Virus record (IMG/VR): IMGVR_UViG_3300029258_002096
Span: 1 to 52,541 of that record
Length of the DNA stretch: 52,541 bases
Reading direction: 5' to 3' (one strand)
From: a virus
Part shown: piece after piece, positions 1 to 52,541 of the stretch
How positions within the stretch are numbered: the first letter of the stretch is position 1
Layout of the letters: each line of letters begins with the position of its first letter
The notes under the pieces: generated by a model
Database searches by the model: none
Seen by the model: the letters and a program-made list of their open reading frames with translations, nothing else
Told to the model about the DNA's origin: nothing
Position numbers and translations under genes: made by a program

Positions 1-214
1 GATGCCAGAACTTCGTGGAATTGCTGATAAACTATCAAAAATGTTTAATGCACCTGATTATCCAAAACAAGGTGGGCCAGTAGAGGCTATAAAATTATTA
101 AATAGAGCACTTGATATTTTGGGGGAAGGCAGTTGCCGGTGAACCTATTAATAACCGGTGAGGTACACAAGATCAAAAATAACAATAGTGTGTAATATGC
201 TAAAAAGGTGATTT

Positions 215-481
215 GTGGGCACAAAATTTGATAAAATCATGAAAGTCAGGATTAATGGGGATGACAAGAGACTTTTCCGTGAAGCTTCAATTCATATTTA
301 TGGTGATGAAAGTTTGAGTAGATTTATCAGAGATGCTGGATTTGCGTTTATTGAACTAAAAAATGGTTTTGTTGAGCGAGAATTAGATAAAGAATATTTC
401 CCAACAGGGAGACGATATTTGAGGTTTATTAAGCCATACAAAAAAGGGAAAAGACGGAGACATTGGGAAGGGCAAACATAA
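215..481 (+). CDS. small ribbon-helix-helix/CopG-like DNA-binding protein
   Basis: N-terminal KVRINGDDKRLFREAS...LSRFIRDA has an RHH-like pattern; stop overlaps the next ATG (TAATG at 479-483). Confidence 0.45.
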   Translation: MGTKFDKIMKVRINGDDKRLFREASIHIYGDESLSRFIRDAGFAFIELKNGFVERELDKEYFPTGRRYLRFIKPYKKGKRRRHWEGQT

Positions 482-1224
482 TGAAAAAATATATTTGGTT
501 GATCGCTTTTATTTTGATTTCCTGCCAACCCGAAACGCCGGATACTCCGCCCGAGGAGCCGCCAGAGGAACCGTGTATCTGGGGAAGCCTAAGCTGTAAC
601 ATCATTGGGGATCCAACGAATGAGTTCAGCCTGAAAATGATCAATGAATTGAATTTGTCCGTTGATTCCATCGGCTTAGTATGTCTGGAAGGAAATTATC
701 CAGACCGGATCGATCAGGCTGTTTGGGGTGGCGAGCGGTTTTTTGGCAGAAACAACGACGGCGTGCGTGGGACACAATGGAGCCGACAGATCAATCTGGC
801 TCCGGGTGATAGCGTGCCGAACAATTACATTGAGTTGGATGGCACGGGCGAAGTGTTAATTTATGTTGTCATCAACACGTTGTATATTGAGCGAACTCTA
901 AGTGATACCGTCGTTTTCTGGGCCGAGCAGGATACCGCTCCACCCGACACCGTCGGTCTTGCATCGGCAGTGGTGAGTTGGGACCCAAACACGGAATCGG
1001 ATTTGGCGGGTTATCGGGTGTACTATGGATTGACGTCAGGCAAATATACGGTTTTTTTCGATGTCGGAGACGTCACCCATTTTCAAATCGACGGCTTCAG
1101 AAAAAACATAACTTACTACTTTGCCGTAACGGCCTACGACGAGAACGGGAACGAGAGTCCGTATTCAGTAGAAGTAGCGTGGCAATGGGGAGCAACTAAC
1201 GTAGAACTGAAAGGGTGGCTATGA
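481..1224 (+). CDS. lipoprotein with C-terminal fibronectin type III domain
   Basis: MKKYIWLIAFILISC lipobox-type signal; C-terminal VSWDPNTESDLAGYRVYYG...YYFAVTAYDENGNES is a typical FN3 pattern; start moved to ATG 481. Confidence 0.75.
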   Translation: MKKYIWLIAFILISCQPETPDTPPEEPPEEPCIWGSLSCNIIGDPTNEFSLKMINELNLSVDSIGLVCLEGNYPDRIDQAVWGGERFFGRNNDGVRGTQWSRQINLAPGDSVPNNYIELDGTGEVLIYVVINTLYIERTLSDTVVFWAEQDTAPPDTVGLASAVVSWDPNTESDLAGYRVYYGLTSGKYTVFFDVGDVTHFQIDGFRKNITYYFAVTAYDENGNESPYSVEVAWQWGATNVELKGWL

Positions 1225-1394
1225 ACAAAATGTGTGACTTTCACAACCCCCAAAAACTTGGATATTTACAATGGCATTCATGGGCCGAAGAAATGATAAA
1301 GAAGGGTGAAAAACAAAAGTATTGCCCCAAGTGCAAAAGATGGTTTTTTGATTGTGAATTTGGGGAAGCCAACAGGCAAACACAACATTTATAA
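1221..1394 (+). CDS. small Cys-containing phage hypothetical protein (57 aa, not in ORF track)
   Basis: Manual translation MNKMCDFHNPQKLGYLQWHSWAEEMIKKGEKQKYCPKCKRWFF...; ATGA overlap with upstream gene. Confidence 0.5.
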   Translation: MNKMCDFHNPQKLGYLQWHSWAEEMIKKGEKQKYCPKCKRWFFDCEFGEANRQTQHL

Positions 1395-1403
1395 GGCAAA
1401 TCA

Positions 1404-1772
1404 ATGCTTAAATATACCAAACAAGAGGTCATGCAAGAATTTTGGGGCTATTATCAAAAATATGGACATTGGCCGCGATATATCCCACAGGATACATTAA
1501 GCACTACATTTGTTTTTAGGGGGATAAAACGTTTTGGTAAACTATCAAAAGCTATTCAAGCGACAGAGCGGTGGCGTAAAAGACTGGATAGAGAAAAATG
1601 GTCTATCCCATGTGGAAGACAGCCCGACGATTTCTGGAAAGGTTGTTCCGATAGTCGATGTCATGCGAGGTGGCGATGTGAAATATGGCAAGGTGAAAAA
1701 GCTGAATTGGAAAGATTTAGAAAGAGCTTGAATATTAGTAAAAAAAGTATTATATTGAATGAGATTTATTAG
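1404..1772 (+). CDS. hypothetical protein, weak resemblance to homing-endonuclease-associated helical repeat
   Basis: ORF track; YYQKYGHWP...KRFGKLSKAI pattern; Cys-rich C-terminus. Confidence 0.4.
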   Translation: MLKYTKQEVMQEFWGYYQKYGHWPRYIPQDTLSTTFVFRGIKRFGKLSKAIQATERWRKRLDREKWSIPCGRQPDDFWKGCSDSRCHARWRCEIWQGEKAELERFRKSLNISKKSIILNEIY

Positions 1773-1789
1773 TTGAAAGGAGTGGGGTT

Positions 1790-1975
1790 ATGGAGAATGG
1801 TTATAAGTATGAAGATAAGGATGGAGATTTCTTAGAAGTGTATATTATTGGTGAGTTTATAGCATTTTGCATTAATGATGGTGATGAAATTTATGTTCCA
1901 CCTGAAGATGTTAGTAAAATTATTAAAAATATTGAAAATGTGGGCAGGGAGGTTGAAGAAAGAATCTCTAAATAA
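1790..1975 (+). CDS. hypothetical protein
   Basis: 61-aa ORF with upstream AAAGGAG RBS. Confidence 0.5.
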   Translation: MENGYKYEDKDGDFLEVYIIGEFIAFCINDGDEIYVPPEDVSKIIKNIENVGREVEERISK

Positions 1976-2062
1976 GCCGTCCGCCCTAAATTTAGCATAA
2001 GCCGCGCGAAGGCATAGAAACAAATGCAAATATTTGTTATGTGCCGAAACGAAAGGGGTTTT

Positions 2063-2335
2063 ATGAAATTGAGAGAATACACAGATGAACAGATAGATAA
2101 ATATGGGAATGATTTTAACATAGATGTAATAAGAGAGGCTAATATAGATTTTAAAGAATGGTATGATCATAAAAAGTATCTTTGGAAAAAACCAACTAAA
2201 GATTTACCATGCCAAATATGTTATGAATGGCGGAGATTTCCAAAAGGACAAAGACATTTTGGGTATGCTTGGTGGAGAATTTGTAGTAAGGAATGTACGT
2301 GCTCCCACCATAAAGAAGAAGTGTGGATGGCATAG
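2063..2335 (+). CDS. cassette-encoded hypothetical protein
   Basis: ATG 2063 after AAAGGGG RBS, inside cassette 2036-2344; stop just before the inverse core site. Confidence 0.65.
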   Translation: MKLREYTDEQIDKYGNDFNIDVIREANIDFKEWYDHKKYLWKKPTKDLPCQICYEWRRFPKGQRHFGYAWWRICSKECTCSHHKEEVWMA

Positions 2336-2337
2336 GC

Positions 2338-2444
2338 ACATAACGTCTGTCATAATGTGCCGGTGGAGTTGTGAGGCTGAACCCGATTTCGGCGGATCTC
2401 TTCCTCGGTACAGGGCGGGGGTCACATTCATGACATTGTTATGC
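2338..2444 (+). other. attC-like site (107 bp)
   Basis: ACATAAC...TGTCATAATGTGCC pairs with GG[T]CACATT[C]ATGACA...GTTATGC; two unpaired bases 6 nt apart. Confidence 0.85.
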
Positions 2445-2478
2445 GGCGAAACGAAATTATAAAAAGGAGAAAATTGCA

Positions 2479-2736
2479 ATGTATGACTACAATGTTGAGA
2501 AAAAAAAGATATTTACGGATGAGGGACAACGTGAGTTTTTGAAAGTTAGAGATAAGGCAAGACAGCTTCTGGATGAGGGTGGGGCATTCATGATGTTTTC
2601 TGCGCTTACGGATATTTCCGGTGACACATCATGGACAATGATGGCTTATGTTGACAGGCTTGTTGAGCTTGGTGAAATACGTGAAATTACAAAACCTGGG
2701 GTTGCGGGGCAAGACCGAGTTTTTGTAGCCGCATAA
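2479..2736 (+). CDS. cassette-encoded hypothetical protein
   Basis: AAAGGAG RBS; stop TAA lies within the inverse core GCATAAC. Confidence 0.75.
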   Translation: MYDYNVEKKKIFTDEGQREFLKVRDKARQLLDEGGAFMMFSALTDISGDTSWTMMAYVDRLVELGEIREITKPGVAGQDRVFVAA

Positions 2737-2948
2737 CGTCAATGCTCTGCGGTGAAACGGCGGGGTAAGAGAAAGGATAAAAAAATGGAATTTCCAGAAA
2801 TTGATAGAAAATCATGGTTTTATCAGAATTGCAAGCGTAATCGCAGGGTTGGTGCAAAGTGCTGTGATGTATGCCCTTTTAAGGAGGGTATTGAAGATCA
2901 GGAAAGCGGTGTTGGGCGGGTTTCATCCGTAGCAGCAACGGGTTATGC
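2731..2948 (+). other. expanded attC-like site with 161-bp loop containing a gene start
   Basis: Left arm TGCTCTGCGGTGAAAC 2743-2758 pairs with GTTTCA[T]CCGTAG[C]AGCA 2920-2937; GCATAAC/GTTATGC ends. Confidence 0.75.
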
Positions 2949-3147
2949 CGGGCCGGGCAGTGAGGAAGGGACGGGCTGGCGGCTTACTGACGAAGAAAAG
3001 CCGATGGAAGAAGGATACAAAATGTGTTCAAACGGAAAAGGATTGTTACCATTTTTCGCTATGTACAGGGACGGTAATTTTTATCTTGACATGGAATTTA
3101 CTATACCGAAATACTGGCAAGAATTACCTAAGCCGCCAGAGGCATAA
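2785..3147 (+). CDS. fusion protein: Cys-rich N-terminus plus DUF551-like C-terminal domain
   Basis: WRLTDEEKP...YWQELPKPP is a DUF551-type W..P/W..LP.PP pattern; frame runs through the attC right arm; ATG 2785 follows AAAGGA. Confidence 0.65.
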   Translation: MEFPEIDRKSWFYQNCKRNRRVGAKCCDVCPFKEGIEDQESGVGRVSSVAATGYAGPGSEEGTGWRLTDEEKPMEEGYKMCSNGKGLLPFFAMYRDGNFYLDMEFTIPKYWQELPKPPEA

Positions 3148-3343
3148 CGCTAATTATAACCGGCTTGAGGCCGGGAGGTAAAAATGGATTGGGAACAGAT
3201 AGTTCAAGAAATGCTTAGTTGTTATTCAAATAAAAAATATTGGTATAAACATTTAGTTGGAAGAAAATGGGATATTGTAAAAGTTGCAGAGCATTTGCAA
3301 AAAAAGTTTGGTGGGGCAAGTCCGGTTCATAATCAAGTTATGC
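3142..3343 (+). other. expanded attC-like site with 149-bp loop containing a gene start
   Basis: ATTATAACCGGCTTG 3153-3167 pairs 15/15 with CAAG[T]CCGGTT[C]ATAAT 3317-3333; GCATAAC/GTTATGC ends. Confidence 0.8.
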
Positions 3344-3519
3344 CTGGCCGGGAAGATGCGGAGCGGAAGGGCAATCAGGGCGATATAATTGTCGGCAAGT
3401 ACAAACTTTGCGCTCATAATGCCGAAAACGGGCAAGTATGGCTTAAAGTGTGTAAGACTGGCGAAGGCGTTTTGCTCGGAGAGAAAGAAATTGAAGAATT
3501 ATATTTAAAACATTTTTAG
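3184..3519 (+). CDS. hypothetical fusion protein spanning an attC right arm
   Basis: GGAGG RBS; ASPVHNQVMP segment is encoded by the attC arm. Confidence 0.65.
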   Translation: MDWEQIVQEMLSCYSNKKYWYKHLVGRKWDIVKVAEHLQKKFGGASPVHNQVMPGREDAERKGNQGDIIVGKYKLCAHNAENGQVWLKVCKTGEGVLLGEKEIEELYLKHF

Positions 3520-3530
3520 CCCTGATTGGG

Positions 3531-3607
3531 GCATAACGGCTTGCGTTTAACCGGCAGAGGCAAGGACGTGGGCAGGGTGGCTGTCCGTGTTCTAACGCTG
3601 GTTATAC
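3531..3607 (+). other. attC-like site (77 bp)
   Basis: GCATAAC; GCGTTTAACCGGCAG vs CTG[T]CCGTGTT[C]TAACGC; GTTATAC. Confidence 0.8.
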
Positions 3608-3646
3608 GGGTTTGCCCTTTACCCTAAAAATATAAAGGAATGAATT

Positions 3647-3958
3647 ATGTGTAAACATAAAAGACTTGAATTGCGGGGGCATATCAGACCCGAAAATTTA
3701 TCAAAAAATGATATGTGGATTTCGGATTTATCTTTGGTTTGCATGGATTGTGGAGCACATTTATTGTATACCCCTAACAACCTTAAAAATATTATTAATA
3801 TTCCACATCCAGATAAATCTAATTGCAAACACCCATCAAATGTATTATCCTATGATTTGTGTGGTTTCGGAAGATGGACGTGTCTACAATGTGGGGAAAG
3901 AGGTATTTCATCTCCAGCATCTAAATTGGAGATAAGAACCTCTTGCAAACACGTATAA
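3647..3958 (+). CDS. cassette-encoded Cys/His-rich hypothetical protein
   Basis: AAAGGA RBS; CKH, CMDC and CLQC motifs; stop within inverse core GTATAAC. Confidence 0.7.
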   Translation: MCKHKRLELRGHIRPENLSKNDMWISDLSLVCMDCGAHLLYTPNNLKNIINIPHPDKSNCKHPSNVLSYDLCGFGRWTCLQCGERGISSPASKLEIRTSCKHV

Positions 3959-4021
3959 CGGACTGGTAATAACCTGAAAAACCGCTACACTGAATTTTAG
4001 GTTATTATACAGACGTTTAAT
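3953..4021 (+). other. degenerate attC-like site
   Basis: GTATAAC; GTAATAACCTGAAAA vs TTTTAGGTTATTATAC; right core degenerate (GTTTAAT). Confidence 0.5.
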
Positions 4022-4198
4022 TAATGGATGGGAATTCCAATTGATATATGATAATATTGGAGATTATTGCAAGGAGGAAACTACCTTATTTAAGCTGTGC
4101 CCTTTTTGCGGGAAGCGTTTTTAATCAAAACGGTTGAAAATAGATAGGTTGTGGAAGTATGGAAATCCGTAAAACGAGAAGTAGTGGGGTGTAAGAAT

Positions 4199-4609
4199 AT
4201 GAAATATACTCAGGAAGTTGTTGATGCTATTGTAGCCAGCCTAAGAGAAGGCGTACCCATAAAAAAGGTATGCGATCTTGTGGATATTAGTGAGGAAACA
4301 TTTTATGCGTGGCAAAGAGAAAAACCTGAATTTTCTGAGGTTGTAAAAAAAGCGCGTGCTGATAAAATAAAAGATATTTTAAGCCATATACGTACAGCGG
4401 GTGTGGGTGAGACAAGGGTACAAGTTCAGTGCCCGGATTGCAAGGCTAAATTTGAAACAACAATCACTTTACCCACAAAGGCGTGGCAGGCATTAGCATG
4501 GATACTTGAACGAACGGAGAACGAGGACTTTGGACGTAGGTATCAAGTAGGCGGAGGCAAGGAACCCATTAAACATATTATAGAGTTTGTGGATGGAGAC
4601 GATACATAG
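4199..4609 (+). CDS. terS: terminase small subunit
   Basis: N-terminal HTH (IKKVCDLVDISEETFYAW...PEFSEVVKKAR), AWILER motif, overlaps terL; start set at ATG 4199. Confidence 0.85.
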   Translation: MKYTQEVVDAIVASLREGVPIKKVCDLVDISEETFYAWQREKPEFSEVVKKARADKIKDILSHIRTAGVGETRVQVQCPDCKAKFETTITLPTKAWQALAWILERTENEDFGRRYQVGGGKEPIKHIIEFVDGDDT

Positions 4610-5882
4610 GATAGTCATTCCTGGTTATACAAATCCCAAAACTGGAAAGAGACACGAAGAACAAAAGCGATTCGTTGAAAGTGCCACTAAAAGGAAAATC
4701 GTCAAAGCTGGAAGGCGTGGTGGCAAAACTATTGGGTGTGGGAAAATAGCATTACATGGGTTTAGAGATGGAAAGAGGGTATTATATGGAGCTCCTACAG
4801 TAGAACAGGTAGGGGCTTTTTGGCATTTCATTAATACGGTTTTAGAGCCTGTTATATCAGAGAAGATATTATTCAGGGACAAGAATTTACATATTATTGA
4901 AGTGCCAAATACGGATATTAGGATAAAGGCTAAAACGGCTTGGAATGCAGATACACTAAGGGGTGACTGGGCGGATATACTCATTCTTGACGAATTTCAA
5001 TTAATGAATGAAGACGCCTGGGAGATTGTTGGTGCTCCGATGCTTTTAGATAACAATGGTGATGCTGTTTTTATTTTTACCCCCCCAAGTTTTAGGATGA
5101 GGGGGGTTACTAAAGCCTTTGATCCCCGCCACGCTTCTAAAATGTTCAAAAAAGCACAGAAGGATACATCTGGTCGCTGGGAAGCATTTCATTTCACGAG
5201 TTACGCAAATCCATTTATTGACGAACGGGCCCTTGACGAAATTGCTATAGATATGACCCAACTTGCCTATAAGCAAGAAATCTTAGCCGAAGACATTGAT
5301 GACGTTCCCGGAGCCCTGTGGACACAAGCAATCATTGATAATACAAGAGTCAGTGAAGCACCAAGAATGAAAAGAATCGTTGTAGGTGTCGATCCCCAAG
5401 GAAAAAAGAAAGATTCATCGGAAACGGGTATTATTGTTGCTGGACTTGGGTATGATAATCATGGATACGTTTTGGCGGATTATTCTATTAATGCGAGACC
5501 GGAGGGGTGGGCTGAAAGCGTTACGCAAGCTTTTGAGGAAAACGAAGCAGACAGAGTTATCGCAGAAAAGAACTATGGTGGTGATATGGTCAAGAGTGTG
5601 ATTCAGTCAGCGGGGCCTAATTTACCCGTTAGATTGATAACAGCATCACGGGGCAAGACAATACGGGCCGAACCCATATCATTCCAATATGAAGAGGGAA
5701 ACGTACACCATGTTGGCATATTCCCAAAATTGGAAGATGAAATGTGTACCTATACACCCGGCAGCGGCTGGAGTCCCAATAGGATGGATGCCCTTGTTTG
5801 GGCGTTAAAGGAATTGTTACCCATAAAAGGCAGGGTATCTTCTTCTCCTGTCAAACTTGGTGAACCAAGACCCATAGATTAA
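4593..5882 (+). CDS. terL: terminase large subunit
   Basis: Walker A AGRRGGKT, Walker B ILILDE, nuclease VGVDP and NRMDALVW. Confidence 0.95.
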   Translation: METIHRIVIPGYTNPKTGKRHEEQKRFVESATKRKIVKAGRRGGKTIGCGKIALHGFRDGKRVLYGAPTVEQVGAFWHFINTVLEPVISEKILFRDKNLHIIEVPNTDIRIKAKTAWNADTLRGDWADILILDEFQLMNEDAWEIVGAPMLLDNNGDAVFIFTPPSFRMRGVTKAFDPRHASKMFKKAQKDTSGRWEAFHFTSYANPFIDERALDEIAIDMTQLAYKQEILAEDIDDVPGALWTQAIIDNTRVSEAPRMKRIVVGVDPQGKKKDSSETGIIVAGLGYDNHGYVLADYSINARPEGWAESVTQAFEENEADRVIAEKNYGGDMVKSVIQSAGPNLPVRLITASRGKTIRAEPISFQYEEGNVHHVGIFPKLEDEMCTYTPGSGWSPNRMDALVWALKELLPIKGRVSSSPVKLGEPRPID

Positions 5883-5919
5883 GAAGGGGGTTATTATAGA
5901 TACCAAATTAAATCAGGGG

Positions 5920-6141
5920 TTGTTAAACCTTGCACAACATATTACAAATATGTGCATAGAGGATTTGAGTGGAGATTCAAATAAATGGAATGTAGTCGGT
6001 GTTATTATTCCAGATGATACATTATTGGCAATTGTGAAATATGATAATGGGAAACAGGCAAGAATTACTGGATTGTGGGCATCTAAATTGAAGAGACTAA
6101 GTTGTGGGGATGGGGTTGATGATTCCGTCTCTGAAAAGTAG
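5920..6141 (+). CDS. hypothetical protein
   Basis: ORF track; start uncertain. Confidence 0.4.
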   Translation: MLNLAQHITNMCIEDLSGDSNKWNVVGVIIPDDTLLAIVKYDNGKQARITGLWASKLKRLSCGDGVDDSVSEK

Positions 6142-6176
6142 CCGCCATAACAAATAGCTGAAGAAAGGAAAATGAC

Positions 6177-6374
6177 ATGACAGCAGGGGTAGAAAAGATT
6201 TGGGCTGTATATAAAAGATGTTGGCCGAATAGAATTGTGGCTTTATATAAGGACGAAGAAGCCGCATTAGAACATTCTAAAATCAGGAAAAATTACAAAA
6301 CAGAATGTTGGGCCGTATTTGAGAATTGTGACCAATCTATGGAATATTACATATGGAATATTAAAAATAGGTGA
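6177..6374 (+). CDS. hypothetical protein
   Basis: AAAGGA RBS; 65 aa. Confidence 0.5.
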   Translation: MTAGVEKIWAVYKRCWPNRIVALYKDEEAALEHSKIRKNYKTECWAVFENCDQSMEYYIWNIKNR

Positions 6375-6590
6375 GGAAAAGTTTTTGATCTGGTTAAAAT
6401 AGTGAAAAGGGAAAATGCGCGAAACAACCAAGGTGAGGCATGATGAAATCCGCCATGTGTTAGAGGGGCGGATAGAAACATTAAGGCAGCGTGGCGTACG
6501 TGATTACGTCCGGCGGGCTTGTGAGGATTTGTCCAAAGAGGTCGGCTATACAGCGAGGACATTAAGGGATTGGTACTATGAAATCTAATA

Positions 6591-6884
6591 ATGGAGCAAT
6601 GTTTGAAGATGAACAAATATAAAAAAATAAAAGAATGGATGTCTGAAACAAATAGCAGTAGCGGGTTAGTCAGTGGTGGGAATCAGGGAAAGGGTGGGCC
6701 ACAAAATGCGGGTGGGGTATGTAAATGGACATATCGAACACTTGGGGATTATGACCCATATCATACAACAAGTTGTGGAAATGATATAACATTACATCAG
6801 GGTTGTGAATGGGTTGAAACAGATTATAAATTCTGTCCTTTTTGTGGCAATAAAATTGTGGGGAAGCATTTTGTGTGTGGCTAA
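6591..6884 (+). CDS. Cys-rich hypothetical protein (CKW...TSCG...CPFCG) fused across an attC right arm
   Basis: TAGCAGTAGCGGGTTAGTC at ~6653-6671 resembles the right arm at 2930-2948; stop in GGCTAAC 6879-6885. Confidence 0.6.
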   Translation: MEQCLKMNKYKKIKEWMSETNSSSGLVSGGNQGKGGPQNAGGVCKWTYRTLGDYDPYHTTSCGNDITLHQGCEWVETDYKFCPFCGNKIVGKHFVCG

Positions 6885-6954
6885 CGCCGCCAATAACCAG
6901 GCGGCTGAGGAGCGGAGCGACGAAGACGATCCGCGTTAATTAGCCTTGTTATGT
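6879..6954 (+). other. attC-like site (76 bp)
   Basis: GGCTAAC...AATAACCAGGCG...GGAGCGGAGCGACG...TCCGCGTTAATTAG...GTTATGT; classic attC layout with GCGGAGCG centre. Confidence 0.8.
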
Positions 6955-7290
6955 TTTTACTTTGGAGATAACGATGATTAGCAAAAAATTTGGGGAAGAT
7001 TTTAACAGCACCCGTGGCGCACTTACCTTGGATGTTTCAGAAGTAACGGACTCCGATGCTACGGGTGGAGTCCATACGAAAACACACGCAGACGGATGGA
7101 CAATTACAGGTGAAGTACACGAGGACTATTACACATGGGTTAATTCATTTAGTGCCACACACCCTGAATACGGAACGGTGGCTGGTGACTTTGAAGATGA
7201 AGTAACGGCAACCTCTGAGGAAGGGTTTAAGCACTTCTGGCAGCACCATCGGCCTACTGAGTGGGACTATAGTAATATTTAAAACATAAC
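6948..7290 (+). mobile_element. integron-like gene cassette between terL and portal
   Basis: GTTATGTTTT 6948-6957 is the exact reverse complement of AAAACATAAC 7281-7290. Confidence 0.8.
6974..7282 (+). CDS. cassette-encoded acidic hypothetical protein
   Basis: GGAG RBS at 6964, ATG 6974; fills the cassette. Confidence 0.75.
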   Translation: MISKKFGEDFNSTRGALTLDVSEVTDSDATGGVHTKTHADGWTITGEVHEDYYTWVNSFSATHPEYGTVAGDFEDEVTATSEEGFKHFWQHHRPTEWDYSNI

Positions 7291-7369
7291 ATAAACGGCA
7301 TGCTTTAATGAAAAGAAATTAGGGCAGGATTGTAAATATTTTTTCTATACGTTATTTGCGTATACTTGC

Positions 7370-7398
7370 TTGACAAATTAATAATATAATATTAAATT
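7370..7398 (+). promoter_or_regulatory. putative sigma70 promoter upstream of portal
   Basis: TTGACA 7370-7375, 17 nt, TAAATT 7393-7398. Confidence 0.5.
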
Positions 7399-7438
7399 AA
7401 TATCCGTTGAATGTTATCCTAATTCGGCGGAGTTTATT

Positions 7439-8791
7439 TTGGATATAAACATCTCGACTCGCCCCTTCAAGGTAAGATTGCGAAAACCCCAACCCCCTAA
7501 ACCCCAAAGACAGGCATCTGCAACATCGCAGACACGGGAAACCTACGAAAGTGGAATATCTATATTTAATGCCTATAATCCCCTGAAACACAACATGGGG
7601 GCCTACCGTGAATTGAGGGAAAAAATACCCTTCTTCAATGTAGCCATAAAGAAACTCGTACAGCTTATTGGTGACCCGATATTTGATTCTCCATCCGATT
7701 CCGTAAAAAAGAAAATAGAAGACTTTGTTCAAAAAGTTCAGGTAAATCGCTTTGGCAGAGGATTGGGTTCTTTCTTAGACGAATTAGAGGATTCAGCTTT
7801 TGAAGTGGGTGGTGGTTGGGGAGAACTTGTACCAACAAAAACAATGACAGATGTTCATCGTTTGAAAATAGCCTCTGCCGAATCTATGTGTTTTATAAAA
7901 GATGAAAAGACGGGCGAACTTGTTATCGGCACTTATAAAGACAATCATTTTATGCCACTGCCTGTTGAAAATATGGATTTGATTTATTACTTGGCTTTTG
8001 ATCGAAGACAGGGACATCCGCAGGGTTATAGCTTGCTTTATTCTTGTATGTGGCCGAGCCAGGCATTTTTGCGATGGGAAAAATCCTTTGAAAATCAAGT
8101 GCAGAGATTCGGGGATATATCTCTCGTCGGTGCTTTTGCCCCACCCGAGGGTGGAACCGTTGAGGAAGCAGATTATACAAGAGATAAATTCATGGAGCAA
8201 TTGGGTAAACTTTCAAAACTGAAAAGGCGCGGGAATGTAACCGATATCGGATTAAGTATACCGCCTGGTGGTACGTGGGATATAAAAACATTGGGCGCAG
8301 ATGCAAAGTTAATAGCAACCAAAGATTCCGTCAGAACGCTTTTAGAGCAATTGATCGCAAATACCGGCCTTCATCCTTCGTCCCTGGGAGTCCATTGGTC
8401 TACCTCCGAACGTATGTCGGTAATGCAAAATTTATTGCTAATGTCTAATCTCAACGCACAACGGGAACGGATCAATCCAATTGTTGAAAGAATTATCGAT
8501 ACCATGTTGGAGCTTACGGGTGATGCTGGAGCAGAATGGAGCATGAAATGGCCTGAAGTTATGTTATTGGGGGAAACCGAACGAGCCGATGCAAAAAAGA
8601 GCAATTGGGAAGCCATTAAAAATATGCTTGAAGCTCTTGAAATGGCTATTGCCTACGGATGGGCTGATGAAGAAAGTGCAAGGGAAACATTGGACAGAGA
8701 GGGTTTTGACGTAACTAAGTTACCGTCTAACTGGTATGCAAAGGTCAAAGAAAGATCGTATTTAGCAAGAATGGCAAGGGAAATAGAATAG
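7439..8791 (+). CDS. portal protein
   Basis: 450 aa between terL and gp7-like gene; TTG start with CGGAG RBS; size and synteny. Confidence 0.8.
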   Translation: MDINISTRPFKVRLRKPQPPKPQRQASATSQTRETYESGISIFNAYNPLKHNMGAYRELREKIPFFNVAIKKLVQLIGDPIFDSPSDSVKKKIEDFVQKVQVNRFGRGLGSFLDELEDSAFEVGGGWGELVPTKTMTDVHRLKIASAESMCFIKDEKTGELVIGTYKDNHFMPLPVENMDLIYYLAFDRRQGHPQGYSLLYSCMWPSQAFLRWEKSFENQVQRFGDISLVGAFAPPEGGTVEEADYTRDKFMEQLGKLSKLKRRGNVTDIGLSIPPGGTWDIKTLGADAKLIATKDSVRTLLEQLIANTGLHPSSLGVHWSTSERMSVMQNLLLMSNLNAQRERINPIVERIIDTMLELTGDAGAEWSMKWPEVMLLGETERADAKKSNWEAIKNMLEALEMAIAYGWADEESARETLDREGFDVTKLPSNWYAKVKERSYLARMAREIE

Positions 8792-8822
8792 GGGGGAATG
8801 GAATGTCAACAAGAAGAGGATA

Positions 8823-9029
8823 TTGTTGAAAAATAATTTAGGACAGGAACATAGAGTTTGTAAAAAATGTCCTATTCATCATGTAGAAAACTGTACCACC
8901 TGTTTTGGGTTTGGATTAAAAATTGTTAAAAATCGACAAATACCAATACGATGTGGTGAAGCCTGTGAACCGAAAAGATTGTTGAATTATCAAATTGTGC
9001 AATGTCCGGAGTGTGGTGGGCTTGCATAG
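8823..9029 (+). CDS. Cys-rich zinc-binding hypothetical protein
   Basis: CKKC, CTTC and CPEC motifs. Confidence 0.45.
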   Translation: MLKNNLGQEHRVCKKCPIHHVENCTTCFGFGLKIVKNRQIPIRCGEACEPKRLLNYQIVQCPECGGLA

Positions 9030-9121
9030 AGAATCATATAGATATATTTATTGTCAACATGAAGATACTTCGAGTGTTGTGTATACGCACCCTCCTAAAA
9101 AGCAAGGGGAGATAATTAAAG

Positions 9122-9301
9122 ATGGACACTAAAGAATTACAAAGCAAAGTAGAAGAGATAGAACAAAATATTGGAAAGCAACTGAAGGAGCTGATAGACA
9201 ATGCGCCGGAAGTTAGAGACGTGCAAATTTATTTAGGAAAAAGTCTTTATACGATTGGTGGAATTAATGATTTTAGCGTAGACATTAAACTAATTATATG
9301 A
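9122..9301 (+). CDS. hypothetical protein (59 aa, not in ORF track)
   Basis: Manual translation MDTKELQSKVEEIEQNIGKQLKELIDNAPEVRDVQIYL...; ATGA overlap with 9298. Confidence 0.55.
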   Translation: MDTKELQSKVEEIEQNIGKQLKELIDNAPEVRDVQIYLGKSLYTIGGINDFSVDIKLII

Positions 9302-10353
9302 TTAATGCCCAACTTGACATCTCAATACATACAGACCGCTTGCGAAAAATAGCAATAGCCAAGGGTTTTGAAATACCCGACGGGCAGGGCGTATGTTGTT
9401 TTAAAGTTACAACTCCGAATTTCCATGAACTTGAACTTGCCAGTAGAAAACACCGTTGGCCTAAAATGCGAAAATTGCAAGCAGATTTCTTTAATGCTTT
9501 TATGGAAGAAGCAACAGAGCAAGAAATTGAGATTCTCAATATATTAGCATTACCGGATATAGAAACGGTTAGGCAGGCCGAGTTTACGGATGTGGATGAT
9601 GTGGGAGAGACGGGGAAATTCCGATACACGCTAATGATGAACGAAGAACTCGACCGTGTGTTTTATGAATGGCGTGAGGAGTTGTTGGGGACGGAAGCAG
9701 TAAAAACCGTCGATCCGATGTCGGCCACCTATCCGTTTCATCAATTATCTGCGTTTAGCATCGGGACTGATCAAGTCTTTAGGGATGCTTTGAGAGAGTT
9801 ACCGGATTATGTTGATTCCGAAGAACTTAAACGAAGACGTATTCAGGCAGCTTTAGATAATCCCTATTTACGTGCCGTAATCCGTGATGGTGGGAACAGG
9901 ATCAAGGAAGAGCTTGGTAAAAAGCATATTAGATTAATAAAAATTGCTTTACGGGAAAAAGCAAAAGAAGGACAAAACCCGCTTCAAGTTGCACGATGGC
10001 TTCATAAAGAGGTGGGGGAAGGCAAAGCTTGGTATTGGAGACGGCTCGCACGATCTGAATCCGTATTGGCAGCCGATGCTGCTTTTGAATCGAGCATAAG
10101 ACAATATCAAATCCCTTACGAACGCTGGAGTGCGGCTCCGACAGCGTGTCCTATATGTATGCAATTTCAGGGAAGAGTATGGTCGGCAGGACGAGGCCCG
10201 CATCCGGTATCGGATACGCACCCACACTGTCTTTGTGTTAGGCGAGTTGTTTACGTAACGGATAAACCGATACAGCGACCGTGGCAAAGAGAATCACCAT
10301 ATAGTAGACTATATACAAGAGAAGAGCTTGAAAACATAGAGTGGAGGATTTGA
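9298..10353 (+). CDS. head morphogenesis protein (SPP1 gp7/Mu gpF-like)
   Basis: RLARSE...W...CPIC...G...P...HPHCLC C-terminal signature. Confidence 0.85.
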   Translation: MINAQLDISIHTDRLRKIAIAKGFEIPDGQGVCCFKVTTPNFHELELASRKHRWPKMRKLQADFFNAFMEEATEQEIEILNILALPDIETVRQAEFTDVDDVGETGKFRYTLMMNEELDRVFYEWREELLGTEAVKTVDPMSATYPFHQLSAFSIGTDQVFRDALRELPDYVDSEELKRRRIQAALDNPYLRAVIRDGGNRIKEELGKKHIRLIKIALREKAKEGQNPLQVARWLHKEVGEGKAWYWRRLARSESVLAADAAFESSIRQYQIPYERWSAAPTACPICMQFQGRVWSAGRGPHPVSDTHPHCLCVRRVVYVTDKPIQRPWQRESPYSRLYTREELENIEWRI

Positions 10354-10355
10354 AA

Positions 10356-10565
10356 ATGGCAGAGCAAAAGAAAAAAGACCCAGTTGAAGAAGCTCAGAAT
10401 CTTTTGGGTAAAAAGCCAGCTTTTGACTCAGAAACAATTGAGCCTCTGGCAAAGCTACAAAAACAAGTATTCGATGCTTATATTGCAAGTGGATTTAATG
10501 AACATCAGGCTCTTGAGTTGACGATGGGTTGGATTGCACTTACACTTAAAAAAAATCTAACATAG
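10356..10565 (+). CDS. small hypothetical protein
   Basis: GGAGG RBS; AYIASGFNEHQALEL motif. Confidence 0.6.
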   Translation: MAEQKKKDPVEEAQNLLGKKPAFDSETIEPLAKLQKQVFDAYIASGFNEHQALELTMGWIALTLKKNLT

Positions 10566-10566
10566 A

Positions 10567-10830
10567 ATGGTTGCTGCGATTATCTTTATTATTGCGTGTT
10601 TAGTTTATTCCGTATATAGCTTTGCTCAAATAACATGCGGAACTGCAAACTGGATGTGGCATATAACGCAGTGGGCTTCGGCCTTGATGTTTGTTATTTC
10701 GGGAGTATCTTTCGGTTTAAATCTTAGAGAAATGACTTGGCATGAATTCGGTAGAATTGTTGCCGTGGCAGTTTTGGGAATACCGGCTTATGTATTTTCC
10801 CTTCATTGGATGTTGAAATATTTAAAATAA
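10567..10830 (+). CDS. small membrane protein (about 3 TM)
   Basis: three hydrophobic segments. Confidence 0.6.
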   Translation: MVAAIIFIIACLVYSVYSFAQITCGTANWMWHITQWASALMFVISGVSFGLNLREMTWHEFGRIVAVAVLGIPAYVFSLHWMLKYLK

Positions 10831-10841
10831 AGGAGTAACTA

Positions 10842-11108
10842 ATGCCAGTTGTATATTGTGAAAAATGTGGAGCCCCCATCAGTGTTTGTGTTTCTGATTA
10901 CAAACGCTACAAGTCGGGCCGCCCTAACACCGTACCCTTGCTTTGTCCTAAATGTTCAAAGCGTCGGGGAAGTGCTGAAAAAGTCGCGGATATTGCAGAG
11001 GGCGAGGAAAAGGAATTTGGTGGAAATGGGGCCGAAGTAAAAAAAGGGAAACGGGGACGCAAGAAAAACGAGGAGAGCGGAGGCTTTGGTGGCTTCTCGC
11101 CGAACTAA
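10842..11108 (+). CDS. zinc-ribbon protein with basic tail
   Basis: CEKC...CPKC; AAGGAG RBS. Confidence 0.65.
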   Translation: MPVVYCEKCGAPISVCVSDYKRYKSGRPNTVPLLCPKCSKRRGSAEKVADIAEGEEKEFGGNGAEVKKGKRGRKKNEESGGFGGFSPN

Positions 11109-11121
11109 AGGATGTTTAAAG

Positions 11122-11265
11122 TTGGGCGAAAACAGATGCCCAACTTGTAATCGCTTTTTGTACGAGGTAACATCCGATGGCATTGAGATCAAATGTCCAA
11201 AGTGCAAGAAAGTGGTCTGTTTTGTAAATTCGAGTTTATGGCAAGAGCCAACAGAAGATAGATAA
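11122..11265 (+). CDS. Mu Com-like zinc-ribbon protein (47 aa, not in ORF track)
   Basis: TTG start; RCPTCNRFLYEVTSDGIEIKCPKCKKV matches the Com family RCxxCxxxL...IEIKCPxC pattern. Confidence 0.7.
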   Translation: MGENRCPTCNRFLYEVTSDGIEIKCPKCKKVVCFVNSSLWQEPTEDR

Positions 11266-11283
11266 AGTTTCATTGACATTTGA

Positions 11284-11325
11284 GAGCGGTTCGACCGCCT
11301 GATACTAATAGAGCTGTACGACAGC
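11284..11325 (+). promoter_or_regulatory. two tandem hairpins with consensus AGAGCnGTnCGACnGC
   Basis: GAGCGGTTCGACCGC 11284-11298 and GAGCTGTACGACAGC 11311-11325; 5-bp stems covary. Confidence 0.6.
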
Positions 11326-11355
11326 CGATTCTCTGAAAAGAGGGTCGGCTTTTTT
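11324..11355 (+). terminator. intrinsic terminator upstream of the head operon
   Basis: GCCGATTCTCT-GAAA-AGAGGGTCGGC followed by TTTTTT. Confidence 0.75.
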
Positions 11356-11369
11356 GTTGGGAATTAATA

Positions 11370-13094
11370 ATGAGATTTTTAAACGAATCAAGACGCAATT
11401 ATCTTTTCGCGCTTGATGAAATAATAAATTACGAGAAAGACGGCATCCGCGCCGAAGACGGGATGATATGGTTCCCACGGGTTTATGAAGACGCAGAAGA
11501 AAACTTTATCCATAAACAAGTGAACATTGAAAATCAAGACAAAAAAACATTCAGAACAATAGAAGAATGTGAGGCATGGTTTGAAGAACACACGAAGGAT
11601 ATAGCAATGGATAAAATGGTTAAGGTTTCCATGTTGCCCGCCGAACGTCTTGAACCTACCGACGAAGATTGGGAGCTGATGAAAGAATATATACCAGGTG
11701 CGAAAAGAGGGACAAAGACGAAGGAAGACTTTGTGGTATTTCGGGATCATCTGGCATTCAATCTTTTGGACCGTGATAGCCAGAGATTTCCCCCGAAGGT
11801 ATTGGAACGTCTAAAGAATACAATTGTCGGGAAAAGGAAATTACCGTCCCATGACTGGCCTGGTTCAAAGGGTGTCATTGGAAGGTATTTTAAGAGTGAT
11901 ATAGAAACGTCGGGCATTGATGAAGGATTGAAGGCCTTGGGTGGACATATTCCGTCCGAAGCTAACCGGACATTACAGAAGAAGATCGCCCAGCAAGATA
12001 GTGGAGTATTGTGGCTGGTCGGTAGTTATTATGTGCCAAAAGAAAAAACGGAAATTATCAATGATCTTGATTCCGGCTTGTGGGCGTCTTCGATTGGATT
12101 TGTGGGCGGGCAGACTAAAGACATTGAGGATGAAAAAGGCAAAAAACTTTACGAGGAATATATTTTAACTGATTTTTTGGAAGCTGCCGAGGGGTCTTTG
12201 GTGGGTGTAGAGAGTCAACGGGGAGCGGAAACGAAAACTGTCAACCCTGAGCTTGAAAAAGATGAAGGAATGAAAATTACTTATGCCGAAGTTATTAAAC
12301 CCTACGAAAACGAACACGCCTGCAGATTGAAAGACCCCAGTCAGTACGAAAGATTCGCACGGAAAAATTGCGAGCAAAAACACGACGGGAAATGTATAGA
12401 TGTAATATATGGCATTAAAGACGGAAAATCAGAAATACAATCATTAAGATATAAGATAAAGACGTGGAGTGTTTCCGCAGCGAGAAACCATTGCGAATCA
12501 CGTAAAGGGATATTTGAAGCCGCTGCGAAGGTTGTGAGTAGCCTTGCTGTTAAGAAAAAAAATAAACCAGGAGGAAACATGAAATTTACAGTGGATTCTG
12601 TTGGCTTTTCAAAGGAAATCGAGCTTGACGAAGAGTCTATTAACACCCTCCAGGCCGACATTGAAGACGCAGTTCAGCAAAAGGTCGCAGACATCGAATC
12701 GGAGATGAAAGAGCCGACCGAAGAGTTGACTGCCGTAAAAAAGGTTTTCGGCGAGGAATTCACCGCCGAGAATGCTAAGGATGTGAAAATCAAGGCCGAC
12801 GAGTGGGAAAAGTATCACAAGCAATTGATCGAGGATACAGTTAGACTTGGATGTATGGCAGGCTTAGTATCAAAGGAAAAAGCTGATAGTAAAAGAGAAT
12901 TTCTTGAAGATTTGTCTTTTGAAAAATTACTTGCCCAGCATACGGAATATCAGGAGGCGGTTGACAAGAAATTCGAGTTGAAGGGTATTTTGCCCGACAA
13001 CAACGATGATCTTAACCCAGACAAAAAAGACAATAAAGGGGAATCAGAGGAAATTATACACGTTCCCGATTCTGCATTTAGCATTGGAGGTTAG
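11370..13094 (+). CDS. prohead protease fused to scaffold (HK97-type protease)
   Basis: LDRDSQRF, HDW and SSIGF motifs; acidic coiled-coil C-terminus; directly upstream of decoration and capsid genes. Confidence 0.8.
   Translation: MRFLNESRRNYLFALDEIINYEKDGIRAEDGMIWFPRVYEDAEENFIHKQVNIENQDKKTFRTIEECEAWFEEHTKDIAMDKMVKVSMLPAERLEPTDEDWELMKEYIPGAKRGTKTKEDFVVFRDHLAFNLLDRDSQRFPPKVLERLKNTIVGKRKLPSHDWPGSKGVIGRYFKSDIETSGIDEGLKALGGHIPSEANRTLQKKIAQQDSGVLWLVGSYYVPKEKTEIINDLDSGLWASSIGFVGGQTKDIEDEKGKKLYEEYILTDFLEAAEGSLVGVESQRGAETKTVNPELEKDEGMKITYAEVIKPYENEHACRLKDPSQYERFARKNCEQKHDGKCIDVIYGIKDGKSEIQSLRYKIKTWSVSAARNHCESRKGIFEAAAKVVSSLAVKKKNKPGGNMKFTVDSVGFSKEIELDEESINTLQADIEDAVQQKVADIESEMKEPTEELTAVKKVFGEEFTAENAKDVKIKADEWEKYHKQLIEDTVRLGCMAGLVSKEKADSKREFLEDLSFEKLLAQHTEYQEAVDKKFELKGILPDNNDDLNPDKKDNKGESEEIIHVPDSAFSIGG
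12579..13094 (+). CDS. nested scaffolding protein from an internal in-frame start
   Basis: AGGAGG 12569-12574 then ATG 12579, in frame with the protease ORF. Confidence 0.6.
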   Translation: MKFTVDSVGFSKEIELDEESINTLQADIEDAVQQKVADIESEMKEPTEELTAVKKVFGEEFTAENAKDVKIKADEWEKYHKQLIEDTVRLGCMAGLVSKEKADSKREFLEDLSFEKLLAQHTEYQEAVDKKFELKGILPDNNDDLNPDKKDNKGESEEIIHVPDSAFSIGG

Positions 13095-13096
13095 AT

Positions 13097-13546
13097 ATGT
13101 CCAGAGTAAGAGGTGGTGGCGACCGTCCAAGTATTACGAGGGTTGGTTGCGTGCCGGATTCTACATTTGAAAGTGAAATTGATGCTCTTGTGGCTGCTGG
13201 AACAGATGTTATTGGAAAACTCGTTACGGCAACTTTTTCCAATAATTATGAAGTGACAAGTGCTGCTGCCGGAGCCGTGCCACACGGCAAAATCGTTGAT
13301 TATAGGGTAAGTGGAAGTTCGTATGCATTGACTGTTCATTTTTTCCTGATGACGGATCAAAATGGCAATGTGTTTGCGCCTACACAGATTATTAATCTGC
13401 CCTATGATGGTACGACTGCCTTGCAAGATACTTTCAAGGTTGACGATACGACTTATATGAATATCGAAGATGCCGGTGCAAGTGGGGCTGGTGTTGTAAT
13501 TGCCGTAGACGTGCCCACGACCAACCGCGTTGATGTGATGGTATAA
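13097..13546 (+). CDS. head decoration/cement protein
   Basis: 149 aa, beta-rich, between scaffold and major capsid gene. Confidence 0.65.
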   Translation: MSRVRGGGDRPSITRVGCVPDSTFESEIDALVAAGTDVIGKLVTATFSNNYEVTSAAAGAVPHGKIVDYRVSGSSYALTVHFFLMTDQNGNVFAPTQIINLPYDGTTALQDTFKVDDTTYMNIEDAGASGAGVVIAVDVPTTNRVDVMV

Positions 13547-13556
13547 GGAGGCTAAA

Positions 13557-14705
13557 ATGGCTTATACACCAAGAATTGACCCCATGAAAAGCTCTAAAGT
13601 TGTAGAGGCATGGTATCCCAAAGACGGACTCGAATCCGGTATGTATAAACATGCAGCTAAAGATGGCAAGTCTTTTACTATGTTTCTTGAGGAGCTGAAA
13701 TCTGAAAAAATGGGGCAGCAAACTATTTATGACGGGCTTTCGCTTTCTCAGATATTCGACAAAAAGGCAAAAATGAGAGCAAATGGCGAGACCCCCCCCC
13801 TAACTGCTTTTGAGGAAGGCTTGAAAGCATGTGGTATTCGTTTCGACGGTATCGGAACCGATAATATAGTCGGGAAGTTTTTCCAGTTTTCCGGAGCCGA
13901 CGTTCTTTTCCCCGAAGCAATTTCTACGCAAGTTTTTGCAGGTCGCAAAAAAGATAATATGGTTCCGATTTTTGCTGCTCGTGAAACCATGCTTGATTCA
14001 ATGACTTATTACAAAATTTACATTGAAACGGCTGAGGCGGATGAGCAAACTTCAAAATTAGAACCACGCGAAGAAATGAAGGAAACGAAAATCGTCGTTG
14101 GCAAACAGACGGTTACTCTTCAGAAATTCGGCACCTATTTGACACAGAGTTATGAAGATATTAAACAAATGCGCCTGAATATTTTTGCTGTTGCCCTTGA
14201 TCGAATTGGTTTACAGATTAAAGTTGATGAAACCGATGATATGTTTTATACTATGATTAATGGCGACGGCAATTCAAACACGCCGGGTGCTACTGCATCT
14301 GCCGATGCTTCGGGAGTAATTGATGGCGAGGAAGTGACGAAAGTTCGCACGATTATGAGTTCTCCGTATCAGGTTTCCGTACTTGTTGGCAAAAAGGCCG
14401 GTGTCCGTAAATGGATCAATGCTCTTGCGGATTATACAAATCCTTACGATATGCGAAGTTTCACCCAGGAGGTTGTGCCACAGTTAGTTATGCCAGTTAT
14501 GTACGAGTGGGATACCAGTACGATCACAACTTCCCATTTTTACGGTGTTGACAAAAATTACGGCATTGAGCATCTAACGATGGGTAGTGTATTGACCGAA
14601 ACCGAAAATCTAATCCGACAGCAAATCAAGGGTACTGCTATTAGTTATGCAGCGGGGCATGCAATAATTGACGAAAACGCTGTTTGTGATTTTGATTTTT
14701 CGTAA
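13557..14705 (+). CDS. major capsid protein (HK97 fold)
   Basis: 382 aa; synteny; KFGTYLTQSYEDIK...LDRIG...E-D-DMF pattern; strong AAGGAGG RBS. Confidence 0.85.
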   Translation: MAYTPRIDPMKSSKVVEAWYPKDGLESGMYKHAAKDGKSFTMFLEELKSEKMGQQTIYDGLSLSQIFDKKAKMRANGETPPLTAFEEGLKACGIRFDGIGTDNIVGKFFQFSGADVLFPEAISTQVFAGRKKDNMVPIFAARETMLDSMTYYKIYIETAEADEQTSKLEPREEMKETKIVVGKQTVTLQKFGTYLTQSYEDIKQMRLNIFAVALDRIGLQIKVDETDDMFYTMINGDGNSNTPGATASADASGVIDGEEVTKVRTIMSSPYQVSVLVGKKAGVRKWINALADYTNPYDMRSFTQEVVPQLVMPVMYEWDTSTITTSHFYGVDKNYGIEHLTMGSVLTETENLIRQQIKGTAISYAAGHAIIDENAVCDFDFS

Positions 14706-14715
14706 GGAGTGACTT

Positions 14716-15171
14716 ATGGGTGTAATATATGTAACAAGCAAGAAAAAGAAACCTCTCTCCTTGTCCTGTCCTGTGAGGGGGAATTATAATCATTATATGA
14801 GCATTAACCAATATATGATTGATAAAAAAATCCCTCACGAGGTTCCCGATGTACCCTTTTATCATGACAAAATCAGTCAGGGGCTACTTGCATTAGACAA
14901 CTCAAATAAAGCAGCCTCGAAGTGGAAAAAGTATTATGATAAAAAGGTGAGCACAACCGAAGAAGCCCAAAAACGGTATGCAGAAGATCGCGAGAAAAAA
15001 CTTCAACGGCTGCGGAACGAGCAGGAAGAAAGGGCAAGGCTAAGGGGGCGGCGGGTTTCGCCTGCAGTGAAACCTAACAATGAAGATACTTCTGAAAATT
15101 TGGAAGTAAACGAAGATACTTCTGAAAATGATAATGAAGATACTTCTGAAAATTTGGAGGTGCAAGAATGA
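14716..15171 (+). CDS. hypothetical protein with acidic NEDTSEN repeats
   Basis: ORF track; three copies of the repeat near the C-terminus. Confidence 0.6.
   Translation: MGVIYVTSKKKKPLSLSCPVRGNYNHYMSINQYMIDKKIPHEVPDVPFYHDKISQGLLALDNSNKAASKWKKYYDKKVSTTEEAQKRYAEDREKKLQRLRNEQEERARLRGRRVSPAVKPNNEDTSENLEVNEDTSENDNEDTSENLEVQE
15079..15160 (+). repeat. three imperfect tandem copies containing GAAGATACTTCTGAAAAT
   Basis: seen directly. Confidence 0.8.
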
Positions 15172-17684
15172 AGCGATTAATCATCTTTCTTTTAATGATC
15201 GGATTTGCATTTCCGTTGTTCGCACAGAATCGTGAACCTTCCGGCTTTGGTAACGTGGGAACCTTCAAAAGTTGGATTAAGGATGGCTTAACTAACATAA
15301 CGATTTATGGGCTTACCCATGCAGGTGCCCTGACAGTCGGCGAAGACGATACTGGATATGACGTCAAGTTTTTCGGTGCCACATCCGGGAATTATGTTTT
15401 TTGGGATGAAAGCGAAGACCTGTTGAGCGTAGTACAGACCAACGCAAACACTTCTGGAACAGAGCGGGCTACAACAGTTACGCTAACCCAAACCGGCGCA
15501 GGTGCGATTTCTGAGGCATTTTACGCTAAAGTCATTGCAGATGTTCAAACCGGATCCTGGGTGAACGGAATTGTCGGACGAGTGGATTATAGTACAGGGT
15601 CTACCGGAGATGCGGGTGGCGGTATGGCGGCTGCGATTTGTGCCGAAATCAATTTACCAGCCAAGTCTCCGAGTGGTGGGGCTTATTATGCCTTTGATGC
15701 AGAAATTGAAGCTCCTGAAAACTTTTCGTCTATAACAAATCCGACATCATTCCCAATGGCATTTATGCGAACCGGCCTATGGGGAAACGGAACCGCAAAG
15801 GCGAATTGGGAAGATTACGGATATATCTTCCATTTCGATGACATCACGGATGCCTCCGGCAACGTCTGGTATGATAATACGTTAAGGTGTTTAATTAATA
15901 CCACTGCATTCTATATGGTTTTTTCCGAGGCAGAGGGCGAATTCCAGACACAGTATTTAATTGAGTCTACAAATACAACGGACGCATCAAGCACAACGGT
16001 TGCAGCGCTTCAGTCAGACGGCGGATTGGGAATTGCGAAACAGGCACATATCGGCACAGGTTTGACGGTCGGATATACTACCGCAGACGAAAATGAACCT
16101 GCTTTCAAGATTATTGGTGATGCTGATTCTGATGCGGCGGGTGATACCGATGATACGTTCCAAATCGCTATCACGGCAAATGCCACCCCTACAAATGCTA
16201 CGTGGGGGTTCACATCTACTCAAAGTGCTGGATATACGTTTGATAAAAAAATTGACCTTGCGGCGGGTTTAGATGTAGGAACTGATTTGGATGTTGACGG
16301 AACGGCAAATCTGGACAATACCGATATTGATGGAACGTTTGCAGCGGACGGGACTACTTTTGATGTCAATAGTACAACTTCCATGACGTTTGACAATTCT
16401 AACACGACGAACGGGATTGACATCAATACCGGAACATCGGGAAGCCCGGTTGACATTGGACATTCGACATCCGAAACAACCGTTGGTGACAATCTTACTG
16501 TCAATGGTGATGCCGATGTGGTCGGAGCACTTACGGGCGGAACGATTGCTTCTGATGCAACGGTCACGGCTGCTTCAACAATGTCAACCGGTGCTAACGC
16601 TGGAACATCTGGTCAAATTACGTTTATTGCGAGTGATAACGATCAAGGTACAGTAACAATCAACACATCTGATAATCTTGCATTTGCGGGTTTTGCTGGT
16701 GGCGTTGATGTAGATGGCGACTTTACCGCTGGAAGTGTTGCGTCAGATGCAGGAGTAAGCGGAACATCTGTAACCATAGCACCATCGGCTGCCGGTGCCG
16801 CAATTGATCTACAACTCGAAACTGAATGGGTGTCCGGCACTTTAATTGATGCTGATTTTGGCAGTGCTACTACGTTAGACGATGACGCCATTGGTTTTGA
16901 GATGGATTTAAATGGCAATGTTACCATGACAACTGACAAGGATGTTACCGCAATTAGCTTAAAGTTACCGGCGTTGAGCCAAACGGCAGCTAATACAACT
17001 GCGATTTACGGGTTAAATCTTAGTACGGCTGGAGCGTTAGTACAGAGTTCGGGTGCTGGAACAATAAATTGGCGTGGTGTGAATATACAAATGCCAAATA
17101 GCACTCAGACAACCGGAACAGTATCTTCGATTGGAATTGACATCGCTGGTGGAACATTAACAAGCGGGACAGCTTACGGTATTGATGTGACTGGATCGTT
17201 TACGCGGGGCGCACACATAGCAACAAGTATGGCAAACGCTAACGTTGGTGATGGATACGGTGCGGCGATTGAAGTTGATGTTACTACGACAGGAACAAAT
17301 GCAGGTCATCTCGCTGCTGCTTCAGCATGGGTAAACGTAAACAGTGCAGTGGCCGCAGGCGGGAATCTGGTTGCGGCTCGCAATGATGGTATCTGGGTTA
17401 ATACTGGTGATTCTGGCAACCTTACGAATGCCATTGCTATCTTCGGCGCACGAATGCACATGTTGAGCGCGGGAAACGAAACAGCTGCTTGCCCATTTAG
17501 TCTGAATGTTTCAGGCACTACGACGGATGCGCTGTTTTACCTTTATAACGAGGATGGAAGCACATCAATGGGCTATACTGCCGATGGAAATACCGGAGCA
17601 AATAAGATCGGAGCCGTACCCTTGTATATCGATGGGAATACCAGTACGAAATACTGGGTATATATCTACGATAATTACAATTAA
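15168..17684 (+). CDS. large Gly/Thr/Asp-rich fibre- or beta-helix-like protein with Sec-type signal peptide
   Basis: MKRLIIFLLMIGFAFPLFA signal; repetitive beta-strand composition over 838 aa. Confidence 0.7.
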   Translation: MKRLIIFLLMIGFAFPLFAQNREPSGFGNVGTFKSWIKDGLTNITIYGLTHAGALTVGEDDTGYDVKFFGATSGNYVFWDESEDLLSVVQTNANTSGTERATTVTLTQTGAGAISEAFYAKVIADVQTGSWVNGIVGRVDYSTGSTGDAGGGMAAAICAEINLPAKSPSGGAYYAFDAEIEAPENFSSITNPTSFPMAFMRTGLWGNGTAKANWEDYGYIFHFDDITDASGNVWYDNTLRCLINTTAFYMVFSEAEGEFQTQYLIESTNTTDASSTTVAALQSDGGLGIAKQAHIGTGLTVGYTTADENEPAFKIIGDADSDAAGDTDDTFQIAITANATPTNATWGFTSTQSAGYTFDKKIDLAAGLDVGTDLDVDGTANLDNTDIDGTFAADGTTFDVNSTTSMTFDNSNTTNGIDINTGTSGSPVDIGHSTSETTVGDNLTVNGDADVVGALTGGTIASDATVTAASTMSTGANAGTSGQITFIASDNDQGTVTINTSDNLAFAGFAGGVDVDGDFTAGSVASDAGVSGTSVTIAPSAAGAAIDLQLETEWVSGTLIDADFGSATTLDDDAIGFEMDLNGNVTMTTDKDVTAISLKLPALSQTAANTTAIYGLNLSTAGALVQSSGAGTINWRGVNIQMPNSTQTTGTVSSIGIDIAGGTLTSGTAYGIDVTGSFTRGAHIATSMANANVGDGYGAAIEVDVTTTGTNAGHLAAASAWVNVNSAVAAGGNLVAARNDGIWVNTGDSGNLTNAIAIFGARMHMLSAGNETAACPFSLNVSGTTTDALFYLYNEDGSTSMGYTADGNTGANKIGAVPLYIDGNTSTKYWVYIYDNYN

Positions 17685-17749
17685 AAAAAAGGCTTTGGGG
17701 CTGTGCCTAAAAACAGCCCCGTTATTTAAAACAGAGAGGAGAATTTAAA

Positions 17750-18160
17750 ATGAAACGTGCGCAAATGAGTATCGGGCTGTTCATTGGTATTTTGTTATTT
17801 TCTACATCCCTTACGGCAGAGTATGTTCCATTCAAAGTCAATCTGAGCATGCTCGAAAGATTTATTGTACTTTCGCTGTTGCCCGAAAAGGCGAGTTTTA
17901 GCGATTGGAAAGTCATCAACGACTTAAAGGATCAACTTGCACCCAACGAACAGGAACGAGTTGCGATTGAAGCTAAACAAAATCCCAATGGCAGTATAAA
18001 TGCTAAATGGGACGCAGTGCCAGAAAAAGAAATCGTATTTGGAGAATATACGGAAAAACTGATTGTTGAAGCATTAAAAAACCTTGACGCAAAGGGAAAT
18101 CTCAATATTAATCAATTATCACTTTATAGGAAATTTGTGTTAAGAGAAATCAAAGAATAA
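17750..18160 (+). CDS. putative fibre-associated chaperone with signal-peptide-like N-terminus
   Basis: follows the fibre-like gene; hydrophobic N-terminus ending SLTA. Confidence 0.5.
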   Translation: MKRAQMSIGLFIGILLFSTSLTAEYVPFKVNLSMLERFIVLSLLPEKASFSDWKVINDLKDQLAPNEQERVAIEAKQNPNGSINAKWDAVPEKEIVFGEYTEKLIVEALKNLDAKGNLNINQLSLYRKFVLREIKE

Positions 18161-18177
18161 ATAGATTGGATAAATAG

Positions 18178-19227
18178 ATGAAGAAGCCAAAACTCGCTTT
18201 TATTACTCATCACAATTGTGCGCGTGTCACAAAAGAAGCGTGGGTACTTAAAAATCTTGGTTATGAAATACGATTAATTTCTCATTTACCCAAAGAGTAT
18301 GATAAAAGTCTTTACGATAGCATCAATTATTATGAAACACCGGAAAAATTCAGATCAACAATAAAACTGTTCTTTGGCAAAGTTGATATATTCCATGTTC
18401 ACAACACGCCCGACTGGATGGCATGGACGATTCGAGAATTGAATCCAAAGGCAAAGATTATCCTTGATGTTCACGATTCTAATAGATGGCTTTTTGGCGA
18501 ACAGACGGTTGATGCTACGGGTGAAAAAGTAATATGGTACGATGAGGATATGGCTATTGGTTGCTCAAATGGATTGGTTTTGCCAAGTTTGGGTTGCCAG
18601 AAAGAGATAAAAACACGAACATCAAAACCTACAACTTTCATTCCTCCGGCCTGCCCGGAAGATTGGTATATAACAAAACCCCAGGGATTCTACGGTGGTG
18701 CCGTAATTAATGGTGGGGTCTCAATGGATGTAATAAACAGTGGAGAGATATGGAGGAATTATACGGATTTATGTAAGGCATTGAGAGGGAAATGTCAAAT
18801 ATATATGTATACGCCGTCTATTACAGCCCGTGCAGATGATAAATTGAATATTCACTACATGAATTTAGGATGCCGAATATCTAAAATGATGATGAGTTTG
18901 GTTATTGAGAAGTTAGGCGAACACTCGTGGAATATAGTAGGTAACTGGTTAGCTAATAACAAAAAAATAAAAGTATTTGATATTAATATGCCCAATAAAT
19001 TTTTTGACGCGGTTGCGGCTGGCATACCGTCAGTTTCATTTGGAGTGCAGGAGGTAAACAGACTTATTGAAAAATATGATATTGGGATAGTGGCCAATAC
19101 GCCGGATGAATTTATTGAACGATGGGATGAACACATACAAAAACGAACAAACCTTGCGATGCACAGGCGGAAGCTATCTATGGAAAATTTTATCGGAAAC
19201 CTAACCAAGTTTTATGATAATTTTTAG
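18178..19227 (+). CDS. GT-B (GT4-like) glycosyltransferase
   Basis: DIFHVHN...IILDVHD; C-terminal NMPNKFFDAVAAGIPSV. Confidence 0.75.
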   Translation: MKKPKLAFITHHNCARVTKEAWVLKNLGYEIRLISHLPKEYDKSLYDSINYYETPEKFRSTIKLFFGKVDIFHVHNTPDWMAWTIRELNPKAKIILDVHDSNRWLFGEQTVDATGEKVIWYDEDMAIGCSNGLVLPSLGCQKEIKTRTSKPTTFIPPACPEDWYITKPQGFYGGAVINGGVSMDVINSGEIWRNYTDLCKALRGKCQIYMYTPSITARADDKLNIHYMNLGCRISKMMMSLVIEKLGEHSWNIVGNWLANNKKIKVFDINMPNKFFDAVAAGIPSVSFGVQEVNRLIEKYDIGIVANTPDEFIERWDEHIQKRTNLAMHRRKLSMENFIGNLTKFYDNF

Positions 19228-19235
19228 AAAACGCT

Positions 19236-19781
19236 ATGGAACAAAACAGCAAATATTATGACGAAGTTTACAGGTACTCTGAAGACTATAAAGTGCATTA
19301 TAGGCGATCACCATACTATCCTATTTGGAATGTTTTTGTAAAAAACATGAACCCCAAAATGAGAATCGTAGACTTGGGTTGTGGGCCTGGTCAATTTGCG
19401 AAATATTTACGGGATGAAAGTTTCCAAGATTATATCGGCATTGATTTTTCGCATGTAGCCATTGATATGGCGAAAAAATTAGTGCCGGATTATACTTTTA
19501 TTTGCGCAGACTTAAATACTTGTCCGTTGCCCGATGCAGACTATTATGTTTTGTCCGAAGTCTTGGAACACCTTGAAAAGGATATTGCTTTAATTCAAAA
19601 AATACCATTCGGCAAAAAAGTTGTTGCATCGGTTCCCTGTTTTGACAATCCTGCTCATGTAAGAACATTTAAAAATATAAACGATGTTACAAAAAGATAT
19701 GGAAAATATGTTGTGTTTGATGTACTTGGTCAAGTCGGATTGTTTTTTGTGTTTAGCGGAGAAATGAAAAGGGAATTCTAA
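19236..19781 (+). CDS. class I SAM-dependent methyltransferase
   Basis: IVDLGCGPG, GIDFS and SEVLEHL motifs. Confidence 0.85.
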   Translation: MEQNSKYYDEVYRYSEDYKVHYRRSPYYPIWNVFVKNMNPKMRIVDLGCGPGQFAKYLRDESFQDYIGIDFSHVAIDMAKKLVPDYTFICADLNTCPLPDADYYVLSEVLEHLEKDIALIQKIPFGKKVVASVPCFDNPAHVRTFKNINDVTKRYGKYVVFDVLGQVGLFFVFSGEMKREF

Positions 19782-19795
19782 GAAAGGAGAAAGAA

Positions 19796-20146
19796 ATGAA
19801 AAGAGCATTAATTATAGTTTGTCTGATGATTTTATTTGGCTCGTCTGGATATGCACAGTCAAAACCTAACGAAAGCCGAACCGTACCTGCTGGACAGGAA
19901 CAAGCCGCTCGGATTAATCAAACTGAGGCTGATGAATACCAACGAGTCAAATCCGAATTGGAAGAAGCCCAGAAATTGATAGGGCAGTATACGATATATG
20001 TGTCCAAGCTCGAAAAGAACAACAAACAACTTGTTGATCTGCTTGAAATGTCTCGGCAGGTTCTAAGGGAATTGGCAAACGCCGAAACAATTGAAGAGCG
20101 TGACAAAATATTAGCAAAATATCAAATAAAGGAAGCTGATGGCTAA
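19796..20146 (+). CDS. signal-peptide-bearing coiled-coil protein
   Basis: MKRALIIVCLMILFGSSGYA signal; heptad-rich body. Confidence 0.65.
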   Translation: MKRALIIVCLMILFGSSGYAQSKPNESRTVPAGQEQAARINQTEADEYQRVKSELEEAQKLIGQYTIYVSKLEKNNKQLVDLLEMSRQVLRELANAETIEERDKILAKYQIKEADG

Positions 20147-20636
20147 TATAACTGCTGCGCAAGTACAAGCAACTGGCGGATGGACGACTACCGAGGCTCC
20201 TGATGCAACCCTTGCCTTGGCTCCATATATCCCGGCTGGTGATGGTTGGTTGAATGAAATTCTATCTAATAAAGGAACCGACCTTACAACACTAACGGCT
20301 GCGGATGCCGACAAAGGGGCTTTAGCGTTAGCCGCCGAATGTTATTACGTAGCTCATTTATTTGCATCCAGACCATCAAAGAATGATTTCAGGGCGGGGC
20401 CAGTAGAATCTAAAAACAAAAAGGCTGCCGATATTGTCGGGAGCGCGGAATGGCTTCTAAAAAAAGCCAAAGAGATGCTTGCTAAAGCTGGTATAGTTTA
20501 CGAAAAATACGGAGCCGTGACTCACGGCGGAGACGATTATCATCCAGACGGTGACGAGAAAACACAGATTGACCTTGGCCTTGCCTATCAAGATAGCGAC
20601 GAAGAGTTGAATTTTCTTGGGGTTGATGACGGTTGA
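20139..20636 (+). CDS. putative head-tail adaptor
   Basis: synteny; ALAAECYYVAHL helical pattern. Confidence 0.55.
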   Translation: MANITAAQVQATGGWTTTEAPDATLALAPYIPAGDGWLNEILSNKGTDLTTLTAADADKGALALAAECYYVAHLFASRPSKNDFRAGPVESKNKKAADIVGSAEWLLKKAKEMLAKAGIVYEKYGAVTHGGDDYHPDGDEKTQIDLGLAYQDSDEELNFLGVDDG

Positions 20637-21106
20637 GCTACAGAGATCAATTTCTTTTATGGTTGGCAACTGACGATCTTGCGGAGACTGCCACGCTAAC
20701 AACGGTCACGGGAGATACTTGTCCCTGTATGGAACAGGGTCGAAAGAATTATTCTCCCGACTGGCACGTTGCAAATCCGGGAGAAGATGATTGTGAGGGC
20801 ACTGGTTTAATTAATACCAGCACTACGACAATTAACATTAAGGCGGTGTTTTCTCCGGTTGGGCTTGCGGGAAATAGTATACCAACGATGAAAGAATTTA
20901 TCGAAACTATTGGGGAAATCCAGAAAGACGATCTCTTTTTGTGGGGGACGGTAAATACGGCCGACGGCTCGTTTGCCGATTTGTCGGGGAAAAGCGAATA
21001 TACGGATTATATCACAAAAGATTCAAAGAAATATTTAATAAGGGATGTTTCCGATATTCCCGCAAGTGTAGGACAGGTTGCCCATTTAGTGAGGAGGAGG
21101 GCTTAA
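20633..21106 (+). CDS. putative head closure protein
   Basis: synteny; YLIRDV near the C-terminus; TTG start. Confidence 0.5.
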   Translation: MSYRDQFLLWLATDDLAETATLTTVTGDTCPCMEQGRKNYSPDWHVANPGEDDCEGTGLINTSTTTINIKAVFSPVGLAGNSIPTMKEFIETIGEIQKDDLFLWGTVNTADGSFADLSGKSEYTDYITKDSKKYLIRDVSDIPASVGQVAHLVRRRA

Positions 21107-21546
21107 TGGAAAAGTTGGTTGACACAAGCAGATTTATCCTTAAAAGCAGGGCTGTAAAGTTAGCTCTTGCTAAAGCTGGAGCGCGGGAGATACTTAAGGG
21201 TGCACAGGAGATATACGACGCAGCCGACAAGAATCTTTCCGGCCCGCATTATAAACCAGGCCAGCCACACAAAGCCACTATGCCCATTGCACGGATTACA
21301 GGTAACTTGTCCAATTCGTTGAAGCTGACTCCGTTGTCGAGTACGGTTGTAGCTGTTTGGTCTGATCCCAAAATAGCAAACTATAACAGATATGTTCATG
21401 ACGGCACAAAGGGGAAAAAGGGGAAAAGGAAGCGAATGAAACCCCGACGCTTTATTGGAGCTCCTGTAAACGAGAGACGACCCGCTATACAGGGTAGAAT
21501 CAGGCGACAGGTTTTGCTTGCGATACGCAAAGACGGGCGAACATAA
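21106..21546 (+). CDS. HK97 gp10-like tail completion protein
   Basis: TGNLSNSL...YNRYVHDGT...MKPRRFI; start at TAATG overlap. Confidence 0.75.
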   Translation: MEKLVDTSRFILKSRAVKLALAKAGAREILKGAQEIYDAADKNLSGPHYKPGQPHKATMPIARITGNLSNSLKLTPLSSTVVAVWSDPKIANYNRYVHDGTKGKKGKRKRMKPRRFIGAPVNERRPAIQGRIRRQVLLAIRKDGRT

Positions 21547-22038
21547 GTGAGTGTTAGGCAGACACATATCATAGAAGATTGTGAAAGATGTTTCGAGGCT
21601 CTTTTCAATGCCAAGATTTCGGGCGGTGTTCCCTGGAGTCGTTGGGAAACCTATTTAGGCTTCCCAGAAGAAGATGTACTGAGCCAACTTGAAAAACCCG
21701 TGATATATACCGAGTCACCAAAATATATCGAAGAAATAAAACAGCAAGGCGGCCTGGGGCTCGGTTTATATCAAATGTATTTCGGTGCGTGGGATGACCG
21801 GAAAACTGGAGGGCCGGAAGAGATAAATATTATATCTTCCTACATTCTTCAGCTTTTCCGAAACACAAAAACACTCCATACGACCACGTTTTCCGTAACG
21901 CTTGGTGGAACGAGTTATTCCGGTAAAACCTTGACGGATATGGGAATCGTAGTGCAAGGAATCAGAGATACGGGAGAAAAAGCCACAGAAGATATAAAAG
22001 AATTCAGACATGAATATGAAATAATGTTTATGGCCTAA
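21547..22038 (+). CDS. putative tail terminator
   Basis: synteny before the tail tube gene. Confidence 0.55.
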   Translation: MSVRQTHIIEDCERCFEALFNAKISGGVPWSRWETYLGFPEEDVLSQLEKPVIYTESPKYIEEIKQQGGLGLGLYQMYFGAWDDRKTGGPEEINIISSYILQLFRNTKTLHTTTFSVTLGGTSYSGKTLTDMGIVVQGIRDTGEKATEDIKEFRHEYEIMFMA

Positions 22039-22053
22039 TTAAAGGAGAAAGAC

Positions 22054-22842
22054 ATGGCTGTTACTGACATACTTCCAGCACCGCCGGAAAATAGTTATTT
22101 ACGCGGCCAAGATGCTTTGCACCGATATGTGATTTGTGATGCATCGGCCTCTGCGCCTGTAGCTTGGACAAATTTAAGTTATGTTCAGTCTGTAGTAGTT
22201 GGCGATGTAACCTATGGCGTAGAGTACGACATACGACATCATGGAGCGGGAGACAAGACGCACGTCAAGCGTGAACCTATGTGGCCCGTGACAATTAATG
22301 TTTTGAACGGGAAAAAGGCAGAGGTTTTGGCTGCCCTTCAGAATATTACGTGGAGTAGTGCAAGCGTAGCCCTTCCATATCATGTGAGTAATGATACGCC
22401 GGATTGTATTATTGAATCTATTTTTCGTGAGGCAGATTATACCCACAGGTTTAGTCAAGTTATCCAAGATTTGATTATTGATGATACCAGCCAGGGTATT
22501 CCAATGGAATACGAAGACGGTGTAATTACTGGACATACTTACTATCCGCCGTTCTACGTTTACGCTGGATATGAAGCGGTTTACGATGTTTGGGATGCAA
22601 CGCCGACAACGCTTACTTATACCCTGTCTTGTTCTACGCCTGCATCTATGGTTACGGCGACTGACCACAACTGGTGGGAACTTGATAATGCAGCTTTTGT
22701 GAAGCTGTGGGATAATTCAGCCGACGGATTCTACCGTTACACGACTGGTGTTGCGATCAGTGGCGGAACGTTGACAGTTACGGGAGCCACGCCATCTGCC
22801 ACAGATAAAGTTTATACGCTATATGTAAAAGCAACTTCTTAA
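22054..22842 (+). CDS. major tail tube protein
   Basis: 262 aa; synteny; AAAGGAG RBS. Confidence 0.65.
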   Translation: MAVTDILPAPPENSYLRGQDALHRYVICDASASAPVAWTNLSYVQSVVVGDVTYGVEYDIRHHGAGDKTHVKREPMWPVTINVLNGKKAEVLAALQNITWSSASVALPYHVSNDTPDCIIESIFREADYTHRFSQVIQDLIIDDTSQGIPMEYEDGVITGHTYYPPFYVYAGYEAVYDVWDATPTTLTYTLSCSTPASMVTATDHNWWELDNAAFVKLWDNSADGFYRYTTGVAISGGTLTVTGATPSATDKVYTLYVKATS

Positions 22843-22862
22843 AAAACAGAGGAGATAAAAAG

Positions 22863-23210
22863 ATGACAGATCAAAAAAACGCACCATTCGTAACTGCTTC
22901 TATTTGGCTTGCAAGTGCATGGGAAAGTATTTTTGGTATCAAGCCGGATAGAATGGAACAAGAGGAATATCCAGACGGACGGATATTAGCACTTGCCGTT
23001 TATGAGGATCGTACTAAGTTGCCCGATCCGTCAAAATTCAGGGTATCGCACGATGACGGGGGGGCGATTGTGCCCCTCCTTGCGATACCGTTTTCAAGGG
23101 AAACTGTTTTTGAGACGAATTTCAATACAATCAAAAGAAACAAATTTTTTAGAATTGTAAACGGTAAAGGAGAAAATGAAGATGGAAAAAACACAAAACA
23201 AAGCGATTGA
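22863..23210 (+). CDS. hypothetical tail-region protein
   Basis: GAGGAG RBS. Confidence 0.55.
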   Translation: MTDQKNAPFVTASIWLASAWESIFGIKPDRMEQEEYPDGRILALAVYEDRTKLPDPSKFRVSHDDGGAIVPLLAIPFSRETVFETNFNTIKRNKFFRIVNGKGENEDGKNTKQSD

Positions 23211-23697
23211 TATACTGAAAAAGGCTTATGAAAAAGATACCGTAGAGGTCAACTTTGATCTCGGTGGTGGTGTCATTGCGAATTTAAGTCTTGCCGATGC
23301 TGCGGATATGTTCGCAGAACAGGGTTGCATCAAAGAGGATAAGCAATACGAATACGAAAAAAAGGGATATGGCGACCGTCCGATTGATGAAAAAAAATGG
23401 GAAACATATCTAAAAAGCGTTAAGCCTGAACATAGGGAAAGAATCGCCAAAGATAGGCCTTGCAATCGTGCCGAACAGCGTGCAGACGAAGATACGCAGC
23501 GCATTATCATACGTGACTTACTTGCAAAATATTTACGGGACGAAAACGGGGCTTTTCATTTTCCCGATGAACAATCGCAGCAAAAGTTTGGGCGTATGGC
23601 TATTTCTACGCCACGACTTACAAAGTTGATTACTGATAAATTAATTGAGTTGACCGGCAAGGTTTCCGAAATTCAGGAAACGGTAAAAAACTCCTAA
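23176..23697 (+). CDS. tail assembly chaperone (gpG-like)
   Basis: upstream of tape measure; ends just after slippery A AAA AAC. Confidence 0.75.
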   Translation: MKMEKTQNKAIDILKKAYEKDTVEVNFDLGGGVIANLSLADAADMFAEQGCIKEDKQYEYEKKGYGDRPIDEKKWETYLKSVKPEHRERIAKDRPCNRAEQRADEDTQRIIIRDLLAKYLRDENGAFHFPDEQSQQKFGRMAISTPRLTKLITDKLIELTGKVSEIQETVKNS

Positions 23698-24086
23698 GAG
23701 CAGGAGAGCTTAGTGAATGGCGTTTTAGGGATGCTGTTGCAAGGCGTTATGGACTTTGGCCCTGGTGTGATGAAATAACGGATGCCTGGGAAAATCTCTA
23801 CCAAAGAGCTTTTCTGCTCACGACATTGGAAGACATCAATACAGAAAACGGATTACTCATTGAGTTGTTAAGCAAAGAATTTCCAAAATTTTTCAAACAA
23901 CTTACGGGCGTTGTTGCATCGACAGTCATTGCAACATCGTGGCTTGACAAAAAAGGTAAAATCAGAGAGCGGAAAAAACTTGATCCGTTGTTTAGAGATT
24001 CCGATCAGGCGAAAGAAGGATTTGAAGTCAATATTCCTGATCCTGAACATCCAGGACAATGGAAAAGAGTCGCGGTGAGGTGGTAA
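23685..24086 (+). CDS. -1 frameshift extension of the chaperone (gpGT-like)
   Basis: A AAA AAC 23685-23691; -1 frame checked codon by codon and open into the 23826-24086 ORF. Confidence 0.75.
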   Translation, partial: KKLLRAGELSEWRFRDAVARRYGLWPWCDEITDAWENLYQRAFLLTTLEDINTENGLLIELLSKEFPKFFKQLTGVVASTVIATSWLDKKGKIRERKKLDPLFRDSDQAKEGFEVNIPDPEHPGQWKRVAVRW

Positions 24087-27000
24087 ATGCCTTTCGGGTT
24101 TGGCAGTATCGGTGGTGTGGGTGACATTGTTGCATTTGTTAAACTATCCGGAGCGGATAAATTTAATAACGATCTGGACCGCTTAAATCAACGTGTGTCT
24201 AATTCCGGTCAAGTAATGAACAGGGCTATGAATGCCACGTTGCTTGCAGGTGCTGCTGCATTTACGGCTGCGACGGTTGCTGCGTCGAAGTTTGAAGCAC
24301 AAATGGCAGATGTCAATACATTACTTGATGTATCCGAAAAAGAATTTGAAAATCTCAATCAAGGTGTACTGAACATTGCTAAAACTGTTCCCACTTCAAT
24401 GTCTACATTGACAAAGGGCTTGTATGATTTAATTTCCGCAGGGGCCGAATCTTCACAATCAATTTCTGCTCTCGACTTAGCCGCACGTGCCGCAACGGCT
24501 GGCATTTCTGGTGTTGATGTTGCAGTTAGGGCGGGCATGGCTACAATTAACGCCTATGCCTTAGATATTGGAGAATTGAGCAGAATTTATGATTTGCAAT
24601 TTTCAACGGTAAAAAAGGGTGTTTTGACGTATGCCGAGTTATCGAATGCAATAGGGAATGTTTTACCATCGGCCTCAAATTTAGGCGTTGTACTTGAAGA
24701 CCTATACGGTTCCATTGCAGCCGTGACAAAAGCCGGTATTGATGCTCAATCTGCCACAACTTATTTAGCACGCGCTTTTGAATCTATGACGGAAAACAGG
24801 GAGAAATGGGAAGCATTGGGAGTTGCGATATTTGACGCAACGGGCAAATTTAGGGGGTTAGAGCCAGTTATCGGAGATTTGGCAAAATCGCTACAGGGTG
24901 CTACGGTAGAGCAAAGAATAATGAAACTTGAAGCCCTTGATATGGAAAAACGTGCAGCTAAAGCAATTCTGACAATGGTCAATAATTATAAGGGATTCAA
25001 AAAGACACTTGATGCTGTAGCAGATTCACAAGGTGCAATGAATGATGCTTTTGAAAAACAGATGGATACATTTAAAGCGCAGGCTGGAATAATTAAAAAC
25101 AATCTTCAAGTTGCGTTTATCGAACTTGGCCGATCCGTACTTCCCGTTTTAACGGATATGTTTAGGGAATTAAATAAGCATCCAGAAACCATTCGTACTA
25201 TTGTCTCGGTTGTAGGGAAATTAGTAATAACTCTTGGTGGAGCTACTGCTGCGCTTAAGGGTGTTCGGCTTGCCATGTCTGCGGTTAAAGGGATACAAGC
25301 TTTGTGGATGGCTTCATTTGGCCCATTCGGTATAGCTATTGCAGGCGTAACGGCTGGATTAATTGCATTAAATGAAATTGCAAATAAACGCCATGAACAG
25401 GCTTTAGCGCAGATAGATGCAATAGGTGAAGAGATTAATGAAGTGCGGGTGCTTTCCTTGCGTTATGATGAATTGAAAGATAAGGCAGTATTAACAAGAG
25501 CAGAATCCGAAGAATTAAAAACAATAACAGAGAAATTAACAAAGGCATTTGAGGCACAGGGCTTAGACGTTTCAAATCTTACTGGAGCACTCACACAATT
25601 AACCCCCCTGTATTTAAAATTAAGAAAAATAGAGCTCCAGGAAGCTCTATCTGAAGTTGAAAGAAAAATTGGAGCTGTTGCCATGAAAACAAACGTCCTG
25701 GCAACAGCTCTTGGTGGCCCCATATCTCTGTTTAGCGGGCTTCGGGATATTGTAGATGACACACAAGCTGGAGCACTAAAGAGATTAAACAACCAAGCCG
25801 AAGATCTTAAAAGTAGATTGGAAGAACTTGAAAATCCACTTGCAACAACATCTACTGAAGTTGAAAATGTGGGCGATGTTTCAAAGAATGCTGGAGACAA
25901 AATATCCTCAACAATAAAACCTATTTATGATATGGCCATAAAGACAAAAGAATTAAAATCTGCTATGATAGATTGTGCCGATGCAACATTGCAACACGAT
26001 GAACACGTAAAAGCCTATGAAGAACATTTGAGAAAAGCAAACGATACAACCCAAAAAGCGAACAACAATTGGATCGACTTCGCCCGCCTCATTGGAGATG
26101 TAACAGACAGGATGGAGGGTGATTTCGCCCCTGCCATAGGCAATATCGCAAACCTTATTGCTTCATTTGCAAGTCCAAGTGCAACATTCTTGAACATTTT
26201 CAATATTTTTGGTGCGATCTTCGATGCCTTTACCGGCAAGACTGGAACGCTCAAAGTATCAATCGACGAACTAAAAGAGTCTTTCGGGGCTTTAGGTGAT
26301 GAGATCGAACGAGCGCAACAATCTGCTGAAGATTTAGGGAATGTTATCAGCTCTGCCCTTGCACAGCAAACAAGTCAAGTACTTGATGATACCTTGCAAC
26401 GCGCAGCCGATTTAGCTACGGAGATCAAAAGATTTGAACTCTTAGAAGTATCAGCCAGACGTCCATCTGGTTTGGGTGGCATTAATTGGGTAAATCCGTA
26501 TACTGAACGGCTTAAAGATTTGCGTATTGAATATGAAGCTACTCAAAAAGAAATAGAAGGTCTGACTAACAGCCTTCTTGAATTAAGCGATGCATTTCAA
26601 TTTGAGGTGGGATTTGAAAAACAGGCCGAGGATTTGGGAACCCTGACAGAACAAGCCTTAAAGATGAGAGATTATTTTGGTGACATTGAATGGCCTGGCC
26701 TTGAAACCCTTTTACAGGAAACCATTGACCAATCAAGAATTATGCTTGACGATCTTGATCCCACTTCACAAGCGTATGTTGATTTAAGCGATAGCATAAA
26801 AGAAGCAGAACTGGCTCTTGGCATACTCAATGGGACAATTGATCAAGAAACCCTTGATATAATAAAGAAAACCGAAAACGAAATAGAAGCATTAACTCAA
26901 GCAATTTCAGATTGGGAACAGGAACAGGCAAATATTGATGAACAACTAAAACGGGATATTGAGGGAATAAATAATGAAATAGAATCCTTAAATAAAACGA

Positions 27001-28103
27001 TAACCGATTTAAAACAACAGCGAATTGAAATTGACATACAGCTTGCTCAGGATATTCTGCCCTATCAAACAAAACTTTCTCAATTGCAGACTACATTAAT
27101 GGGTTTTCGTGAAATACCCTCAGTTGAAGGTATTGACTTCTATCAACTCTCAAAGGCGATTGACGAGTTAACGGGTCGGGTCAATAAATTGACCATTGAC
27201 TGGGGAAATATGCTTGATGTCATGTTCCAGGATTATGACCAGTTTGAAAAAGACATCCAAACAGCCACTTCCGCCATTGAAAAAATACTTTATTTTGATA
27301 TTGACCTTGAAACAACGACGGCAGACGAACAGATTGCAGGACTTATATTTAGGATGCAAGACTATTTAAAGACATTAAGTCCTGGTTCTAAGGCTTATGA
27401 AGATGCAAACAAGGCACTTGAAACCCTTACCCAAAAATTTGAAGACATGGGGGGTGAGCTTGATAAAGAAAAAGCCCTTGCGATTGAAACCGATGCAGTA
27501 GATTCTGCCATTGCAGATGCACAAACTATTATTGACAATTTCATCCTGGAGGCCGAAAGCAAAAAAGCCGAAATAGATATTGATATTATTGAGGCAGAAA
27601 ATAAAATCAGGACCCTAAAGGGTGATATTATCAGTTTGATAAATGAGGCCGAATCTCGCAAACTTGTCATAGATGCGAATATACAGGTTGCTCAATATAA
27701 GATAGAAACCTTGATAAACAAGCTATCGGAACTGAGAAGCAAAACAATTACTATTGATGTAAATGCACCGTCGGGAATGCATATAGGTGGCATTGTCGAA
27801 GCCCACCAGGGCCTTGTTCTTGGATCAACCTATAAGGGACGGAAAGAAGTTTTAATCAAGGGGCTTGAAGGGGAGGCGGTTATTCGTCCTGAAGTTGGAG
27901 ATATGTATTCCTCGAAACAATGGGAGCGTTTTAATAGAACGGGCAATCCTGCCGTTTTTGGGAATACGCAAGATACCGGCAGGGCGGTTGTTGTGATCAA
28001 TCAACCAGGTCCACGAACAAATGCACAAATATATCGAGATTCTATTTTACCGGAAAAACTTTATGCGGAACGATTTCTTGAACCGGCAGGAGACGTATTC
28101 TAA
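24087..28103 (+). CDS. tail tape measure protein (TP901-type)
   Basis: 1338 aa; FEAQMADVNTLL TP901-like core, hydrophobic middle, long heptad region. Confidence 0.95.
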   Translation: MPFGFGSIGGVGDIVAFVKLSGADKFNNDLDRLNQRVSNSGQVMNRAMNATLLAGAAAFTAATVAASKFEAQMADVNTLLDVSEKEFENLNQGVLNIAKTVPTSMSTLTKGLYDLISAGAESSQSISALDLAARAATAGISGVDVAVRAGMATINAYALDIGELSRIYDLQFSTVKKGVLTYAELSNAIGNVLPSASNLGVVLEDLYGSIAAVTKAGIDAQSATTYLARAFESMTENREKWEALGVAIFDATGKFRGLEPVIGDLAKSLQGATVEQRIMKLEALDMEKRAAKAILTMVNNYKGFKKTLDAVADSQGAMNDAFEKQMDTFKAQAGIIKNNLQVAFIELGRSVLPVLTDMFRELNKHPETIRTIVSVVGKLVITLGGATAALKGVRLAMSAVKGIQALWMASFGPFGIAIAGVTAGLIALNEIANKRHEQALAQIDAIGEEINEVRVLSLRYDELKDKAVLTRAESEELKTITEKLTKAFEAQGLDVSNLTGALTQLTPLYLKLRKIELQEALSEVERKIGAVAMKTNVLATALGGPISLFSGLRDIVDDTQAGALKRLNNQAEDLKSRLEELENPLATTSTEVENVGDVSKNAGDKISSTIKPIYDMAIKTKELKSAMIDCADATLQHDEHVKAYEEHLRKANDTTQKANNNWIDFARLIGDVTDRMEGDFAPAIGNIANLIASFASPSATFLNIFNIFGAIFDAFTGKTGTLKVSIDELKESFGALGDEIERAQQSAEDLGNVISSALAQQTSQVLDDTLQRAADLATEIKRFELLEVSARRPSGLGGINWVNPYTERLKDLRIEYEATQKEIEGLTNSLLELSDAFQFEVGFEKQAEDLGTLTEQALKMRDYFGDIEWPGLETLLQETIDQSRIMLDDLDPTSQAYVDLSDSIKEAELALGILNGTIDQETLDIIKKTENEIEALTQAISDWEQEQANIDEQLKRDIEGINNEIESLNKTITDLKQQRIEIDIQLAQDILPYQTKLSQLQTTLMGFREIPSVEGIDFYQLSKAIDELTGRVNKLTIDWGNMLDVMFQDYDQFEKDIQTATSAIEKILYFDIDLETTTADEQIAGLIFRMQDYLKTLSPGSKAYEDANKALETLTQKFEDMGGELDKEKALAIETDAVDSAIADAQTIIDNFILEAESKKAEIDIDIIEAENKIRTLKGDIISLINEAESRKLVIDANIQVAQYKIETLINKLSELRSKTITIDVNAPSGMHIGGIVEAHQGLVLGSTYKGRKEVLIKGLEGEAVIRPEVGDMYSSKQWERFNRTGNPAVFGNTQDTGRAVVVINQPGPRTNAQIYRDSILPEKLYAERFLEPAGDVF

Positions 28104-28492
28104 TGGCAACGGCTGTCAGGTTTACACTGTCAGGTCCAACTAATGTTGACTTTGATGAAGAAGAAATCCAGGATGTTATTGTCCCCTGGGATCAAGATAT
28201 TCAGGTTCAGAAAAATCAAACAATGCCTCCTTATATATTTACGGATGGCGAACAATGGGCAACGATTATAATTTACTTTTTTGAAAAATACGATTCGACC
28301 AAAACAAGAATAGATCAGATAATTGACGCAGAAGAAGAAATGACTTTATACTATGCTTATAAATCATTCCCATCAAAAACCTGTTCCGTGATTTACTATC
28401 CAGACGGAATGACGCATACTTATCAATACCATGTCGGCGGAGAACAAGCATACGGAGTTATTCATAAATTAACCTTCTTAAAATCGAGTTGA
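28103..28492 (+). CDS. putative distal tail (Dit-like) protein
   Basis: immediately after tape measure. Confidence 0.55.
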   Translation: MATAVRFTLSGPTNVDFDEEEIQDVIVPWDQDIQVQKNQTMPPYIFTDGEQWATIIIYFFEKYDSTKTRIDQIIDAEEEMTLYYAYKSFPSKTCSVIYYPDGMTHTYQYHVGGEQAYGVIHKLTFLKSS

Positions 28493-28493
28493 T

Positions 28494-31400
28494 ATGCCAG
28501 CTTATACGACATTGCCGAGTCCATGGCAGACAGAACTTGAGAAGAAAACGGCTGCCAAGCCGATTATTGAAATCGTCTACGATCCCGAAGATGAGGCAAT
28601 ACCTCTAAGTGGTAAATATGACATCGTTGAAATGACCCCGATTTCCAATACGAGAGAATTAGACATTGAATGGATCGGGCGACCCGTTGCATTTGACATG
28701 ATGTTGACCTTTAATGATCCAGACAATTTTTTCAATCCGACAAATTCAAATTCACCATTTTATAATATAACTGGCGAGCTTTACGAAGACCATGCGTCGG
28801 GGGCGACTTCGATCAAGTTGCTTGATAAATCCGGCGTTTCATTTTCGGCTGGCAAGGTATTAACCATAGATGACGGCACAAATAGCGAAGATATATATCC
28901 TGACAGTTTCACGGCTGCTTCGGGTTCTACCTATTATCACGAAATCACTTACAATGCAGGACTGACTTATAATTATGCAAAAGGAACATATATTTACCCA
29001 AAATCGGCAGAGTTGAAAGAAGTTTTAGTGCGTATGCGAATGACGGGATGTACGTCAAAAGTGACTTGCTTTTTGGGTAAATTGCTAAAACCGCCAGAAT
29101 GCGAAAGCGGAAAGTCAACTCTTGTTGTGGTCGATCTTAAAAAAGAAGCATTTGATCGTATTTTAACAGGTGCAGATTCTGATTCATCGCAAAAATTAAA
29201 AAGAATAGATACGGATGGAGTTCTTGCAAATTCTGTGTCTAAAAGTATTGCACAGGAAATAGATTATATAGAATATTCTTCCGATGCACTTGTCCAAGCT
29301 GCGTGGGCCAGTAGTAGCACGGAAGCCAAACTTGATAGTTATGAGACAGGCGGGGGCACAGATTCGGCCCTCGGAGATGTGGGGGGAACTGAATACTGGT
29401 TGGGGGTGCGGTTTACCCTTGACGAGCCGATAACTTGCACAGCAGTTTCAACATATATTAATTCCAAAAATGGCGCGCCCACCGGAGACATGACCTTTCG
29501 GATTGAAACCGACGATGCCGACACTCCATCCGGTACGCTGGCAGATACCAATGCTACGGGCACAATAGCCAACGGTTCACTTTCAACGGCTGCATGGAAC
29601 AAATGTACTTTTTCAACCGCCTTTACTCTTCCCGCCGGGTCGTATTGGATAAGACTGAATATTCCCGATCAGGCAAACAATGTTTACTGGAATATTAACC
29701 GAAACGCAACGGGAACCGGAACGAATGCATACAGCACAGATCATGGTACGACATGGACAACGACAAAAAATTCCAATATCAAATATTATCGTGTATACGG
29801 TTATGCTTTGCAGTGTTTTTCAGAGTCAACAATAAAATCGCAAGGGCAATATTCCATGGAAGCTGTTGCTGCAGCAACGGACAGCCTTGACGAATATTTG
29901 ACAAGGACATTCAGTACGGCCCTTGATATGTCCGGTCTTGATGAAATTACGTTTGATATTTATGCGTCAAGATCGGGTTCTAACTTAAAATTTGAGTTAG
30001 TTGATTCTGGCGGTACTCGCACGGAATATACGCCGTCAGTATCAAGCGCAAATACATGGGAAACGATAACATGGGATATTTCGGGTGTTTCTGATGCAAA
30101 TAAAGACGCAGTTAGTTCACTTGTCATAACGATAGCTAACGCCGATTCGGACAATACATTCTATATTGATAATATATTTAATCCAGAATACAGGGCATTT
30201 GACCGAACGAAAGTCAAAGTATTTGATAATTGTAAACTGACGGAATGGACGGCCTCTTTTACGTCGAACACTGAATTTATTTTGAAAGCCGCAGATATAG
30301 GTGAAGGGGTTAATAGCGTAACTGATTTAACAATATATGGAATTTTGTCGGGCGCAGAACATCCCTTTAGATTCAACAATATATATGATATAGCCATTTA
30401 CAAACATTATGCGATTATAACAAATGGATTCCAAGTAGACCCCTACTTAACTTGTATTATAATAGATATTGAAGACCCACAGAACCCTCAATTTGTAACC
30501 AGCTTCGGCGGCAACGGCTCGCCCAATTATATGAATGGCGCGTATAAGCTTGCAGTTGAAAATAATTATTTGTACGTATTGTCTTGGAATGATGATTATT
30601 TGAACATATACGACATATCGGATATTAGTAATCCAACAAGAACGGGTGGCATAGCTGTAACGGTTAGCGATACTCCTATTACTGGTGGAATGGTTGCAAA
30701 AGACGGATATGTATATGCTGTTGTTTGCGATAACGACTGGTTGAAAATATTTGATGTGCGTGATCCAACCAATCCAACACTTGCTTCAACATTTTCTGGT
30801 AACGGTGCACCCAATTACATGAATGGGCCACGCAATGTAAAGATTTATGGTGATTATGCCTATGTAGTTACTGAGGCAGATTTGTCGGTTAATATTATAG
30901 ATGTTAGTGATAAAACAAATCCAACCATTTCGGGTGTACTACTATCAACCGATCTTGGTGATCCGCTCGATTTTTTTACATTACTTGATTTAGATATTAA
31001 CGAAGACGCAACTTATTTATATACAACAACTATAAATGGACGATTTAATGTTATAGACATTAGCAATAAAACCGCACCCTCGCAAACTTCCAATATCCAG
31101 GATGCCAACCCCCCGTATTTGTCAAGTGCATATTCTATACAATATAGAGATAATCGTTGCTATTTAGGCGCTTTTGGAGATAATGCGCTTTCAGTAATAG
31201 ATGTATCCGATCCCACCGATCCGACCCATGCCGATATTTTAGTAGATGCAACTTATTTTTCGACTGGATATGCATTAAGACTCTATGGGGATTATGCTCT
31301 AATGGGGTCGTCGAGCAATTATAGTTTTATAACTGTTAGAATTACAACATCTGATACAAATTTAGTTGGCAACGAAAACATTCGTATCCCGTCGGATGCT

Positions 31401-32516
31401 TGGCAGGGTACAAGGGCAGATGGCGATACGGTTACATTTGCAACGGCCATTTCCTACGAAGACCAAAATATTGTACAATGCCTTTATGATATTTACGAGG
31501 ATCATGCAGGGATAAGTAGTCAACTTATTGACCGTTCGAGCTATTTGGCAGACAGATATGTCGGGACGCTCTTTGAAAATGCAAGCGCATCCGCAACAAC
31601 AATCAAGGTAAAAATACTTGTTCCGATGTTGATTAAAACCGGAGAGACCCTGACAATCACAGAGGGATCAACAACCGAAGACGTGACCGTCAACACAGGC
31701 GTTGATACAAACAGCAAATACCCGCCGTATATTGACCTGACCGTTTCGGCTTTATCTAATTCTTACTCTCCAGCCGCAACCGTGACATGGAAGCAGAGGT
31801 CTTCTCTCGATACCGACTTCTCCTGGGATGCCGAATATCATTATTTCGATTTGATGGATTATAATATTAAATATTCTCTTGATAGAGAGATGAAAATTTC
31901 ACAAGGCATAGAGAGAATATCACGACACGGAGATTGTTTTACATTTACAGATAATTGGGGTGTCGAAAAAATCCATACCTTTAGGCCCCATTACAATAGC
32001 TCTGTCCCGACGATAGCCAAAGATACGAACCTCTGTCTACCGACCCCTACTATCCAGACAAAGGAAATGGTGAACGAAATCAAAGTCTTGTACGGTTATG
32101 ATTATACAAATTCTAAGTATCTTTACGAATTGACTTATCCCGAATCAAGAGATGATAATAAAGGATATATTCGGCACGGATTTGTAAGGCAGCGAATTCT
32201 TCGCCTCGCTGGTGTGTTCGATGAAGATTATGCAAAATCTATGGCAGCCCATAAATGGTTCATGTGGCAAAACGGCTTAACCGTTTTTAGGTTTAACACG
32301 ACCCTGCAGGGCATGGTTTTGACTATAGGGGATCACGTCGATCTTGATTGTGACAATCCAGATATTGATACCGAGATCGAAATAATCGGCATACCGAATA
32401 TATCGTATTTAGGAAAATTTGATTTGTCGTTTTTGGCGTACGACGCAGAATTCATTTGGAATAATTGGTTCCTAATCGAAGACAGTGGCATAGGAACTGG
32501 TAAAGTATTATGGTGA
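28494..32516 (+). CDS. tail tip/hub protein with carbohydrate-binding-like inserts and LVIVD-type repeats
   Basis: repeats such as YLYV...LNIYDISDISNPT, YVYA...LKIFDVRDPTNPT; TFYIDNI beta-sandwich end; synteny. Confidence 0.7.
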   Translation: MPAYTTLPSPWQTELEKKTAAKPIIEIVYDPEDEAIPLSGKYDIVEMTPISNTRELDIEWIGRPVAFDMMLTFNDPDNFFNPTNSNSPFYNITGELYEDHASGATSIKLLDKSGVSFSAGKVLTIDDGTNSEDIYPDSFTAASGSTYYHEITYNAGLTYNYAKGTYIYPKSAELKEVLVRMRMTGCTSKVTCFLGKLLKPPECESGKSTLVVVDLKKEAFDRILTGADSDSSQKLKRIDTDGVLANSVSKSIAQEIDYIEYSSDALVQAAWASSSTEAKLDSYETGGGTDSALGDVGGTEYWLGVRFTLDEPITCTAVSTYINSKNGAPTGDMTFRIETDDADTPSGTLADTNATGTIANGSLSTAAWNKCTFSTAFTLPAGSYWIRLNIPDQANNVYWNINRNATGTGTNAYSTDHGTTWTTTKNSNIKYYRVYGYALQCFSESTIKSQGQYSMEAVAAATDSLDEYLTRTFSTALDMSGLDEITFDIYASRSGSNLKFELVDSGGTRTEYTPSVSSANTWETITWDISGVSDANKDAVSSLVITIANADSDNTFYIDNIFNPEYRAFDRTKVKVFDNCKLTEWTASFTSNTEFILKAADIGEGVNSVTDLTIYGILSGAEHPFRFNNIYDIAIYKHYAIITNGFQVDPYLTCIIIDIEDPQNPQFVTSFGGNGSPNYMNGAYKLAVENNYLYVLSWNDDYLNIYDISDISNPTRTGGIAVTVSDTPITGGMVAKDGYVYAVVCDNDWLKIFDVRDPTNPTLASTFSGNGAPNYMNGPRNVKIYGDYAYVVTEADLSVNIIDVSDKTNPTISGVLLSTDLGDPLDFFTLLDLDINEDATYLYTTTINGRFNVIDISNKTAPSQTSNIQDANPPYLSSAYSIQYRDNRCYLGAFGDNALSVIDVSDPTDPTHADILVDATYFSTGYALRLYGDYALMGSSSNYSFITVRITTSDTNLVGNENIRIPSDAWQGTRADGDTVTFATAISYEDQNIVQCLYDIYEDHAGISSQLIDRSSYLADRYVGTLFENASASATTIKVKILVPMLIKTGETLTITEGSTTEDVTVNTGVDTNSKYPPYIDLTVSALSNSYSPAATVTWKQRSSLDTDFSWDAEYHYFDLMDYNIKYSLDREMKISQGIERISRHGDCFTFTDNWGVEKIHTFRPHYNSSVPTIAKDTNLCLPTPTIQTKEMVNEIKVLYGYDYTNSKYLYELTYPESRDDNKGYIRHGFVRQRILRLAGVFDEDYAKSMAAHKWFMWQNGLTVFRFNTTLQGMVLTIGDHVDLDCDNPDIDTEIEIIGIPNISYLGKFDLSFLAYDAEFIWNNWFLIEDSGIGTGKVLW

Positions 32517-32525
32517 GGTGATATA

Positions 32526-33122
32526 ATGCCGACTTATTCACAGGGTGACACACTTACGGTAGCGGTTGCAAACGCCTGGCCCCGAACAAATATGGCACAA
32601 GAAGATGCGGTCGGGTATAAAGTACCGCTAAGTGACTTTCGTTATGCAGATGGCTCAATACCCGACACTACCGGAGCCGCCGGAAACCCCAAACTCGTTA
32701 TGGGGGGTTACGGATCAGGAACGGGAATTTTCCAAGGCGAGGATGCGCAGGCAGCCACAAAGACGGAAACGCTGTATTTTGATTTTAGGCTTCCCGAATG
32801 TTACGTTGCAGGCCAAACCGTAACGGTATCTTTTTCTGCACGTTTCAACGATGCGGGGACAAACACTGAAAACCCAAAGACGATAGATTGCGAAGCCTAC
32901 GAAATCGCAGAAGCGGGAACGGCTGGAAGCGATATTTGTGCAACGGCAATCCAGACCATGACGGCTTCAATGGCAAGCTATTCGTTTACGATCACGCCCA
33001 CCGGATTGTCGGCTGGTGATTTGTTAAGAGTATTTGTGCAAACGGCTTTGGCTGGTGATAGCAATGGAGCCCTGAAAATGGAACTCGGTGGTGCAACAAT
33101 GGCACTGGATATTAAGGGATGA
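32526..33122 (+). CDS. putative tail/baseplate beta-sandwich protein
   Basis: ORF track; position in tail module. Confidence 0.55.
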   Translation: MPTYSQGDTLTVAVANAWPRTNMAQEDAVGYKVPLSDFRYADGSIPDTTGAAGNPKLVMGGYGSGTGIFQGEDAQAATKTETLYFDFRLPECYVAGQTVTVSFSARFNDAGTNTENPKTIDCEAYEIAEAGTAGSDICATAIQTMTASMASYSFTITPTGLSAGDLLRVFVQTALAGDSNGALKMELGGATMALDIKG

Positions 33123-33550
33123 GTACCGTATTAACATTTAAATATATTTCAGGCGGATCCGAAACGACAGTCAGCTTTTCGGATTTAGAAGTCGATACCG
33201 TAAATATCATTACTCATCAAGAAACGGTGCTGAAACGACTTTGTAATAGACAGCCCGTACAATATTATATAAATCCCGAATGGAAAGAGATCACGATTGA
33301 TCTCATTAACCAAATAGATACGCATGATAATGTAGAAACTCTCAGGGATGTTACAAGTATTATGGCAATGTTGCTTTATGATTTAAACGGTACGCTACGT
33401 CAAAATATCGGAGTGAGAATAAATCCGAACCTCTCTTTATATTATTATGCGGGTGAAGAAGATGCAGAGAAAAAAATCAGATTACATCTATGGCAGGCGA
33501 CAAGTGGGAAGGCGGTTGCTTTGTTGCCTTTATCCGGCGAGGTATGGTAA
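33119..33550 (+). CDS. second Dit-like protein (apparent paralog of 28103-28492)
   Basis: similar size and V.F...E...V.I...Q...P..Y...W..I.I spacing. Confidence 0.45.
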   Translation: MSTVLTFKYISGGSETTVSFSDLEVDTVNIITHQETVLKRLCNRQPVQYYINPEWKEITIDLINQIDTHDNVETLRDVTSIMAMLLYDLNGTLRQNIGVRINPNLSLYYYAGEEDAEKKIRLHLWQATSGKAVALLPLSGEVW

Positions 33551-33832
33551 ATGGCATGGGATAAAGATGAAATTATCATACATATTGTAGACCCCGATAC
33601 CGGCGATGATTATACATCAACAATCACGGTCGAGGTTTATCCGACAACTTCGGCCTATCCGACAAACAAAGTGGCGTGTACGCAGTTATCGTCCTTGTAT
33701 AGATATAAGCCCGTATCGGATTTAAATGAATATACGCATTATTGGATACGCTGGACGATTGGGGCGACAACGTATTACAAAAAACTAATTGCCAAAAACA
33801 GTGAACCGATGACGGGTGCAGACCCAGGATAA
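33551..33832 (+). CDS. hypothetical tail-region protein
   Basis: ORF track; abuts upstream gene. Confidence 0.55.
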   Translation: MAWDKDEIIIHIVDPDTGDDYTSTITVEVYPTTSAYPTNKVACTQLSSLYRYKPVSDLNEYTHYWIRWTIGATTYYKKLIAKNSEPMTGADPG

Positions 33833-33842
33833 GGAGGATAAG

Positions 33843-35402
33843 GTGAAAAAACGATATTTACTTTTAGCGTTTATTCCATCTCTGCTTTTCGGGCAAACGA
33901 AATGGATTAGAAATTATGGCAGTTTGCCTTACGCTTGGACAAGCCAGACTTACGAAGAAGCTGTGCCGAGTGATGCTTTTACGTTGGTTGATTCGGCATC
34001 CATTAAATTCAGGCTTGCGGACAACGGAGCTTGGGAAGTAATCATTTTAGATGAAGATGGAAATACACACGCGATTGTAGATTCTATAGGTAATGTCGGT
34101 ATTGGGACTGATAGTCCAAACAATTTATTACATTTAGAAAAAGACCAAAATGCCGCTACTGTTTTAGAGATACAAAATAATGATTCTGGGTCAAGCGCTT
34201 ATGCTGGTATAGTTTTGGATTCTGATGGTGGAAATAACTCTATTATTTATCAGCCGAGTTCTGGTTATTCTGACTCTAATACTCAGGATAAACTTGTTTT
34301 GCAGGATTCAGATGGAATATTTATAAATACACCTTTTCCTGAATTTTATTCGTCTTCTGCAGCCAGGCCGTTAATATATTTTACTAATAATAATGATGAT
34401 AATAATTCAGCTTTATTTTATTTCCGTAAACTTTCAGATTCACCGGCAGACGGTGATTATCTTGGTCAATGGCGTTTTTATGGAAATGATTCTGGCTTGA
34501 ATGAGGACGATTTTGTTCAGATAGGGTTTAAAGCTTCTGATGTTACTAATGGGGATGAGGCTGGTCAAGAAACTCACTACATTGCTCATAATGGCACAGC
34601 ACGGAATTATTTTGAAATGAATGGTTATAATGGTTCTGTAAATCAAGGATATATTGTATTTAACGAAGATAGTTATGATGTAGATTTCAGGGTTGAGTCA
34701 GACAATGATGCCAATGCGTTATTTGTCCGAGGGAGTGATGGTAACGTCGGCATCGGGACAAACGCACCCGACAAAATACTTGAAATCAATGGAGCAAGCG
34801 GTGGGAATATACGCCTTACTTACAATGACGGTGATGGCAGTGCTACAAATTATGCGGACATTCAGGTCGGGAGCGATGGCGAGGTGTCTCTTACAACGGT
34901 TGATTCCGATGGAGCCGACGGAGATTTTACCCTATCCCTTGATGGTGATTTCAACGTAAATTCTCCGGTAACATCCGATGAAGAATTTACGTGGAATGTT
35001 GGAGCTTACGATTTTGTCACGGGGGGAACGTATATTGCAGCCGAGGCAGCCGTTCATCCAACCAATGCAAATGATCCTATCTATGCACCGCTCAATATTC
35101 CGTTTAATCAATTCAGCGGAACAGTTGTAATTGACCAAATCACTGTTTATTACAACACCGACGGAAACGGAGATGACTTTGATTTAGCCCTTGTCCGTAC
35201 CGATCAAGACGGAACGATTACAACTGACGAAGACGAAGACGATATTGGAAATGGAACTTCGGGAGCGCAAAACTCGACCTGCCTTGCTGCGGATTTAACA
35301 TTAACCGACTTTGCGTATTATATCGAAATAGATGTGAACAATACCGATACGAATACAGACGTAAAAATCTATCAGATAAAATTTGAAGCGCATTTGGAAT
35401 AA
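33843..35402 (+). CDS. tail fibre-like protein with GNVGIGT repeats and N-terminal signal peptide
   Basis: AAGGAGG RBS, GTG 33843; MKKRYLLLAFIPSLLFG; GNVGIGT at 34089 and 34740. Confidence 0.7.
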   Translation: MKKRYLLLAFIPSLLFGQTKWIRNYGSLPYAWTSQTYEEAVPSDAFTLVDSASIKFRLADNGAWEVIILDEDGNTHAIVDSIGNVGIGTDSPNNLLHLEKDQNAATVLEIQNNDSGSSAYAGIVLDSDGGNNSIIYQPSSGYSDSNTQDKLVLQDSDGIFINTPFPEFYSSSAARPLIYFTNNNDDNNSALFYFRKLSDSPADGDYLGQWRFYGNDSGLNEDDFVQIGFKASDVTNGDEAGQETHYIAHNGTARNYFEMNGYNGSVNQGYIVFNEDSYDVDFRVESDNDANALFVRGSDGNVGIGTNAPDKILEINGASGGNIRLTYNDGDGSATNYADIQVGSDGEVSLTTVDSDGADGDFTLSLDGDFNVNSPVTSDEEFTWNVGAYDFVTGGTYIAAEAAVHPTNANDPIYAPLNIPFNQFSGTVVIDQITVYYNTDGNGDDFDLALVRTDQDGTITTDEDEDDIGNGTSGAQNSTCLAADLTLTDFAYYIEIDVNNTDTNTDVKIYQIKFEAHLE

Positions 35403-35443
35403 ATCGCGCCAGAAGCGAAAATACCGCTAAAATCAATTGGAGG

Positions 35444-35665
35444 ATGATTGTGGAAATAAAAGAAATATGGCCTGCGCTTGGTGCTCCTATTGTTGGTTTA
35501 ATAATGGGGATTTATCACAAATATATAATACACCCCCTATGTCAAAGAATTGATATTGTTGAAAAAGAAACTGTAAAACAAGGCGAAATGTTAGCTCGTA
35601 TAGACGAACGGACAGAATGGATTAAAAACATTCTTGATAAAAAATATAATGGCAAAAAAAGATAA
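35444..35665 (+). CDS. putative holin
   Basis: one TM segment plus coiled coil (LARIDERTEWIK), upstream of lysin. Confidence 0.55.
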   Translation: MIVEIKEIWPALGAPIVGLIMGIYHKYIIHPLCQRIDIVEKETVKQGEMLARIDERTEWIKNILDKKYNGKKR

Positions 35666-35816
35666 AATAATTCGCATCCTTGCCAACGACCCCGATTTTG
35701 GCAATAACGATATTCGGGAAGAGATCGAAACCGTCCTTGAATATCATGGCTATTTCTTTAGAGCGGAAAAACGCAATGGCGATGAATGGGAAATGATATT
35801 TGTAAAAGGTGATTAA
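35634..35816 (+). CDS. hypothetical protein
   Basis: ORF track; true start may be a few codons downstream. Confidence 0.5.
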   Translation: MIKNIMAKKDKIIRILANDPDFGNNDIREEIETVLEYHGYFFRAEKRNGDEWEMIFVKGD

Positions 35817-36211
35817 TGATACTTAAAAGAATAGCTCAAAACAAACATGGAACTTTTGGAGTATTAATTGATAATAATATTCCCTTTGCCGTTACCCTTG
35901 AATTGCCGTGGAAAAATAATAAGCCGTTTGTTTCCTGTATCCCTGCCGGACATTATACCTGCCGACGGACTATCCGCTCAAATGGAATGCACACTTATAA
36001 GGTGATGAATGTTTTAAACAGAACATCTATATTATTTCATTGCGCAAATACGATAGACGATCTTCTGGGTTGTATCGGAATAGCAGAAGAATATGGAGAA
36101 TTAAACGGTAAACCCGCAGTCTTGTCAAGTGGGCGCGGATTTAAAGAATTTATGGAAAAATTAAATGGAATAGATAAATTTAAACTTGATATAATTGATT
36201 GCATTTTATAG
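35816..36211 (+). CDS. DUF5675-family putative endolysin
   Basis: GTFGVL...TLELPWKNN...SCIPAGHY...ILFHCAN...GCI. Confidence 0.8.
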   Translation: MILKRIAQNKHGTFGVLIDNNIPFAVTLELPWKNNKPFVSCIPAGHYTCRRTIRSNGMHTYKVMNVLNRTSILFHCANTIDDLLGCIGIAEEYGELNGKPAVLSSGRGFKEFMEKLNGIDKFKLDIIDCIL

Positions 36212-36232
36212 GTCACATGACCTATTTTTCGC

Positions 36233-36261
36233 TTGACTTTTAAAACATCTTTTTGTATATT
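36233..36261 (+). promoter_or_regulatory. sigma70-type promoter
   Basis: TTGACT-17 nt-TATATT. Confidence 0.7.
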
Positions 36262-36293
36262 CCAAACATGCAGGGAGAGGGAAGAAAACACAA

Positions 36294-36342
36294 GGCCAGA
36301 ATCGGTGAGTCGTTAAGCGTCTCGGCAGATTCTGGTTTTTTT
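36294..36342 (+). terminator. long hairpin terminator
   Basis: GGCCAGAATC 36294-36303/GATTCTGGTT 36328-36337 plus T-run. Confidence 0.65.
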
Positions 36343-36519
36343 GTTTTGGGGGAATAATGAAATTTTCCCACTATATTTTTTGCCTGACTCTGGGCCTACC
36401 CGTGACATTACTTGTTTTATGGCTTGGTTTCTTTTTTTATCTCTGGCTTATCTGGCCTCCGTGGAGACGGGTAGAGAAAGCAACGTGGAGGGATTACTGG
36501 CCTTTAGAGGGGGAGTAAC

Positions 36520-37056
36520 GTGAACAAGTCGAGTAAATTGTTAGCCTGCCCCGATGATTTGGTGAATGAACATTGGGATTATATAGAGAAAGTATTAGAG
36601 AATTATGCAGGCAAACCAATGTATTTACACATGATTGAATTTCATTATAAAACCGCCTTTAAACATGGTTGGAAACATGCCATACAAGAAAAGGCAGGCT
36701 TACGTGCCACAAGAGAGGAAGGTGACGTGACAGTAGACGAATTAACGGATTATGCATATAAAGATTTAGACGAGTATGAAAAAATTGTCGGATTTGAAAC
36801 AAATGAATCTTTCAGAATTGGTTGGACGATGGCACGGATAACAAATAAACAATTGAAGATACCAACGGACACAGAAAGGCTCGACTGGCTGGAAGAACAG
36901 TATGGGCTTCACAGGGAAGTCGAAATTACCTATGTAGTCGATGGGTACGAGATTGAATTCACCCATGACGGTAACCCGACGGACGGTAAGCGATACCACG
37001 GGAGGACGCTTCACGAGGCGATAGACGCGGCGAAAAGGGGGCAGCTGGATAAATGA
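36520..37056 (+). CDS. mosaic hypothetical protein containing a cassette-derived first module
   Basis: GTTAGCCTGCC 36540-36550 vs GGCAGGCTTAC 36693-36703 (10/11); C-terminal TDTERLDWLE module. Confidence 0.65.
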   Translation: MNKSSKLLACPDDLVNEHWDYIEKVLENYAGKPMYLHMIEFHYKTAFKHGWKHAIQEKAGLRATREEGDVTVDELTDYAYKDLDEYEKIVGFETNESFRIGWTMARITNKQLKIPTDTERLDWLEEQYGLHREVEITYVVDGYEIEFTHDGNPTDGKRYHGRTLHEAIDAAKRGQLDK

Positions 37057-37229
37057 AATTATATAAAGTACCCAATCACAGGGCGAGTAAGATTCAGGTG
37101 GTGGAATCATCGTCGCCCCCATCCGTTTGTTCTGTGTGCTGTGGTACGCCCGTCGTGGTGCGAGGACACACGACACATTGGTATGAGTGCCAGAAGTGCG
37201 GTAAGGCATGTGACACACAGAACGGTTAA
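37053..37229 (+). CDS. zinc-ribbon protein fused across an attC right arm (58 aa, not in ORF track)
   Basis: Manual translation MKLYKVPNHRASKIQVVESSSPPSVCSVCCG...CQKCGKACDTQNG; ATGA overlap. Confidence 0.6.
   Translation: MKLYKVPNHRASKIQVVESSSPPSVCSVCCGTPVVVRGHTTHWYECQKCGKACDTQNG
37129..37223 (+). mobile_element. 95-bp mini-cassette
   Basis: GTTCTGTGTG 37129-37138 is the exact reverse complement of CACACAGAAC 37214-37223; upstream GCCCCCATCCGTTT resembles the arm at 49871-49885. Confidence 0.65.
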
Positions 37230-37374
37230 TAATAAAAGGAGTAAACTTGAAAATGAACCGTAACAAAATATTCTATATTTACCTTTGTGCATTTGTTATT
37301 ATAAGTTTCATCATACTAATCCTACAAGGAAAAGTTCCTAACTGGTAAAATAAAAAAAGGGGGGGGCACTAAAC

Positions 37375-37728
37375 ATGAAAAGAGTATATGTGGCAGGGTC
37401 TTATTCTTCTAACAACGTTATACAGATTTTAGATAATATCCGTGAGGGAGTCCGGTTAAGCACAGAAGTTTTACTTGCTGGCTATGCTCCGTTTTCGCCC
37501 TGGCTTGATTATCATTTTCAGTTGATGCTTAGGCCTGGCGAAAAACTAACGATTGACGATTATTACAAATATTCTCTTGCGTGGCTGATAAAAGCCGATG
37601 CCATTCTCATTGTTCCCAACAGCGATAATTCGGTCGGTACGCAAAACGAAATTGAAATTGCACATGAATACAATATTCCGGTTTTCCATAGTCTTGAAAA
37701 ACTCAACGAATATTTCCATAGGACGTGA
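37375..37728 (+). CDS. nucleoside 2-deoxyribosyltransferase-like (DUF4406/DUF1937-type) protein
   Basis: VYVAGSYS...GYAPFSP...DAI...SVGTQNEIEIA...IPVF. Confidence 0.7.
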   Translation: MKRVYVAGSYSSNNVIQILDNIREGVRLSTEVLLAGYAPFSPWLDYHFQLMLRPGEKLTIDDYYKYSLAWLIKADAILIVPNSDNSVGTQNEIEIAHEYNIPVFHSLEKLNEYFHRT

Positions 37729-37731
37729 TAG

Positions 37732-38583
37732 ATGAAGCGTACCAATAAAATAAATAATATAGTTGTTATATCAGATATACATGCGGGTTGTCAGTTAGGG
37801 CTTTGTCCTCCAGGGGCGATCAAATTAGATAACAGTGGTCATTATCATGCTTCTAAATTTCAAAGGGCCTCGTGGAAGGCGTGGATGGAATGGTGGGAAG
37901 AATCAGTACCGATGTTAACAAGGGAGGAGGATTATATAATAGTTGTTAATGGCGATATGGTTGAGGGTAGACACCACCAAGCAACAACAACTATCAGTAA
38001 TAATCTTTCGATCCACTCAAAAATAGCAAGAAAGATCATGGAGCCTATTCTATTAAAAAAGAAATGTAAGGGATATTATCATATAAGAGGAACCGAAGCA
38101 CATGTCGGATTGTCGGCAGAAAATGAAGAAAAACTTGCCGAAAATTTAGAGGCAATGCAAGACGAAGAAACCAGGAATTATTCACGGTGGGAAATGTGGA
38201 CAAGACTCGATAAAGCACTTATACATTTTACTCATCATGTTGGCACAACGTCAAGTAGCAGTTACGAATCAACTGCCGTATTCAAAGAATTAGTTGAAGC
38301 ATATAATGAGGCGGGGCGGTGGAAAGATGAACCGCCGGACGTCGTTGTAAGAAGCCATCGGCACAGAGCAATATATATCGGGCTGCCAGCTGGAAAGGGA
38401 ATGGGTCTATCCTGCGTAACTCCAGGCTGGCAGTTAAAGACTCCCTTTGTTTATAAGCAAGCACTTGGCAAGGCATCGACTCCTCATGTCGGGGGTTGCG
38501 TAATCCGCACGGGAGACGAGGATGAAGTGTATGTCCGCTATCGAACATGGAAAATGAAAAGACCCAAAGAGGTTGTATTGTGA
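37732..38583 (+). CDS. calcineurin-like metallophosphoesterase
   Basis: SDIH, NGDMVEG, GTEAH, HH and SHRH motifs. Confidence 0.85.
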   Translation: MKRTNKINNIVVISDIHAGCQLGLCPPGAIKLDNSGHYHASKFQRASWKAWMEWWEESVPMLTREEDYIIVVNGDMVEGRHHQATTTISNNLSIHSKIARKIMEPILLKKKCKGYYHIRGTEAHVGLSAENEEKLAENLEAMQDEETRNYSRWEMWTRLDKALIHFTHHVGTTSSSSYESTAVFKELVEAYNEAGRWKDEPPDVVVRSHRHRAIYIGLPAGKGMGLSCVTPGWQLKTPFVYKQALGKASTPHVGGCVIRTGDEDEVYVRYRTWKMKRPKEVVL

Positions 38584-38813
38584 AAGAATTAGCTATTTCC
38601 GAAGCCGAATGGCAAGCAGAGATAGATCGCTTGCGTTGCCAGAAAAATAAAAGAATATGGACAAAAGAACAAGAAAAAATTTTGTTATATGCAAGAGACA
38701 AAGAAAACCCGGTGTCTTGGGACAACTTAATAGAATATTGGAAAAAGAGGGGTTGGGGAGGCATTGCACAAAACACATTGAAAAATAAATACGAGGAATT
38801 ACACAAAAAATGA
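38580..38813 (+). CDS. small Myb/SANT-like helix-turn-helix protein
   Basis: WTKEQEKILL...W..L...W...TLKNKY; GTGA overlap start. Confidence 0.5.
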   Translation: MKELAISEAEWQAEIDRLRCQKNKRIWTKEQEKILLYARDKENPVSWDNLIEYWKKRGWGGIAQNTLKNKYEELHKK

Positions 38814-39016
38814 AGTTAATATTATCACCAAAGGATAACATCAATAAAATCGAATTACAGGGAGTGAAAACCTACTGCCAAGGCCAAGAAGGAAATACTG
38901 TTCTTGTGATATTCGAGGATGGACGTGCAAGGAATTACCCCATGTGCCATTTGTGGTATTGGGAAGGTCAAGTGCCGGCAAGCGAGGGACGGTCAAAGCC
39001 CCCCAAACAGGGGTGA
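38810..39016 (+). CDS. hypothetical protein
   Basis: ATGA overlap. Confidence 0.55.
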   Translation: MKLILSPKDNINKIELQGVKTYCQGQEGNTVLVIFEDGRARNYPMCHLWYWEGQVPASEGRSKPPKQG

Positions 39017-39063
39017 AATATTACATCAGCATTTTATAATGTGTTACATCTTGAGGTAACAAA

Positions 39064-39459
39064 ATGACCCCTCAAAATGAAATAAAACGACATGGTAAAT
39101 GGCAAGGTGAACCACCGTTTGTCGAGGAAGTAGAGACGACCGATTTACCGAAGCAGGAGGGGGTCGGATTTTTTGCAAAGCTATGGATGAAACTCAATTA
39201 TAAAAAGGCATATATCGGTTTAGGATTAATGGCAAGCGGAAAACTTTTACAGGGAATAGGACTATTGGGTTTACCCTTCCTCGTCCCTATTGGAGAAGGT
39301 GTTTTTTATACGGGAAGCGCAGTTTTGGGGGGTGGGGTTTTACACAAAGTTTTTAAAGCTGAGAAAGAAGTCAAGGGAAAAACAGATGGAAATCCGTGGT
39401 GGGAGAGGTTGTTGTTTTTGTTAATTGAAACTTTAAAACAATTCAAGAAAGCGAGGTGA
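39064..39459 (+). CDS. membrane protein
   Basis: Gly-rich hydrophobic segments; GAGGT RBS. Confidence 0.6.
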   Translation: MTPQNEIKRHGKWQGEPPFVEEVETTDLPKQEGVGFFAKLWMKLNYKKAYIGLGLMASGKLLQGIGLLGLPFLVPIGEGVFYTGSAVLGGGVLHKVFKAEKEVKGKTDGNPWWERLLFLLIETLKQFKKAR

Positions 39460-39806
39460 AGAAAATGGGTATCGAAAACATCAAAGAAATTGTCAAGTTC
39501 GTAGGAGAGTTCGTCAAAGCAATGGTGAAAACCCTTGAAGACGAACATTTCAGCTTTACCGATCTTCCGTATTTCGCAACGGCAGGAAAAGCCCTTTCCG
39601 CGGCAATCAAGGGAATCGGTGATGTATCAGCCGAATTTGGGGATATGGATGAAACCGAACGTGCCGAGATTATTGCCTTTGTCAAAGATGAATTTGATCT
39701 CCCGGACGATGAGGTTGAAGAATTTATCGAGAAGGTATTTCGGGCCGGAATCTATATCGCAGATGCCTTTACATACGGCTTGGAAGTTTTCGGCAAAGAA
39801 AAATAA
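39456..39806 (+). CDS. acidic helical hypothetical protein
   Basis: GTGA overlap; followed by terminator. Confidence 0.6.
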   Translation: MKKMGIENIKEIVKFVGEFVKAMVKTLEDEHFSFTDLPYFATAGKALSAAIKGIGDVSAEFGDMDETERAEIIAFVKDEFDLPDDEVEEFIEKVFRAGIYIADAFTYGLEVFGKEK

Positions 39807-39831
39807 TCTTTCCATCCCTCCCCCCCCGCAG

Positions 39832-39863
39832 GGCCAGTCTTTCGAGGCTGGCCTTGTTGTTTT
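39832..39863 (+). terminator. intrinsic terminator
   Basis: GGCCAGTC-TTTCGA-GGCTGGCC followed by a T-rich tail. Confidence 0.65.
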
Positions 39864-40149
39864 AGATCGTTTTGTTGATGTTAACAAAACGATGAAAACC
39901 GCAAAAAGTGTATCATCCGTGAAATCTGTTCAAAATGATACAACTGACCTTACTATAATGAATATATATACTTATCAAATATTATACATTTTTAATTGTG
40001 TATCAAGTTGAGACAATTTTGATATATACATAAAAAGTGTTATTCGTAAGTATATAAAAAACAACAGCAAAATTGTTTTGGTACGGTATTTGTAATAGAT
40101 ATAAATGAACGCATAAGAGATAAACAAACCCCAAAAGTTGGAGGAAAAA

Positions 40150-40536
40150 ATGGAAACCGTGACAAGTAACGACCCAAATGTCAGACTCACGATTAAAACG
40201 AACATCCAATTTAAAACCCTCGACGAAACCAAGCTCGACACAATCAAGCCTGTTGAACTGGCAAATGCTTTCCGGGCACTTGCCAATGGTATTATCGGTA
40301 GTTCTATGTATCTTTCGTCTGTCGGCGGCAAACCATGTGGCGTACCGACTCAGACACCGACTACATTGGCCTCCGCAAATATTGGCGACGGTCTGGTTGG
40401 CATCACACGGTTGGAACCCGGCCAATACCAGCTTACCATCAAGCGCGTCGTGGAGGCAGAATGTTACCATAATGGCAGTATCTCGCGCAGCCACAAGGCC
40501 GTCCACACGGATGACGGATGGCAGAAAGTGGGGTGA
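40150..40536 (+). CDS. hypothetical protein
   Basis: GGAGG RBS; ATG 40150. Confidence 0.6.
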   Translation: METVTSNDPNVRLTIKTNIQFKTLDETKLDTIKPVELANAFRALANGIIGSSMYLSSVGGKPCGVPTQTPTTLASANIGDGLVGITRLEPGQYQLTIKRVVEAECYHNGSISRSHKAVHTDDGWQKVG

Positions 40537-40628
40537 ACTATACAAGAGGGTTCTGGAGGAAATCAAAACTTGGCCTCCAGAGAGATTCACTCCCGAAGGT
40601 TGGCAGTATCACGACTGGAGAAAATGAC

Positions 40629-41030
40629 ATGCGACTCTGGCACGAAGATATAATCGATAAGCTACCAGACCGTAAAACGTCTGGCGATCCCAAGAAAAGC
40701 CAGTTGAATGGCCTGCATCGAGAATGCTGTGGAATGCGTGGAAAGGGCTGGGGCAAGAAAGGCGGAGTCGTCGGGTATGTCTGGAAATATCCCTACGCAT
40801 ATCTTTATTTGTATCATAAAAAAGTTATGCATGAATTGTTATGTCGGGGTTATAATATAGATAGACGTTGGCTTGATTCCTTTTATCGAGGGAAAAAACT
40901 GGGTTATGATTATTCACTCGAAATATCTGGACACTTAAAGTTTGACAGAACGCCTATTTTCCCAGAACACGACGAAGCCTATTTGCAAGAATGTATAGAC
41001 AACCTTAGAAAGAAAGGAGTAGAATTATGA
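40629..41030 (+). CDS. TIGR02328-like protein (pyrimidine-dimer glycosylase/DenV-related superfamily)
   Basis: MRLWH...[15 protein letters not shown]...YH..VM.E...RGY...W....YRGK...PEHD..YL.EC..NL..KG. Confidence 0.85.
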
Positions 41031-41623
41031 AAAAGCAGATTGAACTAAGGAATCGCTTTACTAACGAAATTATAGTAGCTGGTAAATATGCGGATATCAG
41101 GTGGGCTGTTGAGGAAAACAGGGCTGATCTCATGGGAGCCAACCTCCGGGGAGCCAACCTCCAGGAAGCCAACCTCCGGGGAGCCAACCTCCAGGGAGCC
41201 AACCTCCAGGGAGCCAACCTCCAGGGAGCCGACCTCCGGGGAGCCAACCTCCAGGGAGCCGACCTCCGGGGAGCCAACCTCCAGGGAGCCAACCTCTGGG
41301 GAGCCGACCTCCGGGGAGCCAACCTCTGGGGAGCCAACCTCCGGGGAGCCAACCTCCAGGGAGCCAACCTCCGGGAAGCCGACCTCCAGGGAGCCGACCT
41401 CCGGGGAGCCGATCTTGATTTTTCTTGCTGGCCCCTATGGTGTGGGTCGTTCGGTGTTATTGTTGACATAGACAAAATTTATCAACTTGCCTTACATATA
41501 TGCAAGTGTAGGGTTGAGGGAAGTAAAGAAGATAAAGAGGAGTTTGCCAAGATCAAAGATTTCCTCCGCCCTTATGCGAACAAGTTTCATCGAATTGGAC
41601 AAGATGTTAAAGGTGTAGAATGA
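41027..41623 (+). CDS. pentapeptide repeat protein
   Basis: about 20 A[N/D]L[R/Q/W][G/E] repeats followed by [10 protein letters not shown]. Confidence 0.95.
41136..41415 (+). repeat. 15-bp tandem repeat (GGAGCC[A/G]ACCTC[C/T][A/G]G)
   Basis: DNA-level repeat underlying the pentapeptides. Confidence 0.9.
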
Positions 41624-41826
41624 ACTTCGAAAATGATAAATTCTGGGAATCCGCGACAATCGTTTCCCAGAGATGGATCGAGGAAAGGCTTACGGATTTA
41701 AGCTATACCAAGAATGGGATTTATTATTCTTGGAGCTTAGTCAACGGACGGTGGGAATTGCAGGAGGAGAGGGAAATTCAGGGGCGAGAACCCTCCTCAT
41801 CCCCTAAACGGCACGGCGGCGAGTGA
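41620..41826 (+). CDS. hypothetical protein
   Basis: ATGA overlap. Confidence 0.5.
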
Positions 41827-41912
41827 GAGCGACGGCTTGTCGCCGTGCTAACCTCTAAAAGGAAATAATAATGGGTTGGTGTTGATGTAATTTTATATAC
41901 GGAGGTGCACTA

Positions 41913-42236
41913 ATGGCGAATTGGAAATTTAGATTAGACTTGAAAGATGTGTGGGAAAAATTGGATAGCGAAGAAATCCCCATATCAGAAGGCGGTCTAA
42001 TTATCGAAGCGAAAATTAATGATTTAATTTCTAAAATTAATCCCAATAACAACGAAGAAATCGAAGAAGAATTTGCCCTTGATGAATTGTTTGACATTGC
42101 TACCAATATGGCCTCTGTCGTAGACGTGGAGGATTTTGATTGTCAAATGGGGCGACTTTATGATTGGGGAGACACAAAATTGTCAAATAGAAAGTGGCCG
42201 GAAGATAGAATGTGTTGGATAGCGACTTCCTTTTAA
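41913..42236 (+). CDS. acidic hypothetical protein
   Basis: GGAGGT RBS; DVEDFD..M..LYDWGD...CWI. Confidence 0.7.
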   Translation: MANWKFRLDLKDVWEKLDSEEIPISEGGLIIEAKINDLISKINPNNNEEIEEEFALDELFDIATNMASVVDVEDFDCQMGRLYDWGDTKLSNRKWPEDRMCWIATSF

Positions 42237-42253
42237 CGTAAATGAAAAAACAC

Positions 42254-42282
42254 TTGACTTTTTGAATTGACTTTGTTATATT
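42254..42282 (+). promoter_or_regulatory. sigma70-type promoter (extended -10)
   Basis: TTGACT-17 nt-TATATT with TGn; same hexamers as the 36233 promoter. Confidence 0.75.
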
Positions 42283-42400
42283 CAATTAACCCAACGAAGG
42301 GGGTTTAATGATCCAGAAAGTAAAAATAGGAAGCGACTTTTCGGGCGTCCCGTGCCTTGACCCCCTTCATGTTTTCCATGCGGGGCGTCCGAATATTTTT

Positions 42401-42488
42401 GAGGGAGTGGCGGAAAGGGTTAGACGCAACCCGACGGGGCGTGTATCGGGGCCACGATACAGTGCAGGTTCGAATCCTGCCTCCCTCT
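42401..42488 (+). tRNA. type II tRNA-like RNA (Leu/Ser-like body) lacking a canonical anticodon arm
   Basis: Acceptor GAGGGAG/CTCCCTC; D arm GGCGGAA...GG..AGACGC; variable arm GTATCG/CGATAC; T arm GCAGG-TTCGAAT-CCTGC; anticodon region only about 14 nt; no encoded CCA. Confidence 0.7.
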
Positions 42489-42622
42489 CTATGGAGCGGG
42501 AAAATATCACAGTTTCGGGGTTGTTGGCAGCAGAGATGCTGTCCCGCTCCTACTTCCCCCCCAAGGCGGGCACGGCTGGTATACTCGTGGATGCTGGCCG
42601 TGCCATATTTTAAGAGGCAAAA

Positions 42623-42970
42623 ATGAATTGTAATAATGTGTATTGTATAAAATATAACGAGGATTGTGAGGGGAATTGTGCAATCTGGGATGCAGAAGAT
42701 AGGATTCATTGTTTGCCGAGAATTAAATTTGTAAAAGAAATCAAGGTGGGGAAATCTGGTGCGAATAGCCAGAACGAAGAGGCGAGGCAGGAACTGGACG
42801 AGGATGAGAAGGAACGAGTCCCATATTTAAGAAAGATAACTGAATATGAAGGGTTGGGCTGGTATTTAATTTTCCGTGACGGGGAATTTAAAACAACAGA
42901 ATGGGAATGTTATGTCAGGGAAGAGTTATCCGATGAGGGGGAGGTGTGGAAAATTGAAAGTTATGAATGA
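42623..42970 (+). CDS. hypothetical protein with Cys-rich N-terminus
   Basis: GAGG RBS. Confidence 0.55.
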   Translation: MNCNNVYCIKYNEDCEGNCAIWDAEDRIHCLPRIKFVKEIKVGKSGANSQNEEARQELDEDEKERVPYLRKITEYEGLGWYLIFRDGEFKTTEWECYVREELSDEGEVWKIESYE

Positions 42971-43040
42971 GAAGTCCGATCTAATGGAGCTTACAATGAA
43001 AATCATTTTTTTGATTCTTTTTTAAGGGGAGCGACGAGAG

Positions 43041-43472
43041 ATGACAAACCAAAAAGCCATATCAATGCTAATAGCTATGACGGGAAGCATAAAAGAAATT
43101 AGAGAGGATCACGAATTTACCGAAGCCATAAAAAAGGCAATTGAGGCATTGGAAACATTGCAAGGTGTATGTGATGGTTCGGCGACGCTTAATCCAATTG
43201 AGATATTTGATAGTATGGACATTGATGATGAGCGCAGTATCGTTGAAGCACTATATGAATTACAAAAAGGAAATATCTCATGTCGTGCTATGGCACAAAA
43301 GATTAGAGGTTTTGTAAAAGAGAATGAAAAATGGGAACCGGGAGCAAAATCCGCTGTTGAGCCGATTGGTAGCCAGGGTAGCGGATCGGTGATGAAGGTG
43401 GATGTCAAAAACTGGGATAGGGTGATAAAGAGATTTTGGGGATGGGTTGATAAAAGATACGGGTATAAGTGA
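43041..43472 (+). CDS. mosaic hypothetical protein
   Basis: ORF track; possible attC-arm remnant near 43349-43374. Confidence 0.55.
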   Translation: MTNQKAISMLIAMTGSIKEIREDHEFTEAIKKAIEALETLQGVCDGSATLNPIEIFDSMDIDDERSIVEALYELQKGNISCRAMAQKIRGFVKENEKWEPGAKSAVEPIGSQGSGSVMKVDVKNWDRVIKRFWGWVDKRYGYK

Positions 43473-43491
43473 ATATGGGAAGGATAAGTTA

Positions 43492-43926
43492 ATGAAAACC
43501 ATTTTTTTAATACTGCTGATTCCTACCATGCTTTCCGCTCAATCTTACAATGAATGGCATGGGATACGAATAAAACAGGGTGGGCCGGATTTCGACGGCT
43601 GGTCAATCGGGCACATGGCGGGAGGGATTGTGGGCTATGGTGGATTGAGGGCACTTAAAGTCAAACCCATCTACGCTGTGCTTGGAACTGTCGCCGGAGG
43701 ATATATCTATGAAATTTACAAGGACGGCCTCGGAAATAAAATCCCCCTCACAGGAGGGCGTGACCATCGAGGAGCCGACTTGAAAGGCGACCCTGTCTGG
43801 GTGGCAGTTGGCGGGTGTGTTGGCGTATTGCTTGAAGCATCTTTTAAGATTATCAAATTATCAGAGCGGAAACAAGTAGCCATAAATATGTCACCATGTA
43901 GAATTGCAATTCAGGTGCAAATATAA
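43492..43926 (+). CDS. exported/membrane protein (YfiM/VanZ-like)
   Basis: MKTIFLILLIPTMLSA signal; H..GG...YEIYKD...DL..D...G pattern. Confidence 0.55.
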   Translation: MKTIFLILLIPTMLSAQSYNEWHGIRIKQGGPDFDGWSIGHMAGGIVGYGGLRALKVKPIYAVLGTVAGGYIYEIYKDGLGNKIPLTGGRDHRGADLKGDPVWVAVGGCVGVLLEASFKIIKLSERKQVAINMSPCRIAIQVQI

Positions 43927-44082
43927 ATGACAAACCCATCCTTAGCTGCTTACCGCCGTAGGCGGTTGCAGGATAGGAGGAGTGACAAAGGGATGTCAAA
44001 CCCGAATAGGCATTCGTACAAATCACTCGCCGGACGGGCCGGAAACCGGAATCGAGGTACTTCGGGTGGATGGGTTTGTCAT
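43927..44082 (+). ncRNA. candidate structured ncRNA or miniature element closed by a perfect 15-bp stem
   Basis: ATGACAAACCCATCC 43927-43941/GGATGGGTTTGTCAT 44068-44082 with several internal hairpins. Confidence 0.55.
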
Positions 44083-44105
44083 AAATAAAAGCAAGGGGTG
44101 AAAAA

Positions 44106-44327
44106 ATGAACATGAAAGAATGGAATAAAGCGGTCGCGGAAATAAAGCGTCTTGCTTCTCAAGACGTTGTGCACTTGGACATTGGGGAAACGATTGTGCC
44201 AGGCGAAGAAGCAAAGGGGCCAAGTGTACGTATCTTAATAGGACACGATCCGGCCACGGAAATACGAGGGAATAATATCAGAGAAGCGCTCAATAAATTT
44301 CGGGCGTATATGGGAGGGAAATCATGA
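44106..44327 (+). CDS. hypothetical protein
   Basis: AAGGGG RBS. Confidence 0.6.
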   Translation: MNMKEWNKAVAEIKRLASQDVVHLDIGETIVPGEEAKGPSVRILIGHDPATEIRGNNIREALNKFRAYMGGKS

Positions 44328-44524
44328 GTCTTTTAGATGCTTTACAACAACAGATTAATCGCTTAGAAATGCTTTTGAGGGTAGCGCATCAAATAATCGA
44401 CGACCAACAAGAACGGCTTGCTCTTTTGGAACAAGAGGATGAATGGAGGGAGGAAAAGGCGTTTTTAGATGCACAGGATCGCTTGTTCAATGAAGGTGTT
44501 CGACAAGTACACGGAGAAACGTAA
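44324..44524 (+). CDS. coiled-coil hypothetical protein
   Basis: ATGA overlap. Confidence 0.6.
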   Translation: MSLLDALQQQINRLEMLLRVAHQIIDDQQERLALLEQEDEWREEKAFLDAQDRLFNEGVRQVHGET

Positions 44525-45366
44525 TGGCCAAGGTAAGAAGTTTAGAGATAGAAACATCTTTCGGCGGTGTAATTTCTGAAGCCCCCTTTGAAAACGTTAA
44601 GCCACTTTATCGAGATAAAATTATTATCGATATTGAAGAAGGGGACGATCCAGCCGAAATCAGAAAAAGTTATCGCAAGCTTTTGCAAGATGAACAAATC
44701 TGTGAATTTGATCTTTTGAAAAACAAATTGAAGTCCGATCTCCTTCAAATCCAATATCAAAATATCAAATTTAGAGAAAAAGGTGGAAAACAATATCCGC
44801 GAGTTTCATCCATTATTTATTGGATGAAAGACTGGCGAATCAGTGAATCCGATCTTGCTCAATATGCTGCTCGTGGTCATCTTATTCATAAGCTCTGTGA
44901 ATATTTTATCTATAATCAAATTTGGTTATCGTTAGAAGAGTTGGCAGAAAAAGACCCAGAATGTAATAAAGATATTACATTAATGCTCAGTGGGTCGCTT
45001 AAGCTCTCTGTGGATGATTGTAGTCATAAACAGTTTTTTGAAACACATGGTAAGGATTTCCAGTTTGATTTTGTTGAGGAAACCGTTTTCAACGAAGAAT
45101 ATTTTTATACCGGATGTTTCGACGGAGAAGGATTTTATAAAGGTAAAAAATCAATCATTGATCTCAAAACGGGTTCCTGGGAATGGAAACAGTTGGCAGC
45201 GTATGCGCGATGCAGGGATAAAATCGAACAATTGGTTATTTGTCCTGTTGGTCCTAACGATAACAAAAGTGGCGTGAAAAAACCCGTTGTTTGTACGAAC
45301 ATTGACATGGAATTTAATAATTTTTTGAAGGATAGGGCAGAGTTCAAAAAAAGATTTGGAATCTAA
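44524..45366 (+). CDS. PD-(D/E)XK exonuclease-like recombination protein
   Basis: YPRVSSI...RGHLIH...GCFDG...IIDLKTG...QLAAY. Confidence 0.8.
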   Translation: MAKVRSLEIETSFGGVISEAPFENVKPLYRDKIIIDIEEGDDPAEIRKSYRKLLQDEQICEFDLLKNKLKSDLLQIQYQNIKFREKGGKQYPRVSSIIYWMKDWRISESDLAQYAARGHLIHKLCEYFIYNQIWLSLEELAEKDPECNKDITLMLSGSLKLSVDDCSHKQFFETHGKDFQFDFVEETVFNEEYFYTGCFDGEGFYKGKKSIIDLKTGSWEWKQLAAYARCRDKIEQLVICPVGPNDNKSGVKKPVVCTNIDMEFNNFLKDRAEFKKRFGI

Positions 45367-45376
45367 GGAGGATAAT

Positions 45377-46021
45377 ATGGGACTGAATAAAGGCAGAGAT
45401 CGGACATTTTTAAATATTAGTTTTGGGCGTATTAGACAACGCTGTAAACCTGACCACCCCGAAGCGATAGGGCGAGAATTACAATCCGGTGAAAAAACGT
45501 ATGCGGTAGAATATACATCGGTCAGTGGTATACTTGAAGATATTCGATTTCGTGATGACCCACGTTATGGAAAATCGTGGAATCTTTATATCACCGACGG
45601 GGACGAAAAATTTGCGATTCAAGTTAAGGAAGATACGGCTTTCGGTAGTGCTTTATTAGAGCGGATACCAAATCTTGTAAGAAATCAATTTTATCTTTTT
45701 GCGCCCTATGATTTTGAAACACAAAAAGGAAAGCGCAAGCGTGGACTATCTATCAAAGACAAAAGCGGAGAGAAAATTTCCAGTTATTATAAAAAATTCA
45801 CAGAAAGGGAAGACGGGGGGTGGGATGTCGAAAATCTATATGGCTATCCAAGTTATGACGGAGATCGAAAAGATAAAGATGAGTTGAAAATCTATTTTAC
45901 TCGTCTTTTGAAGTTTTTGCGTGCCGAAGCCCTTAAACATATAGGTCAATTTCGGGATAACGACGAAAGTTCAAGCGATGATATACCAATCGGAGAGCCA
46001 GAAGAGGAATTGCCGTTTTGA
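45377..46021 (+). CDS. ssDNA-binding/annealing-like protein
   Basis: follows the exonuclease; acidic tail ending DDIPIGEPEEELPF; AAGGAGG RBS. Confidence 0.65.
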   Translation: MGLNKGRDRTFLNISFGRIRQRCKPDHPEAIGRELQSGEKTYAVEYTSVSGILEDIRFRDDPRYGKSWNLYITDGDEKFAIQVKEDTAFGSALLERIPNLVRNQFYLFAPYDFETQKGKRKRGLSIKDKSGEKISSYYKKFTEREDGGWDVENLYGYPSYDGDRKDKDELKIYFTRLLKFLRAEALKHIGQFRDNDESSSDDIPIGEPEEELPF

Positions 46022-46150
46022 TTCAAGGGGAAAAACCAAAGAAAAGCCTTGTGAGCATCCGTTCGTTGCTGTGACGATAGACGGAGAAGTATATTGTACT
46101 GAATGTGGCGAGCCTGTTGACCTTGATGAATTAACGGATGAATGTGAAAT

Positions 46151-46339
46151 TTGGGAAGAAGAATAGGTGAGGGTATTTTGATGGTTATTATAAAAAAATG
46201 TTTTTCCTGTGGCAAGGACGTAGACCCCGTTTCAGATTACTGTTATGGATGCGGGAATTATGTTTGTTTAGAATGTGCTAAAAAATATAGTCATTTTGCG
46301 GGCGGCGAGCACGGGAGAGGGAAAAAGAAAAAGAAATAG
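46151..46339 (+). CDS. Cys-rich zinc-finger hypothetical protein
   Basis: CFSC, CYGC and CLEC motifs. Confidence 0.5.
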   Translation: MGRRIGEGILMVIIKKCFSCGKDVDPVSDYCYGCGNYVCLECAKKYSHFAGGEHGRGKKKKK

Positions 46340-46365
46340 ATCACACCGTATGAGGATATATTTTA

Positions 46366-46644
46366 ATGGACTACAAACCCCGCTCTGAACTTGAAATAAT
46401 GTCAAGCGATGCCATAGATCGTTACAAAACAGAGCTTGAACAAAATCTAAAACAGATGATTGTCGAGCACGGAATTGTTGAACGACAAAAACTGGAAATC
46501 CAGAGAAAAATTATTGATTTGCAATCCCAGAAGAAAGACCTTGAGTTGAGTTTATCTAAATCGAGCGAAAATAAAAGAGTTTTACAAATAGAAATTGCAC
46601 TTGCAAAGTCAATGTTTTGGGCGGTGAAAAATGAAGGCGGATAA
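46366..46644 (+). CDS. coiled-coil hypothetical protein
   Basis: heptad pattern. Confidence 0.6.
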   Translation: MDYKPRSELEIMSSDAIDRYKTELEQNLKQMIVEHGIVERQKLEIQRKIIDLQSQKKDLELSLSKSSENKRVLQIEIALAKSMFWAVKNEGG

Positions 46645-46828
46645 AGGAGTTTACCGTTGCGTCTCCTGTGGCTTGGGATTTACGGAAGCTGAATACCTAA
46701 GAAGACATCTATTGACGAACTTCCAGTGTCGCGACCAATTGCTTTATATCTGTCTCAAAGAATCGTTCCCGTTAAGTATGTTGGATAATTGGTTAATGGG
46801 TGGGGAAAAACTATGTCAAAGGAATTAA
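46631..46828 (+). CDS. C2H2-like zinc-finger protein
   Basis: YRCVSCGLGFTEAEYLRRHL. Confidence 0.5.
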   Translation: MKADKGVYRCVSCGLGFTEAEYLRRHLLTNFQCRDQLLYICLKESFPLSMLDNWLMGGEKLCQRN

Positions 46829-46970
46829 TAATTAGAATTAAAGATTCCCGATTGCGACTCAGGAGTTTATATTATCAACTCCTAAGAAATAACATTGGAT
46901 ATGCTAAAACATTAAAAGATGAATTAGACGAATTGAAGGATATTATAAAAGAAATGGAGGGGGAGAAGCC

Positions 46971-47276
46971 TTGAAAACATATTACAAAATAAGATTATTC
47001 TTAAAAATTGTTTGGAGAAGATGGGAATACAAGCGACTAAAACTTATGGAGGACAATATGAAACTTGGTCAAGAGGTTGACTGGCAGGAAGTTGGGGCTG
47101 CGTTAGCGCATGCTGATGATGGCGAACAAGCCGAATGTTTAAAGGCATTCATCAAAGAATGTAAAACTTGGGGAACCCATTATGCGATTGAACAACAGCT
47201 TGCAAGTGTAAATTTTAAACTCACGCAAGAGGAACGCGAGATATTAGCAATGCTTGGCTATACCAAAGATGTATAG
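46971..47276 (+). CDS. hypothetical protein
   Basis: ORF track; a likely internal start follows GGAGG near 47050. Confidence 0.5.
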   Translation: MKTYYKIRLFLKIVWRRWEYKRLKLMEDNMKLGQEVDWQEVGAALAHADDGEQAECLKAFIKECKTWGTHYAIEQQLASVNFKLTQEEREILAMLGYTKDV

Positions 47277-47405
47277 TCACTGCTACCTTATAGATGGAAA
47301 ATGCCCGTTCTGTGTTGTTCATGATGGCGAATCAATTTGTTGTGAAGTATCTGGGACGGGAAAACACGGAAGAGCGAAAGAGAAGCGAACGAGGTTGATG
47401 ACAAA

Positions 47406-47918
47406 ATGTCCAAGAGAAAAGAAATAACAGATTTACCATTCGGGAAAGAAAAGATTGTAAGGCTTGACTGGCGAAAGCATGAAAAACGAATGGATGAAAA
47501 ATTTAGTATATTTCTAAAATTAGACCGCAACCTAATCTGTGAAAAATGTAATAAACCATATTTCATTCAAGATAATTTAAAGATTCCTCCCTCTATCCAG
47601 TGTAGCCATTATATAGGAAGAACCAAACGAAACACACGGTGGAGTCCGACGAATTGTTTTTGTCATTGTACCGGATGTCACCAATATCTTGGAAACAATC
47701 CACACGAATTCAGGAAATGGGTTTTAGATTACAGATTTCATGGATGTGTAAATAGGCTAATGATAATGGAACATTTTGGAAACGAGAAATTTAGAGGAGA
47801 TCGCGGTATCATTGAATTGTGGATTGAACGAAGGCTGGCCGAGGTCTTACCGACATGGCCAGTATTGGACTACCCTGTTTTAGATGAAATATATTACAAA
47901 TTAGGGATGAAAGAATAA
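47406..47918 (+). CDS. NinG-like HNH recombination endonuclease
   Basis: CEKC...QCSHYIGR...TRWSPTNCFCHCTGCHQY. Confidence 0.75.
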   Translation: MSKRKEITDLPFGKEKIVRLDWRKHEKRMDEKFSIFLKLDRNLICEKCNKPYFIQDNLKIPPSIQCSHYIGRTKRNTRWSPTNCFCHCTGCHQYLGNNPHEFRKWVLDYRFHGCVNRLMIMEHFGNEKFRGDRGIIELWIERRLAEVLPTWPVLDYPVLDEIYYKLGMKE

Positions 47919-48179
47919 ATGAAAATATTGGTTAAATGTGATTACTGCGGAAAAATGTTTTTAAAGAAAGAGTGGCAAGTAAAAACGTGTCGATTCCATT
48001 TTTGTTGTCCTCCGCATTTTTATTTATGGCGAGTTAACAAGCGTACTAATGGTCGTCCGGCTACGAGAAAATTTGAACGAATTAATAATAAACAGGTATA
48101 TTTCAGGATTACATCGAAGAGAGTCGGTCTTGCAGTTGGCCGACAGATGACGCGGTATTGCAAGGAGACGGGAAGCTAA
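47919..48179 (+). CDS. Cys-rich hypothetical protein
   Basis: CDYCGKMF...FCC. Confidence 0.55.
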   Translation: MKILVKCDYCGKMFLKKEWQVKTCRFHFCCPPHFYLWRVNKRTNGRPATRKFERINNKQVYFRITSKRVGLAVGRQMTRYCKETGS

Positions 48180-48182
48180 ACC

Positions 48183-48761
48183 ATGCGAGACACGGAATCA
48201 TACACCCAGACCCAAGAAATCCCGACAGTCGGGATATATGGGGCAAATACGGACGATCTCTTTGGGGCTCCGCCCCCGACTTGCGAATACCGATTCTGTG
48301 GTAAACCCATTCCCTCAGACAGGCTTCAGCGTCATGGGAAATACTGCTGCGACGAACACGGTGTACTTGAAAGAAGGTATCGGGCAGAAGATAGAAAGCA
48401 AAACGCCGTCCAAGAACGGCGGGAAGAGTTCCGTGAAGAAGCTGAGGAATTTTTGCGTCAAAATCCCGAAGTGCTAAAAGTCTTTGTCGCCTTAGCTCTT
48501 TTTTGTAAACGTAATGGGACAAAAGTCGGGGCAAAGGCTATCGTTGAAGTGATTCGCTGGTTTCGGAAATTTAATGGAAATCAGTTTAGAGAAATAGCCC
48601 TCATCTTGGAGGGGCTTGGCGAAATCCGGTCAGGTGGGCCGTATAAATTAAATGATCATTACACCAGATATTTTCGATTAATTGCCGAAGAGGAAGAGCC
48701 TGAGTTGGTTGGGTTTTTTGAGGACAGAGGAAAGAAAAAAAGCGGAGGAGAAAATGGATAA
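48183..48761 (+). CDS. hypothetical protein with zinc-binding N-terminus
   Basis: CEYRFCGK...KYCCDEH; helical C-terminal domain. Confidence 0.6.
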   Translation: MRDTESYTQTQEIPTVGIYGANTDDLFGAPPPTCEYRFCGKPIPSDRLQRHGKYCCDEHGVLERRYRAEDRKQNAVQERREEFREEAEEFLRQNPEVLKVFVALALFCKRNGTKVGAKAIVEVIRWFRKFNGNQFREIALILEGLGEIRSGGPYKLNDHYTRYFRLIAEEEEPELVGFFEDRGKKKSGGENG

Positions 48762-48936
48762 TTTTACAAAATACGAAACTGGATTAAAGGATGATCTTAT
48801 TAGGTTGCAAATTCCGTTACGCACAATAGAAGTTCTTATGGTTGTGTTTAAATCGATATATAAGCAGGGGGTGATAGATGGGATGGAGGAAAGCATAAAA
48901 AAATTTAGAGAACCAATCACAGAAGATAGAAGTTAA
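48754..48936 (+). CDS. hypothetical protein
   Basis: GGAGGAG RBS; ATG 48754. Confidence 0.55.
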   Translation: MDNFTKYETGLKDDLIRLQIPLRTIEVLMVVFKSIYKQGVIDGMEESIKKFREPITEDRS

Positions 48937-49415
48937 TGCCAAAACGTCAAACAGATACTGAAATATTAGACCAAGCTTGGTTTCAGGATATGTCATTGTC
49001 GTCAAAGGCTATTTGGTGGTTTTTGGAAAAGCGGGTGGATGTGGCCGGAATATGGAAATTAGATATAATCCAAATGAGACGTATTCTCAAATGTAAAATA
49101 AACATCGAACGCTTTTTAAGGGAAGTGAATAAAGACTACGACAAAATAACGGGTGAAAAAATAGATAAAAAAAGAGTCATACTTATAAACGGTGGCGCAA
49201 AAATATGGGTCGTAAACTTTCTCGCCTTCCAATGGGGAAACAGTAATAGCGTCGTCGATTTAAGATACGGTGCCGTGCGATCTGGCTTAAAAAAAATACA
49301 CGAACACGGTCTTCTGTCAATGGCATTAAAGGAAGGGTTTCTAAGGGTTCGGAAGGGTTCGGAAGGGGTAGAAGAAGAAAAAGAAATAGAAAAAGAAATA
49401 AAAAGACTTATCTAA
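48936..49415 (+). CDS. putative replication initiator/organiser N-terminal-type protein
   Basis: KR..DT....WF..S...K..W.FL...D.AGIW pattern; acidic/basic tail. Confidence 0.6.
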   Translation: MPKRQTDTEILDQAWFQDMSLSSKAIWWFLEKRVDVAGIWKLDIIQMRRILKCKINIERFLREVNKDYDKITGEKIDKKRVILINGGAKIWVVNFLAFQWGNSNSVVDLRYGAVRSGLKKIHEHGLLSMALKEGFLRVRKGSEGVEEEKEIEKEIKRLI

Positions 49416-49530
49416 TATCTCTTATTATATATTTTAAATTATTGTAGATATTAGATGAGCTAAAGCTCAGGAGAAAAATAATGGATAAAAAAGATGGTTG
49501 GTTGATAACCATTAAAACAACTGCGAATAA

Positions 49531-49600
49531 ATATAACGCCGGGATCACCGGCAGGAAGGAGCGGAGCGCATGACTGTCCGTGTGAATCCCGATGTTATAT
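49531..49600 (+). other. attC-like site (70 bp)
   Basis: ATATAAC; GGGATCACCGGCAG vs CTG[T]CCGTGTG[A]ATCCC; GCGGAGCGC centre; GTTATAT. Confidence 0.8.
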
Positions 49601-49992
49601 GTCCCGCGTGCGGTTGGCATGGTCCGCTGACACAAACCGACAATGGGGTCTGTCCACGGTGTGAATATGAGGTAAACGGCGGCGAGCCCTACAGGCTGAT
49701 GACGCTAGCCGAACTTCGCGAGTCAGAACATGGGGCCACATGGTGTGATGTAGACATGCGCGAGTTTCTGCGCGCGGTGGCTGAGGTAGAAGCAGATAAC
49801 GTCAAGCGTCAGGTAGCCGTCTCGCGTCGGCAGACCAACAGCGCTCGTGAACGCGGCCCTTCATGTTGTAGCCCTCCATCCGCTTGTTCGGCATGCCCTA
49901 CGTGTGGCCGCAGCAAGCCGGATTGGGCGGAGTATTGCTCTGAGGAATGTCGCTATGAGGACGAAACGGGGCATCCTGGTTGTGAATACTGA
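49570..49992 (+). CDS. Cys-rich ORF reading through two attC-like sites
   Basis: ATG inside attC 49531-49600; CPACG, CPRC and CPTCG modules. Confidence 0.55.
   Translation: MTVRVNPDVICPACGWHGPLTQTDNGVCPRCEYEVNGGEPYRLMTLAELRESEHGATWCDVDMREFLRAVAEVEADNVKRQVAVSRRQTNSARERGPSCCSPPSACSACPTCGRSKPDWAEYCSEECRYEDETGHPGCEY
49794..49892 (+). other. degenerate attC-like site
   Basis: AGATAACGTCAAGCGTCAGG...GCCCTCCATCCGCTTGTTCGGC; left part parallels 50384-50402. Confidence 0.55.
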
Positions 49993-50022
49993 GCGTCAAC
50001 TATTCGAGAATCTCGAACAGTT

Positions 50023-50080
50023 GCCGAACGGTTAGTTTCAGCGGTGCGCTTTTTGCATCCGCTGCAAACTTTTGTTATAC
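50023..50080 (+). other. attC-like site (58 bp)
   Basis: AGTTTCAGCGGTGC 50034-50047 pairs 14/14 with GCA[T]CCGCTG[C]AAACT 50055-50070; GCCGAAC/GTTATAC ends. Confidence 0.9.
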
Positions 50081-50107
50081 GGCGAACTTAACTAACAGGA
50101 GAAAACA

Positions 50108-50389
50108 ATGGAAAACAATAATCACTTAACACTTAAATGGGGCACACTGAAATCATGGAACTTTAAAGGCAATGAAGAAGCGTGCAAATTATTAAAACGT
50201 TACGGGGAAATCGGTTCATCATTCTCAGCGATGGCGCAAAATGATACGCCAGAACAAAAGGAAATAATTTGCAAGTTAATAGATTTGACACCAGGAGAAA
50301 TATATCTTGATTGGGACGGTGAATACGTTTCAAAAGAAAAAGCAAAAGAATATGTAATGAATTACGGCAAAGAAAAACAAGCCGTATAA
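50108..50389 (+). CDS. cassette-encoded hypothetical protein
   Basis: AGGAG RBS; stop inside GTATAAC. Confidence 0.8.
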   Translation: MENNNHLTLKWGTLKSWNFKGNEEACKLLKRYGEIGSSFSAMAQNDTPEQKEIICKLIDLTPGEIYLDWDGEYVSKEKAKEYVMNYGKEKQAV

Positions 50390-50440
50390 CGTCAAGGGTC
50401 AGGCGCGGCTTTAGCCGTCGCCTGAATCCGCTGGTTCGGC
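50384..50440 (+). other. attC-like site (57 bp)
   Basis: GGGTCAGGCGCGGCT vs AGCCG[T]CGCCTG[A]ATCC; GTATAAC/GTTCGGC ends. Confidence 0.85.
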
Positions 50441-50469
50441 TCCGGTTGGACTGGTGGAGGAGAGGACCA

Positions 50470-50976
50470 ATGAATCCAAAAGAAACACAACGCCGAGAAG
50501 AGATTGGTAAGATCGTTGCCAGCCTTGAACGGTTTGGGAAAATAGGCTGGTGGCAATTTGCGGCCTATCAACAGAAGAAATGGAGATTTGAACTTATATT
50601 ATATGTTATTGATATACTTTACGAAACAGAAAACTTAAGGAGGCGTATCCAGCATTTAGTTGAACAAAAAGAAATGGGCCAACTATACGGGGCGCTGACT
50701 TATTTTATTGATAAATATGCCGGAGAATATTCGGAGACACAGGGTCAAGAACAAAAGCAAGCCGCAAAGGAATGGGCCGACAAAATAGATATACCCATCG
50801 GCCAAAATCTTAAGTCAGACGATCAAATCCGGCTTGAAGGAGAACTTAAAAAACGCCAGCAGAGAGCGGATCAATATTTGCAGGACGGGGACATACATGG
50901 ATACAAAGACCTAAAGCGACAAATAAATAAAATAGAAATCCAGTTGAAGCGAATGGAAAAGCTTCAAAAATTTTAA
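50470..50976 (+). CDS. helical hypothetical protein
   Basis: GAGG RBS; ATG 50470. Confidence 0.6.
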   Translation: MNPKETQRREEIGKIVASLERFGKIGWWQFAAYQQKKWRFELILYVIDILYETENLRRRIQHLVEQKEMGQLYGALTYFIDKYAGEYSETQGQEQKQAAKEWADKIDIPIGQNLKSDDQIRLEGELKKRQQRADQYLQDGDIHGYKDLKRQINKIEIQLKRMEKLQKF

Positions 50977-51011
50977 GGAGGTACTGTTATACGTTTTCTT
51001 AGGAGGACTGA

Positions 51012-51425
51012 ATGGAAAATATACCTGAAAAAATATATTTACAAGTTGACCCTGAAAATGAACAACCAGAAAGTTTTGATGATTTGGCGGAAATAACATG
51101 GTGCAGAGATAAAATTAATGATAACGATATTGAATATGAATTAAGCGGGGTGGAATCGGGTCAGCTTGATATATTGTTAGCTGCCCGTTGTGCCACTTGT
51201 AAGCATTGGGGAGGGGATAAAAAACAATTAATGAAAGTACTTAATGAATATGATATTGAAACTATAAAAAAATATTTAGATGTTAAAGAAGGATGGGCAA
51301 TAGATGGAAAATGTAAAGAATTAATATGTGAATTAATATTTTATGCCTATGGGGCAGGGGTTGATGAAGTAGAGACACCTGCTGGTTTTAGCTGTAATCT
51401 TTATGAATCAGATAAGGGCAGCTAA
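51012..51425 (+). CDS. fusion protein spanning an attC right arm
   Basis: N-terminal IPEKIYLQ...TWC...DIEY module plus cassette module CATCKHW...; stop in AGCTAAC. Confidence 0.7.
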   Translation: MENIPEKIYLQVDPENEQPESFDDLAEITWCRDKINDNDIEYELSGVESGQLDILLAARCATCKHWGGDKKQLMKVLNEYDIETIKKYLDVKEGWAIDGKCKELICELIFYAYGAGVDEVETPAGFSCNLYESDKGS

Positions 51426-51616
51426 CGTCCAGTAATAACCGGCTGAAAGGACTAAGTGATGGATAGAAATCAAGTTATTGAAATTTTGGCAGAATTGCGA
51501 GAAACGGCAGATTACTTACCTACTGACCAAAAATATTTGGATGCTCTTGAACACGCACAGAACTTATTAGAAGAGGGCGGTGCGGAGCAAGGTCCGCGTT
51601 CTGCCGATGGTTCACC
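51420..51616 (+). other. expanded or hybrid attC-like site containing a gene start
   Basis: left arm GTAATAACCGG, right arm GG[T]CCGCGTT[C]TGCCGATG then GTTCACC; arms pair only partly. Confidence 0.5.
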
Positions 51617-51812
51617 AGTGGATGTGCCTGGGGAAAGTGCGGGACTTCAAGACGGGGTGGTGGCTATTGAAAAGAAATTACTTGATACAATTTACGCACA
51701 GATAAAAGGTGTTATTGATAATATGGAACTGCATCCAAAACAGTGTGGATATAAGTGCGCCCTATATGATACTTTTGAAAAATTGAAATTAATTTATGGG
51801 GTGGAGTCTTGA
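51456..51812 (+). CDS. fusion protein spanning an attC right arm
   Basis: GPRSADGSP segment encoded by the arm. Confidence 0.6.
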   Translation: MMDRNQVIEILAELRETADYLPTDQKYLDALEHAQNLLEEGGAEQGPRSADGSPVDVPGESAGLQDGVVAIEKKLLDTIYAQIKGVIDNMELHPKQCGYKCALYDTFEKLKLIYGVES

Positions 51813-51816
51813 AGTT

Positions 51817-52046
51817 GGTGAACGTTTAGGTTCATGTGCCAAATGGAGGACAAAATGAAGAAAAGGAAAATTTGGAATCGTTGTATTTATTGCGGCAGGT
51901 TTATTGGATTGGGTGAGTTTATGAGGGGTGAGGTAGAAACTGATTTTACACCAGACACTCACTTTACATACGAAAAAATTGAACATTATCACAAAAAATG
52001 TAAAGAAGAATGTGGGGATTTGGTCACGTGCTAACTTTGGTTATGC
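51817..52046 (+). other. expanded attC-like site enclosing a whole ORF
   Basis: GGTGAAC; GGTTCATGTGCC vs GG[T]CACGTG[C]TAAC; GTTATGC 52040-52046. Confidence 0.6.
51855..52034 (+). CDS. small Cys/His protein inside an attC loop
   Basis: GGAGG RBS; RCIYCGRFI...HKKC. Confidence 0.65.
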   Translation: MKKRKIWNRCIYCGRFIGLGEFMRGEVETDFTPDTHFTYEKIEHYHKKCKEECGDLVTC

Positions 52047-52049
52047 TTA

Positions 52050-52382
52050 GTGAATACCGGCCACAAGCCGGTGCTTATGAATGGCCAAAGGGCCAGAGGA
52101 GCGAAGATGAACGATAGATTAGACTGGCAACACAAGGGTGGGGTGCTTGACATACCAGATAGACATTTTGTCTATAATGTAAACTTTGATGCTGATGAAC
52201 CTTACATAACAATTGTTGATGCAGAAGATCCTCACACTGAAGAAAAAAAGATGTTAGTACCGAAGTCACTCGCATACTATTTAAGCACGCATGCTTGTGG
52301 ATCACGGAAAATGATGGAGAATTTTATAGAGCAAGGACGGCATGAGGTGCGGGTGGGGTTTCAAAGGCTATTGGGATTATAG
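52050..52382 (+). CDS. hypothetical protein (probable cassette gene)
   Basis: follows GTTATGC core; followed by truncated attC-like CACTAAC...ATAACCGGCAAAAAC...GTTTTTG[T]CC 52395-52437. Confidence 0.6.
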   Translation: MNTGHKPVLMNGQRARGAKMNDRLDWQHKGGVLDIPDRHFVYNVNFDADEPYITIVDAEDPHTEEKKMLVPKSLAYYLSTHACGSRKMMENFIEQGRHEVRVGFQRLLGL

Positions 52383-52457
52383 GCCCTTTGGCAACACTAA
52401 CATGAATAATAACCGGCAAAAACAAGCGTTTTTGTCCAAACATAAAGGAGATGAGCA

Positions 52458-52541
52458 ATGAAAAGTAAGGCCGCAAAGTTAGCGTTTTTGTCCGTGTTCG
52501 TTATTGGGTTATTCGGCATTACGGGGTGTGGCGAAAAGAAC
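52458..52541 (+). CDS. lipoprotein, truncated by window end
   Basis: MKSKAAKLAFLSVFVIGLFGITGC lipobox. Confidence 0.6.
   Translation, partial: MKSKAAKLAFLSVFVIGLFGITGCGEKN

Follow-up and report, generated by a model that had tools for sequence, protein, structure and literature searches.

A siphophage-like contig with a probable accessory array of co-oriented, integron-type attC cassettes lacking its own integrase

The window, by which we mean the whole 52,541-nucleotide stretch analysed here (IMG/VR record IMGVR_UViG_3300029258_002096, from a metagenome), carries small genes interspersed with attC-like sites in three regions, at positions 1–4021, 5883–7290 and 49531 to its end. The same architecture runs a further 4.9 kb upstream of the window start on a longer contig, G000:C10. 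Across roughly 12–15 kb there are 13–14 strict and about 25 recognisable sites, and together with their small genes they account for about a fifth of the phage genome. The packaging genes adjoin the array, with the small terminase gene at 4151–4609. Each site is an imperfect hairpin closed by a 5' box ending in AAC (R') and a 3' box beginning with GTT (R''). The bottom strand of attC is characterized by an extrahelical base at position 16, a 6-bp stem and a last conserved T at 23/24, on the arm opposite AAC (Nivina 2016). Our descriptor takes its numbers from the literature and runs in the order AAC box, unpaired spacer, bulge at 16, 6-bp stem and bulged T at 23/24; position numbering starts where the GTT 7-mer ends. 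The window features itemised below are all on the + strand.

The window opens within a duplicated cassette, of which it holds the 3' portion (1–144); the R' box of this copy, ...GGTGAAC, closes it at 138–144. The cassette body at 2036–2344 comprises an R'' box GTTATGTGCC, an ORF (2063–2335) and an R' box GGCACATAAC, and is adjoined by a 107-nt attC at 2338–2444 with bulges C16 and T23. In the next body, 2438–2737, the stop codon of the ORF (2479–2736) lies within the R' box. Two expanded attC sites, both C16/T23 and without mispairs, are present at 2731–2948 (218 nt), where the loop holds the ribosome-binding site and ATG (2785) of ORF 2785–3147, and at 3142–3343 (202 nt), where it holds the ATG (3184) of ORF 3184–3519. 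A 77-nt attC of the three-bulge type (C16, T20, T24) at 3531–3607 leads into the body at 3601–3959 (ORF 3647–3958), the last before the small terminase gene. In the interval between terminase and portal, an attC-like variant at 6879–6954 has AAC and GTT boxes and a TCCG motif but fails the descriptor because its T is at position 25; the body at 6948–7290 contains ORF 6974–7282.

The third region starts with a 70-nt attC at 49531–49600 (A16, T20, T24), whose loop contains ATG 49570. The ORF that begins there (49570–49992) is a fusion of two cassettes, reading in frame through the R' box at 49794–49800 and a degenerate attC (to 49892). The most canonical site, 58 nt long with C16/T23 and no mispairs, is at 50023–50080, and the body at 50074–50390 (ORF 50108–50389) lies between it and a 57-nt attC at 50384–50440 (A16/T23). 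Own-matching boxes of 11 bp (51176–51426) flank the C-terminal part of ORF 51012–51425, and 8-bp ones (51610–51823) flank the end of ORF 51459–51812. The attC-like site at 51420–51616 fails the descriptor, as do 6879–6954 and the junction at 50976–50986 among others; its 3' arm carries an exact 14-mer common to an intergenic site upstream of the window. A weak expanded attC-like site at 51817–52046 has two mispairs and encloses a small ORF (51855–52034). The last site, a 120-nt attC at 52395–52514 (C16, T20, T24), has ATG 52459 in its loop, and its R'' box is a 10-bp match to the R' box at the start of G000:C10; the array therefore spans the contig break.

An earlier note on this DNA had listed twelve modules that begin with GTT and end with the reverse complement of that beginning. 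An inverted-pair scan recovered eleven of these exactly: five at 10 bp (2036/2344, 2438/2737, 6948/7290, 37129/37223 and 50074/50390), five at 8 bp (2942/3148, 3337/3537, 3601/3959, 49886/50029 and 51610/51823) and one at 11 bp (51176/51426). The twelfth, 36540/36703, has a single mismatch inside the AAC core (TAC) and was missed by the scan. No attC-like hairpin was found adjoining either this imperfect pair or the exact 10-bp pair at 37129/37223, and both (36540–37223), being outside the arrays, were excluded from the cassette count. The statement that a module end matches its own start and not the next core was borne out: own matches were 8–11 bp in all 15 cassettes, versus 0–7 bp to the next GTT box (a single exception reaching 9 bp). 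Complementarity of R'' with the other end of its own cassette is a criterion for attC.

In our view it is extremely improbable that these pairs arose by chance or through assembly. The shortest pairs give that explanation some footing, as the whole contig has 51 pairs of 8 bp where the null gives 28 (maximum 43), only some two times as many as in shuffled sequence, and the contig is a metagenomic one. However, pairs of at least 10 bp number 13 on the contig versus 0.41 per 10 kb in the remaining assembly, those of the GTTAT type being found exclusively in the accessory regions, and for 9–10 of the 13 AAC boxes, which were defined independently, a partner of at least 8 bp lies upstream, where about 0.3 would be expected. 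Using the descriptor, which was built after the sites had been seen, we obtained 14 matches within the 12 kb of accessory DNA, all of them to the + strand and none to the –, whereas 200 dinucleotide shuffles gave a mean of 0.8 (maximum 5). In addition, the sequence is identical at every base in two independent assemblies and in two public unitigs.

Elsewhere descriptor matches were sparse, with 0.037 per kb per strand in the remaining assembly and 0.023 per kb in 1.5 Mb of related phage loci, in which no arrays were found. As controls, the descriptor recognized 11 true class 1 attC sites, every one on the strand opposite the genes, two sites beside a Verrucomicrobial intI and 15 in a bacterial array. 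The well-folded phage sites have single-base bulges in the 3' arm at 16 and 23 (or 16, 20 and 24), so that the unpaired T and C to which the earlier note drew attention are indeed there, with six paired bases between them and T as the far one. Eight sites are compact (57–120 nt, with a 5' spacer of 5–8 nt) and five are 190–232 nt long with translation starts or coding sequence in their loops; published attC sites measure 57–141 bp and have an unpaired central spacer of about 5–6 nt. A search of Rfam gave no match.

The resemblance to class 1 attC sites (aadA1, aadA2, qacG2, estX and others) extends to the AAC/GTT boxes, the unpaired spacer and the bulges at 16 and 23/24 on either side of a 6-bp stem. 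The class 1 sites differ in being 57–99 nt long and placed after ORFs that are read from the opposite strand, in having G as base 16 in 10 of 11 and in boxes that fit GTTRRRY. Of 13 phage sites, 10 have C at base 16 and three have A, and the usual G was not seen. Since C is also found at this position in one of the 11 class 1 controls and in Verrucomicrobial sites (6 of the 15 in the bacterial array), G at base 16 is a tendency rather than a requirement. Similarly, the phage boxes depart from the consensus RYYYAAC / GTTRRRY, most being GTTATRY with T at the second R; those of the bacterial array on contig G061:C21 (GTTCGCC and similar) are likewise off consensus, and AAC/GTT alone is invariant.

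The coding (+) strand of the phage has the geometry of a recombinogenic attC bottom strand. The top-strand C, which had been read as the complement of an extrahelical G on the bottom strand, is itself the extrahelical base 16. It follows from the bottom-strand-like character of the + strand that the junction is AA|C in the box at the 3' end of each gene, and not G/TT ahead of the genes as had been proposed. With AA|C junctions, the orientation of the ORFs is opposite to that in classical cassettes, so that they would be read by phage transcription. Given these boundaries, the idea of ORFs stitched from two cassettes falls away for most, which lie within one cassette with the start codon region in the attC loop. 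Along the + strand, each cassette would run from C through the attC hairpin (unpaired spacer, stem, loop and a 3' arm bulged at 16 and 23/24), a GTTNNNN box and the ORF to an NNNNAA box, with crossover expected where A meets C in the 3' box of each gene.

Crossover at this point is supported indirectly by two sets of boundaries. A 395-nt cassette is present twice at 100% identity, the second copy being upstream of the window on G000:C10; in both copies the identity extends from TAAC to directly after GAAC, with differing flanks, and the cassette is thus AAC-bounded on both sides in two contexts. The public unitig L287, which corresponds to 49539–51823, begins 2 nt past an AAC box, and its final base is exactly the C of a further such box (51823). 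The duplication could represent the assembler's join of two strain variants, in which case one cassette would still occupy two contexts.

No tyrosine recombinase is recognisable on the contig, as had been noted before; the profile search covered the contig apart from one unsequenced gap of unknown length inside a cassette. PF00589 had matches on only three other contigs of the assembly, TIGR02249 had nothing above cut-off in the assembly, and the TIGR02249 intI that, together with attI, would lie beside the array in a complete integron was not found. Nor was there a match on the contig to PF01797 (Y1/HUH transposase), the enzyme expected for IS200/IS605-type transposition. The suggestion that a host IntI acts in trans was not supported for the binned genome, which is 98% complete: no IntI was found there or among 115 genomes belonging to the same order. 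For a phage contig, bin membership is a poor guide to the true host.

A different enzyme might use these attC-shaped hairpins, either a host Xer-type recombinase acting on folded single strands, as for CTX phage, or an unrecognised phage recombinase, and the lack of an IntI hit in the binned genome and its order would fit such a scenario. The binned genome has three Xer-like tyrosine recombinases, the boxes ...GCATAA / TTATGC... presumably resemble Xer-binding arms, and the phage-encoded exonuclease, possible annealing protein and NinG/Rap-like nuclease can yield single strands. We nevertheless think this unlikely, as bulges at 16/23 are a geometry peculiar to IntI substrates, the same attC motif adjoins a bona fide IntI in a provirus (below), the ATAA-type boxes are spaced by 7 to 11 nt as opposed to the fixed 6-bp core of dif-type sites, and binning is a weak guide to the host.

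Homologues of the cassette genes were found next to attC sites in other settings. For the gene at 2479–2736, a homologue (54%) lies within the 15-site array on G061:C21 (94.6–102.9 kb, Verrucomicrobia), from a genome in which a partial IntI (184 bits over 137 positions) is encoded elsewhere in the assembly. This array resembles the phage one in its co-oriented attC sites with T23, own-matching boxes and small ORFs of unknown function, as well as in the common cassette gene; it differs in being on a bacterial chromosome, where cassette arrays have been described (Cury et al., 2016, PMC4889954), in having ORFs mostly on the classical (top) strand with a bottom-strand minority, and in its mixed base 16 (7 G, 6 C, 2 T). 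The same gene has a 51% homologue in the provirus IMGVR_UViG_3300037590_000132; behind it come attC sites that share the ATAACCGG / TCCGGTTCAT motif and C16/T23 with the phage and, about 700 nt further on, a full IntI (TIGR02249, 283.6 bits against a cut-off of 265). As in the phage, the provirus ORFs are on the bottom-strand side and one site has an ATG in its loop; unlike the phage, the provirus has its own IntI and only 2–3 sites, and the two have nothing else in common. The gene at 50108–50389 has homologues in two other contigs, each with its own, different matching boxes.

If the hairpins and the repeats that bracket genes served in RNA, terminating transcripts, marking processing sites or providing 5'–3' closure of each cistron, their likeness to attC would be convergent. 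Consistent with this, every site is on the transcribed sense strand, several are in 5' untranslated regions or enclose ribosome-binding sites, and attC sites are said to be weak terminators (Qi et al., 2023, Front Microbiol, PMC9892861). Such a role would leave unexplained the AAC-bounded duplication, the invariant AAC/GTT boxes with exact 16/23 bulges, and the same architecture at homologous genes in a bacterial array and beside an IntI, and Rfam had no match; we therefore consider it very improbable. The identification of integron-type attC sites and cassettes, with an integrase absent nearby, is supported by direct observation of structure (hairpin geometry), strand bias and own complementarity, of one duplicated cassette in two contexts, and of genes and attC motif common to a bacterial array and an IntI provirus. 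At least two attC sites with intI absent nearby is the definition of a CALIN. At a probability of roughly 0.78, we propose that this siphophage-like contig has as its accessory genome a phage-borne CALIN, a co-oriented array of integron-type cassettes without its own integrase. In this proposal an IntI-type integrase supplied in trans would insert, excise and duplicate cassettes on phage DNA folded as single strands, and the array may by now be largely quiescent.

Small accessory genes bracketed by repeated, structured sites of shuffling are also known from the PeSL cassettes of T4-type phages and the pdif modules (XerC/D) of Acinetobacter plasmids. PeSLs are promoter-plus-stem-loop direct repeats that undergo homologous recombination, and pdif sites are 28-bp and double-stranded with a fixed 6-bp core; to our knowledge, by their descriptions, neither has AAC/GTT boxes with 16/23 bulges. 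A Xer dif-type module (two 11-bp arms and a fixed 6-bp core) does not fit the present sites, the distance between ATAA-type boxes varying from 7 to 11 nt.

Integrons are regarded as gene-capture platforms of bacteria, and the earlier note knew of no phage genome organised by attC. Integrase-less attC sites with cassettes have, however, been reported in phage genomes, where clusters need only two or more sites and IntI1 recombined five of the six sites tested (Qi et al., 2023, PMC9892861). Because phage attC clusters were thus already published in 2023, we view the present array as a striking variant rather than a new principle. It has attC sites, cassettes and the absence of an integrase in common with the phage CALINs of that study, but here every bottom strand coincides with the coding strand, and attC loops contain translation starts; phage TJE1 of the same study has 1–3 descriptor matches and the classical orientation. 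Among the phage arrays compared, the present one is by far the largest. Previous reports on phages concerned rare clusters of two or more sites, whereas here a cassette array organises the accessory region, with all cassettes oriented for phage expression.

At least two cassette gene families are common to other viral contigs, the bacterial array and the IntI-bearing provirus, which points to a direct route of small-gene exchange between phages and bacterial integrons. We tentatively suggest, at somewhat less than even odds, a phage-adapted branch of integrons with bottom-strand ORFs, expression by phage read-through instead of Pc and frequent starts in attC loops, drawing on a pool that spans virulent-type phages, IntI proviruses and bacterial arrays and, in this phage, building nearly the whole accessory genome (about 25 cassettes). 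Candidate functions of the cassette genes are host takeover or counter-defence. The sites at 50023–50080 and 2338–2444 are concrete test substrates, with the provirus IntI as candidate cognate integrase. The sites also illustrate that attC arms can be translated and that start codons can sit in attC loops.

The earlier note had described twelve modules, each opening with a GTT core and closing with its reverse complement, and an exhaustive inverted-pair scan reproduced 11 of these 12 pairs exactly. For the pair at 36540/36703 the AAC core is broken and no hairpin adjoins it, while the pair at 37129/37223 is exact but likewise has no adjoining hairpin. Module ends do match their own starts, with 8-11 bp shared with the own GTT box versus 0-7 bp with the next GTT box (one exception). 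Pairs of 8 bp are present over the whole contig at only about twice the chance level. Pairs of at least 10 bp (n = 13) are clustered in the accessory DNA (window 1-4021, 5883-7290 and 49531 to the end, together with the 4.9 kb upstream), and the rest of the assembly has 0.41 per 10 kb. The partner GTT box sometimes falls in coding sequence for Gly/Ser/Pro-rich linkers, some 200 nt from the stop codon.

On the + strand, the interval from an AAC box to the GTT box that follows forms an imperfect hairpin, whose 3' arm has a conserved TCCG motif and single-base bulges at positions 16 and 23, or 16, 20 and 24, numbered from the outer end of the GTT 7-mer. The unpaired T and C reported previously are present, with six paired bases between them and the far bulge always T. 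This geometry matches the terms used for the attC bottom strand by Nivina et al. (2016): the 5' box contains AAC, where the crossover falls between A and C; the arm opposite the AAC box carries the extrahelical bases, of which the first is at position 16 (usually G) and the last, at 23/24, is a conserved T; a 6-bp stem separates these two, and the unpaired spacer is 5-6 nt. The bulged C had been considered the counterpart of an extrahelical G on the other strand; it is instead base 16 itself. Position numbering was checked on a 60-base sequence which we take to be the aadA1 attC, in which G16 and T23 were found; its bases 3-60 match at 100%, and about 1,950 plasmids have a match of at least 99%.

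A descriptor following the Nivina et al. (2016) definition (at most one mispair in 12; span 40-260 nt) matched the phage contig 18 times on the + strand and twice on the - strand, with 0.037 matches per kb per strand in the rest of the assembly. In the 12-kb accessory part there were 14 matches on the + strand and none on the - strand, and 200 dinucleotide shuffles of this part averaged 0.8, with at most 5. The descriptor was built after the sites had been seen, with its numbers taken from the paper and the controls as the safeguard. In four class-1 integron regions it identified 11 real attC sites, all opposite the gene strand, along with two stray matches in 40 kb. It also found two sites beside a Verrucomicrobial intI, 15 co-oriented sites in the bacterial array G061:C21 (a Verrucomicrobia contig), and one to three in the published cluster of attC sites lacking integrase (CALIN) of phage TJE1, while 1.5 Mb of terminase-relative loci gave 0.023 matches per kb and no arrays. 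Based on the fact that the descriptor matches the gene strand in the phage and the opposite strand in class-1 integrons, the phage ORFs are inverted relative to classical cassettes. Ten of the 11 class-1 control sites have G16. The remaining one, the attC of the estX cassette (class 1 integron, L279:4315-4385), has C rather than G at this extrahelical position, and C16 is therefore compatible with a mobile class-1 cassette. There was no match in Rfam at gathering thresholds, and misalignment of the 5' arms left a covariance model based on 24 bacterial attC sites without consensus pairs.

The earlier note placed the crossover at G/TT ahead of the genes; the junction expected is instead AA|C, in the box at the gene 3' end. 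A cassette would run from the C of AA|C, via the hairpin and GTT box, up to the next ...AA, and with these boundaries most ORFs spanning a hairpin arm fall within one cassette. For such ORFs the attC loop (sites 2731-2948, 3142-3343, 52395-52514) contains the RBS and ATG, and translation of the 3' arm yields a linker. ORF 49570-49992 reads through an R' box (the box at the gene 3' end) and is a real two-cassette fusion. Different cassette proteins have short identical stretches (window 6654-6700 and G000:C10:2099-2145; window 2931-2945 and G000:C10:2099-2113) in their Gly/Ser-rich linkers, and these stretches represent 3' arms, here translated, of related attC sites.

One 395-nt segment is present twice at 100% identity, which extends from TAAC to just after GAAC, with all four flanks differing; one assembly is broken inside it. 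This exact duplication argues for what may be recent activity of the array. A public unitig from another run spans 49539-51823: its start is 2 nt past an AAC box, and its last base is precisely the C of a different AAC box; however, since a second public unitig ends 12 nt beyond a GTT box, the unitig evidence is suggestive, not clean. Invertible segments and RNA closure of each cistron were both rejected, as each leaves the AAC-bounded duplication and the 16/23 geometry unexplained. Xer/dif modules were rejected on account of the variable spacing, and IS200/IS605-type transposition for lack of a Y1 transposase on the contig.

As the earlier note had stated for the window, no tyrosine recombinase was recognizable on the contig. 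The binned putative-host assembly is also without IntI (its best match to the integron integrase profile TIGR02249 is Xer-like, at 87 bits), and no IntI was detected at E<=1e-30 in 115 genomes of the putative host's order, binning being weak evidence of host. The nearest named relatives of one putative-host protein are only 45-49% identical.

The protein encoded at 2479-2736 has a 54% homolog in a Verrucomicrobia genome (G061), within the 15-site attC array of G061:C21; its ORF-to-box layout is the same, with C16/T23 and a distinct 8-bp box pair of its own. The homolog belongs to the minority of ORFs in that array that are not on the classical strand. The array (G061:C21:94600-102900) runs to the contig end. 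At the end of another contig of the same genome (G061:C13:133550-133963) is a partial integron integrase (184 bits over 137 positions), and the assembly has probably divided a single chromosomal integron into these two parts.

A second homolog of this protein (51%) is encoded by the 54-kb provirus IMGVR_UViG_3300037590_000132, which contains a complete small integron (L300:4983-8007). Located 3' of the homolog are two attC sites that carry the ATAACCGG / TCCGGTTCAT motif of the phage along with C16/T23, followed by a cassette with a 9-bp own match. Some 700 nt beyond, and on the same strand, is a 349-aa integron integrase (TIGR02249 283.6 bits versus a cut-off of 265). The intI/attC polarity is canonical; the ORFs, like those of the phage, are on the side of the bottom strand. 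The IntI gene is downstream of the cassette ORFs, on the same strand, and is followed by a P4-type primase; there is also a 17-bp perfect long-range hairpin (6604-6620 / 6699-6715) around a start codon. A search of viral contigs for relatives of this IntI returned only itself. The 50108-50389 protein has homologs in a Bacteroidales contig and in a viral contig of 334 kb, each flanked by boxes of its own (8 and 9 bp).

Integrons in phages are of a kind already known, as Qi et al. (2023; PMC9892861), screening 10,705 phage genomes, identified three complete integrons as well as 17 CALINs of two or more sites, and phage attC sites were recombined by IntI1 in that study. Unlike those CALINs, the array here has about 25 sites over 12-15 kb, uniformly inverted ORFs, C as base 16, start codons held in attC loops and a putative host lineage (115 genomes of the order) from which IntI is absent.

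Among about 25 cassette proteins, searches of Pfam and PHROG gave nothing above cut-off except a Mom-family DNA-modification protein (G000:C10:898-1512; 100.5 bits) and a DUF5131 protein (G000:C10:3648-4370), whose gene is within an 8-bp own-matching box pair. Both are in the cassette region upstream of the window, where G000:C10, the longer contig, extends 4.9 kb with the same small-gene architecture. The window corresponds to G000:C10:4936-57387 plus 89 nt; at the contig break, a 638-nt contig contributes 86 nt of coding sequence only, and the cassette spanning the break includes an unsequenced gap. An independent ENA contig also represents the window, its start falling within a repeat.

No match emerged when 50,697 phage records were searched at the nucleotide level, and large-terminase relatives in IMG/VR and metagenomes had identities of at most 62% and no arrays. 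Nothing was found by DNA search of 60 related genomes or by exact-protein look-ups of the terminase and the duplicated-cassette ORF, and two motif scans of viral contigs gave chance matches only. A repeat in the relative L047 was set aside as an unrelated palindromic operator.

Every gene of the window is on the + strand, including those identified by Pfam/PHROG as the small terminase (4151-4609), large terminase (4587-5882), portal (7439-8791), capsid (13557-14705), tape measure (24087-28103), tail fiber, exonuclease, NinG/Rap-like nuclease and T4 endoV-like pyrimidine-dimer glycosylase (40518-41030). The last of these adjoins a pentapeptide-repeat gene (41027-41623; 159 bits), inside which DNA repeats occur in tandem at 41123-41415. 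A class I methyltransferase (19236-19781, precomputed Pfam matches) is situated amid the structural gene block, and an 89-nt tRNA-Val (GAC) was identified by ARAGORN at 42401-42489, within the replication/recombination module.

Follow-up and report, generated by a model that had tools for sequence, protein, structure and literature searches.

How are five small genes, packed on one strand directly upstream of the terminase genes of a tailed phage, held together, and do the hairpins between them make them integron cassettes? Integrons are the textbook bacterial gene-capture system, and the orientation of a cassette gene relative to its attC site is held to be essential for expression. We addressed this question for a 52,541-nt stretch of viral DNA (IMG/VR record IMGVR_UViG_3300029258_002096), referred to here as the window, and for the 57.4 kb contig C10 of the same phage. 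Positions refer to the window unless prefixed with the name of a contig, such as C10.

An uninterrupted chain of small genes and hairpins upstream of terS

The region 2021–4021 contains five small + strand genes, ORF1 to ORF5 (Table 1), each preceded by an AGGAG-like ribosome site. Hairpins resembling attC divide the genes, and the chain runs without interruption up to terS, essentially where a reading of the sequence alone (the sequence-only reading) had placed five contiguous cassettes of small, function-unassigned ORFs, some of them Cys-rich. Three of the five proteins are indeed Cys-rich. Each gene is bracketed by a GTT.../...AAC inverted repeat of 10, 10, 8, 8 and 8 nt, respectively, the last corresponding to a 14/15 match. 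As had also been proposed, the stop codons of ORF2, ORF3 and ORF5 (2479–2736, 2785–3147 and 3647–3958) are provided by the inverse core, being the TAA of ...ATAAC. The same holds for ORF4 in a second assembly, L087, in which T6 replaces T5 at 3513–3517 and the resulting 117-aa protein ends at the R'-box TAA.

Although the chain is unbroken, not all of its sites are of the same quality. The mini-site 5′ of ORF1 is only a 28-nt remnant (2015–2042) that has no L boxes and is not matched by the covariance model R1 described below; its R'' 10-mer is the exact reverse complement of 2335–2344. The last hairpin before terS has symmetric internal loops, lacks bulged bases and gives no R1 match. The own-end repeat of ORF5 has its second half in the 5′ box of this hairpin, which is probably a degenerate attC. 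Two sites contain a gene start: the loops of 2731–2948 and 3142–3343, whose arms fold with −15.1 and −14.6 kcal/mol, take in the start region of ORF3 and ORF4, respectively, from the ribosome site through the ATG (2785 and 3184) to roughly codon 50. The ORF3 reading frame passes through the L''/R'' arm of its own site, which has a sister at L086:1898–2116. Further attC-type sites are located on C10 between terL and the portal gene, and a Mom-family gene belongs to the same array (L086:898–1512). The region 2021–4021 is quite likely to be the terS-proximal end of a large, integrase-less array of integron type in the phage genome, at least 12 kb in length.

Table 1. Features of the array next to terS (window positions unless marked otherwise)
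Feature	Position	Strand	Description
Duplicated 391-nt cassette, second copy	C10:4688–5078	+	right end is window 1–144
Truncated mini-site	2015–2045	+	AAC 2019–2021, GTT 2036–2038; R'' box GTTATGTGCC at 2036–2045, 10 nt
ORF1 cassette	2021–2343	+	left end is the mini-site
ORF1	2063–2335	+	90 aa; C-terminal Zn-binding-type domain (CxxC...GQRHFG...C.C.HH)
attC-type site of ORF2 cassette	2338–2444	+	107 nt; R1 75.3 bits on + strand, 8.1 bits on − strand; DNA fold
ORF2 cassette	2344–2736	+	
ORF2	2479–2736	+	85 aa; winged-helix protein; TAA stop inside R' box GCCGCATAA|C
Expanded attC-type site of ORF3 cassette	2731–2948	+	218 nt; R1 full-length match, 27 bits, E 2e-4
ORF3 cassette	2737–3147	+	
ORF3	2785–3147	+	120 aa; Cys-rich N-terminal half; ends in TAA of GGCATAA|C
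Expanded attC-type site of ORF4 cassette	3142–3343	+	202 nt; R1 31.3 bits, E 2e-5; inverted-repeat pair
ORF4 cassette	3148–3536	+	
ORF4	3184–3519	+	111 aa
attC-type site of ORF5 cassette	3531–3607	+	77 nt; R1 62.5 bits on + strand; DNA fold
ORF5 cassette	3537–3958	+	
ORF5	3647–3958	+	103 aa; several CxxC pairs; stop is TAA of CGTATAA|C
Terminal hairpin, last site before terS	3953–4021	+	69 nt; AAC/GTT ends; DNA fold z −3.4
terS	4199–4609	+	Pfam Sf6_terminase, 1e-8
terL	4593–5882	+	Pfam Terminase_6C, 1.8e-10

The phage hairpins are attC-type sites

The window contains nine GTT...AAC 10-mer inverted pairs as opposed to 1.9 in shuffled sequences (shuffle maximum 5). In the alignment of the hairpins, 86.7% of hairpin cells are paired compared with 64% in shuffles, a level reached by none of the 500 shuffles, and when the partner columns are slid against each other at most 46% of the cells pair. 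Compensatory changes were found at 9 of 15 hairpin pairs and at 9 of 12 L-helix pairs. The AAC and GTT triplets of the paired R boxes are invariant in all eight aligned sites and also in every site compared for the own-end rule described below. The L boxes are conserved in structure, not in sequence, giving the imperfect hairpin that is typical of attC. Every element of the attC architecture is represented: R boxes with AAC/GTT, a spacer that stays unpaired, L boxes that covary, two bulges separated by 6 bp and a loop of variable size. Two other scans, a home-made arm alignment and an energy-based search for AAC...GTT hairpins, were dropped, as they did not separate C10 from host contigs.

We then asked whether known attC sites can be recognized from the phage sites. 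The covariance model R1 was trained on eight sites, all from this contig; three more (h2314, w3953 and w6879) were excluded due to misalignment by MAFFT. R1 detected all seven attC sites in the class 1 arrays estX-psp-aadA2-cmlA1-aadA1-qacH and dfrA of phage P1 MH445380, with E-values from 4.5e-7 to 3.5e-4. It also detected the three published attC sites of phage TJE1 and nothing else there (PMC9892861). On C10 itself R1 gave 16 matches at E < 1, four of them within 2335–3610; with no IntI found on C10, the contig qualifies as a cluster of two or more neighboring attC sites lacking an integrase. The 867 kb of loci from TerL-related phages contained no match at E ≤ 1, and the remainder of the 2.38 Mb genome bin none at E ≤ 0.01. 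Since a model built from phage sites alone finds the attC sites of class 1 integrons and TJE1, the phage sites are true attC-type sites. Judging by sequence and predicted fold, the five genes sit in integron-type cassettes bounded by these sites.

The cassettes are reversed with respect to their attC sites

The sequence-only reading had ordered each unit as core, ORF, inverse core and attC. This order proved to be wrong. All 16 R1 matches on C10 at E < 1 fall on the gene strand, with 50–75 bits for the eight training sites, 12–36 bits for the other eight and no more than 9.5 bits for the opposite strand. In the class 1 and TJE1 controls, by contrast, and likewise in two contigs from bacteria of the host family, R1 matches the strand opposite to the genes. 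The attC bottom strand is defined by extrahelical bases 16 and 23/24, which reside on the arm opposite AAC and are separated by a 6-bp stem (Nivina et al. 2016, PMC5027507). In the phage sites the bulges at alignment columns 96 and 89 correspond to positions 16 and 23 from the GTT end, with six pairs between them, and the bulged bases lie on the arm opposite AAC; direct reading of the aadA1 site gives the same picture. Position 23 is a conserved T, and at position 16 the usual G never occurs, its place being taken by C or A. On this structural evidence the phage coding strand is the equivalent of the canonical attC bottom strand, and therefore each attC belongs to the gene downstream of it. 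The crossover is then AA|C at the stop codon of the upstream gene and not G|TT after the hairpin. There are also more G:T pairs on the + strand (23 versus 2 on the − strand), which on average folds better by 1.7 kcal/mol, but this bias does not count as independent evidence because G-richness (GC skew 0.18) is a property of the entire + strand of the contig.

The boundaries of the unit can be read directly from a duplication. A 395-bp block, 100% identical in its two copies, is present at C10:1510–1904 and 4685–5079; it starts with TAAC and ends with GAAC, and identity between the cassette copies ends at the AAC at 142–144 of the window. The depth of the repeat unitig is about twice that of both flanks in four runs, and the assembly graph branches at position 144 of the window. 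In the duplicated unit the hairpin is upstream of the gene, and the hairpins downstream differ between the two copies. As the duplicate is bounded exactly by AAC...AAC, the mobile unit consists of attC followed by the gene and is cut at AA|C; in the phage array that cut falls inside the TAA stop of the previous gene. One unit has thus been duplicated recently, and its boundaries are visible in the copies. The protein that it encodes has no relative in IMG/VR. The boundaries of the single-gene units follow an own-end rule, in that the R'' box of a unit has 8–10 nt of contiguous complementarity to the R' box of the same unit. The hybrid sites between neighbors mostly have 3–7 nt, and two reach 6–9 nt where adjacent boxes happen to be alike.

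Could the cassettes nevertheless have the canonical polarity, with each gene followed by its own attC, a crossover at G|TT 3′ of the hairpin and recombination of the − strand? Some of the observations are indifferent to polarity: the RYYYAAC...GTTRRRY appearance is symmetric, ordinary cassettes often have their stops inside ...TAAC, and own-end complementarity fits both models equally well. However, R1 matches canonical attC sites in the bottom-strand sense only and the phage sites on the coding strand only, the bulged bases occupy the arm across from the + strand AAC, and the duplicated unit carries its hairpin upstream of the gene, with a different downstream hairpin for each copy. Canonical polarity is already contradicted by these findings, and we regard it as highly improbable. 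Accordingly, C10 does not show the canonical arrangement of a gene on the attC top strand with attC downstream and a crossover at G|TT of R'. We also considered that the true cassette genes might be on the − strand and rejected this, as the − strand offers only short ORFs, and for those of the + strand there are homologs and confident folds. The reversed layout, in which the site stands ahead of the gene and faces the opposite way, was not found in the integron literature that we searched.

The cassette genes

Homologs were found for three of the five proteins: 47 representatives for ORF1, 239 for ORF2, and four for ORF5 with 52–64% identity. A search of the protein atlas gave only weak leads for ORF5 and no usable match for ORF4, and ORF3 has no homolog among proteins of near length. 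The AlphaFold model of ORF1 (pLDDT 93.8) has no fold match in PDB. For ORF2 (pLDDT 94.1) there were weak winged-helix matches in PDB and a viral match with a TM-score of 0.82; it is a small winged-helix protein from a large family common in phage early regions. Because ORF1, ORF2 and ORF5 have homologs and the first two give confident folds, we consider the genes to be real. ORF2 is probably a DNA-binding regulator, and ORF1, ORF3 and ORF5 may be small Zn-binding proteins. All five would be phage accessory genes. The sequence-only reading had suggested a role in phage defence or conflict, for which the five genes offer no support: none of the proteins matched PADLOC, PHROG or Pfam families, and ORF2 belongs to the common early-region proteins.

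The same reading had held that homologs free of attC, together with a gene order invariant across related phages, would speak against cassettes. Half of this check came out negative, as no attC was present in the 12 contexts of ORF1, ORF2 and ORF5 homologs, which are on other phage contigs. The attC-less homologs leave the cassette structure standing, because the evidence for it comes from the sites and the duplicated unit. IMG/VR yielded no phage close enough for a comparison of gene order: the TerL relatives there reach no more than 58% identity and lack the sites. The exact TerL protein is found elsewhere only in the same phage, in the assembly L087, which is identical except for one indel; the phage occurs in sediment and seawater samples.

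What could move the cassettes

No integrase was found with the array. The best IntI (TIGR02249) hit in the genome bin reaches 87 bits against a cut-off of 265 and is not on C10, a contig that is not closed and might still encode an integrase in its missing part; PF00589 has no match on C10, and the C10 proteins scanned include no candidate recombinase. The bin encodes three tyrosine recombinases, none on C10 and two Xer-like in length. IntI is absent from 115 genomes of the host order (as inferred for the putative host from the bin) and exceeds the cut-off in 2 of 401 genomes of the host phylum. Positions 1–7500 show no excess of promoters, and both contig ends lie inside cassette sequence. 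Contigs of four runs, which hide rare variants, revealed no population-level joints at the five sites over 1–9000; two 'between' joints were disregarded, being 18–23 nt matches from low-depth contigs.

These results leave two further explanations to be weighed. The hairpins may derive from attC but be moved, now or formerly, by something other than IntI, either a Xer-type recombinase acting on folded single strands, as for the CTX phage, or an unrecognised phage protein. The failure to find IntI on the contig, in the bin or in the host order, the Xer-like recombinases of the bin and the C or A at base 16 all agree with such an enzyme. Yet the spacing of both bulges and the spacers are exactly what IntI1 needs, R1 built on these sites also detects class 1 sites, IntI1 accepts phage attC sites from integron-less hosts (PMC9892861), and the C10 proteins scanned supply no alternative; we therefore find this explanation unlikely. 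According to the other explanation, the hairpins are ordinary intergenic elements of the RNA or DNA (for processing, attenuation or termination, for instance), their likeness to attC is coincidental and the genes are fixed. They would indeed be transcribed with the genes and are just ahead of ribosome sites, the five sites show no population variation, and homologs elsewhere lack them. It is difficult, however, to see coincidence in the cross-detection of known attC sites, the own-end rule and the exact AAC-to-AAC duplicate. Moreover, the hairpins have no T-runs (the sole terminator-like match in 1–7500 is on the − strand), and phages with related terminases do without them. Such elements are already an unlikely account of the array, with only a slim chance of being correct.

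We thus favor integron-type recombination of reversed cassettes. The mobile unit would comprise C, attC, ribosome site, gene and ...TAA in that order, with the hairpin ahead of the gene, and the crossover AA|C would usually fall at the gene's own stop codon. Excision of units as circles and their reinsertion may be the work of a tyrosine recombinase of the IntI type, which would act on the folded coding strand and be supplied in trans by the host or a co-resident element. The promoterless genes would be read through by phage transcription into terS. As far as sequence can tell, the acting enzyme may well be of the IntI type and the array may be active at present.

More tentatively, and at somewhat less than an even chance in our estimate, phages may maintain their own pool of cassettes, oriented as the mirror image of the bacterial pool, with attC-then-gene units whose coding strand recombines. 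That strand would be the non-template strand in transcription and the lagging-strand template for co-oriented genes, so phage transcription or replication would expose the site. The crossover would lie within the stop codon, and some genes would begin within an attC loop. A phage cassette would not be expressed in a bacterial integron, and a bacterial one would be antisense in a phage, which would keep the two pools apart even with a common enzyme. Since the ORF1, ORF2 and ORF5 families, which are ordinary early genes of phages, are cassettes here and non-cassette genes elsewhere, the phage may also show how new cassettes arise, and comparison of the two kinds of copies bears on the long-standing question of cassette origin.

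Relation to known arrays

The closest known counterparts are the CALINs (attC clusters without an integron integrase) of phage genomes, for example that of Tetrasphaera phage TJE1 (Qi, Rajabal, Ghaly, Tetu and Gillings 2023, PMC9892861). In both phages attC-type sites without IntI are placed between small tailed-phage genes, R1 detects both arrays, and the cargo includes anti-restriction-type genes (DNA methyltransferases in TJE1, the Mom-family gene here). TJE1, however, has three sites, genes on the top strand and attC after each gene. The present contig has at least 16 sites, all with bottom-strand geometry on the coding strand and with attC ahead of each gene; two of the sites contain a gene start, the array abuts terS, and more sites occur between terL and the portal gene.

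With class 1 cassettes (aadA1, aadA2 and cmlA1, among others) the geometry is identical, including R' AAC, the 6-nt/5-nt spacer, L boxes, T23, the 6-bp stem, base 16 and the 8 nt to GTT. Class 1 cassettes likewise have ends complementary to each other and not to the neighbor, and are tightly packed and promoterless. The phage array differs in having its genes the other way round relative to the site and C or A in place of G at base 16; intI, attI and Pc are apparently lacking, and the loops, which reach about 160–180 nt, are protein-coding. The long arrays of small function-unassigned genes in sedentary chromosomal integrons (e.g. Vibrio) are also similar, and a single array there, too, contains cassette duplicates and related attC sites. 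Arrays of the Vibrio type are chromosomal, attached to IntI and made up mostly of co-oriented canonical cassettes; where reverse-oriented cassettes are known, most are toxin-antitoxin units that bring a promoter of their own.

In this tailed phage nearly every accessory gene is packaged as an attC cassette of opposite orientation and no integrase was found in cis, which suggests that integron-type recombination also shapes phage accessory genomes. Published surveys assume that the gene precedes attC and may have missed or mis-oriented this cassette design. For the question of strand choice the array offers substrates of three kinds: short sites, coding sites of 200 nt and sites that have C as base 16. 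Small accessory genes that are bracketed by hairpins next to the packaging module are also seen in phage morons and hyperplastic regions, such as the promoter-stem-loop modules of T4-like phages. AAC/GTT boxes, bulge geometry and an own-end rule are all missing from such modules, which are thought to move by homologous or illegitimate recombination.

Cassette layout upstream of the terminase genes

The window corresponds to G000:C10:4936-57387, C10 being a 57.4 kb contig in a 2.38 Mb, 129-contig genome bin. Its large ORFs are all on the + strand and its character is phage-like along the full length. Five small ORFs preceding terS (table) are separated by imperfect hairpins that end in ...ATAAC and GTTAT.... 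The sequence-only reading had described a chain of small ORFs and attC sites in which three of the stop codons are supplied by the TAA of the inverse core. The ORF set and coordinates, hairpin ends, own inverted repeats and stops all bear this out. ORF4 conforms as well in another assembly of this phage (ENA contig L087), where the sole difference, T6 instead of the T5 of the window and C10 at 3513-3517, shifts the end of ORF4 from TAG to a TAA inside the R' box (the AAC-side outer arm of the hairpin) and adds six residues.

Genes and cassette units at the terminase end of the array (window positions; units delimited between AA and C)
Feature	Gene	Cassette unit	Own inverted repeat (nt)	Remarks
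ORF1	2063-2335	2021-2343	10	good ribosome site
ORF2	2479-2736	2344-2736	10	good ribosome site; stop is TAA of ATAAC
ORF3	2785-3147	2737-3147	8	good ribosome site; stop is TAA of ATAAC
ORF4	3184-3519	3148-3536	8	good ribosome site
ORF5	3647-3958	3537-3958	8	good ribosome site; stop is TAA of ATAAC
terS	4199-4609			
terL	4593-5882			

Between the last hairpin and terS, a short frame (4086-4124) ending in LCPFCGKRF and a stop resembles the C-terminus of the protein encoded at 6591-6884; it may be the remnant of a lost cassette. Far downstream, in the early region (40518-41623), the gene for a pyrimidine-dimer DNA glycosylase (PF03013) precedes one for a pentapeptide-repeat protein (PF00805, 1.4e-47).

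The hairpins belong to the attC family

Eight short sites of this contig were aligned, and their RNAalifold consensus pairs AAC with GTT in an R helix, leaves a spacer unpaired, forms an L helix of 12 pairs and has two bulges in the 3' arm. Nine of the 12 L-helix pairs show compensatory changes, and hairpin pairing exceeds all 500 shuffles and every slid control. The covariance model built from this alignment, R1, matches C10 at 16 sites with E < 1, always on the + strand, including both long sites among the five cassettes (2728-2951 at 27 bits; 3139-3346 at 31 bits). No R1 match was obtained in the rest of the genome bin (E <= 0.01) or in 867 kb surrounding related terminases (E <= 1). The decisive control was its behavior on known sites: although never trained on bacterial attC, R1 recovers 7/7 attC sites from the class 1 arrays of phage P1 MH445380 and, in phage TJE1, exactly the three published ones (PMC9892861). 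The phage hairpins are therefore members of the attC structural family, and what this phage carries is a genuine array of attC-type cassettes.

Reversed polarity of the sites

Where R1 matches the class 1 arrays, TJE1 or two contigs of host-family bacteria, it does so on the strand opposite to the genes, whereas on C10 it matches the gene strand without exception. The host-family sites (L096, G045:C21:1051-3334; L094, G019:C179) match R1 at 33-34 bits, and their gene orientation, like that of TJE1, is canonical, unlike that of the phage. The bulges give the same picture. In the attC bottom strand as defined by Nivina et al. 2016, bases 16 and 23/24 bulge out of the arm opposite the integrase-cut AAC and flank a 6-bp stem. 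Read directly, the bottom strand of the aadA1 site has AAC, a 6-nt spacer, the L' arm, loop, T, 6 bp, G, 3 bp, a 5-nt spacer and GTT. The phage + strand follows the same order, with T, 6 bp, C (or A) and 8 nt to GTT; at base 16, one of two G045 attC sites has C and the other A. Given both the strand behavior of R1 and the bulge layout, the coding strand corresponds to the attC bottom strand. Consequently, the element that had been read as an inverse core behind each gene is in fact the R' box, with cleavage expected between AA and C. G:T pairs (23 on the + strand vs 2 on the - strand) and better + strand folding, by 1.7 kcal/mol on average, are weak evidence of polarity, since the entire + strand is G-rich.

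A duplicated cassette defines the mobile unit

A 395-bp block occurs twice on C10 with 100% identity, 3.2 kb apart (C10:1510-1904 and 4685-5079), the second copy ending at window position 144. In Logan contigs from four runs, the repeat forms a separate unitig at ~40x, against 17-19x for either flank, and position 144 is a fork in the assembly graph; thus both copies are present in one genome. The identity begins at the TAAC of the upstream site and stops at the unit's own GAAC. The hairpin 5' of the gene is common to both copies, and the 3' hairpins are unlike. The mobile unit is C + attC + gene + ...AA. The product of the duplicated cassette is a 116-aa orphan protein whose reading frame crosses the attC arm of that cassette. 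In single-gene units throughout C10, the two R boxes of a unit are complementary to each other over 8-10 contiguous nt, whereas hybrid sites formed with the neighboring unit mostly reach 3-7 nt. Such own-end complementarity is the classic mark left by passage of cassettes through a circular form. Past the AAC of the duplicated cassette, window 138-175 holds a 5' half-site alone (AAC, spacer, ...TAATAACCGG) without a 3' arm, and the 1.9 kb at 145-2020 are free of recognisable sites.

Several sites are unusual. Those at 2731-2948 and 3142-3343 are expanded to about 200-220 nt, and their loops contain the ribosome site, the ATG and roughly 50 codons of ORF3 and ORF4, respectively; both ORFs continue through the L''/R'' (GTT-side) arm into a linker rich in Gly, Ser and Pro. 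The duplicated unit and L086:1898-2116, in the part of C10 ahead of the window, have the same coding-loop build. Of the site ahead of ORF1, only a remnant of 28 nt is left. The last site (3953-4021) may be inactive, as its internal loops are symmetric, bulges are absent and R1 gives no match. Between terL and the portal gene, a weak attC-type match (6876-6957, 12.6 bits) follows the Cys-rich ORF 6591-6884, which ends in GGCTAA before C, indicating cassette sites within the structural module too.

Extent of the array and source of the recombinase

The 4.9 kb of C10 ahead of the window (L086) continue the same array. A further stretch at window 49528-52517 has five R1 matches, three of them strong, and the contig end falls inside it; one site (51814-52049, 236 nt) encloses a complete 59-aa ORF in its loop. 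C10 is not closed and has cassette sequence at both ends, and the array probably runs from about 49.5 kb across the gap, through L086 and up to 4021, at least 12 kb in total.

Profile searches detected no IntI on C10, as far as this unclosed contig extends, or in the genome bin. IntI was likewise absent from all 115 genomes of the host order and above cut-off in only two of 401 host-phylum genomes. No recombinase was found among 30 C10 proteins scanned against Pfam, and no integrase on the short contigs L094 and L096; one host-family attC array adjoins a transposase-like ORF. Since the sites show exact IntI geometry, the most economical inference is that an IntI acts in trans. IntI1 recombines some sites of phage CALINs (clusters of attC sites lacking an integron integrase), of which 17 have been published among 10,705 genomes (PMC9892861). 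New relative to these are the reversal of the unit, the coding sequence within attC loops and the size of the array; the literature searched yielded no paper describing reversed cassettes in phages.

Cargo genes

The ORF2 family comprises more than 239 small proteins, and the model of ORF2 itself is a winged helix (pLDDT 94). On other contigs its homologs are found in early regions of phages, next to ERF, RecT or YqaJ genes or immediately following a divergent HTH gene. ORF1 has 47 representative homologs sharing a C-terminal Cys/His domain, and its confident model found no fold match in PDB. The four ORF5 homologs are on densely packed phage-like contigs. ORF3 is an orphan in a search of near-length proteins, and a protein atlas search with ORF4 gave no match. 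A role in phage defence had been proposed for these five genes, but none (0/5) matches PADLOC or PHROG families, leaving the idea unsupported. R1 (E < 0.1) found no attC site in any of 12 contexts of ORF1, ORF2 and ORF5 homologs. Taken with the homolog families and their surroundings, this cargo looks like ordinary phage accessory genes, packaged as cassettes in this phage. Elsewhere in the same array, L086:898-1512 encodes a Mom-family protein (Pfam PF25680, 1.3e-28), a relative of the phage Mu DNA-modification protein active against restriction. The cassette at L086:3586-4370, with 8/8 own-end complementarity, encodes a DUF5131 protein of the phage Gp37/Gp68 type that contains the motif CxxxCxxC.

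Follow-up and report, generated by a model that had tools for sequence, protein, structure and literature searches.

Inverted attC-like cassettes with coding loops in the accessory region of a tailed phage

A tailed phage genome carries, among its accessory genes, attC-like sites that are mounted backwards relative to the genes, with the hairpin ahead of its gene and not behind it. The two target sites have unusually long loops that contain an RBS-like motif, a start codon and more than 40 codons of an open reading frame (ORF). In our judgment, these are quite probably inverted attC cassettes that are moved whole by an IntI-type enzyme acting in trans, with loop cargo that was acquired via ordinary phage recombination. 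We found no paper describing natural inverted cassettes with coding loops, and within the literature searched they are a previously undescribed form of phage attC clusters (CALINs).

The window analyzed here is the whole stretch of 52,541 nucleotides in IMG/VR record IMGVR_UViG_3300029258_002096. It makes up most of contig C10 (57.4 kb), which lies within a 2.4-Mb bin; coordinates are those of the window unless marked C10. The contig is a tailed phage, with terS starting at 4151 and terL at 4587, and the two target hairpins are in a run of small genes directly upstream of terS, i.e., in the accessory region. The phage genes include an exonuclease and a Rap/NinG-like nuclease. No tyrosine recombinase was mapped on C10, and the three tyrosine recombinases of the bin (two of them XerC/D-like by sequence) all scored below the TIGR02249 integron-integrase cut-off. 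A search of 40 relatives of the bin gave no strong IntI match, and the controls in that search were equally silent. No spacer-like match was found between the bin and the phage, and the assignment of the phage to this bin may be a binning error. A promoter scan returned chance-level matches only, and terminators were also present without excess.

Several accessory cargo genes were recorded (898–1512 in locus L118, 1769–2491 in locus L117, and 40518–41030, 41027–41623 and 463–1224 in the window); they encode a Mom-family DNA modification protein, DUF5131, a pyrimidine-dimer glycosylase, a pentapeptide-repeat protein and an fn3-containing lipoprotein-like protein. The pentapeptide-repeat gene has internal tandem-like repeats of 88–94% identity at 41123–41415 (C10:46058–46350). 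Upstream of the window, C10:3034–3521 is an AT-rich cassette that is unlike its neighbors, in which a 157-aa ORF on the − strand overlaps a 69-aa ORF on the + strand.

Geometry and polarity of the sites

Sites were searched for with an attC detector of fixed geometry (AAC, 8–11 nt, a 6-bp stem and a T bulge; then the first bulge, 8 nt and GTT). The features of the two target sites and of their immediate neighbors are as follows.

2731–2948, + strand: site 1, long-loop attC-like, 218 bp; by geometry the + strand is the recombining bottom strand
2743–2758, + strand: left stem arm of site 1, bulge-free
2772–2777, + strand: putative RBS in loop 1, 7 nt before the ATG at 2785
2920–2937 (region to 2948), + strand: right arm of site 1; T2926 and C2933 are bulged, and the GTT is at 2942–2944
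3142–3343, + strand: site 2, long-loop attC-like, 202 bp, same + strand polarity
3153–3167 and 3317–3333, + strand: arms of site 2, with bulged T3321 and C3328 and GTT at 3337–3339
3174–3179, + strand: putative RBS in loop 2, 4 nt before the ATG at 3184
2338–2444, + strand: neighboring 107-bp site, same polarity, non-coding loop
3531–3607, + strand: neighboring 77-bp three-bulge site, same polarity

The two target sites scored 21.1 and 20.3. When the 9-kb accessory region was shuffled locally 300 times, the detector found 0.003 sites per shuffle at scores ≥ 16 and none at ≥ 20; an earlier scorer without the fixed geometry had performed no better than shuffles. In C10, 14 detector sites (14–16 sites overall) were found, all of them in the accessory regions and all on the + strand, with none on the − strand, and the remaining 2.3 Mb of the bin contained a single match, which was not attC-like. 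The detector does not catch the sites of Polaribacter phage P12002L, so hairpins of that type, which possibly behave differently, lie outside its coverage.

A sequence-only reading of this region had described two hairpins with near-perfect arms, T and C bulges and arms 149–161 bp apart. We confirmed the pairing of the arms, 16/16 with one G-T wobble in site 1 and 15/15 in site 2, and the separations correspond to loops of 161 nt in site 1 and 149 nt in site 2. AAC/GTT boxes lie at the base of the hairpins, with R-box pairing over 7 bp and 9 bp, and the outer four R-box bases are one position off the RYYY/RRRY consensus. The central spacers (5/4 and 4/3 nt) are slightly short compared with the usual 5–6 nt per arm, and the distance from bulge to R box (8 nt) equals that of the sites of phage TJE1 under the same detector model. 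Both sites conform to the attC bulge rule, with extrahelical bases opposite the AAC, a 6-bp stem between them and a T as the last base; the first extrahelical base in both sites is a C, where attC usually has a G. Their lengths fall outside the published attC range of 57–141 bp. When the + strand was folded, both sites formed the full hairpin in the minimum free energy and centroid structures (z = −2.1 and −1.3), with energies of −26.0 kcal/mol on the + strand versus −16.7 on the − strand for site 1, and −18.0 versus −14.4 kcal/mol for site 2.

In the bottom strand of attC, the bulges lie opposite the AAC and 6 bp apart, the distal one being a T, and exchange takes place in that AAC (PMC5027507). 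Because the C and T bulges are opposite the AAC on the coding strand here, the coding strand corresponds to the recombining bottom strand, and the cut is therefore predicted in the left arm, just past the upstream stop codon. The sequence-only reading had the geometry of the sites right and overlooked this orientation. The canonical polarity, in which the − strand was folded first, was rejected since the bulges put the bottom strand on the coding + strand. The classical cassette layout of a top-strand gene followed by its attC thus fails in C10, where all 14 detector sites are inverted. As a control, the detector placed the attC-like sites of TJE1, a phage with a cluster validated by Qi et al. 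(PMC9892861), on the strand opposite their genes, and it did likewise for the arrays of loci L017 and L120–L122. The latter (IMG/VR 3300035670_000271, a complete viral record of 54 kb) has at least nine attC sites of canonical polarity in the same arm family, and no IntI over the cut-off was found in it; both polarities therefore occur in phages. A complete 41-kb phage record (L141) without a tyrosine recombinase has seven inverted sites.

Crossover position and natural junctions

The predicted crossovers divide the region into the following units.

2734–2737, + strand: stop codon of the upstream gene (2479–2736) and, in the left R box of site 1, the crossover predicted between 2736 and 2737 (AA/C) from the rule in PMC5027507 and from sister-site junctions
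2737–3147, + strand: predicted cassette unit A, from the left arm through to the end of the body, by analogy with a duplicated cassette
3148–3536, + strand: predicted cassette unit B, whose core matches 3530–3537 over 8 bp
1–144, + strand: 3' end of the duplicated 395-bp cassette, which stops at a left-arm AAC
52395–52514, + strand: 120-bp site with a loop start codon at 52458; the k-mer beginning with its left-arm TAAC is the last one in the window and in C10 alike

In site 2, the cut is predicted between 3147 and 3148, directly after the stop codon of the preceding gene. The core of unit A itself (2942–2949) is complementary to 3141–3148 over 8 bp.

Natural junctions were found at sister sites. 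C10 contains a 395-bp repeat (C10:1510–1904 and 4685–5079, 100% identical) that begins with the TAAC of a 209-bp site and extends as far as the next left-arm AAC, taking in the loop (with its RBS and ATG), the right arm and the body. Other assemblies also break at this AAC: it closes the initial 144 nt of the window, and a MEGAHIT k141 contig (L009) begins exactly 141 nt before it. At the opposite terminus, the TAAC at 52398 is the starting point of both the last 144 nt of the window and the last 55 nt of C10, and the first 55 nt of C10 end with a left-arm AAC plus G, preceded by bases that form a 12-bp complement to the core of the site at 52395. The shared TAAC and the 12-bp complementarity indicate that these terminal stretches are the two ends of a second cassette that is repeated or variably placed. 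In addition, the left-arm AAC at 51823 is the end point of two Logan contigs from different runs. Taking contig ends as graph branch points, which we infer them to be, the tally is five junctions at a left-arm AAC and none at a right-arm GTT; the Logan contig starts at 49539 and 50417 (n = 2) are off the AAC pattern.

These results suggest that strand exchange occurs at the bottom-strand AAC of the sister sites, and all five junctions concern these sister sites and not the two target sites. No rearranged copy of cassette A or B was found, so the crossover of the target sites is predicted from their geometry and from the sister sites. By the same analogy, the loop, arm and body of each target site would form one cassette that moves together.

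Two observations concern the cassettes at these ends. The duplicated 395-bp cassette encodes a 116-aa ORF and is a recent copy or a population rearrangement. The cassette at 52395–52514 is where all assemblies end; its ORF (52458–52541) opens with a typical lipoprotein signal peptide, composed of a basic N-terminus, a hydrophobic stretch that is encoded by the attC right arm, and lipobox Cys24.

Coding loops and the 120-aa chimeric protein

The coding features of the target sites and of one further long-loop site are as follows.

2785–3147, + strand: 120-aa ORF, with 45 codons in loop 1, continuing through the right arm
2785–2907, + strand: 41-aa Cys-rich phage microdomain, the loop-encoded head of the 120-aa ORF
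2920–2948, + strand: right-arm region, predicted to be translated as a linker, GTT in phase +1
2977–3147, + strand: DUF551-like C-terminal body, terminated by the TAA in the next left R box
3184–3519, + strand: 111-aa ORF, with 44 codons in loop 2, continuing through the right arm, GTT in phase 0
51817–52046, + strand: 230-bp long-loop site with a complete 59-codon ORF (51855–52034) that stops within the site

The codon counts bear out the claim that each loop contains an RBS, an ATG and 40–50 codons that run through the right arm. Also as claimed, the body of the 120-aa ORF has no in-frame start of its own, since no ATG, GTG or TTG occurs between the arm and Trp65. In a phmmer search with the 120-aa protein, about 128 of the 135 matches were confined to residues 1 to ~45, i.e., to the head, and this microdomain was found both on its own and at the N- or C-terminus of many small proteins that are otherwise unrelated. 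Two other matches (P0067 and P0117) cover residues 65–119 only, behind a different N-terminus. Homologs thus break at residues 41–46, where the arm begins, which is not what a single ancient gene would show, and the view that the loop supplies the RBS, the start codon and an N-terminal domain is supported, the head being a real domain in its homologs. The assignment of the body to DUF551 is a weak call: P0067 carries a weak PF04448 (DUF551) match and Atlas agrees (feature score 0.76, TM 0.49), whereas a Pfam search of the body itself gave no match. Judged by these homologs, the 120-aa protein is a true chimera of the head and a DUF551-like body.

Elsewhere, the head microdomain forms the entire gene of a canonical cassette in L017, and in L075 it serves as the body that follows an inverted site of 91 bp with an RBS and an ATG in its loop. 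Between L014 and L075, the loop ATG, right arm and body are together 91% conserved, and the upstream sequence differs. Among approximately 100 loci with head homologs, the head was inside a hairpin in none, and attC was absent near most of them. The head therefore appears to be a mobile phage module of an ordinary kind, which was inserted into this loop on one occasion and has since traveled with the body. The microdomain was also seen in a MAG contig from an Asgard archaeon, and Lokiarchaeota virus WyrdV1 gave a weak match (L115, hit H19).

No full-length homolog of either ORF was found, and for the 111-aa ORF, word-based and other searches detected no homolog at all. The word-based searches recovered the target proteins themselves only, no informative match came from tblastn or blastn searches of GenBank phages, and DNA patterns for the exact long sites returned nothing or chance matches in IMG/VR. 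A second assembly (L009) has an extra T near 3514, in a T run at 3510–3516, which extends the second ORF to 117 aa and to the TAA of the next R box (3536); this one-base difference is either a variant or an assembly error.

Including the lower-scoring duplicated site, C10 has six independent sites of 202–232 bp, of which four have an ORF that extends across the arm; each of the other two contains a whole gene. Three long sites, the duplicated one among them, fold poorly in the equilibrium model. One arm family is present at two places (C10:1898–2116 and window 2731–2948), with covarying distal stems and with unrelated loops and bodies, so loop content does change. A G-rich patch ahead of the right arm is present in 6/6 long loops (e.g., 2905–2921 and 3303–3319) versus 13% of the background, for a motif that was picked post hoc; it could reflect the purine skew known for bottom strands, or else mark a junction. 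A complete 47-codon gene inside an attC loop at C10:451–594 is zinc-ribbon-like and has a TTG start. A homologous leader, composed of a small hairpin and an RBS, lies ahead of unrelated cassette genes at C10:636–700 and at 52040–52107.

The right-arm GTT has no common phase: it is in phase 0 in the ORFs starting at 3184 and 49570, in phase 1 in those at 2785 and C10:1552, and in phase 2 in those at C10:1946 and 52458. When right-arm swaps were simulated, 4/20 were in frame and 16/20 were frameshifted.

Proposed mechanism, alternatives and meaning

In the mechanism that we favor, an IntI-type integrase acting in trans would cut right past the upstream stop codon, and the left arm, loop, right arm and body would be mobilized as one unit. 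Movement would probably occur while the phage DNA is single-stranded in replication, a stage that is favored because long loops extrude poorly from duplex DNA; long loops are penalized when extruded from the duplex and not when delivered single-stranded (PMC8946536). Each cassette would bring its own RBS and start codon and could be read from upstream phage promoters at any landing place. Because the loop has no constraint on its content and is located 5' in the cassette, on the sense strand, it would be open to insertions, and phage mosaic recombination, with the exonuclease and the Rap/NinG-like nuclease, could place fragments consisting of an RBS and a gene in it. Where a frame happened to stay open, a fixed chimera of head, linker and body would arise; otherwise, the loop would hold a complete gene. 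The fusion would thus be a one-off event at the birth of the cassette and not a product of shuffling. In this scheme we infer the expression of the ORFs, the enzyme and the route by which the head entered the loop.

It is unlikely that the long sites are dead, i.e., that loop insertions inactivated them and that the ORFs are accidental read-throughs that are perhaps never made. Their lengths do exceed the published range, long loops reduce recombination by up to 4 logs under replicative conditions (PMC8946536), and the target cassettes have no observed variants and their ORFs no full-length homolog. However, the arms are intact with both bulges and 8-bp matches between a cassette's own ends, the 209-bp sister site has a worse stem and yet was duplicated without a mismatch, and this one genome has at least six long sites that are independent of each other. 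Both ORFs also have an RBS-like motif, and an R-box stop ends the first ORF and, in another assembly, the second.

A second possibility, which we regard as doubtful, is that the loop is a programmed second cargo slot, in which a dedicated exchange swaps an RBS plus head between fixed arms and so retags bodies with N-terminal domains or targeting signals. Hints of such a slot are the two unrelated heads in one arm family, the L075/L014 homology that starts from the loop ATG, the G-rich patch in all six long loops and the right arm that encodes the hydrophobic part of a lipoprotein signal.

The sequence-only reading had proposed that cassette swaps create new fusion proteins. This would need a top-strand crossover at the right-arm G/TT that joins loop heads to different bodies, a domain-shuffling device that we consider quite improbable. 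The 120-aa ORF is chimeric with a break near the arm, one arm family in C10 has two unrelated heads and two unrelated bodies, and IntI1 does recombine top strands at a lower frequency. Against this, the bulge polarity is opposite to the one required, with the crossover in the left arm; 0/5 junctions lie at the right-arm GTT, all being at AAC; 16/20 simulated swaps are out of frame; and the head is in a hairpin at none of the approximately 100 homologous loci. The mixed GTT phases also count against fusions selected by swapping, because such selection should hold one phase. The swap proposal is therefore not supported, and recombinational domain shuffling does not hold for this phage. Finally, it is highly improbable that the hairpins are RNA elements for translational coupling or processing instead of DNA recombination sites: the mRNA strand can form the same stem (z = −2.5), with the stop codon of the preceding gene as part of the stem and the following RBS inside the loop, but an Rfam search gave no match, the main stem is lost in the RNA centroid, the AAC/GTT boxes and bulge spacing fit attC, the DNA junctions fall at AAC, and the same arm family occurs in L120–L122 with genes on the opposite strand.

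Under the favored reading of inverted cassettes moved whole, the sites share with integron attC (PMC5027507, PMC8946536) the AAC/GTT R boxes, an unpaired spacer (slightly short here), a pair of bulges separated by 6 bp of which the distal one is a T, a variable terminal loop, bottom-strand polarity and a cassette end complementary to its own core. They differ in length (202–232 bp versus 57–141 bp) and in the proximal bulge (C versus the usual G). Unlike in integron cassettes, the genes are on the bottom strand, the site heads the gene, the loop is predicted to be translated and no intI was found. C10 is therefore not a complete integron, which has intI beside the array; with at least two attC sites in an intI-free phage genome, it falls within the definition of a phage CALIN. 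The phage CALINs TJE1, P12002L and PH101 (PMC9892861) likewise have attC clusters among small accessory genes in an integrase-less tailed phage, and 5/6 tested sites of such phages recombined with IntI1 (PMC9892861). In contrast to C10, where all sites are inverted and several loops are coding, the detected TJE1 sites are 58–60 bp long and canonical, with top-strand genes; Qi et al. 2023 (PMC9892861) make no mention of start codons in sites. In synthetic attC sites placed in coding sequences (Nivina et al. 2020, PMC7439510), an arm is also translated as a linker between two domains. Those sites are engineered, short and intended for module exchange, whereas the sites here are natural and only the right arm would be translated; the predicted crossover lies upstream of the start codon, so domain exchange does not follow.

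The coding loops are nevertheless a natural counterpart to these engineered protein-coding attC sites. Integron biology has yet to explain how genes come to be joined to attC sites, and here phage gene fragments are caught inside attC loops. The same head domain occurs as a free gene, as a canonical cassette gene (L017) and as the body of an inverted cassette (L075). The natural junctions suggest that sites of 200–230 bp still move, and length-limited searches are likely to miss them. Host integrases may thus shuffle phage accessory regions more widely than surveys show.

Follow-up and report, generated by a model that had tools for sequence, protein, structure and literature searches.

A three-module phage gene with a stop codon probably lost at an integron-like boundary repeat

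The locus

The window, that is, the whole stretch of 52,541 nucleotides analysed here, is a tailed-phage genome with genes for the large terminase, portal, major head protein, tape-measure protein and tail fibre. Contig C10 of a 2.4-Mb metagenome-assembled genome carries the same phage, as does a 52,536-nt contig in ENA. C10 lacks the final 89 bases of the window (52453-52541); the phage element may be circularly permuted, or its assembly may differ between the data sets.

The ORF considered here encodes 178 amino acids and lies within a run of small genes, with the tail-fibre region on one side and nucleotide-metabolism genes on the other (Table 1). Elsewhere in the window, the gene of a pyrimidine-dimer DNA glycosylase (40518-41030; Pyr_excise, E=1.9e-13) adjoins that of a pentapeptide-repeat protein of 198 aa (41027-41623; E=1.4e-47). 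The GTG start codon of the 178-aa ORF, at 36520, is preceded by GAGGGGGAG and stands one base past the stop of a gene for a 53-aa membrane protein, the end of which doubles as the Shine-Dalgarno sequence of the ORF (duplex energy -11.1 kcal/mol). Here, as is usual in the window phage, the unit ends in TAAC and is followed by G, and TAACG is the commonest stop context in the window.

Near the beginning of the ORF and about a third of the way into it lie two arms, GTTAGCCTGCC (36540-36550) and GGCAGGCTTAC (36693-36703), which are complementary at ten of 11 positions and spaced by 142 nt. The mismatch is at 36701: with A instead of T in this position, the 11-nt repeat would be perfect and the triplet would be TAA, while in the actual sequence it is TTA, the in-frame codon 61, directly after ...QEKAG. 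An earlier note on this DNA had described an inverted repeat with a sole mismatch turning TAA into TTA, and this holds; the 55 codons it gave for the enclosed module are about right, the length being 164 nt.

Table 1. Features of the 178-aa ORF and of the repeat family (window coordinates)
Feature	Coordinates	Strand	Remarks
Upstream 53-aa membrane-protein gene, 3' end (GGGGGAGTAAC)	36509..36519	+	TAA stop at 36516-36518, then C, G
178-aa ORF, modules A-B-C	36520..37056	+	GTG start; same protein on 6 assembled contigs
Module A	36538..36700	+	163-bp block, 89.6% identical to L001:493-655, flanks unrelated; predicted two-helix hairpin domain
Left arm, GTTAGCCTGCC	36540..36550	+	within the ORF; encodes (L)LAC(P); homology with L001 DNA starts 2 nt 5'
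Right arm, GGCAGGCTTAC	36693..36703	+	pairs with the left arm except at 36701
TTA (Leu61)	36700..36702	+	TAA stop here in the closest homologue; the invariant family core AAC is TAC
Linker, 8 codons (RATREEGD, codons 62-69)	36703..36726	+	reads as a putative former intergenic leader; model pLDDT 56
Shine-Dalgarno-like GAGGAAGGTGA	36715..36725	+	GTG follows
GTG (Val70)	36727..36729	+	free-standing B homologues start at projected residues 70-76
Module B	36727..36861	+	DYAYK...GW.MAR.TNKQL.I; small, two helices (predicted); elsewhere a 57-90-aa protein
ATA (Ile114)	36859..36861	+	aligned with the ATG start of free-standing C genes; leader remnant absent
Module C	36862..37053	+	TD.ERLDWLE...YVVDGYE...HG.TL; predicted alpha-beta-beta-beta-alpha fold; elsewhere a 62-82-aa phage protein
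Regions of the repeat family	2036-3959, 6948-7290, 37129-37223, 50074-52392		
Example arm pairs	2036/2335, 2438/2728, 3601/3950, 6948/7281, 50074/50381, 51176/51416		
Imperfect attC-like hairpin	2335-2447		113 nt, -17.5 kcal/mol as DNA; outer stem ...ATAAC/GTTAT...
Imperfect attC-like hairpin	49528-49603		76 nt, -16.2 kcal/mol as DNA; outer stem ...ATAAC/GTTAT...

The three modules

A scan against 1.84 billion representative proteins yielded 601 hits, which split the ORF into module A (residues ~4-60), module B (~72-114) and module C (~113-173). Among the best 150 of the 601 hits, C alone is seen in 98, A alone in 25 and B alone in 22; an apparent A+B hit (P0104) and several apparent B+C hits (P0045, P0098 and others) turned out not to be genuine combinations, and neither fusion is represented. 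Each module is common as a phage protein of 55-90 aa. The MAFFT alignments A7 and A8 misplace the A and B modules and were excluded. IMG/VR has 78 loci with A, B or C in this analysis, and at none of them does a different module lie within 2.5 kb. Since the modules are free-standing elsewhere, with no genuine fusions and no paired loci, the A-B-C combination appears to be peculiar to the window phage.

Two giant proteins of the representative library, P0016 (3,516 aa) and P0018 (5,048 aa), also match the 178-aa ORF, the former in 18 separate stretches, the best of them over residues 88-159. The small modules may thus also occur as tandem repeats in very large proteins.

Module A has the motif HW.Y...FHY.TAF.HGWKH and is modelled as a His/Trp-rich helical hairpin, confidently so for residues 11-60 (pLDDT about 90), while the linker that follows is modelled weakly (pLDDT 56). 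It is the sole or the C-terminal domain in most relatives, and of 28 proteins about 20 have it ending 0-9 residues from the C-terminus. The division into three modules is borne out by the structure models. Pfam, PHROG and PDB sequence families contain no match to A, B or C. A Foldseek search of the PDB with B+C gave nothing at E<=0.001, with weak resemblance to the dsRBD, HicB and YfiA folds, and in the viral library the sole matches are uncharacterised phage proteins. The predicted fold of C weakly resembles the double-stranded-RNA-binding domain.

The two junctions are of different kinds. At the B-C junction, the homology to free-standing C genes (L084, L086) begins two codons after codon 114. 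Since no leader remnant is seen there and ATA is aligned with the ATG of the C genes, it was a deletion or a recombination event that joined B and C, and not read-through.

At the A-B junction, on the other hand, the linker retains a ribosome-binding site and a start codon at the position where B homologues begin. The duplex of GAGGAAGGTGA with the anti-Shine-Dalgarno sequence, upstream of the GTG at 36727, has an energy of -9.1 kcal/mol, which is sixth among 513 internal in-frame start codons (top 1.2%) and stronger than at 68% of the gene starts of the window. Module B probably once started at this GTG, and initiation here may persist, giving a separate B-C product.

The closest homologue of module A

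The nearest homologue in a search of 5.8 billion proteins is P0004, a protein of 82 aa that is 95% identical to the ORF product over residues 6-60 and has the C-terminus ...QEKAG. Its gene lies inside a 1.2-kb contig, L001, and has GGC TAA where the window has GGC TTA. The DNA homology between the window and L001 is confined to one block of 163 nt (36538-36700 and L001:493-655, 89.6%) extending from two bases 5' of the left arm to the stop codon. The rest of L001 is unrelated to the window; downstream of the A-gene stop there is an unrelated gene and no B-like sequence. The left arm in L001 is the same as in the window, the right arm is GGCGGGCTAAT, and a hairpin of 10 bp lies 3' of the stop. 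The ATG of the A gene is 86 nt upstream of the left arm. The earlier note had pointed to a homologue of this kind, ending in ...QEKAG at a TAA, as the one to look for, and had set against it the case of all homologues being full-length with leucine at this position. P0004, with the same left arm and a hairpin after the gene, stops at the aligned codon, so that the former expectation is borne out and the latter case does not apply.

Each complete gene on L001 has a flanking repeat of the form GTTA...TAAC, 9-14 nt long (167-180/364-377, 695-703/911-919, 1001-1009/1178-1186). An extra copy of the A right arm (GGCAGGATAAC, L001:378-388) is found immediately 5' of the A gene's Shine-Dalgarno sequence and ATG; together with the left arm it gives a hairpin with a 106-nt loop that contains the start codon and 28 codons.

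The repeat family

Taken alone, the A pair does not stand out. Among the 30 inverted repeats in 1.5 kb it comes 17th, about 130-146 pairs of 11 nt with one mismatch are expected in the window, and GTTAGCC occurs at the chance rate only. Our first reading was a chance match, and this was dropped after a repeat census of the whole window.

The census yielded about twice the expected number of long-range repeats. Four of the 31 perfect repeats of at least 10 nt start with GTTA and end with TAAC, and there are six perfect pairs of the form GTTAnnnnnn...nnnnnnTAAC with 0.1 expected (40 simulations, at most one pair in any). Flanking repeats of at least 12 nt accompany ten of 93 genes, compared to 1.8% of controls. 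Members of the family are situated at 2.0-4.0 kb, 6.9 kb, 36.5-37.2 kb and 50-52.4 kb, around small genes or C-terminal parts of genes.

The arms have a common core, whereas the outer bases differ between units and match within a unit. In eight cognate arm pairs, 54 of 64 outer positions match, while 14,833 non-cognate pairings give 24.4±3.6 matches, at most 40. The A pair as a member of this family is far beyond chance. Its mismatch falls in the GTT/AAC triplet, which is intact in the other seven units. In the units read, the TAA of the right arm is the in-frame stop of the ORFs 2479..2736, 2752..3147, 3647..3958, 50108..50389 and 51012..51425, and the spacers between units have the common motifs TAACGTC and TAATAACCGGC. 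The family of core and inverse-core sites, of which the author of the earlier note had already noticed members elsewhere in the window, is real in the window phage and its relatives. The terminal repeat is absent from 37 other A-family loci. Since the repeat habit is missing in most members of the A, B and C families, it is a property of a phage lineage rather than of the genes.

Two ORFs of the family, 2752..3147 and 3184..3519, have an internal and split left arm (2942-2986/3129-3148 and 3337-3381/3519-3537, respectively). It consists of GTTATGCC, a translated insert of about 25 nt with GGAAGG, and a perfect arm of 10-11 nt; the right arm has no such interruption. The inserts are similar to the linker between A and B with its Shine-Dalgarno sequence. 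The longest long-range repeat in the window, at 43927-44082, is a perfect 15-bp inverted repeat (ATGACAAACCCATCC / GGATGGGTTTGTCAT) that encloses 126 nt and fills an intergenic gap.

Related loci

The C genes of relatives are bounded by arms GTTAGGCGC/GCGCCTAAC in L086, GTTGGGCGCA/TGCGCCCAAC in L084 and GTTGGGT/ACCCAAC in L233, with compensating changes that keep the pairing. The cores are canonical, GTTAGGC/GCCTAAC, GTTGGGC/GCCCAAC or GTTGGGT/ACCCAAC, and fit GTTRRRY/RYYYAAC. The block common to L231 and L232 extends from just after one AAC core to the next.

A comparison of the homologous C genes L084:1501-1728 and L086:709-900 shows that the right arm of the latter, GCGCCTAAC, provides the TAA stop. 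In L084, the right arm is GCGCCCAAC, the left arm is compensated (GTTAGGC to GTTGGGC), and the ORF is 14 codons longer. By this alignment, the L084 C gene appears to be a second case of read-through at a unit end.

Relation to integron cassettes

An integrase that could serve these sites was not found. The best match to the integron integrase model TIGR02249 scores 86.8 bits, with the cut-off being 265, and integron-free control genomes score the same. PF00589 matches are confined to contigs C1, C3 and C4 of the metagenome-assembled genome, with none on the phage contig C10, where recombinases of the tyrosine and serine types and Y1 transposases are lacking as well. Nor did 20 accessory ORFs yield a recombinase when scanned with Pfam, and Rfam has no match in the window.

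A strict scan for RYYYAAC/GTTRRRY yields two pairs in the window, with about ten expected, and none near 36-37.5 kb; GTTAGCC is one position off the core consensus, and GGCTTAC has TAC for AAC. On the other hand, the other seven units keep GTT/AAC intact, and the C-gene units of relatives have canonical cores. No attC-like hairpin is seen at the A-B junction, as the region 36690-36810 folds like shuffled sequence (z -0.73 and +0.40 on the two strands), and the next start codon stands at a distance of only 24 nt from the right arm. The ORF start is not downstream of the core, since the GTG at 36520 lies 20 nt 5' of the left arm, and the left arm encodes LLACP, part of the conserved domain. At two other junctions, imperfect attC-like hairpins are formed (Table 1). 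The loop of the one at 49528-49603 contains the Shine-Dalgarno sequence and the ATG (49570) of the ORF 49570..49992.

The behaviour of the units is nevertheless reminiscent of cassettes. Each unit begins with a sequence that pairs with the inverse core at its own end but not with that of the neighbour, by the above count of cognate and non-cognate arm matches, and units move as blocks that end at arms or cores, as in the window and L001 (36538-36700) or, from core to core, in L231 and L232. We infer that the arms may act as recombination sites. It is plausible that the unit works like an integron cassette; that it is one is unproven. The attC cassette of the earlier note is best taken as an analogy, the integrase and the hairpin at this junction being missing and the start codon being upstream of the core.

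History of the fusion

There is good support for a fusion through stop-codon loss, which we consider probable. The evidence in hand is the repeat family, the stop of the homologue at codon 61, the Shine-Dalgarno sequence and GTG that remain in the linker, and the occurrence of A, B and C as separate proteins.

The following course of events is proposed. Many small accessory genes or gene parts of the phage lie between a left arm starting with GTT and a right arm ending with AAC, with a complementarity specific for each unit, and the right arm often contains the TAA stop of the gene. The ancestor would have had an A unit ending ...QEKAG-TAA-C (...GGCTAAC), a 24-nt leader with a ribosome-binding site, and the GTG of B. 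A single A-to-T change at 36701 would have turned TAA into TTA, and, the leader being in frame and stop-free, translation would have continued through the linker LRATREEGD into B. Module C directly follows B within this ORF, irrespective of the order in which the two junctions arose, and the product is the A-B-C protein of 178 aa. The same base change would have damaged the AAC/GTT core, and if this triplet is the recombination point, as in attC, A would be locked to its neighbour.

The direction of the change and its completion in one step are the most economical reading and rest on parsimony, since neither an unfused ancestor nor a TAA variant was found. The index of 5.8 billion proteins contains no 60-aa A protein and no 110-aa B-C protein from the window phage. 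The unfused form with the same neighbours is absent from the protein indexes, IMG/VR and 72 genomes of the same family. No relatives of the window phage were retrieved by an INPHARED nucleotide search, by flanking genes in IMG/VR or among the 72 same-family genomes, and the indexed protein search gave no close free-standing B proteins. A search of IMG/VR and a metagenome collection with an 18-nt junction pattern was discarded, the pattern being too short: all 135 matches listed were due to chance (upstream identity at most 38%). The Shine-Dalgarno sequence, which is still strong, and the uncompensated arm mismatch suggest that the fusion is recent. In the "gene birth by cassette fusion" of the earlier note, fusion by stop loss is supported by the stop in L001 and the leader remnant, whereas a single change is unproven and the B-C junction is of another kind.

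An alternative is that the fusion was made by the recombination that placed A beside B, with the joint in or near the stop codon, so that TTA had never been TAA in this lineage. The homology between A and L001 breaks at the stop codon itself, hence a mosaic joint lies at this very spot and the event could itself have made the TTA. Unit boundaries in relatives are at the AAC core, and a weakly shared CTTACGT, 8 nt further in L001, would permit a route by an 8-nt deletion. However, the junction, bar one base, reads as a normal unit end, xxxTAAC followed by GT..., and the right arm is otherwise perfectly complementary, so that a single later change fits better than an imprecise joint. We regard this origin as unlikely.

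It is also improbable, in our estimate, that the arms are RNA-level or regulatory elements, such as cistron-end stems or repeats of promoters and terminators, with A, an ordinary protein domain, exchanged by general recombination and the stop loss real; "cassette" and "inverse core" would then be the wrong names. The phage contig has no recombinase; left arms resemble extended -10 promoters (TGTTATAC or TGTTATGC) located 25-46 nt before start codons; both right-arm changes in L001 would keep G-U pairing; and the flanking repeats 51643/51806 and 52084/52382 have no GTT/AAC core. But the blocks common to unrelated contexts start and end at arms or cores, the cores in relatives match the integron consensus GTTRRRY/RYYYAAC, the junctions at 2335-2447 and 49528-49603 fold as attC-like hairpins, if imperfectly, and in the minimum-energy RNA fold of the module the arms of the A unit do not pair with each other.

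Only one close A homologue is known, and the A-B-C gene could be the older form, the free-standing A gene of L001 resulting from truncation or fission. This is very improbable: hundreds of relatives have A, B or C overwhelmingly as a separate protein or at the C-terminus, nothing B-like is present 3' of the L001 stop, and a leftover Shine-Dalgarno sequence with GTG is unexpected inside an old domain linker. Finally, a sequencing or assembly error at 36701, with TAA as the true reading, is hardly credible even though the interpretation hangs on a single base, as the 178-aa sequence is identical on six contigs from different assemblies and pipelines (ENA, Logan, MAG), in samples that may not be independent, and L002 coincides with the window at all 6,537 bases.

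With stop-codon loss as the preferred history of the A-B junction, a broader scheme can be offered tentatively; we think it possible, if doubtful. The phage lineage would build accessory proteins from integron-like inverted-repeat units, often lacking a start of their own and used in an exon-like manner. The TAA would serve both as a stop and as part of the core, and a one-base change would remove the stop and immobilise the boundary, welding two units together. If true, new genes would arise repeatedly by a route written into the sequence, in a phage that has no integrase. As a rule, a gene fusion is recognised only when it is already old. Here the ancestral base can be read off the partner arm, which is intact, codon 61 is a stop in a free-standing copy with 95% identity, and the gene that was swallowed can still be recognised by its ribosome-binding site and start codon. 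This makes the locus a clean, testable example of three orphan phage mini-proteins becoming one multi-domain protein.

Comparison with known systems

Loss of a stop codon with read-through of the spacer is a general route to multi-domain proteins in bacteria. The A-B junction would conform to it, in that A has lost its stop, the spacer, being in frame, serves as a linker, and B keeps its ribosome-binding site and start codon inside the new ORF. Unlike general cases, the event here fell on a unit-boundary repeat, whose intact arm indicates the ancestral base, and a free-standing copy with 95% identity is available for comparison.

Tailed phages are mosaics of modules, including morons, as described by Hendrix-type mosaicism. 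The block of 163 bp with 90% identity in otherwise unrelated contexts, ending at domain or gene ends, is of this sort. In contrast to ordinary mosaic modules, its boundaries coincide with a unit-specific inverted repeat of a family that has statistical support, a coincidence not expected from random illegitimate recombination.

Both integrase-less attC clusters in phages (PMC9892861) and fused cassettes in integrons (PMC4670013) are already known. The former, CALINs, occur in phages of both the virulent and the temperate kind, where IntegronFinder/HattCI identified the sites and recombination with IntI1 was demonstrated (Qi et al. 2023, PMC9892861). The window phage shares with them attC-like sites with GTT/AAC cores, small genes of unknown function and no integrase nearby. 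Unlike in phage CALINs, its sites are described here from sequence and folding, most spacers between units are too short (0-60 nt) or hold the start of the next gene, and the block common to L231 and L232 has the spacer in front of the gene, not behind it.

In fused integron cassettes, loss of the attC of the first cassette leads to fusion with the next ORF (PMC4670013). The differences from that system are that the boundary is damaged here by one base and not deleted, that the phage has no integrase and the A-B junction no R''-L''-L'-R' hairpin, and that the start codon is 5' of the "core" in the setting of a phage genome. The likeness is in the outcome and in the architecture: adjacent mobile modules become one ORF when the stop-bearing element at their boundary is disabled, the stop lies inside the "inverse core", and the start of a unit is complementary to its own end. 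The fusion adds one concrete case to a wider picture: the window phage and its relatives have integron-like units with unit-specific end repeats and GTT/AAC cores, operating with no integrase of their own, and such units can apparently fuse.

Follow-up and report, generated by a model that had tools for sequence, protein, structure and literature searches.

Integrons are bacterial gene-capture platforms. In T4-type phages, small accessory genes in plastic regions are flanked by short conserved stem-loops, forming promoter-early stem-loop (PeSL) cassettes that have been linked to gene shuffling; the PeSLs, which carry a promoter, are arranged as direct repeats and work via homologous recombination. 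In the dif modules of Acinetobacter plasmids, small gene modules are bounded by XerC/XerD sites, each a 28-bp duplex with an 11-6-11 layout; these sites are inverted, and the enzyme acts in trans. CALINs, groups of at least 2 neighbouring attC sites without IntI, have been published in phages, with 17 found in 10,705 phage genomes, and are recombined by IntI1 (Qi et al. 2023, PMC9892861). On the bottom strand of an attC site, the AAC on the 5' arm is the place of strand exchange, and the extrahelical bases lie on the opposite arm; such sites are 57-141 nt long and have a conserved T, spacers of 5-6 nt, and a distance of 6 bp from the first extrahelical base to the last (PMC5027507).

The segment described here probably belongs to an orphan array of integron-type cassettes within a phage genome (Table 1). 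The window, meaning the whole 52,541-nt stretch of DNA that was analysed, corresponds to G000:C10:4936-57387, where C10 is a 57-kb contig of a 2.38-Mb MAG. The final 89 bases of the window (52453-52541) are absent from C10 and from every other contig of the assembly, and therefore the source record extends beyond C10. The genes of C10 all lie on one strand. They include those for a Com-like zinc ribbon, an exonuclease, NinG/Rap and a Mom-like protein, as well as for a terminase and for capsid and tail proteins, and together they mark the contig as a phage or prophage fragment. Its GC content is 42% for the phage overall, and 59% across 49600-49999. A blastn search of 49400-51000 against 50,697 phage records gave no match, nor did a search of the window against Rfam at the gathering threshold. 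The flanking genes at 48936-49415 and 50470-50976 had no relatives in IMG/VR, and the array region had none among 73 genomes of the MAG's family.

Table 1. Hairpin sites, units and the fused reading frame of the array, in window coordinates.
Feature	Position	Strand	Composition
Site S4	49531-49600 (70 nt)	+	AAC box 49531-49537; body 49537-49593; GTT box 49594-49600
Unit Ka	49537-49799	+	S4 body and domain A; ends at AAC 49798-49800
140-aa ORF	49570-49992	+	Leader MTVRVNP from the S4 loop, zinc-ribbon domain A, linker, Cys-rich domain B; 59% GC
Remnant	49800-49851	+	Weak resemblance to the S3 left arm; translated as the linker
Unit Kc	49852-50028	+	Degenerate site (GTT box 49886-49893), domain B, stop codon, end box 50022-50029
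Site S2	50023-50083 (58 nt as 50023-50080)	+	AAC box 50023-50029; body 50030-50073; GTT box 50074-50083
Unit K2	50029-50389	+	S2 body, GTT box, 5'UTR with RBS, 93-aa gene 50108-50389, end box
Site S3	50381-50443 (57 nt as 50384-50440)	+	AAC box 50381-50390; body 50391-50433; GTT box 50434-50443
Unit K3 (start)	50390-50976	+	S3 body, leader with RBS 50456-50462, 168-aa gene 50470-50976

The original prediction, made from the sequence of the window, described three short attC-like sites of 70, 58 and 57 nt and a fourth, degenerate one, and all are present. S4, S2 and S3 are imperfect hairpins closed by AAC and GTT, within the length range of attC sites, and their folds are better than those of shuffled sequences: as single-stranded DNA, S4 folds at -15.6 kcal/mol (z = -3.9) and S2 at -11.9 kcal/mol (z = -2.8), and S3 folds at -14.1 kcal/mol (z = -3.6). 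The degenerate site, from the AAC at 49850-49852 to the GTT box at 49886, has a stem of only 4 bp. The 14 pairs with T and C bulges that had been described for 50023-50080 were likewise found, with one G-T pair in addition to the 14 Watson-Crick pairs; S2 consists of a 7-nt box, a 5-nt spacer, a 15-bp stem, a 4-nt spacer and the second box, and both of its bulges lie on the + strand's 3' arm, separated by 6 bp. When S2 is joined to the end box of its own unit, the fold reaches -22.1 kcal/mol (z = -8.9). S4 has three 1-nt bulges (A, T and T) on the 3' arm, with a spacing of 3+3 and spacers of 1 and 2 nt, and in S3, where the spacers are 7 and 8 nt, a T on the 3' arm is the one clear bulge. The + strand of S2 largely fits the published description of attC, except in its box-proximal bulged base, which is C rather than the usual G, and is A in S4. 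The boxes also depart from the RYYYAAC/GTTRRRY consensus, as had been remarked of GTTRRRY: neither the AAC boxes at 49531, 50023 and 50384 nor the GTT boxes at 49594, 50074 and 50434 follow it, the AAC and GTT triplets being all that stays constant.

In S2, S4 and S3 alike, the bulges of the + strand are on the arm opposite the AAC, as expected of an attC bottom strand. This geometry makes the coding strand the bottom-type strand, in agreement with unit borders that fall at AAC. A classical integron cassette has its gene on the top strand, followed by the attC site, whereas in the window the hairpin is upstream of a gene on the recombinogenic-type strand. Furthermore, the RBS and even the start codon can be within the hairpin, as the loop of S4 holds both an RBS (49553-49561) and an ATG (49570). 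It is very improbable that these structures act as ordinary intrinsic terminators or arose by chance as palindromes in between phage genes, for all that they are intergenic and have GC-rich stems. The hairpins are not followed by a T tract, and no terminator was called on the + strand between 49300 and 51100; they move with the downstream gene, and one contains a start codon; and the enrichment of modules across the contig argues against chance palindromes.

These modules were counted as a GTT start with a reverse-complement end, across the whole 57-kb contig, with 200 dinucleotide shuffles providing the expectation. There were 13 at a match length of 10 bp, against 0.87 +/- 0.92 expected (and a maximum of 4 in any shuffle). 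At 9 bp the count was 19, with 3.6 expected, and at 8 bp it was 45, with 14 expected. In the Polaribacter phage P12002L there was no overall enrichment of modules. Box pairing extends over 8-17 bp across the modules examined, and the box sequence varies between modules yet always matches within a module, meaning the two ends covary. The module at 50074-50390 exemplifies this: its first and last 10 nt are perfect reverse complements of each other, its 93-aa gene has its own RBS (AGGAG at 50097-50101, 6 nt before the ATG at 50108), and the TAA stop codon at 50387-50389 is within the end box, all as originally reported. Other units are less regular. The start and end boxes of Ka match at only 7/8 positions; the Kc boxes pair over 8 bp, such that the match between 49886 and 50029 alone may be chance, although a comparator contig supports it; and no reverse complement of the K3 GTT box was found downstream. 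The first ~13 nt of the remnant at 49800-49851 match 50390-50402 at all but one position.

On the coding (+) strand, a unit starts with the C of an AAC triplet and extends through the AA of the following one, and the hairpin belongs to the gene downstream; the exchange point in S4 would correspondingly fall at 49536|49537. The original prediction had drawn a cassette at 50074-50440, but the borders are AAC triplets rather than G|TT on the + strand, and the unit is K2. The hairpin at 50030-50073 likewise goes with the 93-aa gene that follows rather than with the upstream gene. Including the hairpin is also difficult to reconcile with small transposable elements, of the MITE-like or MPME-like type, as it lies outside the left repeat of the mobile unit. 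Terminal inverted repeats of 8-17 bp on each module are a feature of such elements, yet a transposase needs constant ends, and these repeats vary between units, with neither a target duplication nor a nearby transposase; hence a transposable origin is scarcely credible.

Five separate comparisons, involving K2, Kc, a 395-bp duplication, the S4 body and an S2-type body, found homology bounded by AAC. Firstly, K2 is present in the JGI contigs L175, L176 and L177, with identity running from the AAC at 50027-50029 to the AAC at 50388-50390. These copies share 77/78 positions of the non-coding part and 247/282 of the ORF with the window; the sequences before the unit are unrelated in every context, and those after it in L175-L177 differ from that of the window. 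Secondly, positions 49886-50029 of Kc are identical to the ENA contig L183 at 140/144 positions, with the match ending on the AAC at 50029 and the outer flanks unrelated. Thirdly, C10 contains a perfect direct duplication of 395 bp (C10:1510-1904 and 4685-5079, corresponding to -3425..-3031 and -250..144 relative to the window), which extends from AAC to AAC behind two different upstream modules, with a 123-aa ORF inside. Fourthly, 6 other contexts contain the S4 hairpin body (49537-49589) at about 94-97% identity, with both flanks unrelated; in five of these it starts at AAC and stops a few bases before GTT, and the modules adjoining the copies again have start and end matches of 8-10 bp. Fifthly, the S2-type body at the start of the contig is identical in the IMG/VR contig L186, where it is accompanied by a different 13-bp box pair.

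These alignments therefore show the units to be discrete and, as far as sequence comparison can tell, mobile between phage-like contigs. They bear out the earlier suggestion that attC-like sites bound mobile single-gene units, as well as that of recent acquisition, with at least two units recently exchanged on the basis of their near-identity to other contigs (77/78 non-coding positions and 140/144, respectively). The contigs carrying related units range from 35% to 63% GC. The relatives found were all in contigs recognisable as phage-like through DnaB, methyltransferases, RadC or viral classification, and 18 of the 25 metagenome matches to a single 21-mer were chance matches in coding sequence. 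Contigs from four metagenome runs in Logan also branch inside the sites. One alternative context begins exactly at 49537, and others branch at 50413-50446, with a different gene after the same leader past 50466; these runs may include the source sample, and therefore the branches are treated as supporting evidence only. No circle or empty-site junction was seen, which counts against a cassette array.

Other observations were made on the same contigs. The 395-bp repeat has the appearance of a duplicated cassette, with its GTT box in the middle of the ORF. Beside the K2 copy, a cassette at L175:3341-4122 and L176:697-1478 encodes a 240-aa N6/N4 DNA methyltransferase, with boxes that match over 17 bp. 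The Logan contigs of all four runs join 51660 to 51794 and 51825 to 52398, skipping 133 and 572 nt, which suggests variants that lack these stretches; the joints were dropped as evidence of cassette movement, as their sides are 30 nt and they do not fall cleanly on AAC.

The conservation of the hairpins could alternatively reflect a role as RBS-presenting 5'UTR leaders, with the genes being shuffled by homologous recombination in the same manner as the promoter-stem-loop elements of T4-type phages. The bodies and leaders, in which the RBS and start codon are located, show 94-100% identity from one context to another, and the gene products of the phage include an exonuclease, a possible annealing protein and NinG/Rap. 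Nevertheless, this is an unlikely account of the locus. Conserved leaders do not explain box pairs that are specific to each unit yet match within it, nor homology that stops on the same triplet on both sides, and there is no promoter consensus. Unlike PeSLs, each unit of the window has its own covarying inverted boxes, and its borders are on one triplet. Homologous recombination at conserved leaders could still add to the shuffling of units. The dif modules are also distinguished from the array, in which the sites are hairpins of 57-70 nt.

The consequences of this organisation for coding sequences are most evident in the 140-aa ORF. For residues about 7-75, the match is confined to the C-terminal half of protein P0122; the homologous gene, in L182, ends at an AAC that aligns with 49798-49800, and is identical to Ka at 147/205 nt. 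The last ~43 residues match P0123 (BLASTP: 96% identity over 20% of the query). Additionally, the ATG in the S4 loop opens five different proteins (66-207 residues) in other contigs, all of which begin MTVRV. The partial matches to P0122 and P0123, together with the loop ATG, therefore indicate that the ORF reads through three units, in support of a separate earlier note on this frame; its sequence identifies it as an in-frame fusion of units. The 93-aa protein of K2 belongs to a family of >900 metagenomic proteins without a Pfam domain, and most homologues of its gene are in ordinary, tightly packed phage early regions without hairpins. Phages appear to exchange and even fuse small genes through such units.

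There is much in common between these units and the cassettes of integrons and phage CALINs. The sites are imperfect AAC/GTT hairpins of 57-70 nt, with spacers and one-sided bulges that include a T; the borders are inside AAC, and the start of a unit is complementary to its own end; and the cargo is one small gene per unit, with DNA methyltransferases among those of related arrays, carried by a phage without an integrase. The differences, beyond the position of the hairpin relative to the gene and its translation signals, are that box pairing extends over 8-17 bp rather than 7, that the bulge is C or A rather than G, that the boxes are off consensus and that units are fused in frame. There is also no IntI beside the array, unlike in a complete integron. 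The serial sites without an integrase have the layout of a CALIN, but they were judged by their features rather than by the standard model, and their polarity relative to the genes is reversed.

One source of such an array would be the host chromosome, with classical cassettes captured from a bacterial integron and moved by the host's IntI. The attC-like geometry, the ability of IntI1 to recombine phage attC sites (PMC9892861), and the 59% GC of the 140-aa ORF in a phage of 42% GC are each consistent with such a capture. It is nonetheless improbable, as the genes occupy the bottom-type strand and follow their hairpins, and the relatives in bacterial integrons that the original prediction anticipated were not found, every relative being in a phage-like contig. 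Nor was there evidence of the integron integrase it invoked, on C10, in the MAG or in the 115 genomes of the MAG's order. The best match to TIGR02249 in the MAG, on other contigs, scored 87 bits relative to the 265-bit cut-off, and none of the 115 genomes contained a match above this threshold. A scan of bacterial genome contigs for similar sites returned only chance matches in GC-rich genes, the pattern being too loose to be informative on bacterial integrons.

No recombinase of any known family was identified among the 105 ORFs of C10, and there was no match to PF00589 on this contig. The recombinases of the MAG comprise three Xer-type genes only, and a search of the MAG for dif-like sites (CATAA/TATAA-N6-TTATG/TTATA, with complementary arms) gave 5 weak matches, none convincing. 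A 78%-identical homologue of the 93-aa gene sits in a GTT...AAC module of a 334-kb IMG/VR jumbo-phage contig, on which a decayed small Xer-like recombinase is likewise found, flanked by modules on either side. Relatives of this recombinase were found at 55 IMG/VR loci; most of their ORFs measure 263-268 aa, and the catalytic motifs are intact. At the 24 loci with both flanks, the 5 kb upstream of the recombinase held 94 modules of at least 10 bp (10.3 expected), and the downstream side held 4 (8.7 expected). The last AAC is 30-53 nt before the recombinase start codon in 15 of 22 loci, with a mode of 51-52 nt, and the few segments shared among the loci start at the AAC box. On the integron-integrase model these proteins score 143-151 bits, below the 265-bit cut-off and in two stretches, indicating that they are without the IntI insertion. 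These arrays are an integron-like platform with a different enzyme.

The relationship of the window to these recombinase-linked arrays rests on a common box grammar and one common gene family. Both have covarying GTT...AAC boxes and co-oriented genes, and a homologue of the 93-aa gene is present in one such array. Yet the sites of the recombinase-linked arrays are 85-125 nt, with longer stems, and the window is without a recombinase. Moreover, their predicted 1-nt bulges are mostly on the 5' arm (9 vs 2), the opposite of the window's sites, and hence the tie between the window array and the small Xer-like enzyme is not secure. No small Xer-like recombinase was found on C10, which may be an incomplete contig, in the MAG or in its order, and the best matches in the MAG were 33%-identical housekeeping Xer genes.

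Two further features were seen near the small recombinase genes. The loci L211 and L221, which are of the same subgroup, have a short A-rich stretch in common between the last AAC and the recombinase start. On the IMG/VR record IMGVR_UViG_3300049436_000052 (L025/L026), a direct repeat of ~45 nt is found at ~206150 and ~212060, with one copy immediately before the gene for the decayed small recombinase and one behind a second set of three modules; this could be the array-proximal site of the recombinase-linked platform. A different candidate, the 333-aa Xer-like recombinase encoded beside K2 in L176 and L177, was rejected, having no IMG/VR relatives and 25% identity to the small recombinase; this protein, and those of L178 and the L186 contig, may be ordinary lysogeny integrases.

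For an orphan array of integron-type cassettes, movement would begin with a tyrosine recombinase of the IntI/Xer kind folding the + strand, which has the geometry of an integron bottom strand. Strands would be exchanged inside the AAC, enabling a unit to leave as a circle and enter another site, with the enzyme, being absent from C10, acting in trans. The best candidate for this role would be the kind of small (about 267 aa) Xer-like recombinase encoded just downstream of arrays with the same grammar. A tentative reading, for which the balance falls slightly short of even, is that the array is a phage-borne counterpart of the integron, run by such a recombinase rather than by IntI, in which upstream hairpins donate the RBS, start codon and first codons, such that accessory genes are shuffled between unrelated phages and fusion proteins like the 140-aa ORF are made. 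The integron-type interpretation has several observations counted against it: those of the sites, namely the off-consensus boxes, the C or A bulge and the gene on the recombinogenic-type strand; those of the units, namely the 7/8 box match of Ka and the lack of an end for K3; and those of the enzyme, namely the absence of a recombinase and the opposite bulge arm in the recombinase-linked arrays. Neither the upstream-hairpin layout of the window nor the Xer-like platform was found in the literature searched.

To the exact base, the comparisons support the movement of hairpin-bounded units among unrelated phage-like contigs of 35-63% GC, with a site upstream of the gene that carries translation signals, and neighbouring units that can be read as one protein. 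This would provide a concrete route for the turnover of small phage accessory genes, probably including counter-defence genes, such as methyltransferases, and for gene birth via cassette fusion, while pointing to a candidate non-IntI recombinase.

Elsewhere in the window, ARAGORN called an 89-nt tRNA-Val (GAC) at 42401-42489, in a GC-rich stretch that overlaps an open frame at 42308-42613; this call had no Rfam match at the gathering threshold. A 15-nt periodic repeat at 41134-41400 encodes a pentapeptide-repeat protein (Pfam PF00805), and the Logan contigs break within it, with many variants and a summed depth that is several-fold higher.

Follow-up and report, generated by a model that had tools for sequence, protein, structure and literature searches.

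Integron cassettes are commonly seen as whole promoterless genes, each with a recombination site following it, that reside in bacteria beside an integrase. Here we ask how a phage came to carry one open reading frame that runs through two zinc ribbons and through sequence resembling such recombination sites. The window, i.e. the whole stretch of 52,541 nt that was analysed, corresponds to contig C10:4936-57387 of a 2.38-Mb genome bin and belongs to a tailed phage whose genes are all + strand genes, among them the large terminase (4587-5882), portal (7439-8791), major head (13557-14705), tape measure (24087-28103) and a NinG/Rap-like gene (47406-47918). The ORF of interest (P0001, 140 aa) was called at 49570-49992 on the + strand, with its stop at 49992. 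It starts inside a 70-nt imperfect palindrome (49531-49600) and continues through a zinc ribbon, a 99-nt decayed palindrome (49794-49892) and a second zinc ribbon.

Two features elsewhere on the contig should be mentioned for orientation. At the contig start the same 125-codon open frame occurs twice, 3.2 kb apart (C10:1525-1899 and C10:4700-5074, the latter including window positions 1-139), and this doubled frame may stem from duplication of a cassette, from a terminal repeat or from repetition in the assembly. Inside the ORF 41027-41623, at least 18 tandem copies of a 15-nt unit (41069-41460, 56% GC) encode a 5-residue protein repeat.

The fused ORF itself sits in a GC-rich island (56.6% GC vs ~40% in the surroundings), whose GC switch falls at ATATAAC|GCC (49537). 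Near-identical DNA of this island is present in GC-rich contigs, and positions 49861-50031 share ~96% nucleotide identity with L002, a GC-rich metagenomic contig, the homology between the two terminating at GCCGAAC. A search of a phage collection for relatives of the phage lacking the insert gave no match, and the flanking 159-aa protein has no relative in viral contigs or among the 72 host-family genomes searched.

A first-pass annotation, made from the letters alone, had described the ORF as two cassettes stitched together with two attC sites, and had proposed that each module be searched separately for different partners. A search of 1.84 billion representative proteins returned 66 relatives of the ORF, and different protein families match module A (residues 8-74) and the linker with module B (78-140). 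Module A (49597-49793, +), a zinc ribbon of the form CPxCGW...CPRC followed by a helix, belongs to a family of mostly stand-alone phage proteins: about 60 of the 66 relatives match residues 8-74 only, most of them being stand-alone proteins of 71-90 aa, and its matches include P0004 (82 aa, 66% identity) and P0002 (74%). The C-terminal part alone is matched by three relatives, i.e. P0005 (71 aa), which aligns to residues 78-140 with 71% identity, P0003 (79 aa), which has its last 47 residues in common with the ORF and a different N-terminus, and P0040 (50 aa), which shares the module B core. This core (49893-49989, +), a zinc ribbon CPxC...YCSEEC...ETGHPGCEY, shows 96% identity to P0003 and 71% to P0005, and its DNA is ~96% identical to L002. 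Both modules are thus found elsewhere, alone or with other partners, and none of the 66 relatives from the 1.84 billion representatives combines A with B. A search of genome contigs gave no relative of P0005, and Pfam and PHROGs gave sub-threshold zinc-ribbon matches only for the ORF.

Concerning the upstream palindrome, site S1 (49531-49600, +, 70 nt) is an intact attC-type hairpin with boxes ATATAAC / GTTATAT that pair at 7/7 positions. It scores 13/13 in the geometry test described below, its 3' arm bearing A16, T20 and T24 as extrahelical bases, and folds better than shuffled sequences (z -3.6 and -3.9). Its 5' arm corresponds to L002 66-90 at 23/24 nt, and it is paired where classical attC sites have an unpaired central spacer. 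The apical region holds the ribosome binding site AGGAAGGAG (49553-49561) and the start ATG (49570-49572, +) of the ORF, which align with GAAGGAGG..ATG of the relative L003. The claim that the ATG lies within an attC-type site is therefore borne out.

The boundary between the two cassettes is marked by the box AGATAAC (49794-49800, +), read from the sequence, which complements GTTATAT (49594-49600) at 6/7 positions. Many cassettes of the phage use the TAA of this kind of box as their stop codon (GTA TAA C at 50384, GCA TAA C at 2731 and 3142), and at the equivalent boundary L003 has AGATGAAC, with TGA in frame. In the fused ORF the TAA of the box is out of frame, hence there is no stop at the A/B boundary.

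The same box opens site X1 (49794-49892, +, 99 nt), whose 3' box is GTTCGGC (49886-49892) and which is translated as the linker DNVKRQ...SACS. X1 shares homology with the sequence coding for the N-terminal part of P0005, without the segment that bears the ATG in the site of P0005, and both its ends match those of the intact hairpin X2 (AACGTCAAGSGTCAGG ... ATCCGCTKGTTCGGC), these end motifs being found in the genome only, or almost only, on C10. X2 (50384-50440, +, 57 nt; GTATAAC...GTTCGGC) has T23, scores 12/13 and is the folded, intergenic relative of X1. X1 itself scores 6/13 and folds no better than shuffles (z +0.1 and +0.3); since it fails the geometry test, it is regarded as a decayed site. 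The ORF had been said to contain an entire degenerate attC, and this is a fair description of X1, which keeps its AAC and GTT boxes and has lost the fold. On reading the sequence, no in-frame ATG, GTG or TTG occurs between 49800 and module B.

After the stop of the ORF (49992) come a small hairpin and then site S3 (50023-50080, +, 58 nt; GCCGAAC...GTTATAC), an intact attC-type hairpin with C16 and T23, a score of 13/13 and a fold z of -2.5, which resembles an intrinsic terminator and whose 5' box is complementary over 8 bp to GTTCGGCA (49886-49893). The next cassette gene (50108-50389, +, 93 aa) lies between GTTATACGGC (50074) and GCCGTATAAC (50381-50390), which are complementary over 10 bp. 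Rfam gave no match on 47500-52541, which says little because Rfam has no attC model.

To assign these palindromes to a class we relied on the geometry of validated attC sites, in which one arm only has extrahelical bases, at position 16, at 23 or 24 and optionally at 20, 6 bp separate the first from the last extrahelical base, and the last one is a conserved T; in the bottom strand, the one that recombines, the AAC triplet and the extrahelical bases occupy opposite arms (Nivina et al. 2016, PMC5027507). An MFE fold scan requiring AAC:GTT pairing mixed true and chance matches and missed S3 and X2, and it was replaced by a geometry scan. The latter is a home-made 13-pair test derived partly from four of the phage's own sites, hence the argument rests on sites independent of those four, on strand bias, on T as the last extrahelical base and on two controls. 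On C10 the scan finds seven sites, all of them + strand (coding-strand) matches, three of the seven not being among those used to set it up. The remaining 2.32 Mb of the genome give seven matches over both strands, with no clusters, which sets the expectation at 0.087 per C10 strand. One match, at 52395-52514, straddles the edge of C10, the last 89 window bases (52453-52541) being off C10 according to the genome record, and is to be disregarded.

When seven related contigs chosen by protein homology alone (L002, L009, L010, L012, L016, L020 and L022) are added to C10, the eight phage-type contigs together show 40 coding-strand sites, of 54-142 nt, vs 3 on the other strand. The last extrahelical base, which the scan leaves free, is T in 39 of the 40 sites and in 16/16 control sites. 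The first is C in 20, A in 11, G in 8 and T in one, vs A in 11 and G in 4 of the controls, G being the usual base in attC. As for the controls, the Vibrio phage MK672802, which carries a real integron, yields 15 matches, each directly after a cassette gene, and the Tetrasphaera phage TJE1, with IntI1-validated attCs (Qi et al. 2023, PMC9892861), yields two, at 13/13 and 11/13; all control matches are on the strand opposite the genes. S1, S3 and X2 also fall within the attC length range (57-141 nt) and carry an AAC inverse core and a GTT core, and X1 keeps both boxes. The phage palindromes are attC sites by structure.

A second regularity links neighbouring sites. Their facing boxes are complementary at 4/4 free positions in 17 of 29 pairs, for a chance expectation of 1 in 256, and in 11/13 control pairs. 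Examples next to the fused ORF are GTTCGGCA (49886) with TGCCGAAC (50022) and GTTATACGGC (50074) with GCCGTATAAC (50381), and the inverted repeats covary, as seen for GTTCTGTGTG/CACACAGAAC, GTTCGGCA/TGCCGAAC and, in L011, GTTCGGTTT/AAACCGAAC. The motifs CCGYTTGTTC and GAACGGTTA occur within the window only at 37053-37229 and 49880/50026. More generally, a survey of GTT...AAC inverted repeats shows that complementary boxes of 8-11 bp surround numerous small genes or parts of genes (e.g. 2036/2335, 2438/2728, 6948/7281, 44925/45254, 50074/50381, 51176/51416), each AAC box being followed by an imperfect palindrome that runs to the next GTT box.

The orientation of these sites differs from that of classical attCs. 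In the window and the seven related contigs the classical polarity, with the recombining bottom strand opposite the ORF and the attC downstream of its gene, does not apply; the recombining-strand geometry lies on the coding strand (40 sites vs 3), so that the sites are mirror images of classical attCs, with a polarity opposite to that of all validated attCs tested. Bottom-strand geometry on the coding strand places the crossover triplet in the AAC just after the preceding gene, and consequently a cassette consists of a hairpin and the gene downstream of it. This explains why ribosome binding sites and start codons lie inside hairpins, as in S1, L010 198-314, L002 713-819 and the X-type sites of L009-L011. 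Cassette A is then S1 plus the zinc-ribbon module (49537-49799, +), and cassette B the X-type site plus the second zinc ribbon (49800-50028, +), with the stand-alone 71-aa P0005 as its counterpart. It had also been claimed that neither module has its own start. This stands for module B, in view of the lack of in-frame start codons after 49800, and falls for module A, for which S1 is the start region: as the hairpin belongs to the downstream gene, module A has its own start and only module B depends on read-through.

Mobility is seen for one such unit. The P0005 cassette occurs as a 100% identical block of ~244 bp in L009, L010 and L011, which come from different samples, and runs from one AAC to the next AAC between unrelated flanks; mobility among unrelated phage contexts, with AAC limits, therefore holds for this 71%-identical sister of cassette B. 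Assembly contigs from four runs of three studies branch at 49537, 49589, 49803/49864, 50413 and 50446-50466. Taken together, the limits of the shared blocks, the GC switch and the branch points fit a crossover in the coding-strand AAC.

An enzyme that would perform this crossover was sought in the phage and its host. The best match to the integron integrase model TIGR02249 reaches 87 bits vs a cut-off of 265 and none is on C10; an integron integrase was found neither on C10 nor in the 98%-complete bin, and ~72-73 genomes of the host family gave no match at E<=1e-30. The bin has three tyrosine recombinases only, on C1, C3 and C4, and the scan shows no cluster of sites near them or elsewhere in the host genome. 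The partial viral contig L016 likewise gave no tyrosine recombinase. The arrangement of a complete integron, with intI, attI and Pc beside the array, is hence not present, and what is found is at least two close attC sites without an integrase nearby, as in a CALIN, though with mirror-image polarity: S1, S3 and X2 all lie within 910 bp. Since the carrier is a tailed phage without integron integrase, we speak of a CALIN-like array rather than an integron. Within it the frame is open over 49570-49992 across AGATAAC and X1, and its halves belong to separate families, as in a fused cassette; the description of the ORF as two cassettes with two attC-type sites accordingly holds.

Both modules retain all Cys ligands, and pN and pS are 0.136 and 0.77 for module A vs L003 and 0.076 and 0.70 for the module B core vs L011, i.e. 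both are under strong purifying selection. For the linker, the 25 codons between the modules, pN is 0.255 vs a pS of 0.175, the silent positions being unusually conserved; a pN above a low pS points to constraint that acts on the DNA rather than on the protein. The AlphaFold model (mean pLDDT 73.7; 75-92 in module A, ~50 in module B) shows a confident zinc ribbon and long helix over residues 1-90 and a poorly modelled module B. The first half of the linker forms a confident helix that extends module A, which suggests that the linker may not be neutral. Foldseek against the PDB gave no match at E<=0.001, and an Atlas structure search gave viral hypothetical and zinc-ribbon leads only, all below 0.9, so that none of the structure or family searches pointed to a function.

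Further arrays and composite ORFs were observed in the phage and its relatives. A second array lies beside the terminase genes (1975-4010), with intact sites at 2338-2444 (107 nt) and 3531-3607 (77 nt) and small genes between complementary 8-10-bp boxes of the types GTTATG... and ...CATAAC, and three more sites lie upstream of the window (C10:48-104, 3580-3656 and 4365-4470). In ORFs 2752-3147 and 3184-3519 an internal GC-rich box GTTATGCC(G/T)GGCCGGG (2942, 3337) complements the terminal GGCATAAC, and in the first of them AAC-GG-GTT, at 2936, precedes the box and resembles a collapsed site; both are probably further stitched ORFs. In ORFs 51012-51425 and 44524-45366 an internal 11-bp box (GTTAGCTGCCC at 51176; GTTATCGTTAG at 44925) complements the AAC box at the stop (51416; 45254), and their C-terminal parts look like separate cassettes. 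ORF 37053-37229 (58 aa) begins with SKIQVV...SSSPPSVCSV, a shortened relative of the X1 linker, and continues with a different zinc ribbon between the perfect 10-bp pair GTTCTGTGTG / CACACAGAAC. An X-type leader peptide (MKRDSG.GGKRQDQPLRQDTDSARE...) is found on at least four unrelated C-terminal modules, the switch being at the GTT box, in L009, L010, L011, L016 (4025-4492), L020 (1190-1486) and L022 (701-982). Finally, the motif (T)AATAACCGGC occurs shortly after several AAC boxes (3148-3175, 3959-3985, 51426-51445, 52400-52420), sometimes with no full site after it, and may mark a truncated site family.

Returning to the fused ORF, we consider it likely that it is a fusion of two adjacent cassettes in a phage-borne, integrase-less, mirror-image array of integron type. 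The simplest account of the join, and the most likely one, is decay at one boundary, by which two cassette genes became one. Small deletions would have taken away both the stop and the second start: the stop would have been lost at the A/B box, which reads AGATAAC where L003 has AGATGAAC with its TGA, and X1 would have lost the segment bearing the ATG together with its hairpin geometry. Translation from the ATG in S1 would then read X1 as a linker of ~25 residues and go on into module B. Such read-through would be possible because the 3' arm of a site of this kind is coding sequence already, and for the same reason mirror polarity would make fusions easy. An IntI-like enzyme acting in trans may move the cassettes, and the 140-aa product is presumably made.

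The first-pass annotation had gone further and proposed an exon-like use of cassettes to assemble zinc-binding multi-domain proteins. In its full form this would mean that the phage regularly combines cassettes through translated attC linkers, the A-B product being selected and functional. Part of this proposal agrees with the data, as other ORFs also hold internal GTT boxes that complement terminal AAC boxes (37129/37214, 44925/45254, 51176/51416, 2942/3141 and 3337/3530), at least four different C-terminal modules carry the X-type leader, about one third of the module-A relatives carry extra N- or C-terminal segments, the Cys ligands are complete in both modules, and the fused form is the sole form of the ORF sequence in four runs from three studies (sediment and seawater metagenomes). 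However, the A+B combination is unique to this ORF when compared with the 66 relatives, the linker is without protein-level constraint, small deletions at one boundary account for the join, and sister cassettes with similar sites share leaders anyway, as in the Vibrio VCRs. Regular adaptive assembly thus appears unlikely for this ORF, though it is the strongest of the competing explanations.

Our initial reading, an ordinary mosaic insert with chance palindromes, is contradicted by the covarying boxes, the geometry scan and the controls. A broader version of it attributes the locus to ordinary phage mosaicism: homologous or illegitimate recombination would have fused the genes, and the palindromes would act as terminators, RNase sites or translational hairpins that have nothing to do with integron-type recombination. 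That explanation leaves the extrahelical bases at 16 and 23/24 with T in 39/40 sites, the strict strand bias, the complementary boxes of neighbouring sites and the 100% identical AAC-bounded unit in three unrelated contexts without a cause, nor does it explain why the same scan recovers validated attCs; we find it improbable, even if GC-rich contigs hold DNA nearly identical to that of the GC-rich island around the ORF, S3 resembles an intrinsic terminator, the hairpins are on the mRNA strand and hold a ribosome binding site and ATG, and no integrase occurs on C10, in the bin or in the family genomes. An assembly artefact, in which unrelated genomes were joined at repeated hairpins so that the ORF or its setting is chimeric, is very improbable. 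De Bruijn contigs of 4/4 runs do break at 49537-49568 and 50413-50466, where shared words have depths of 60-100 vs 16-20, and in two runs the block 49539-50446 has ~2x the depth of its flanks. On the other hand, the complete ORF with its ribosome binding site lies within single contigs in all four public runs (49539-50446 or 49539-51500), which means that the A-B join is not a product of the assembler, and the depths to the left and right of S1 agree in two runs (17.9/19.5 and 15.9/17.4). The left-flank link passes through a repeated 30-nt word, so the left junction alone depends on the original assembler.

The fusion reading can be placed beside known systems. CALINs occur in virulent phages such as TJE1 of Tetrasphaera (Qi et al. 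2023, PMC9892861). That of TJE1 likewise has attC-type hairpins between small same-strand genes in a tailed phage whose genome lacks an integrase, but its bottom-strand geometry is opposite the genes, as in bacteria, and here it is on the coding strand, with sites that overlap gene starts and are in some cases translated. Rare fused gene cassettes are known from class 1 integrons (PMC4670013), where neighbours also become one ORF after the intervening site has decayed. In those fusions an attC that is part of the upstream cassette has been truncated or lost, whereas the phage keeps a 99-nt unfoldable site as a translated linker that belongs to the downstream cassette; the setting is moreover a phage, and the cargo zinc ribbons instead of resistance genes. 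With the sedentary integrons of Vibrio and the MK672802 array the phage shares boxes of the ATAAC...GTTAT type, extrahelical bases at 16/20/24 as in S1, near-identical site families across different cassettes, as seen for VCRs, and box-to-box complementarity. Arrays of the Vibrio type differ in having IntI, attI, Pc, top-strand genes and attC downstream of the gene, none of which was found here. The mobile regulatory cassettes of T4-type phages called PeSLs, reportedly described by Arbiol et al. in 2010, are said to have conserved stem-loops that flank small accessory genes and mediate modular shuffling, and to be promoter plus stem-loop repeats that recombine by homology, without AAC/GTT boxes, extrahelical geometry or box complementarity. 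Small accessory phage genes between conserved stem-loops are thus common to both; the boxes, the extrahelical-base geometry and the box complementarity set the present phage apart.

The locus hence has the structural grammar of integrons, with reversed polarity, in a tailed phage, where ribosome binding site and start codon lie in the hairpin, and it offers a decayed boundary at which two cassettes would have merged into a single two-domain protein, the former recombination site serving as linker. This raises the question of which recombinase serves mirror-image sites. Surveys that assume the classical gene-to-attC orientation would mis-assign the boundaries of such cassettes. Tentatively, and with doubt slightly outweighing confidence, we propose that tailed phages of sediment and seawater carry their own mirror-image integron cassette system without a linked integrase, in which the hairpin overlaps the gene start and one lost stop fuses neighbours, so that cassette shuffling may double as domain shuffling for small zinc-binding proteins. 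If general, this would be a cheap route by which phages arrive at new domain combinations.
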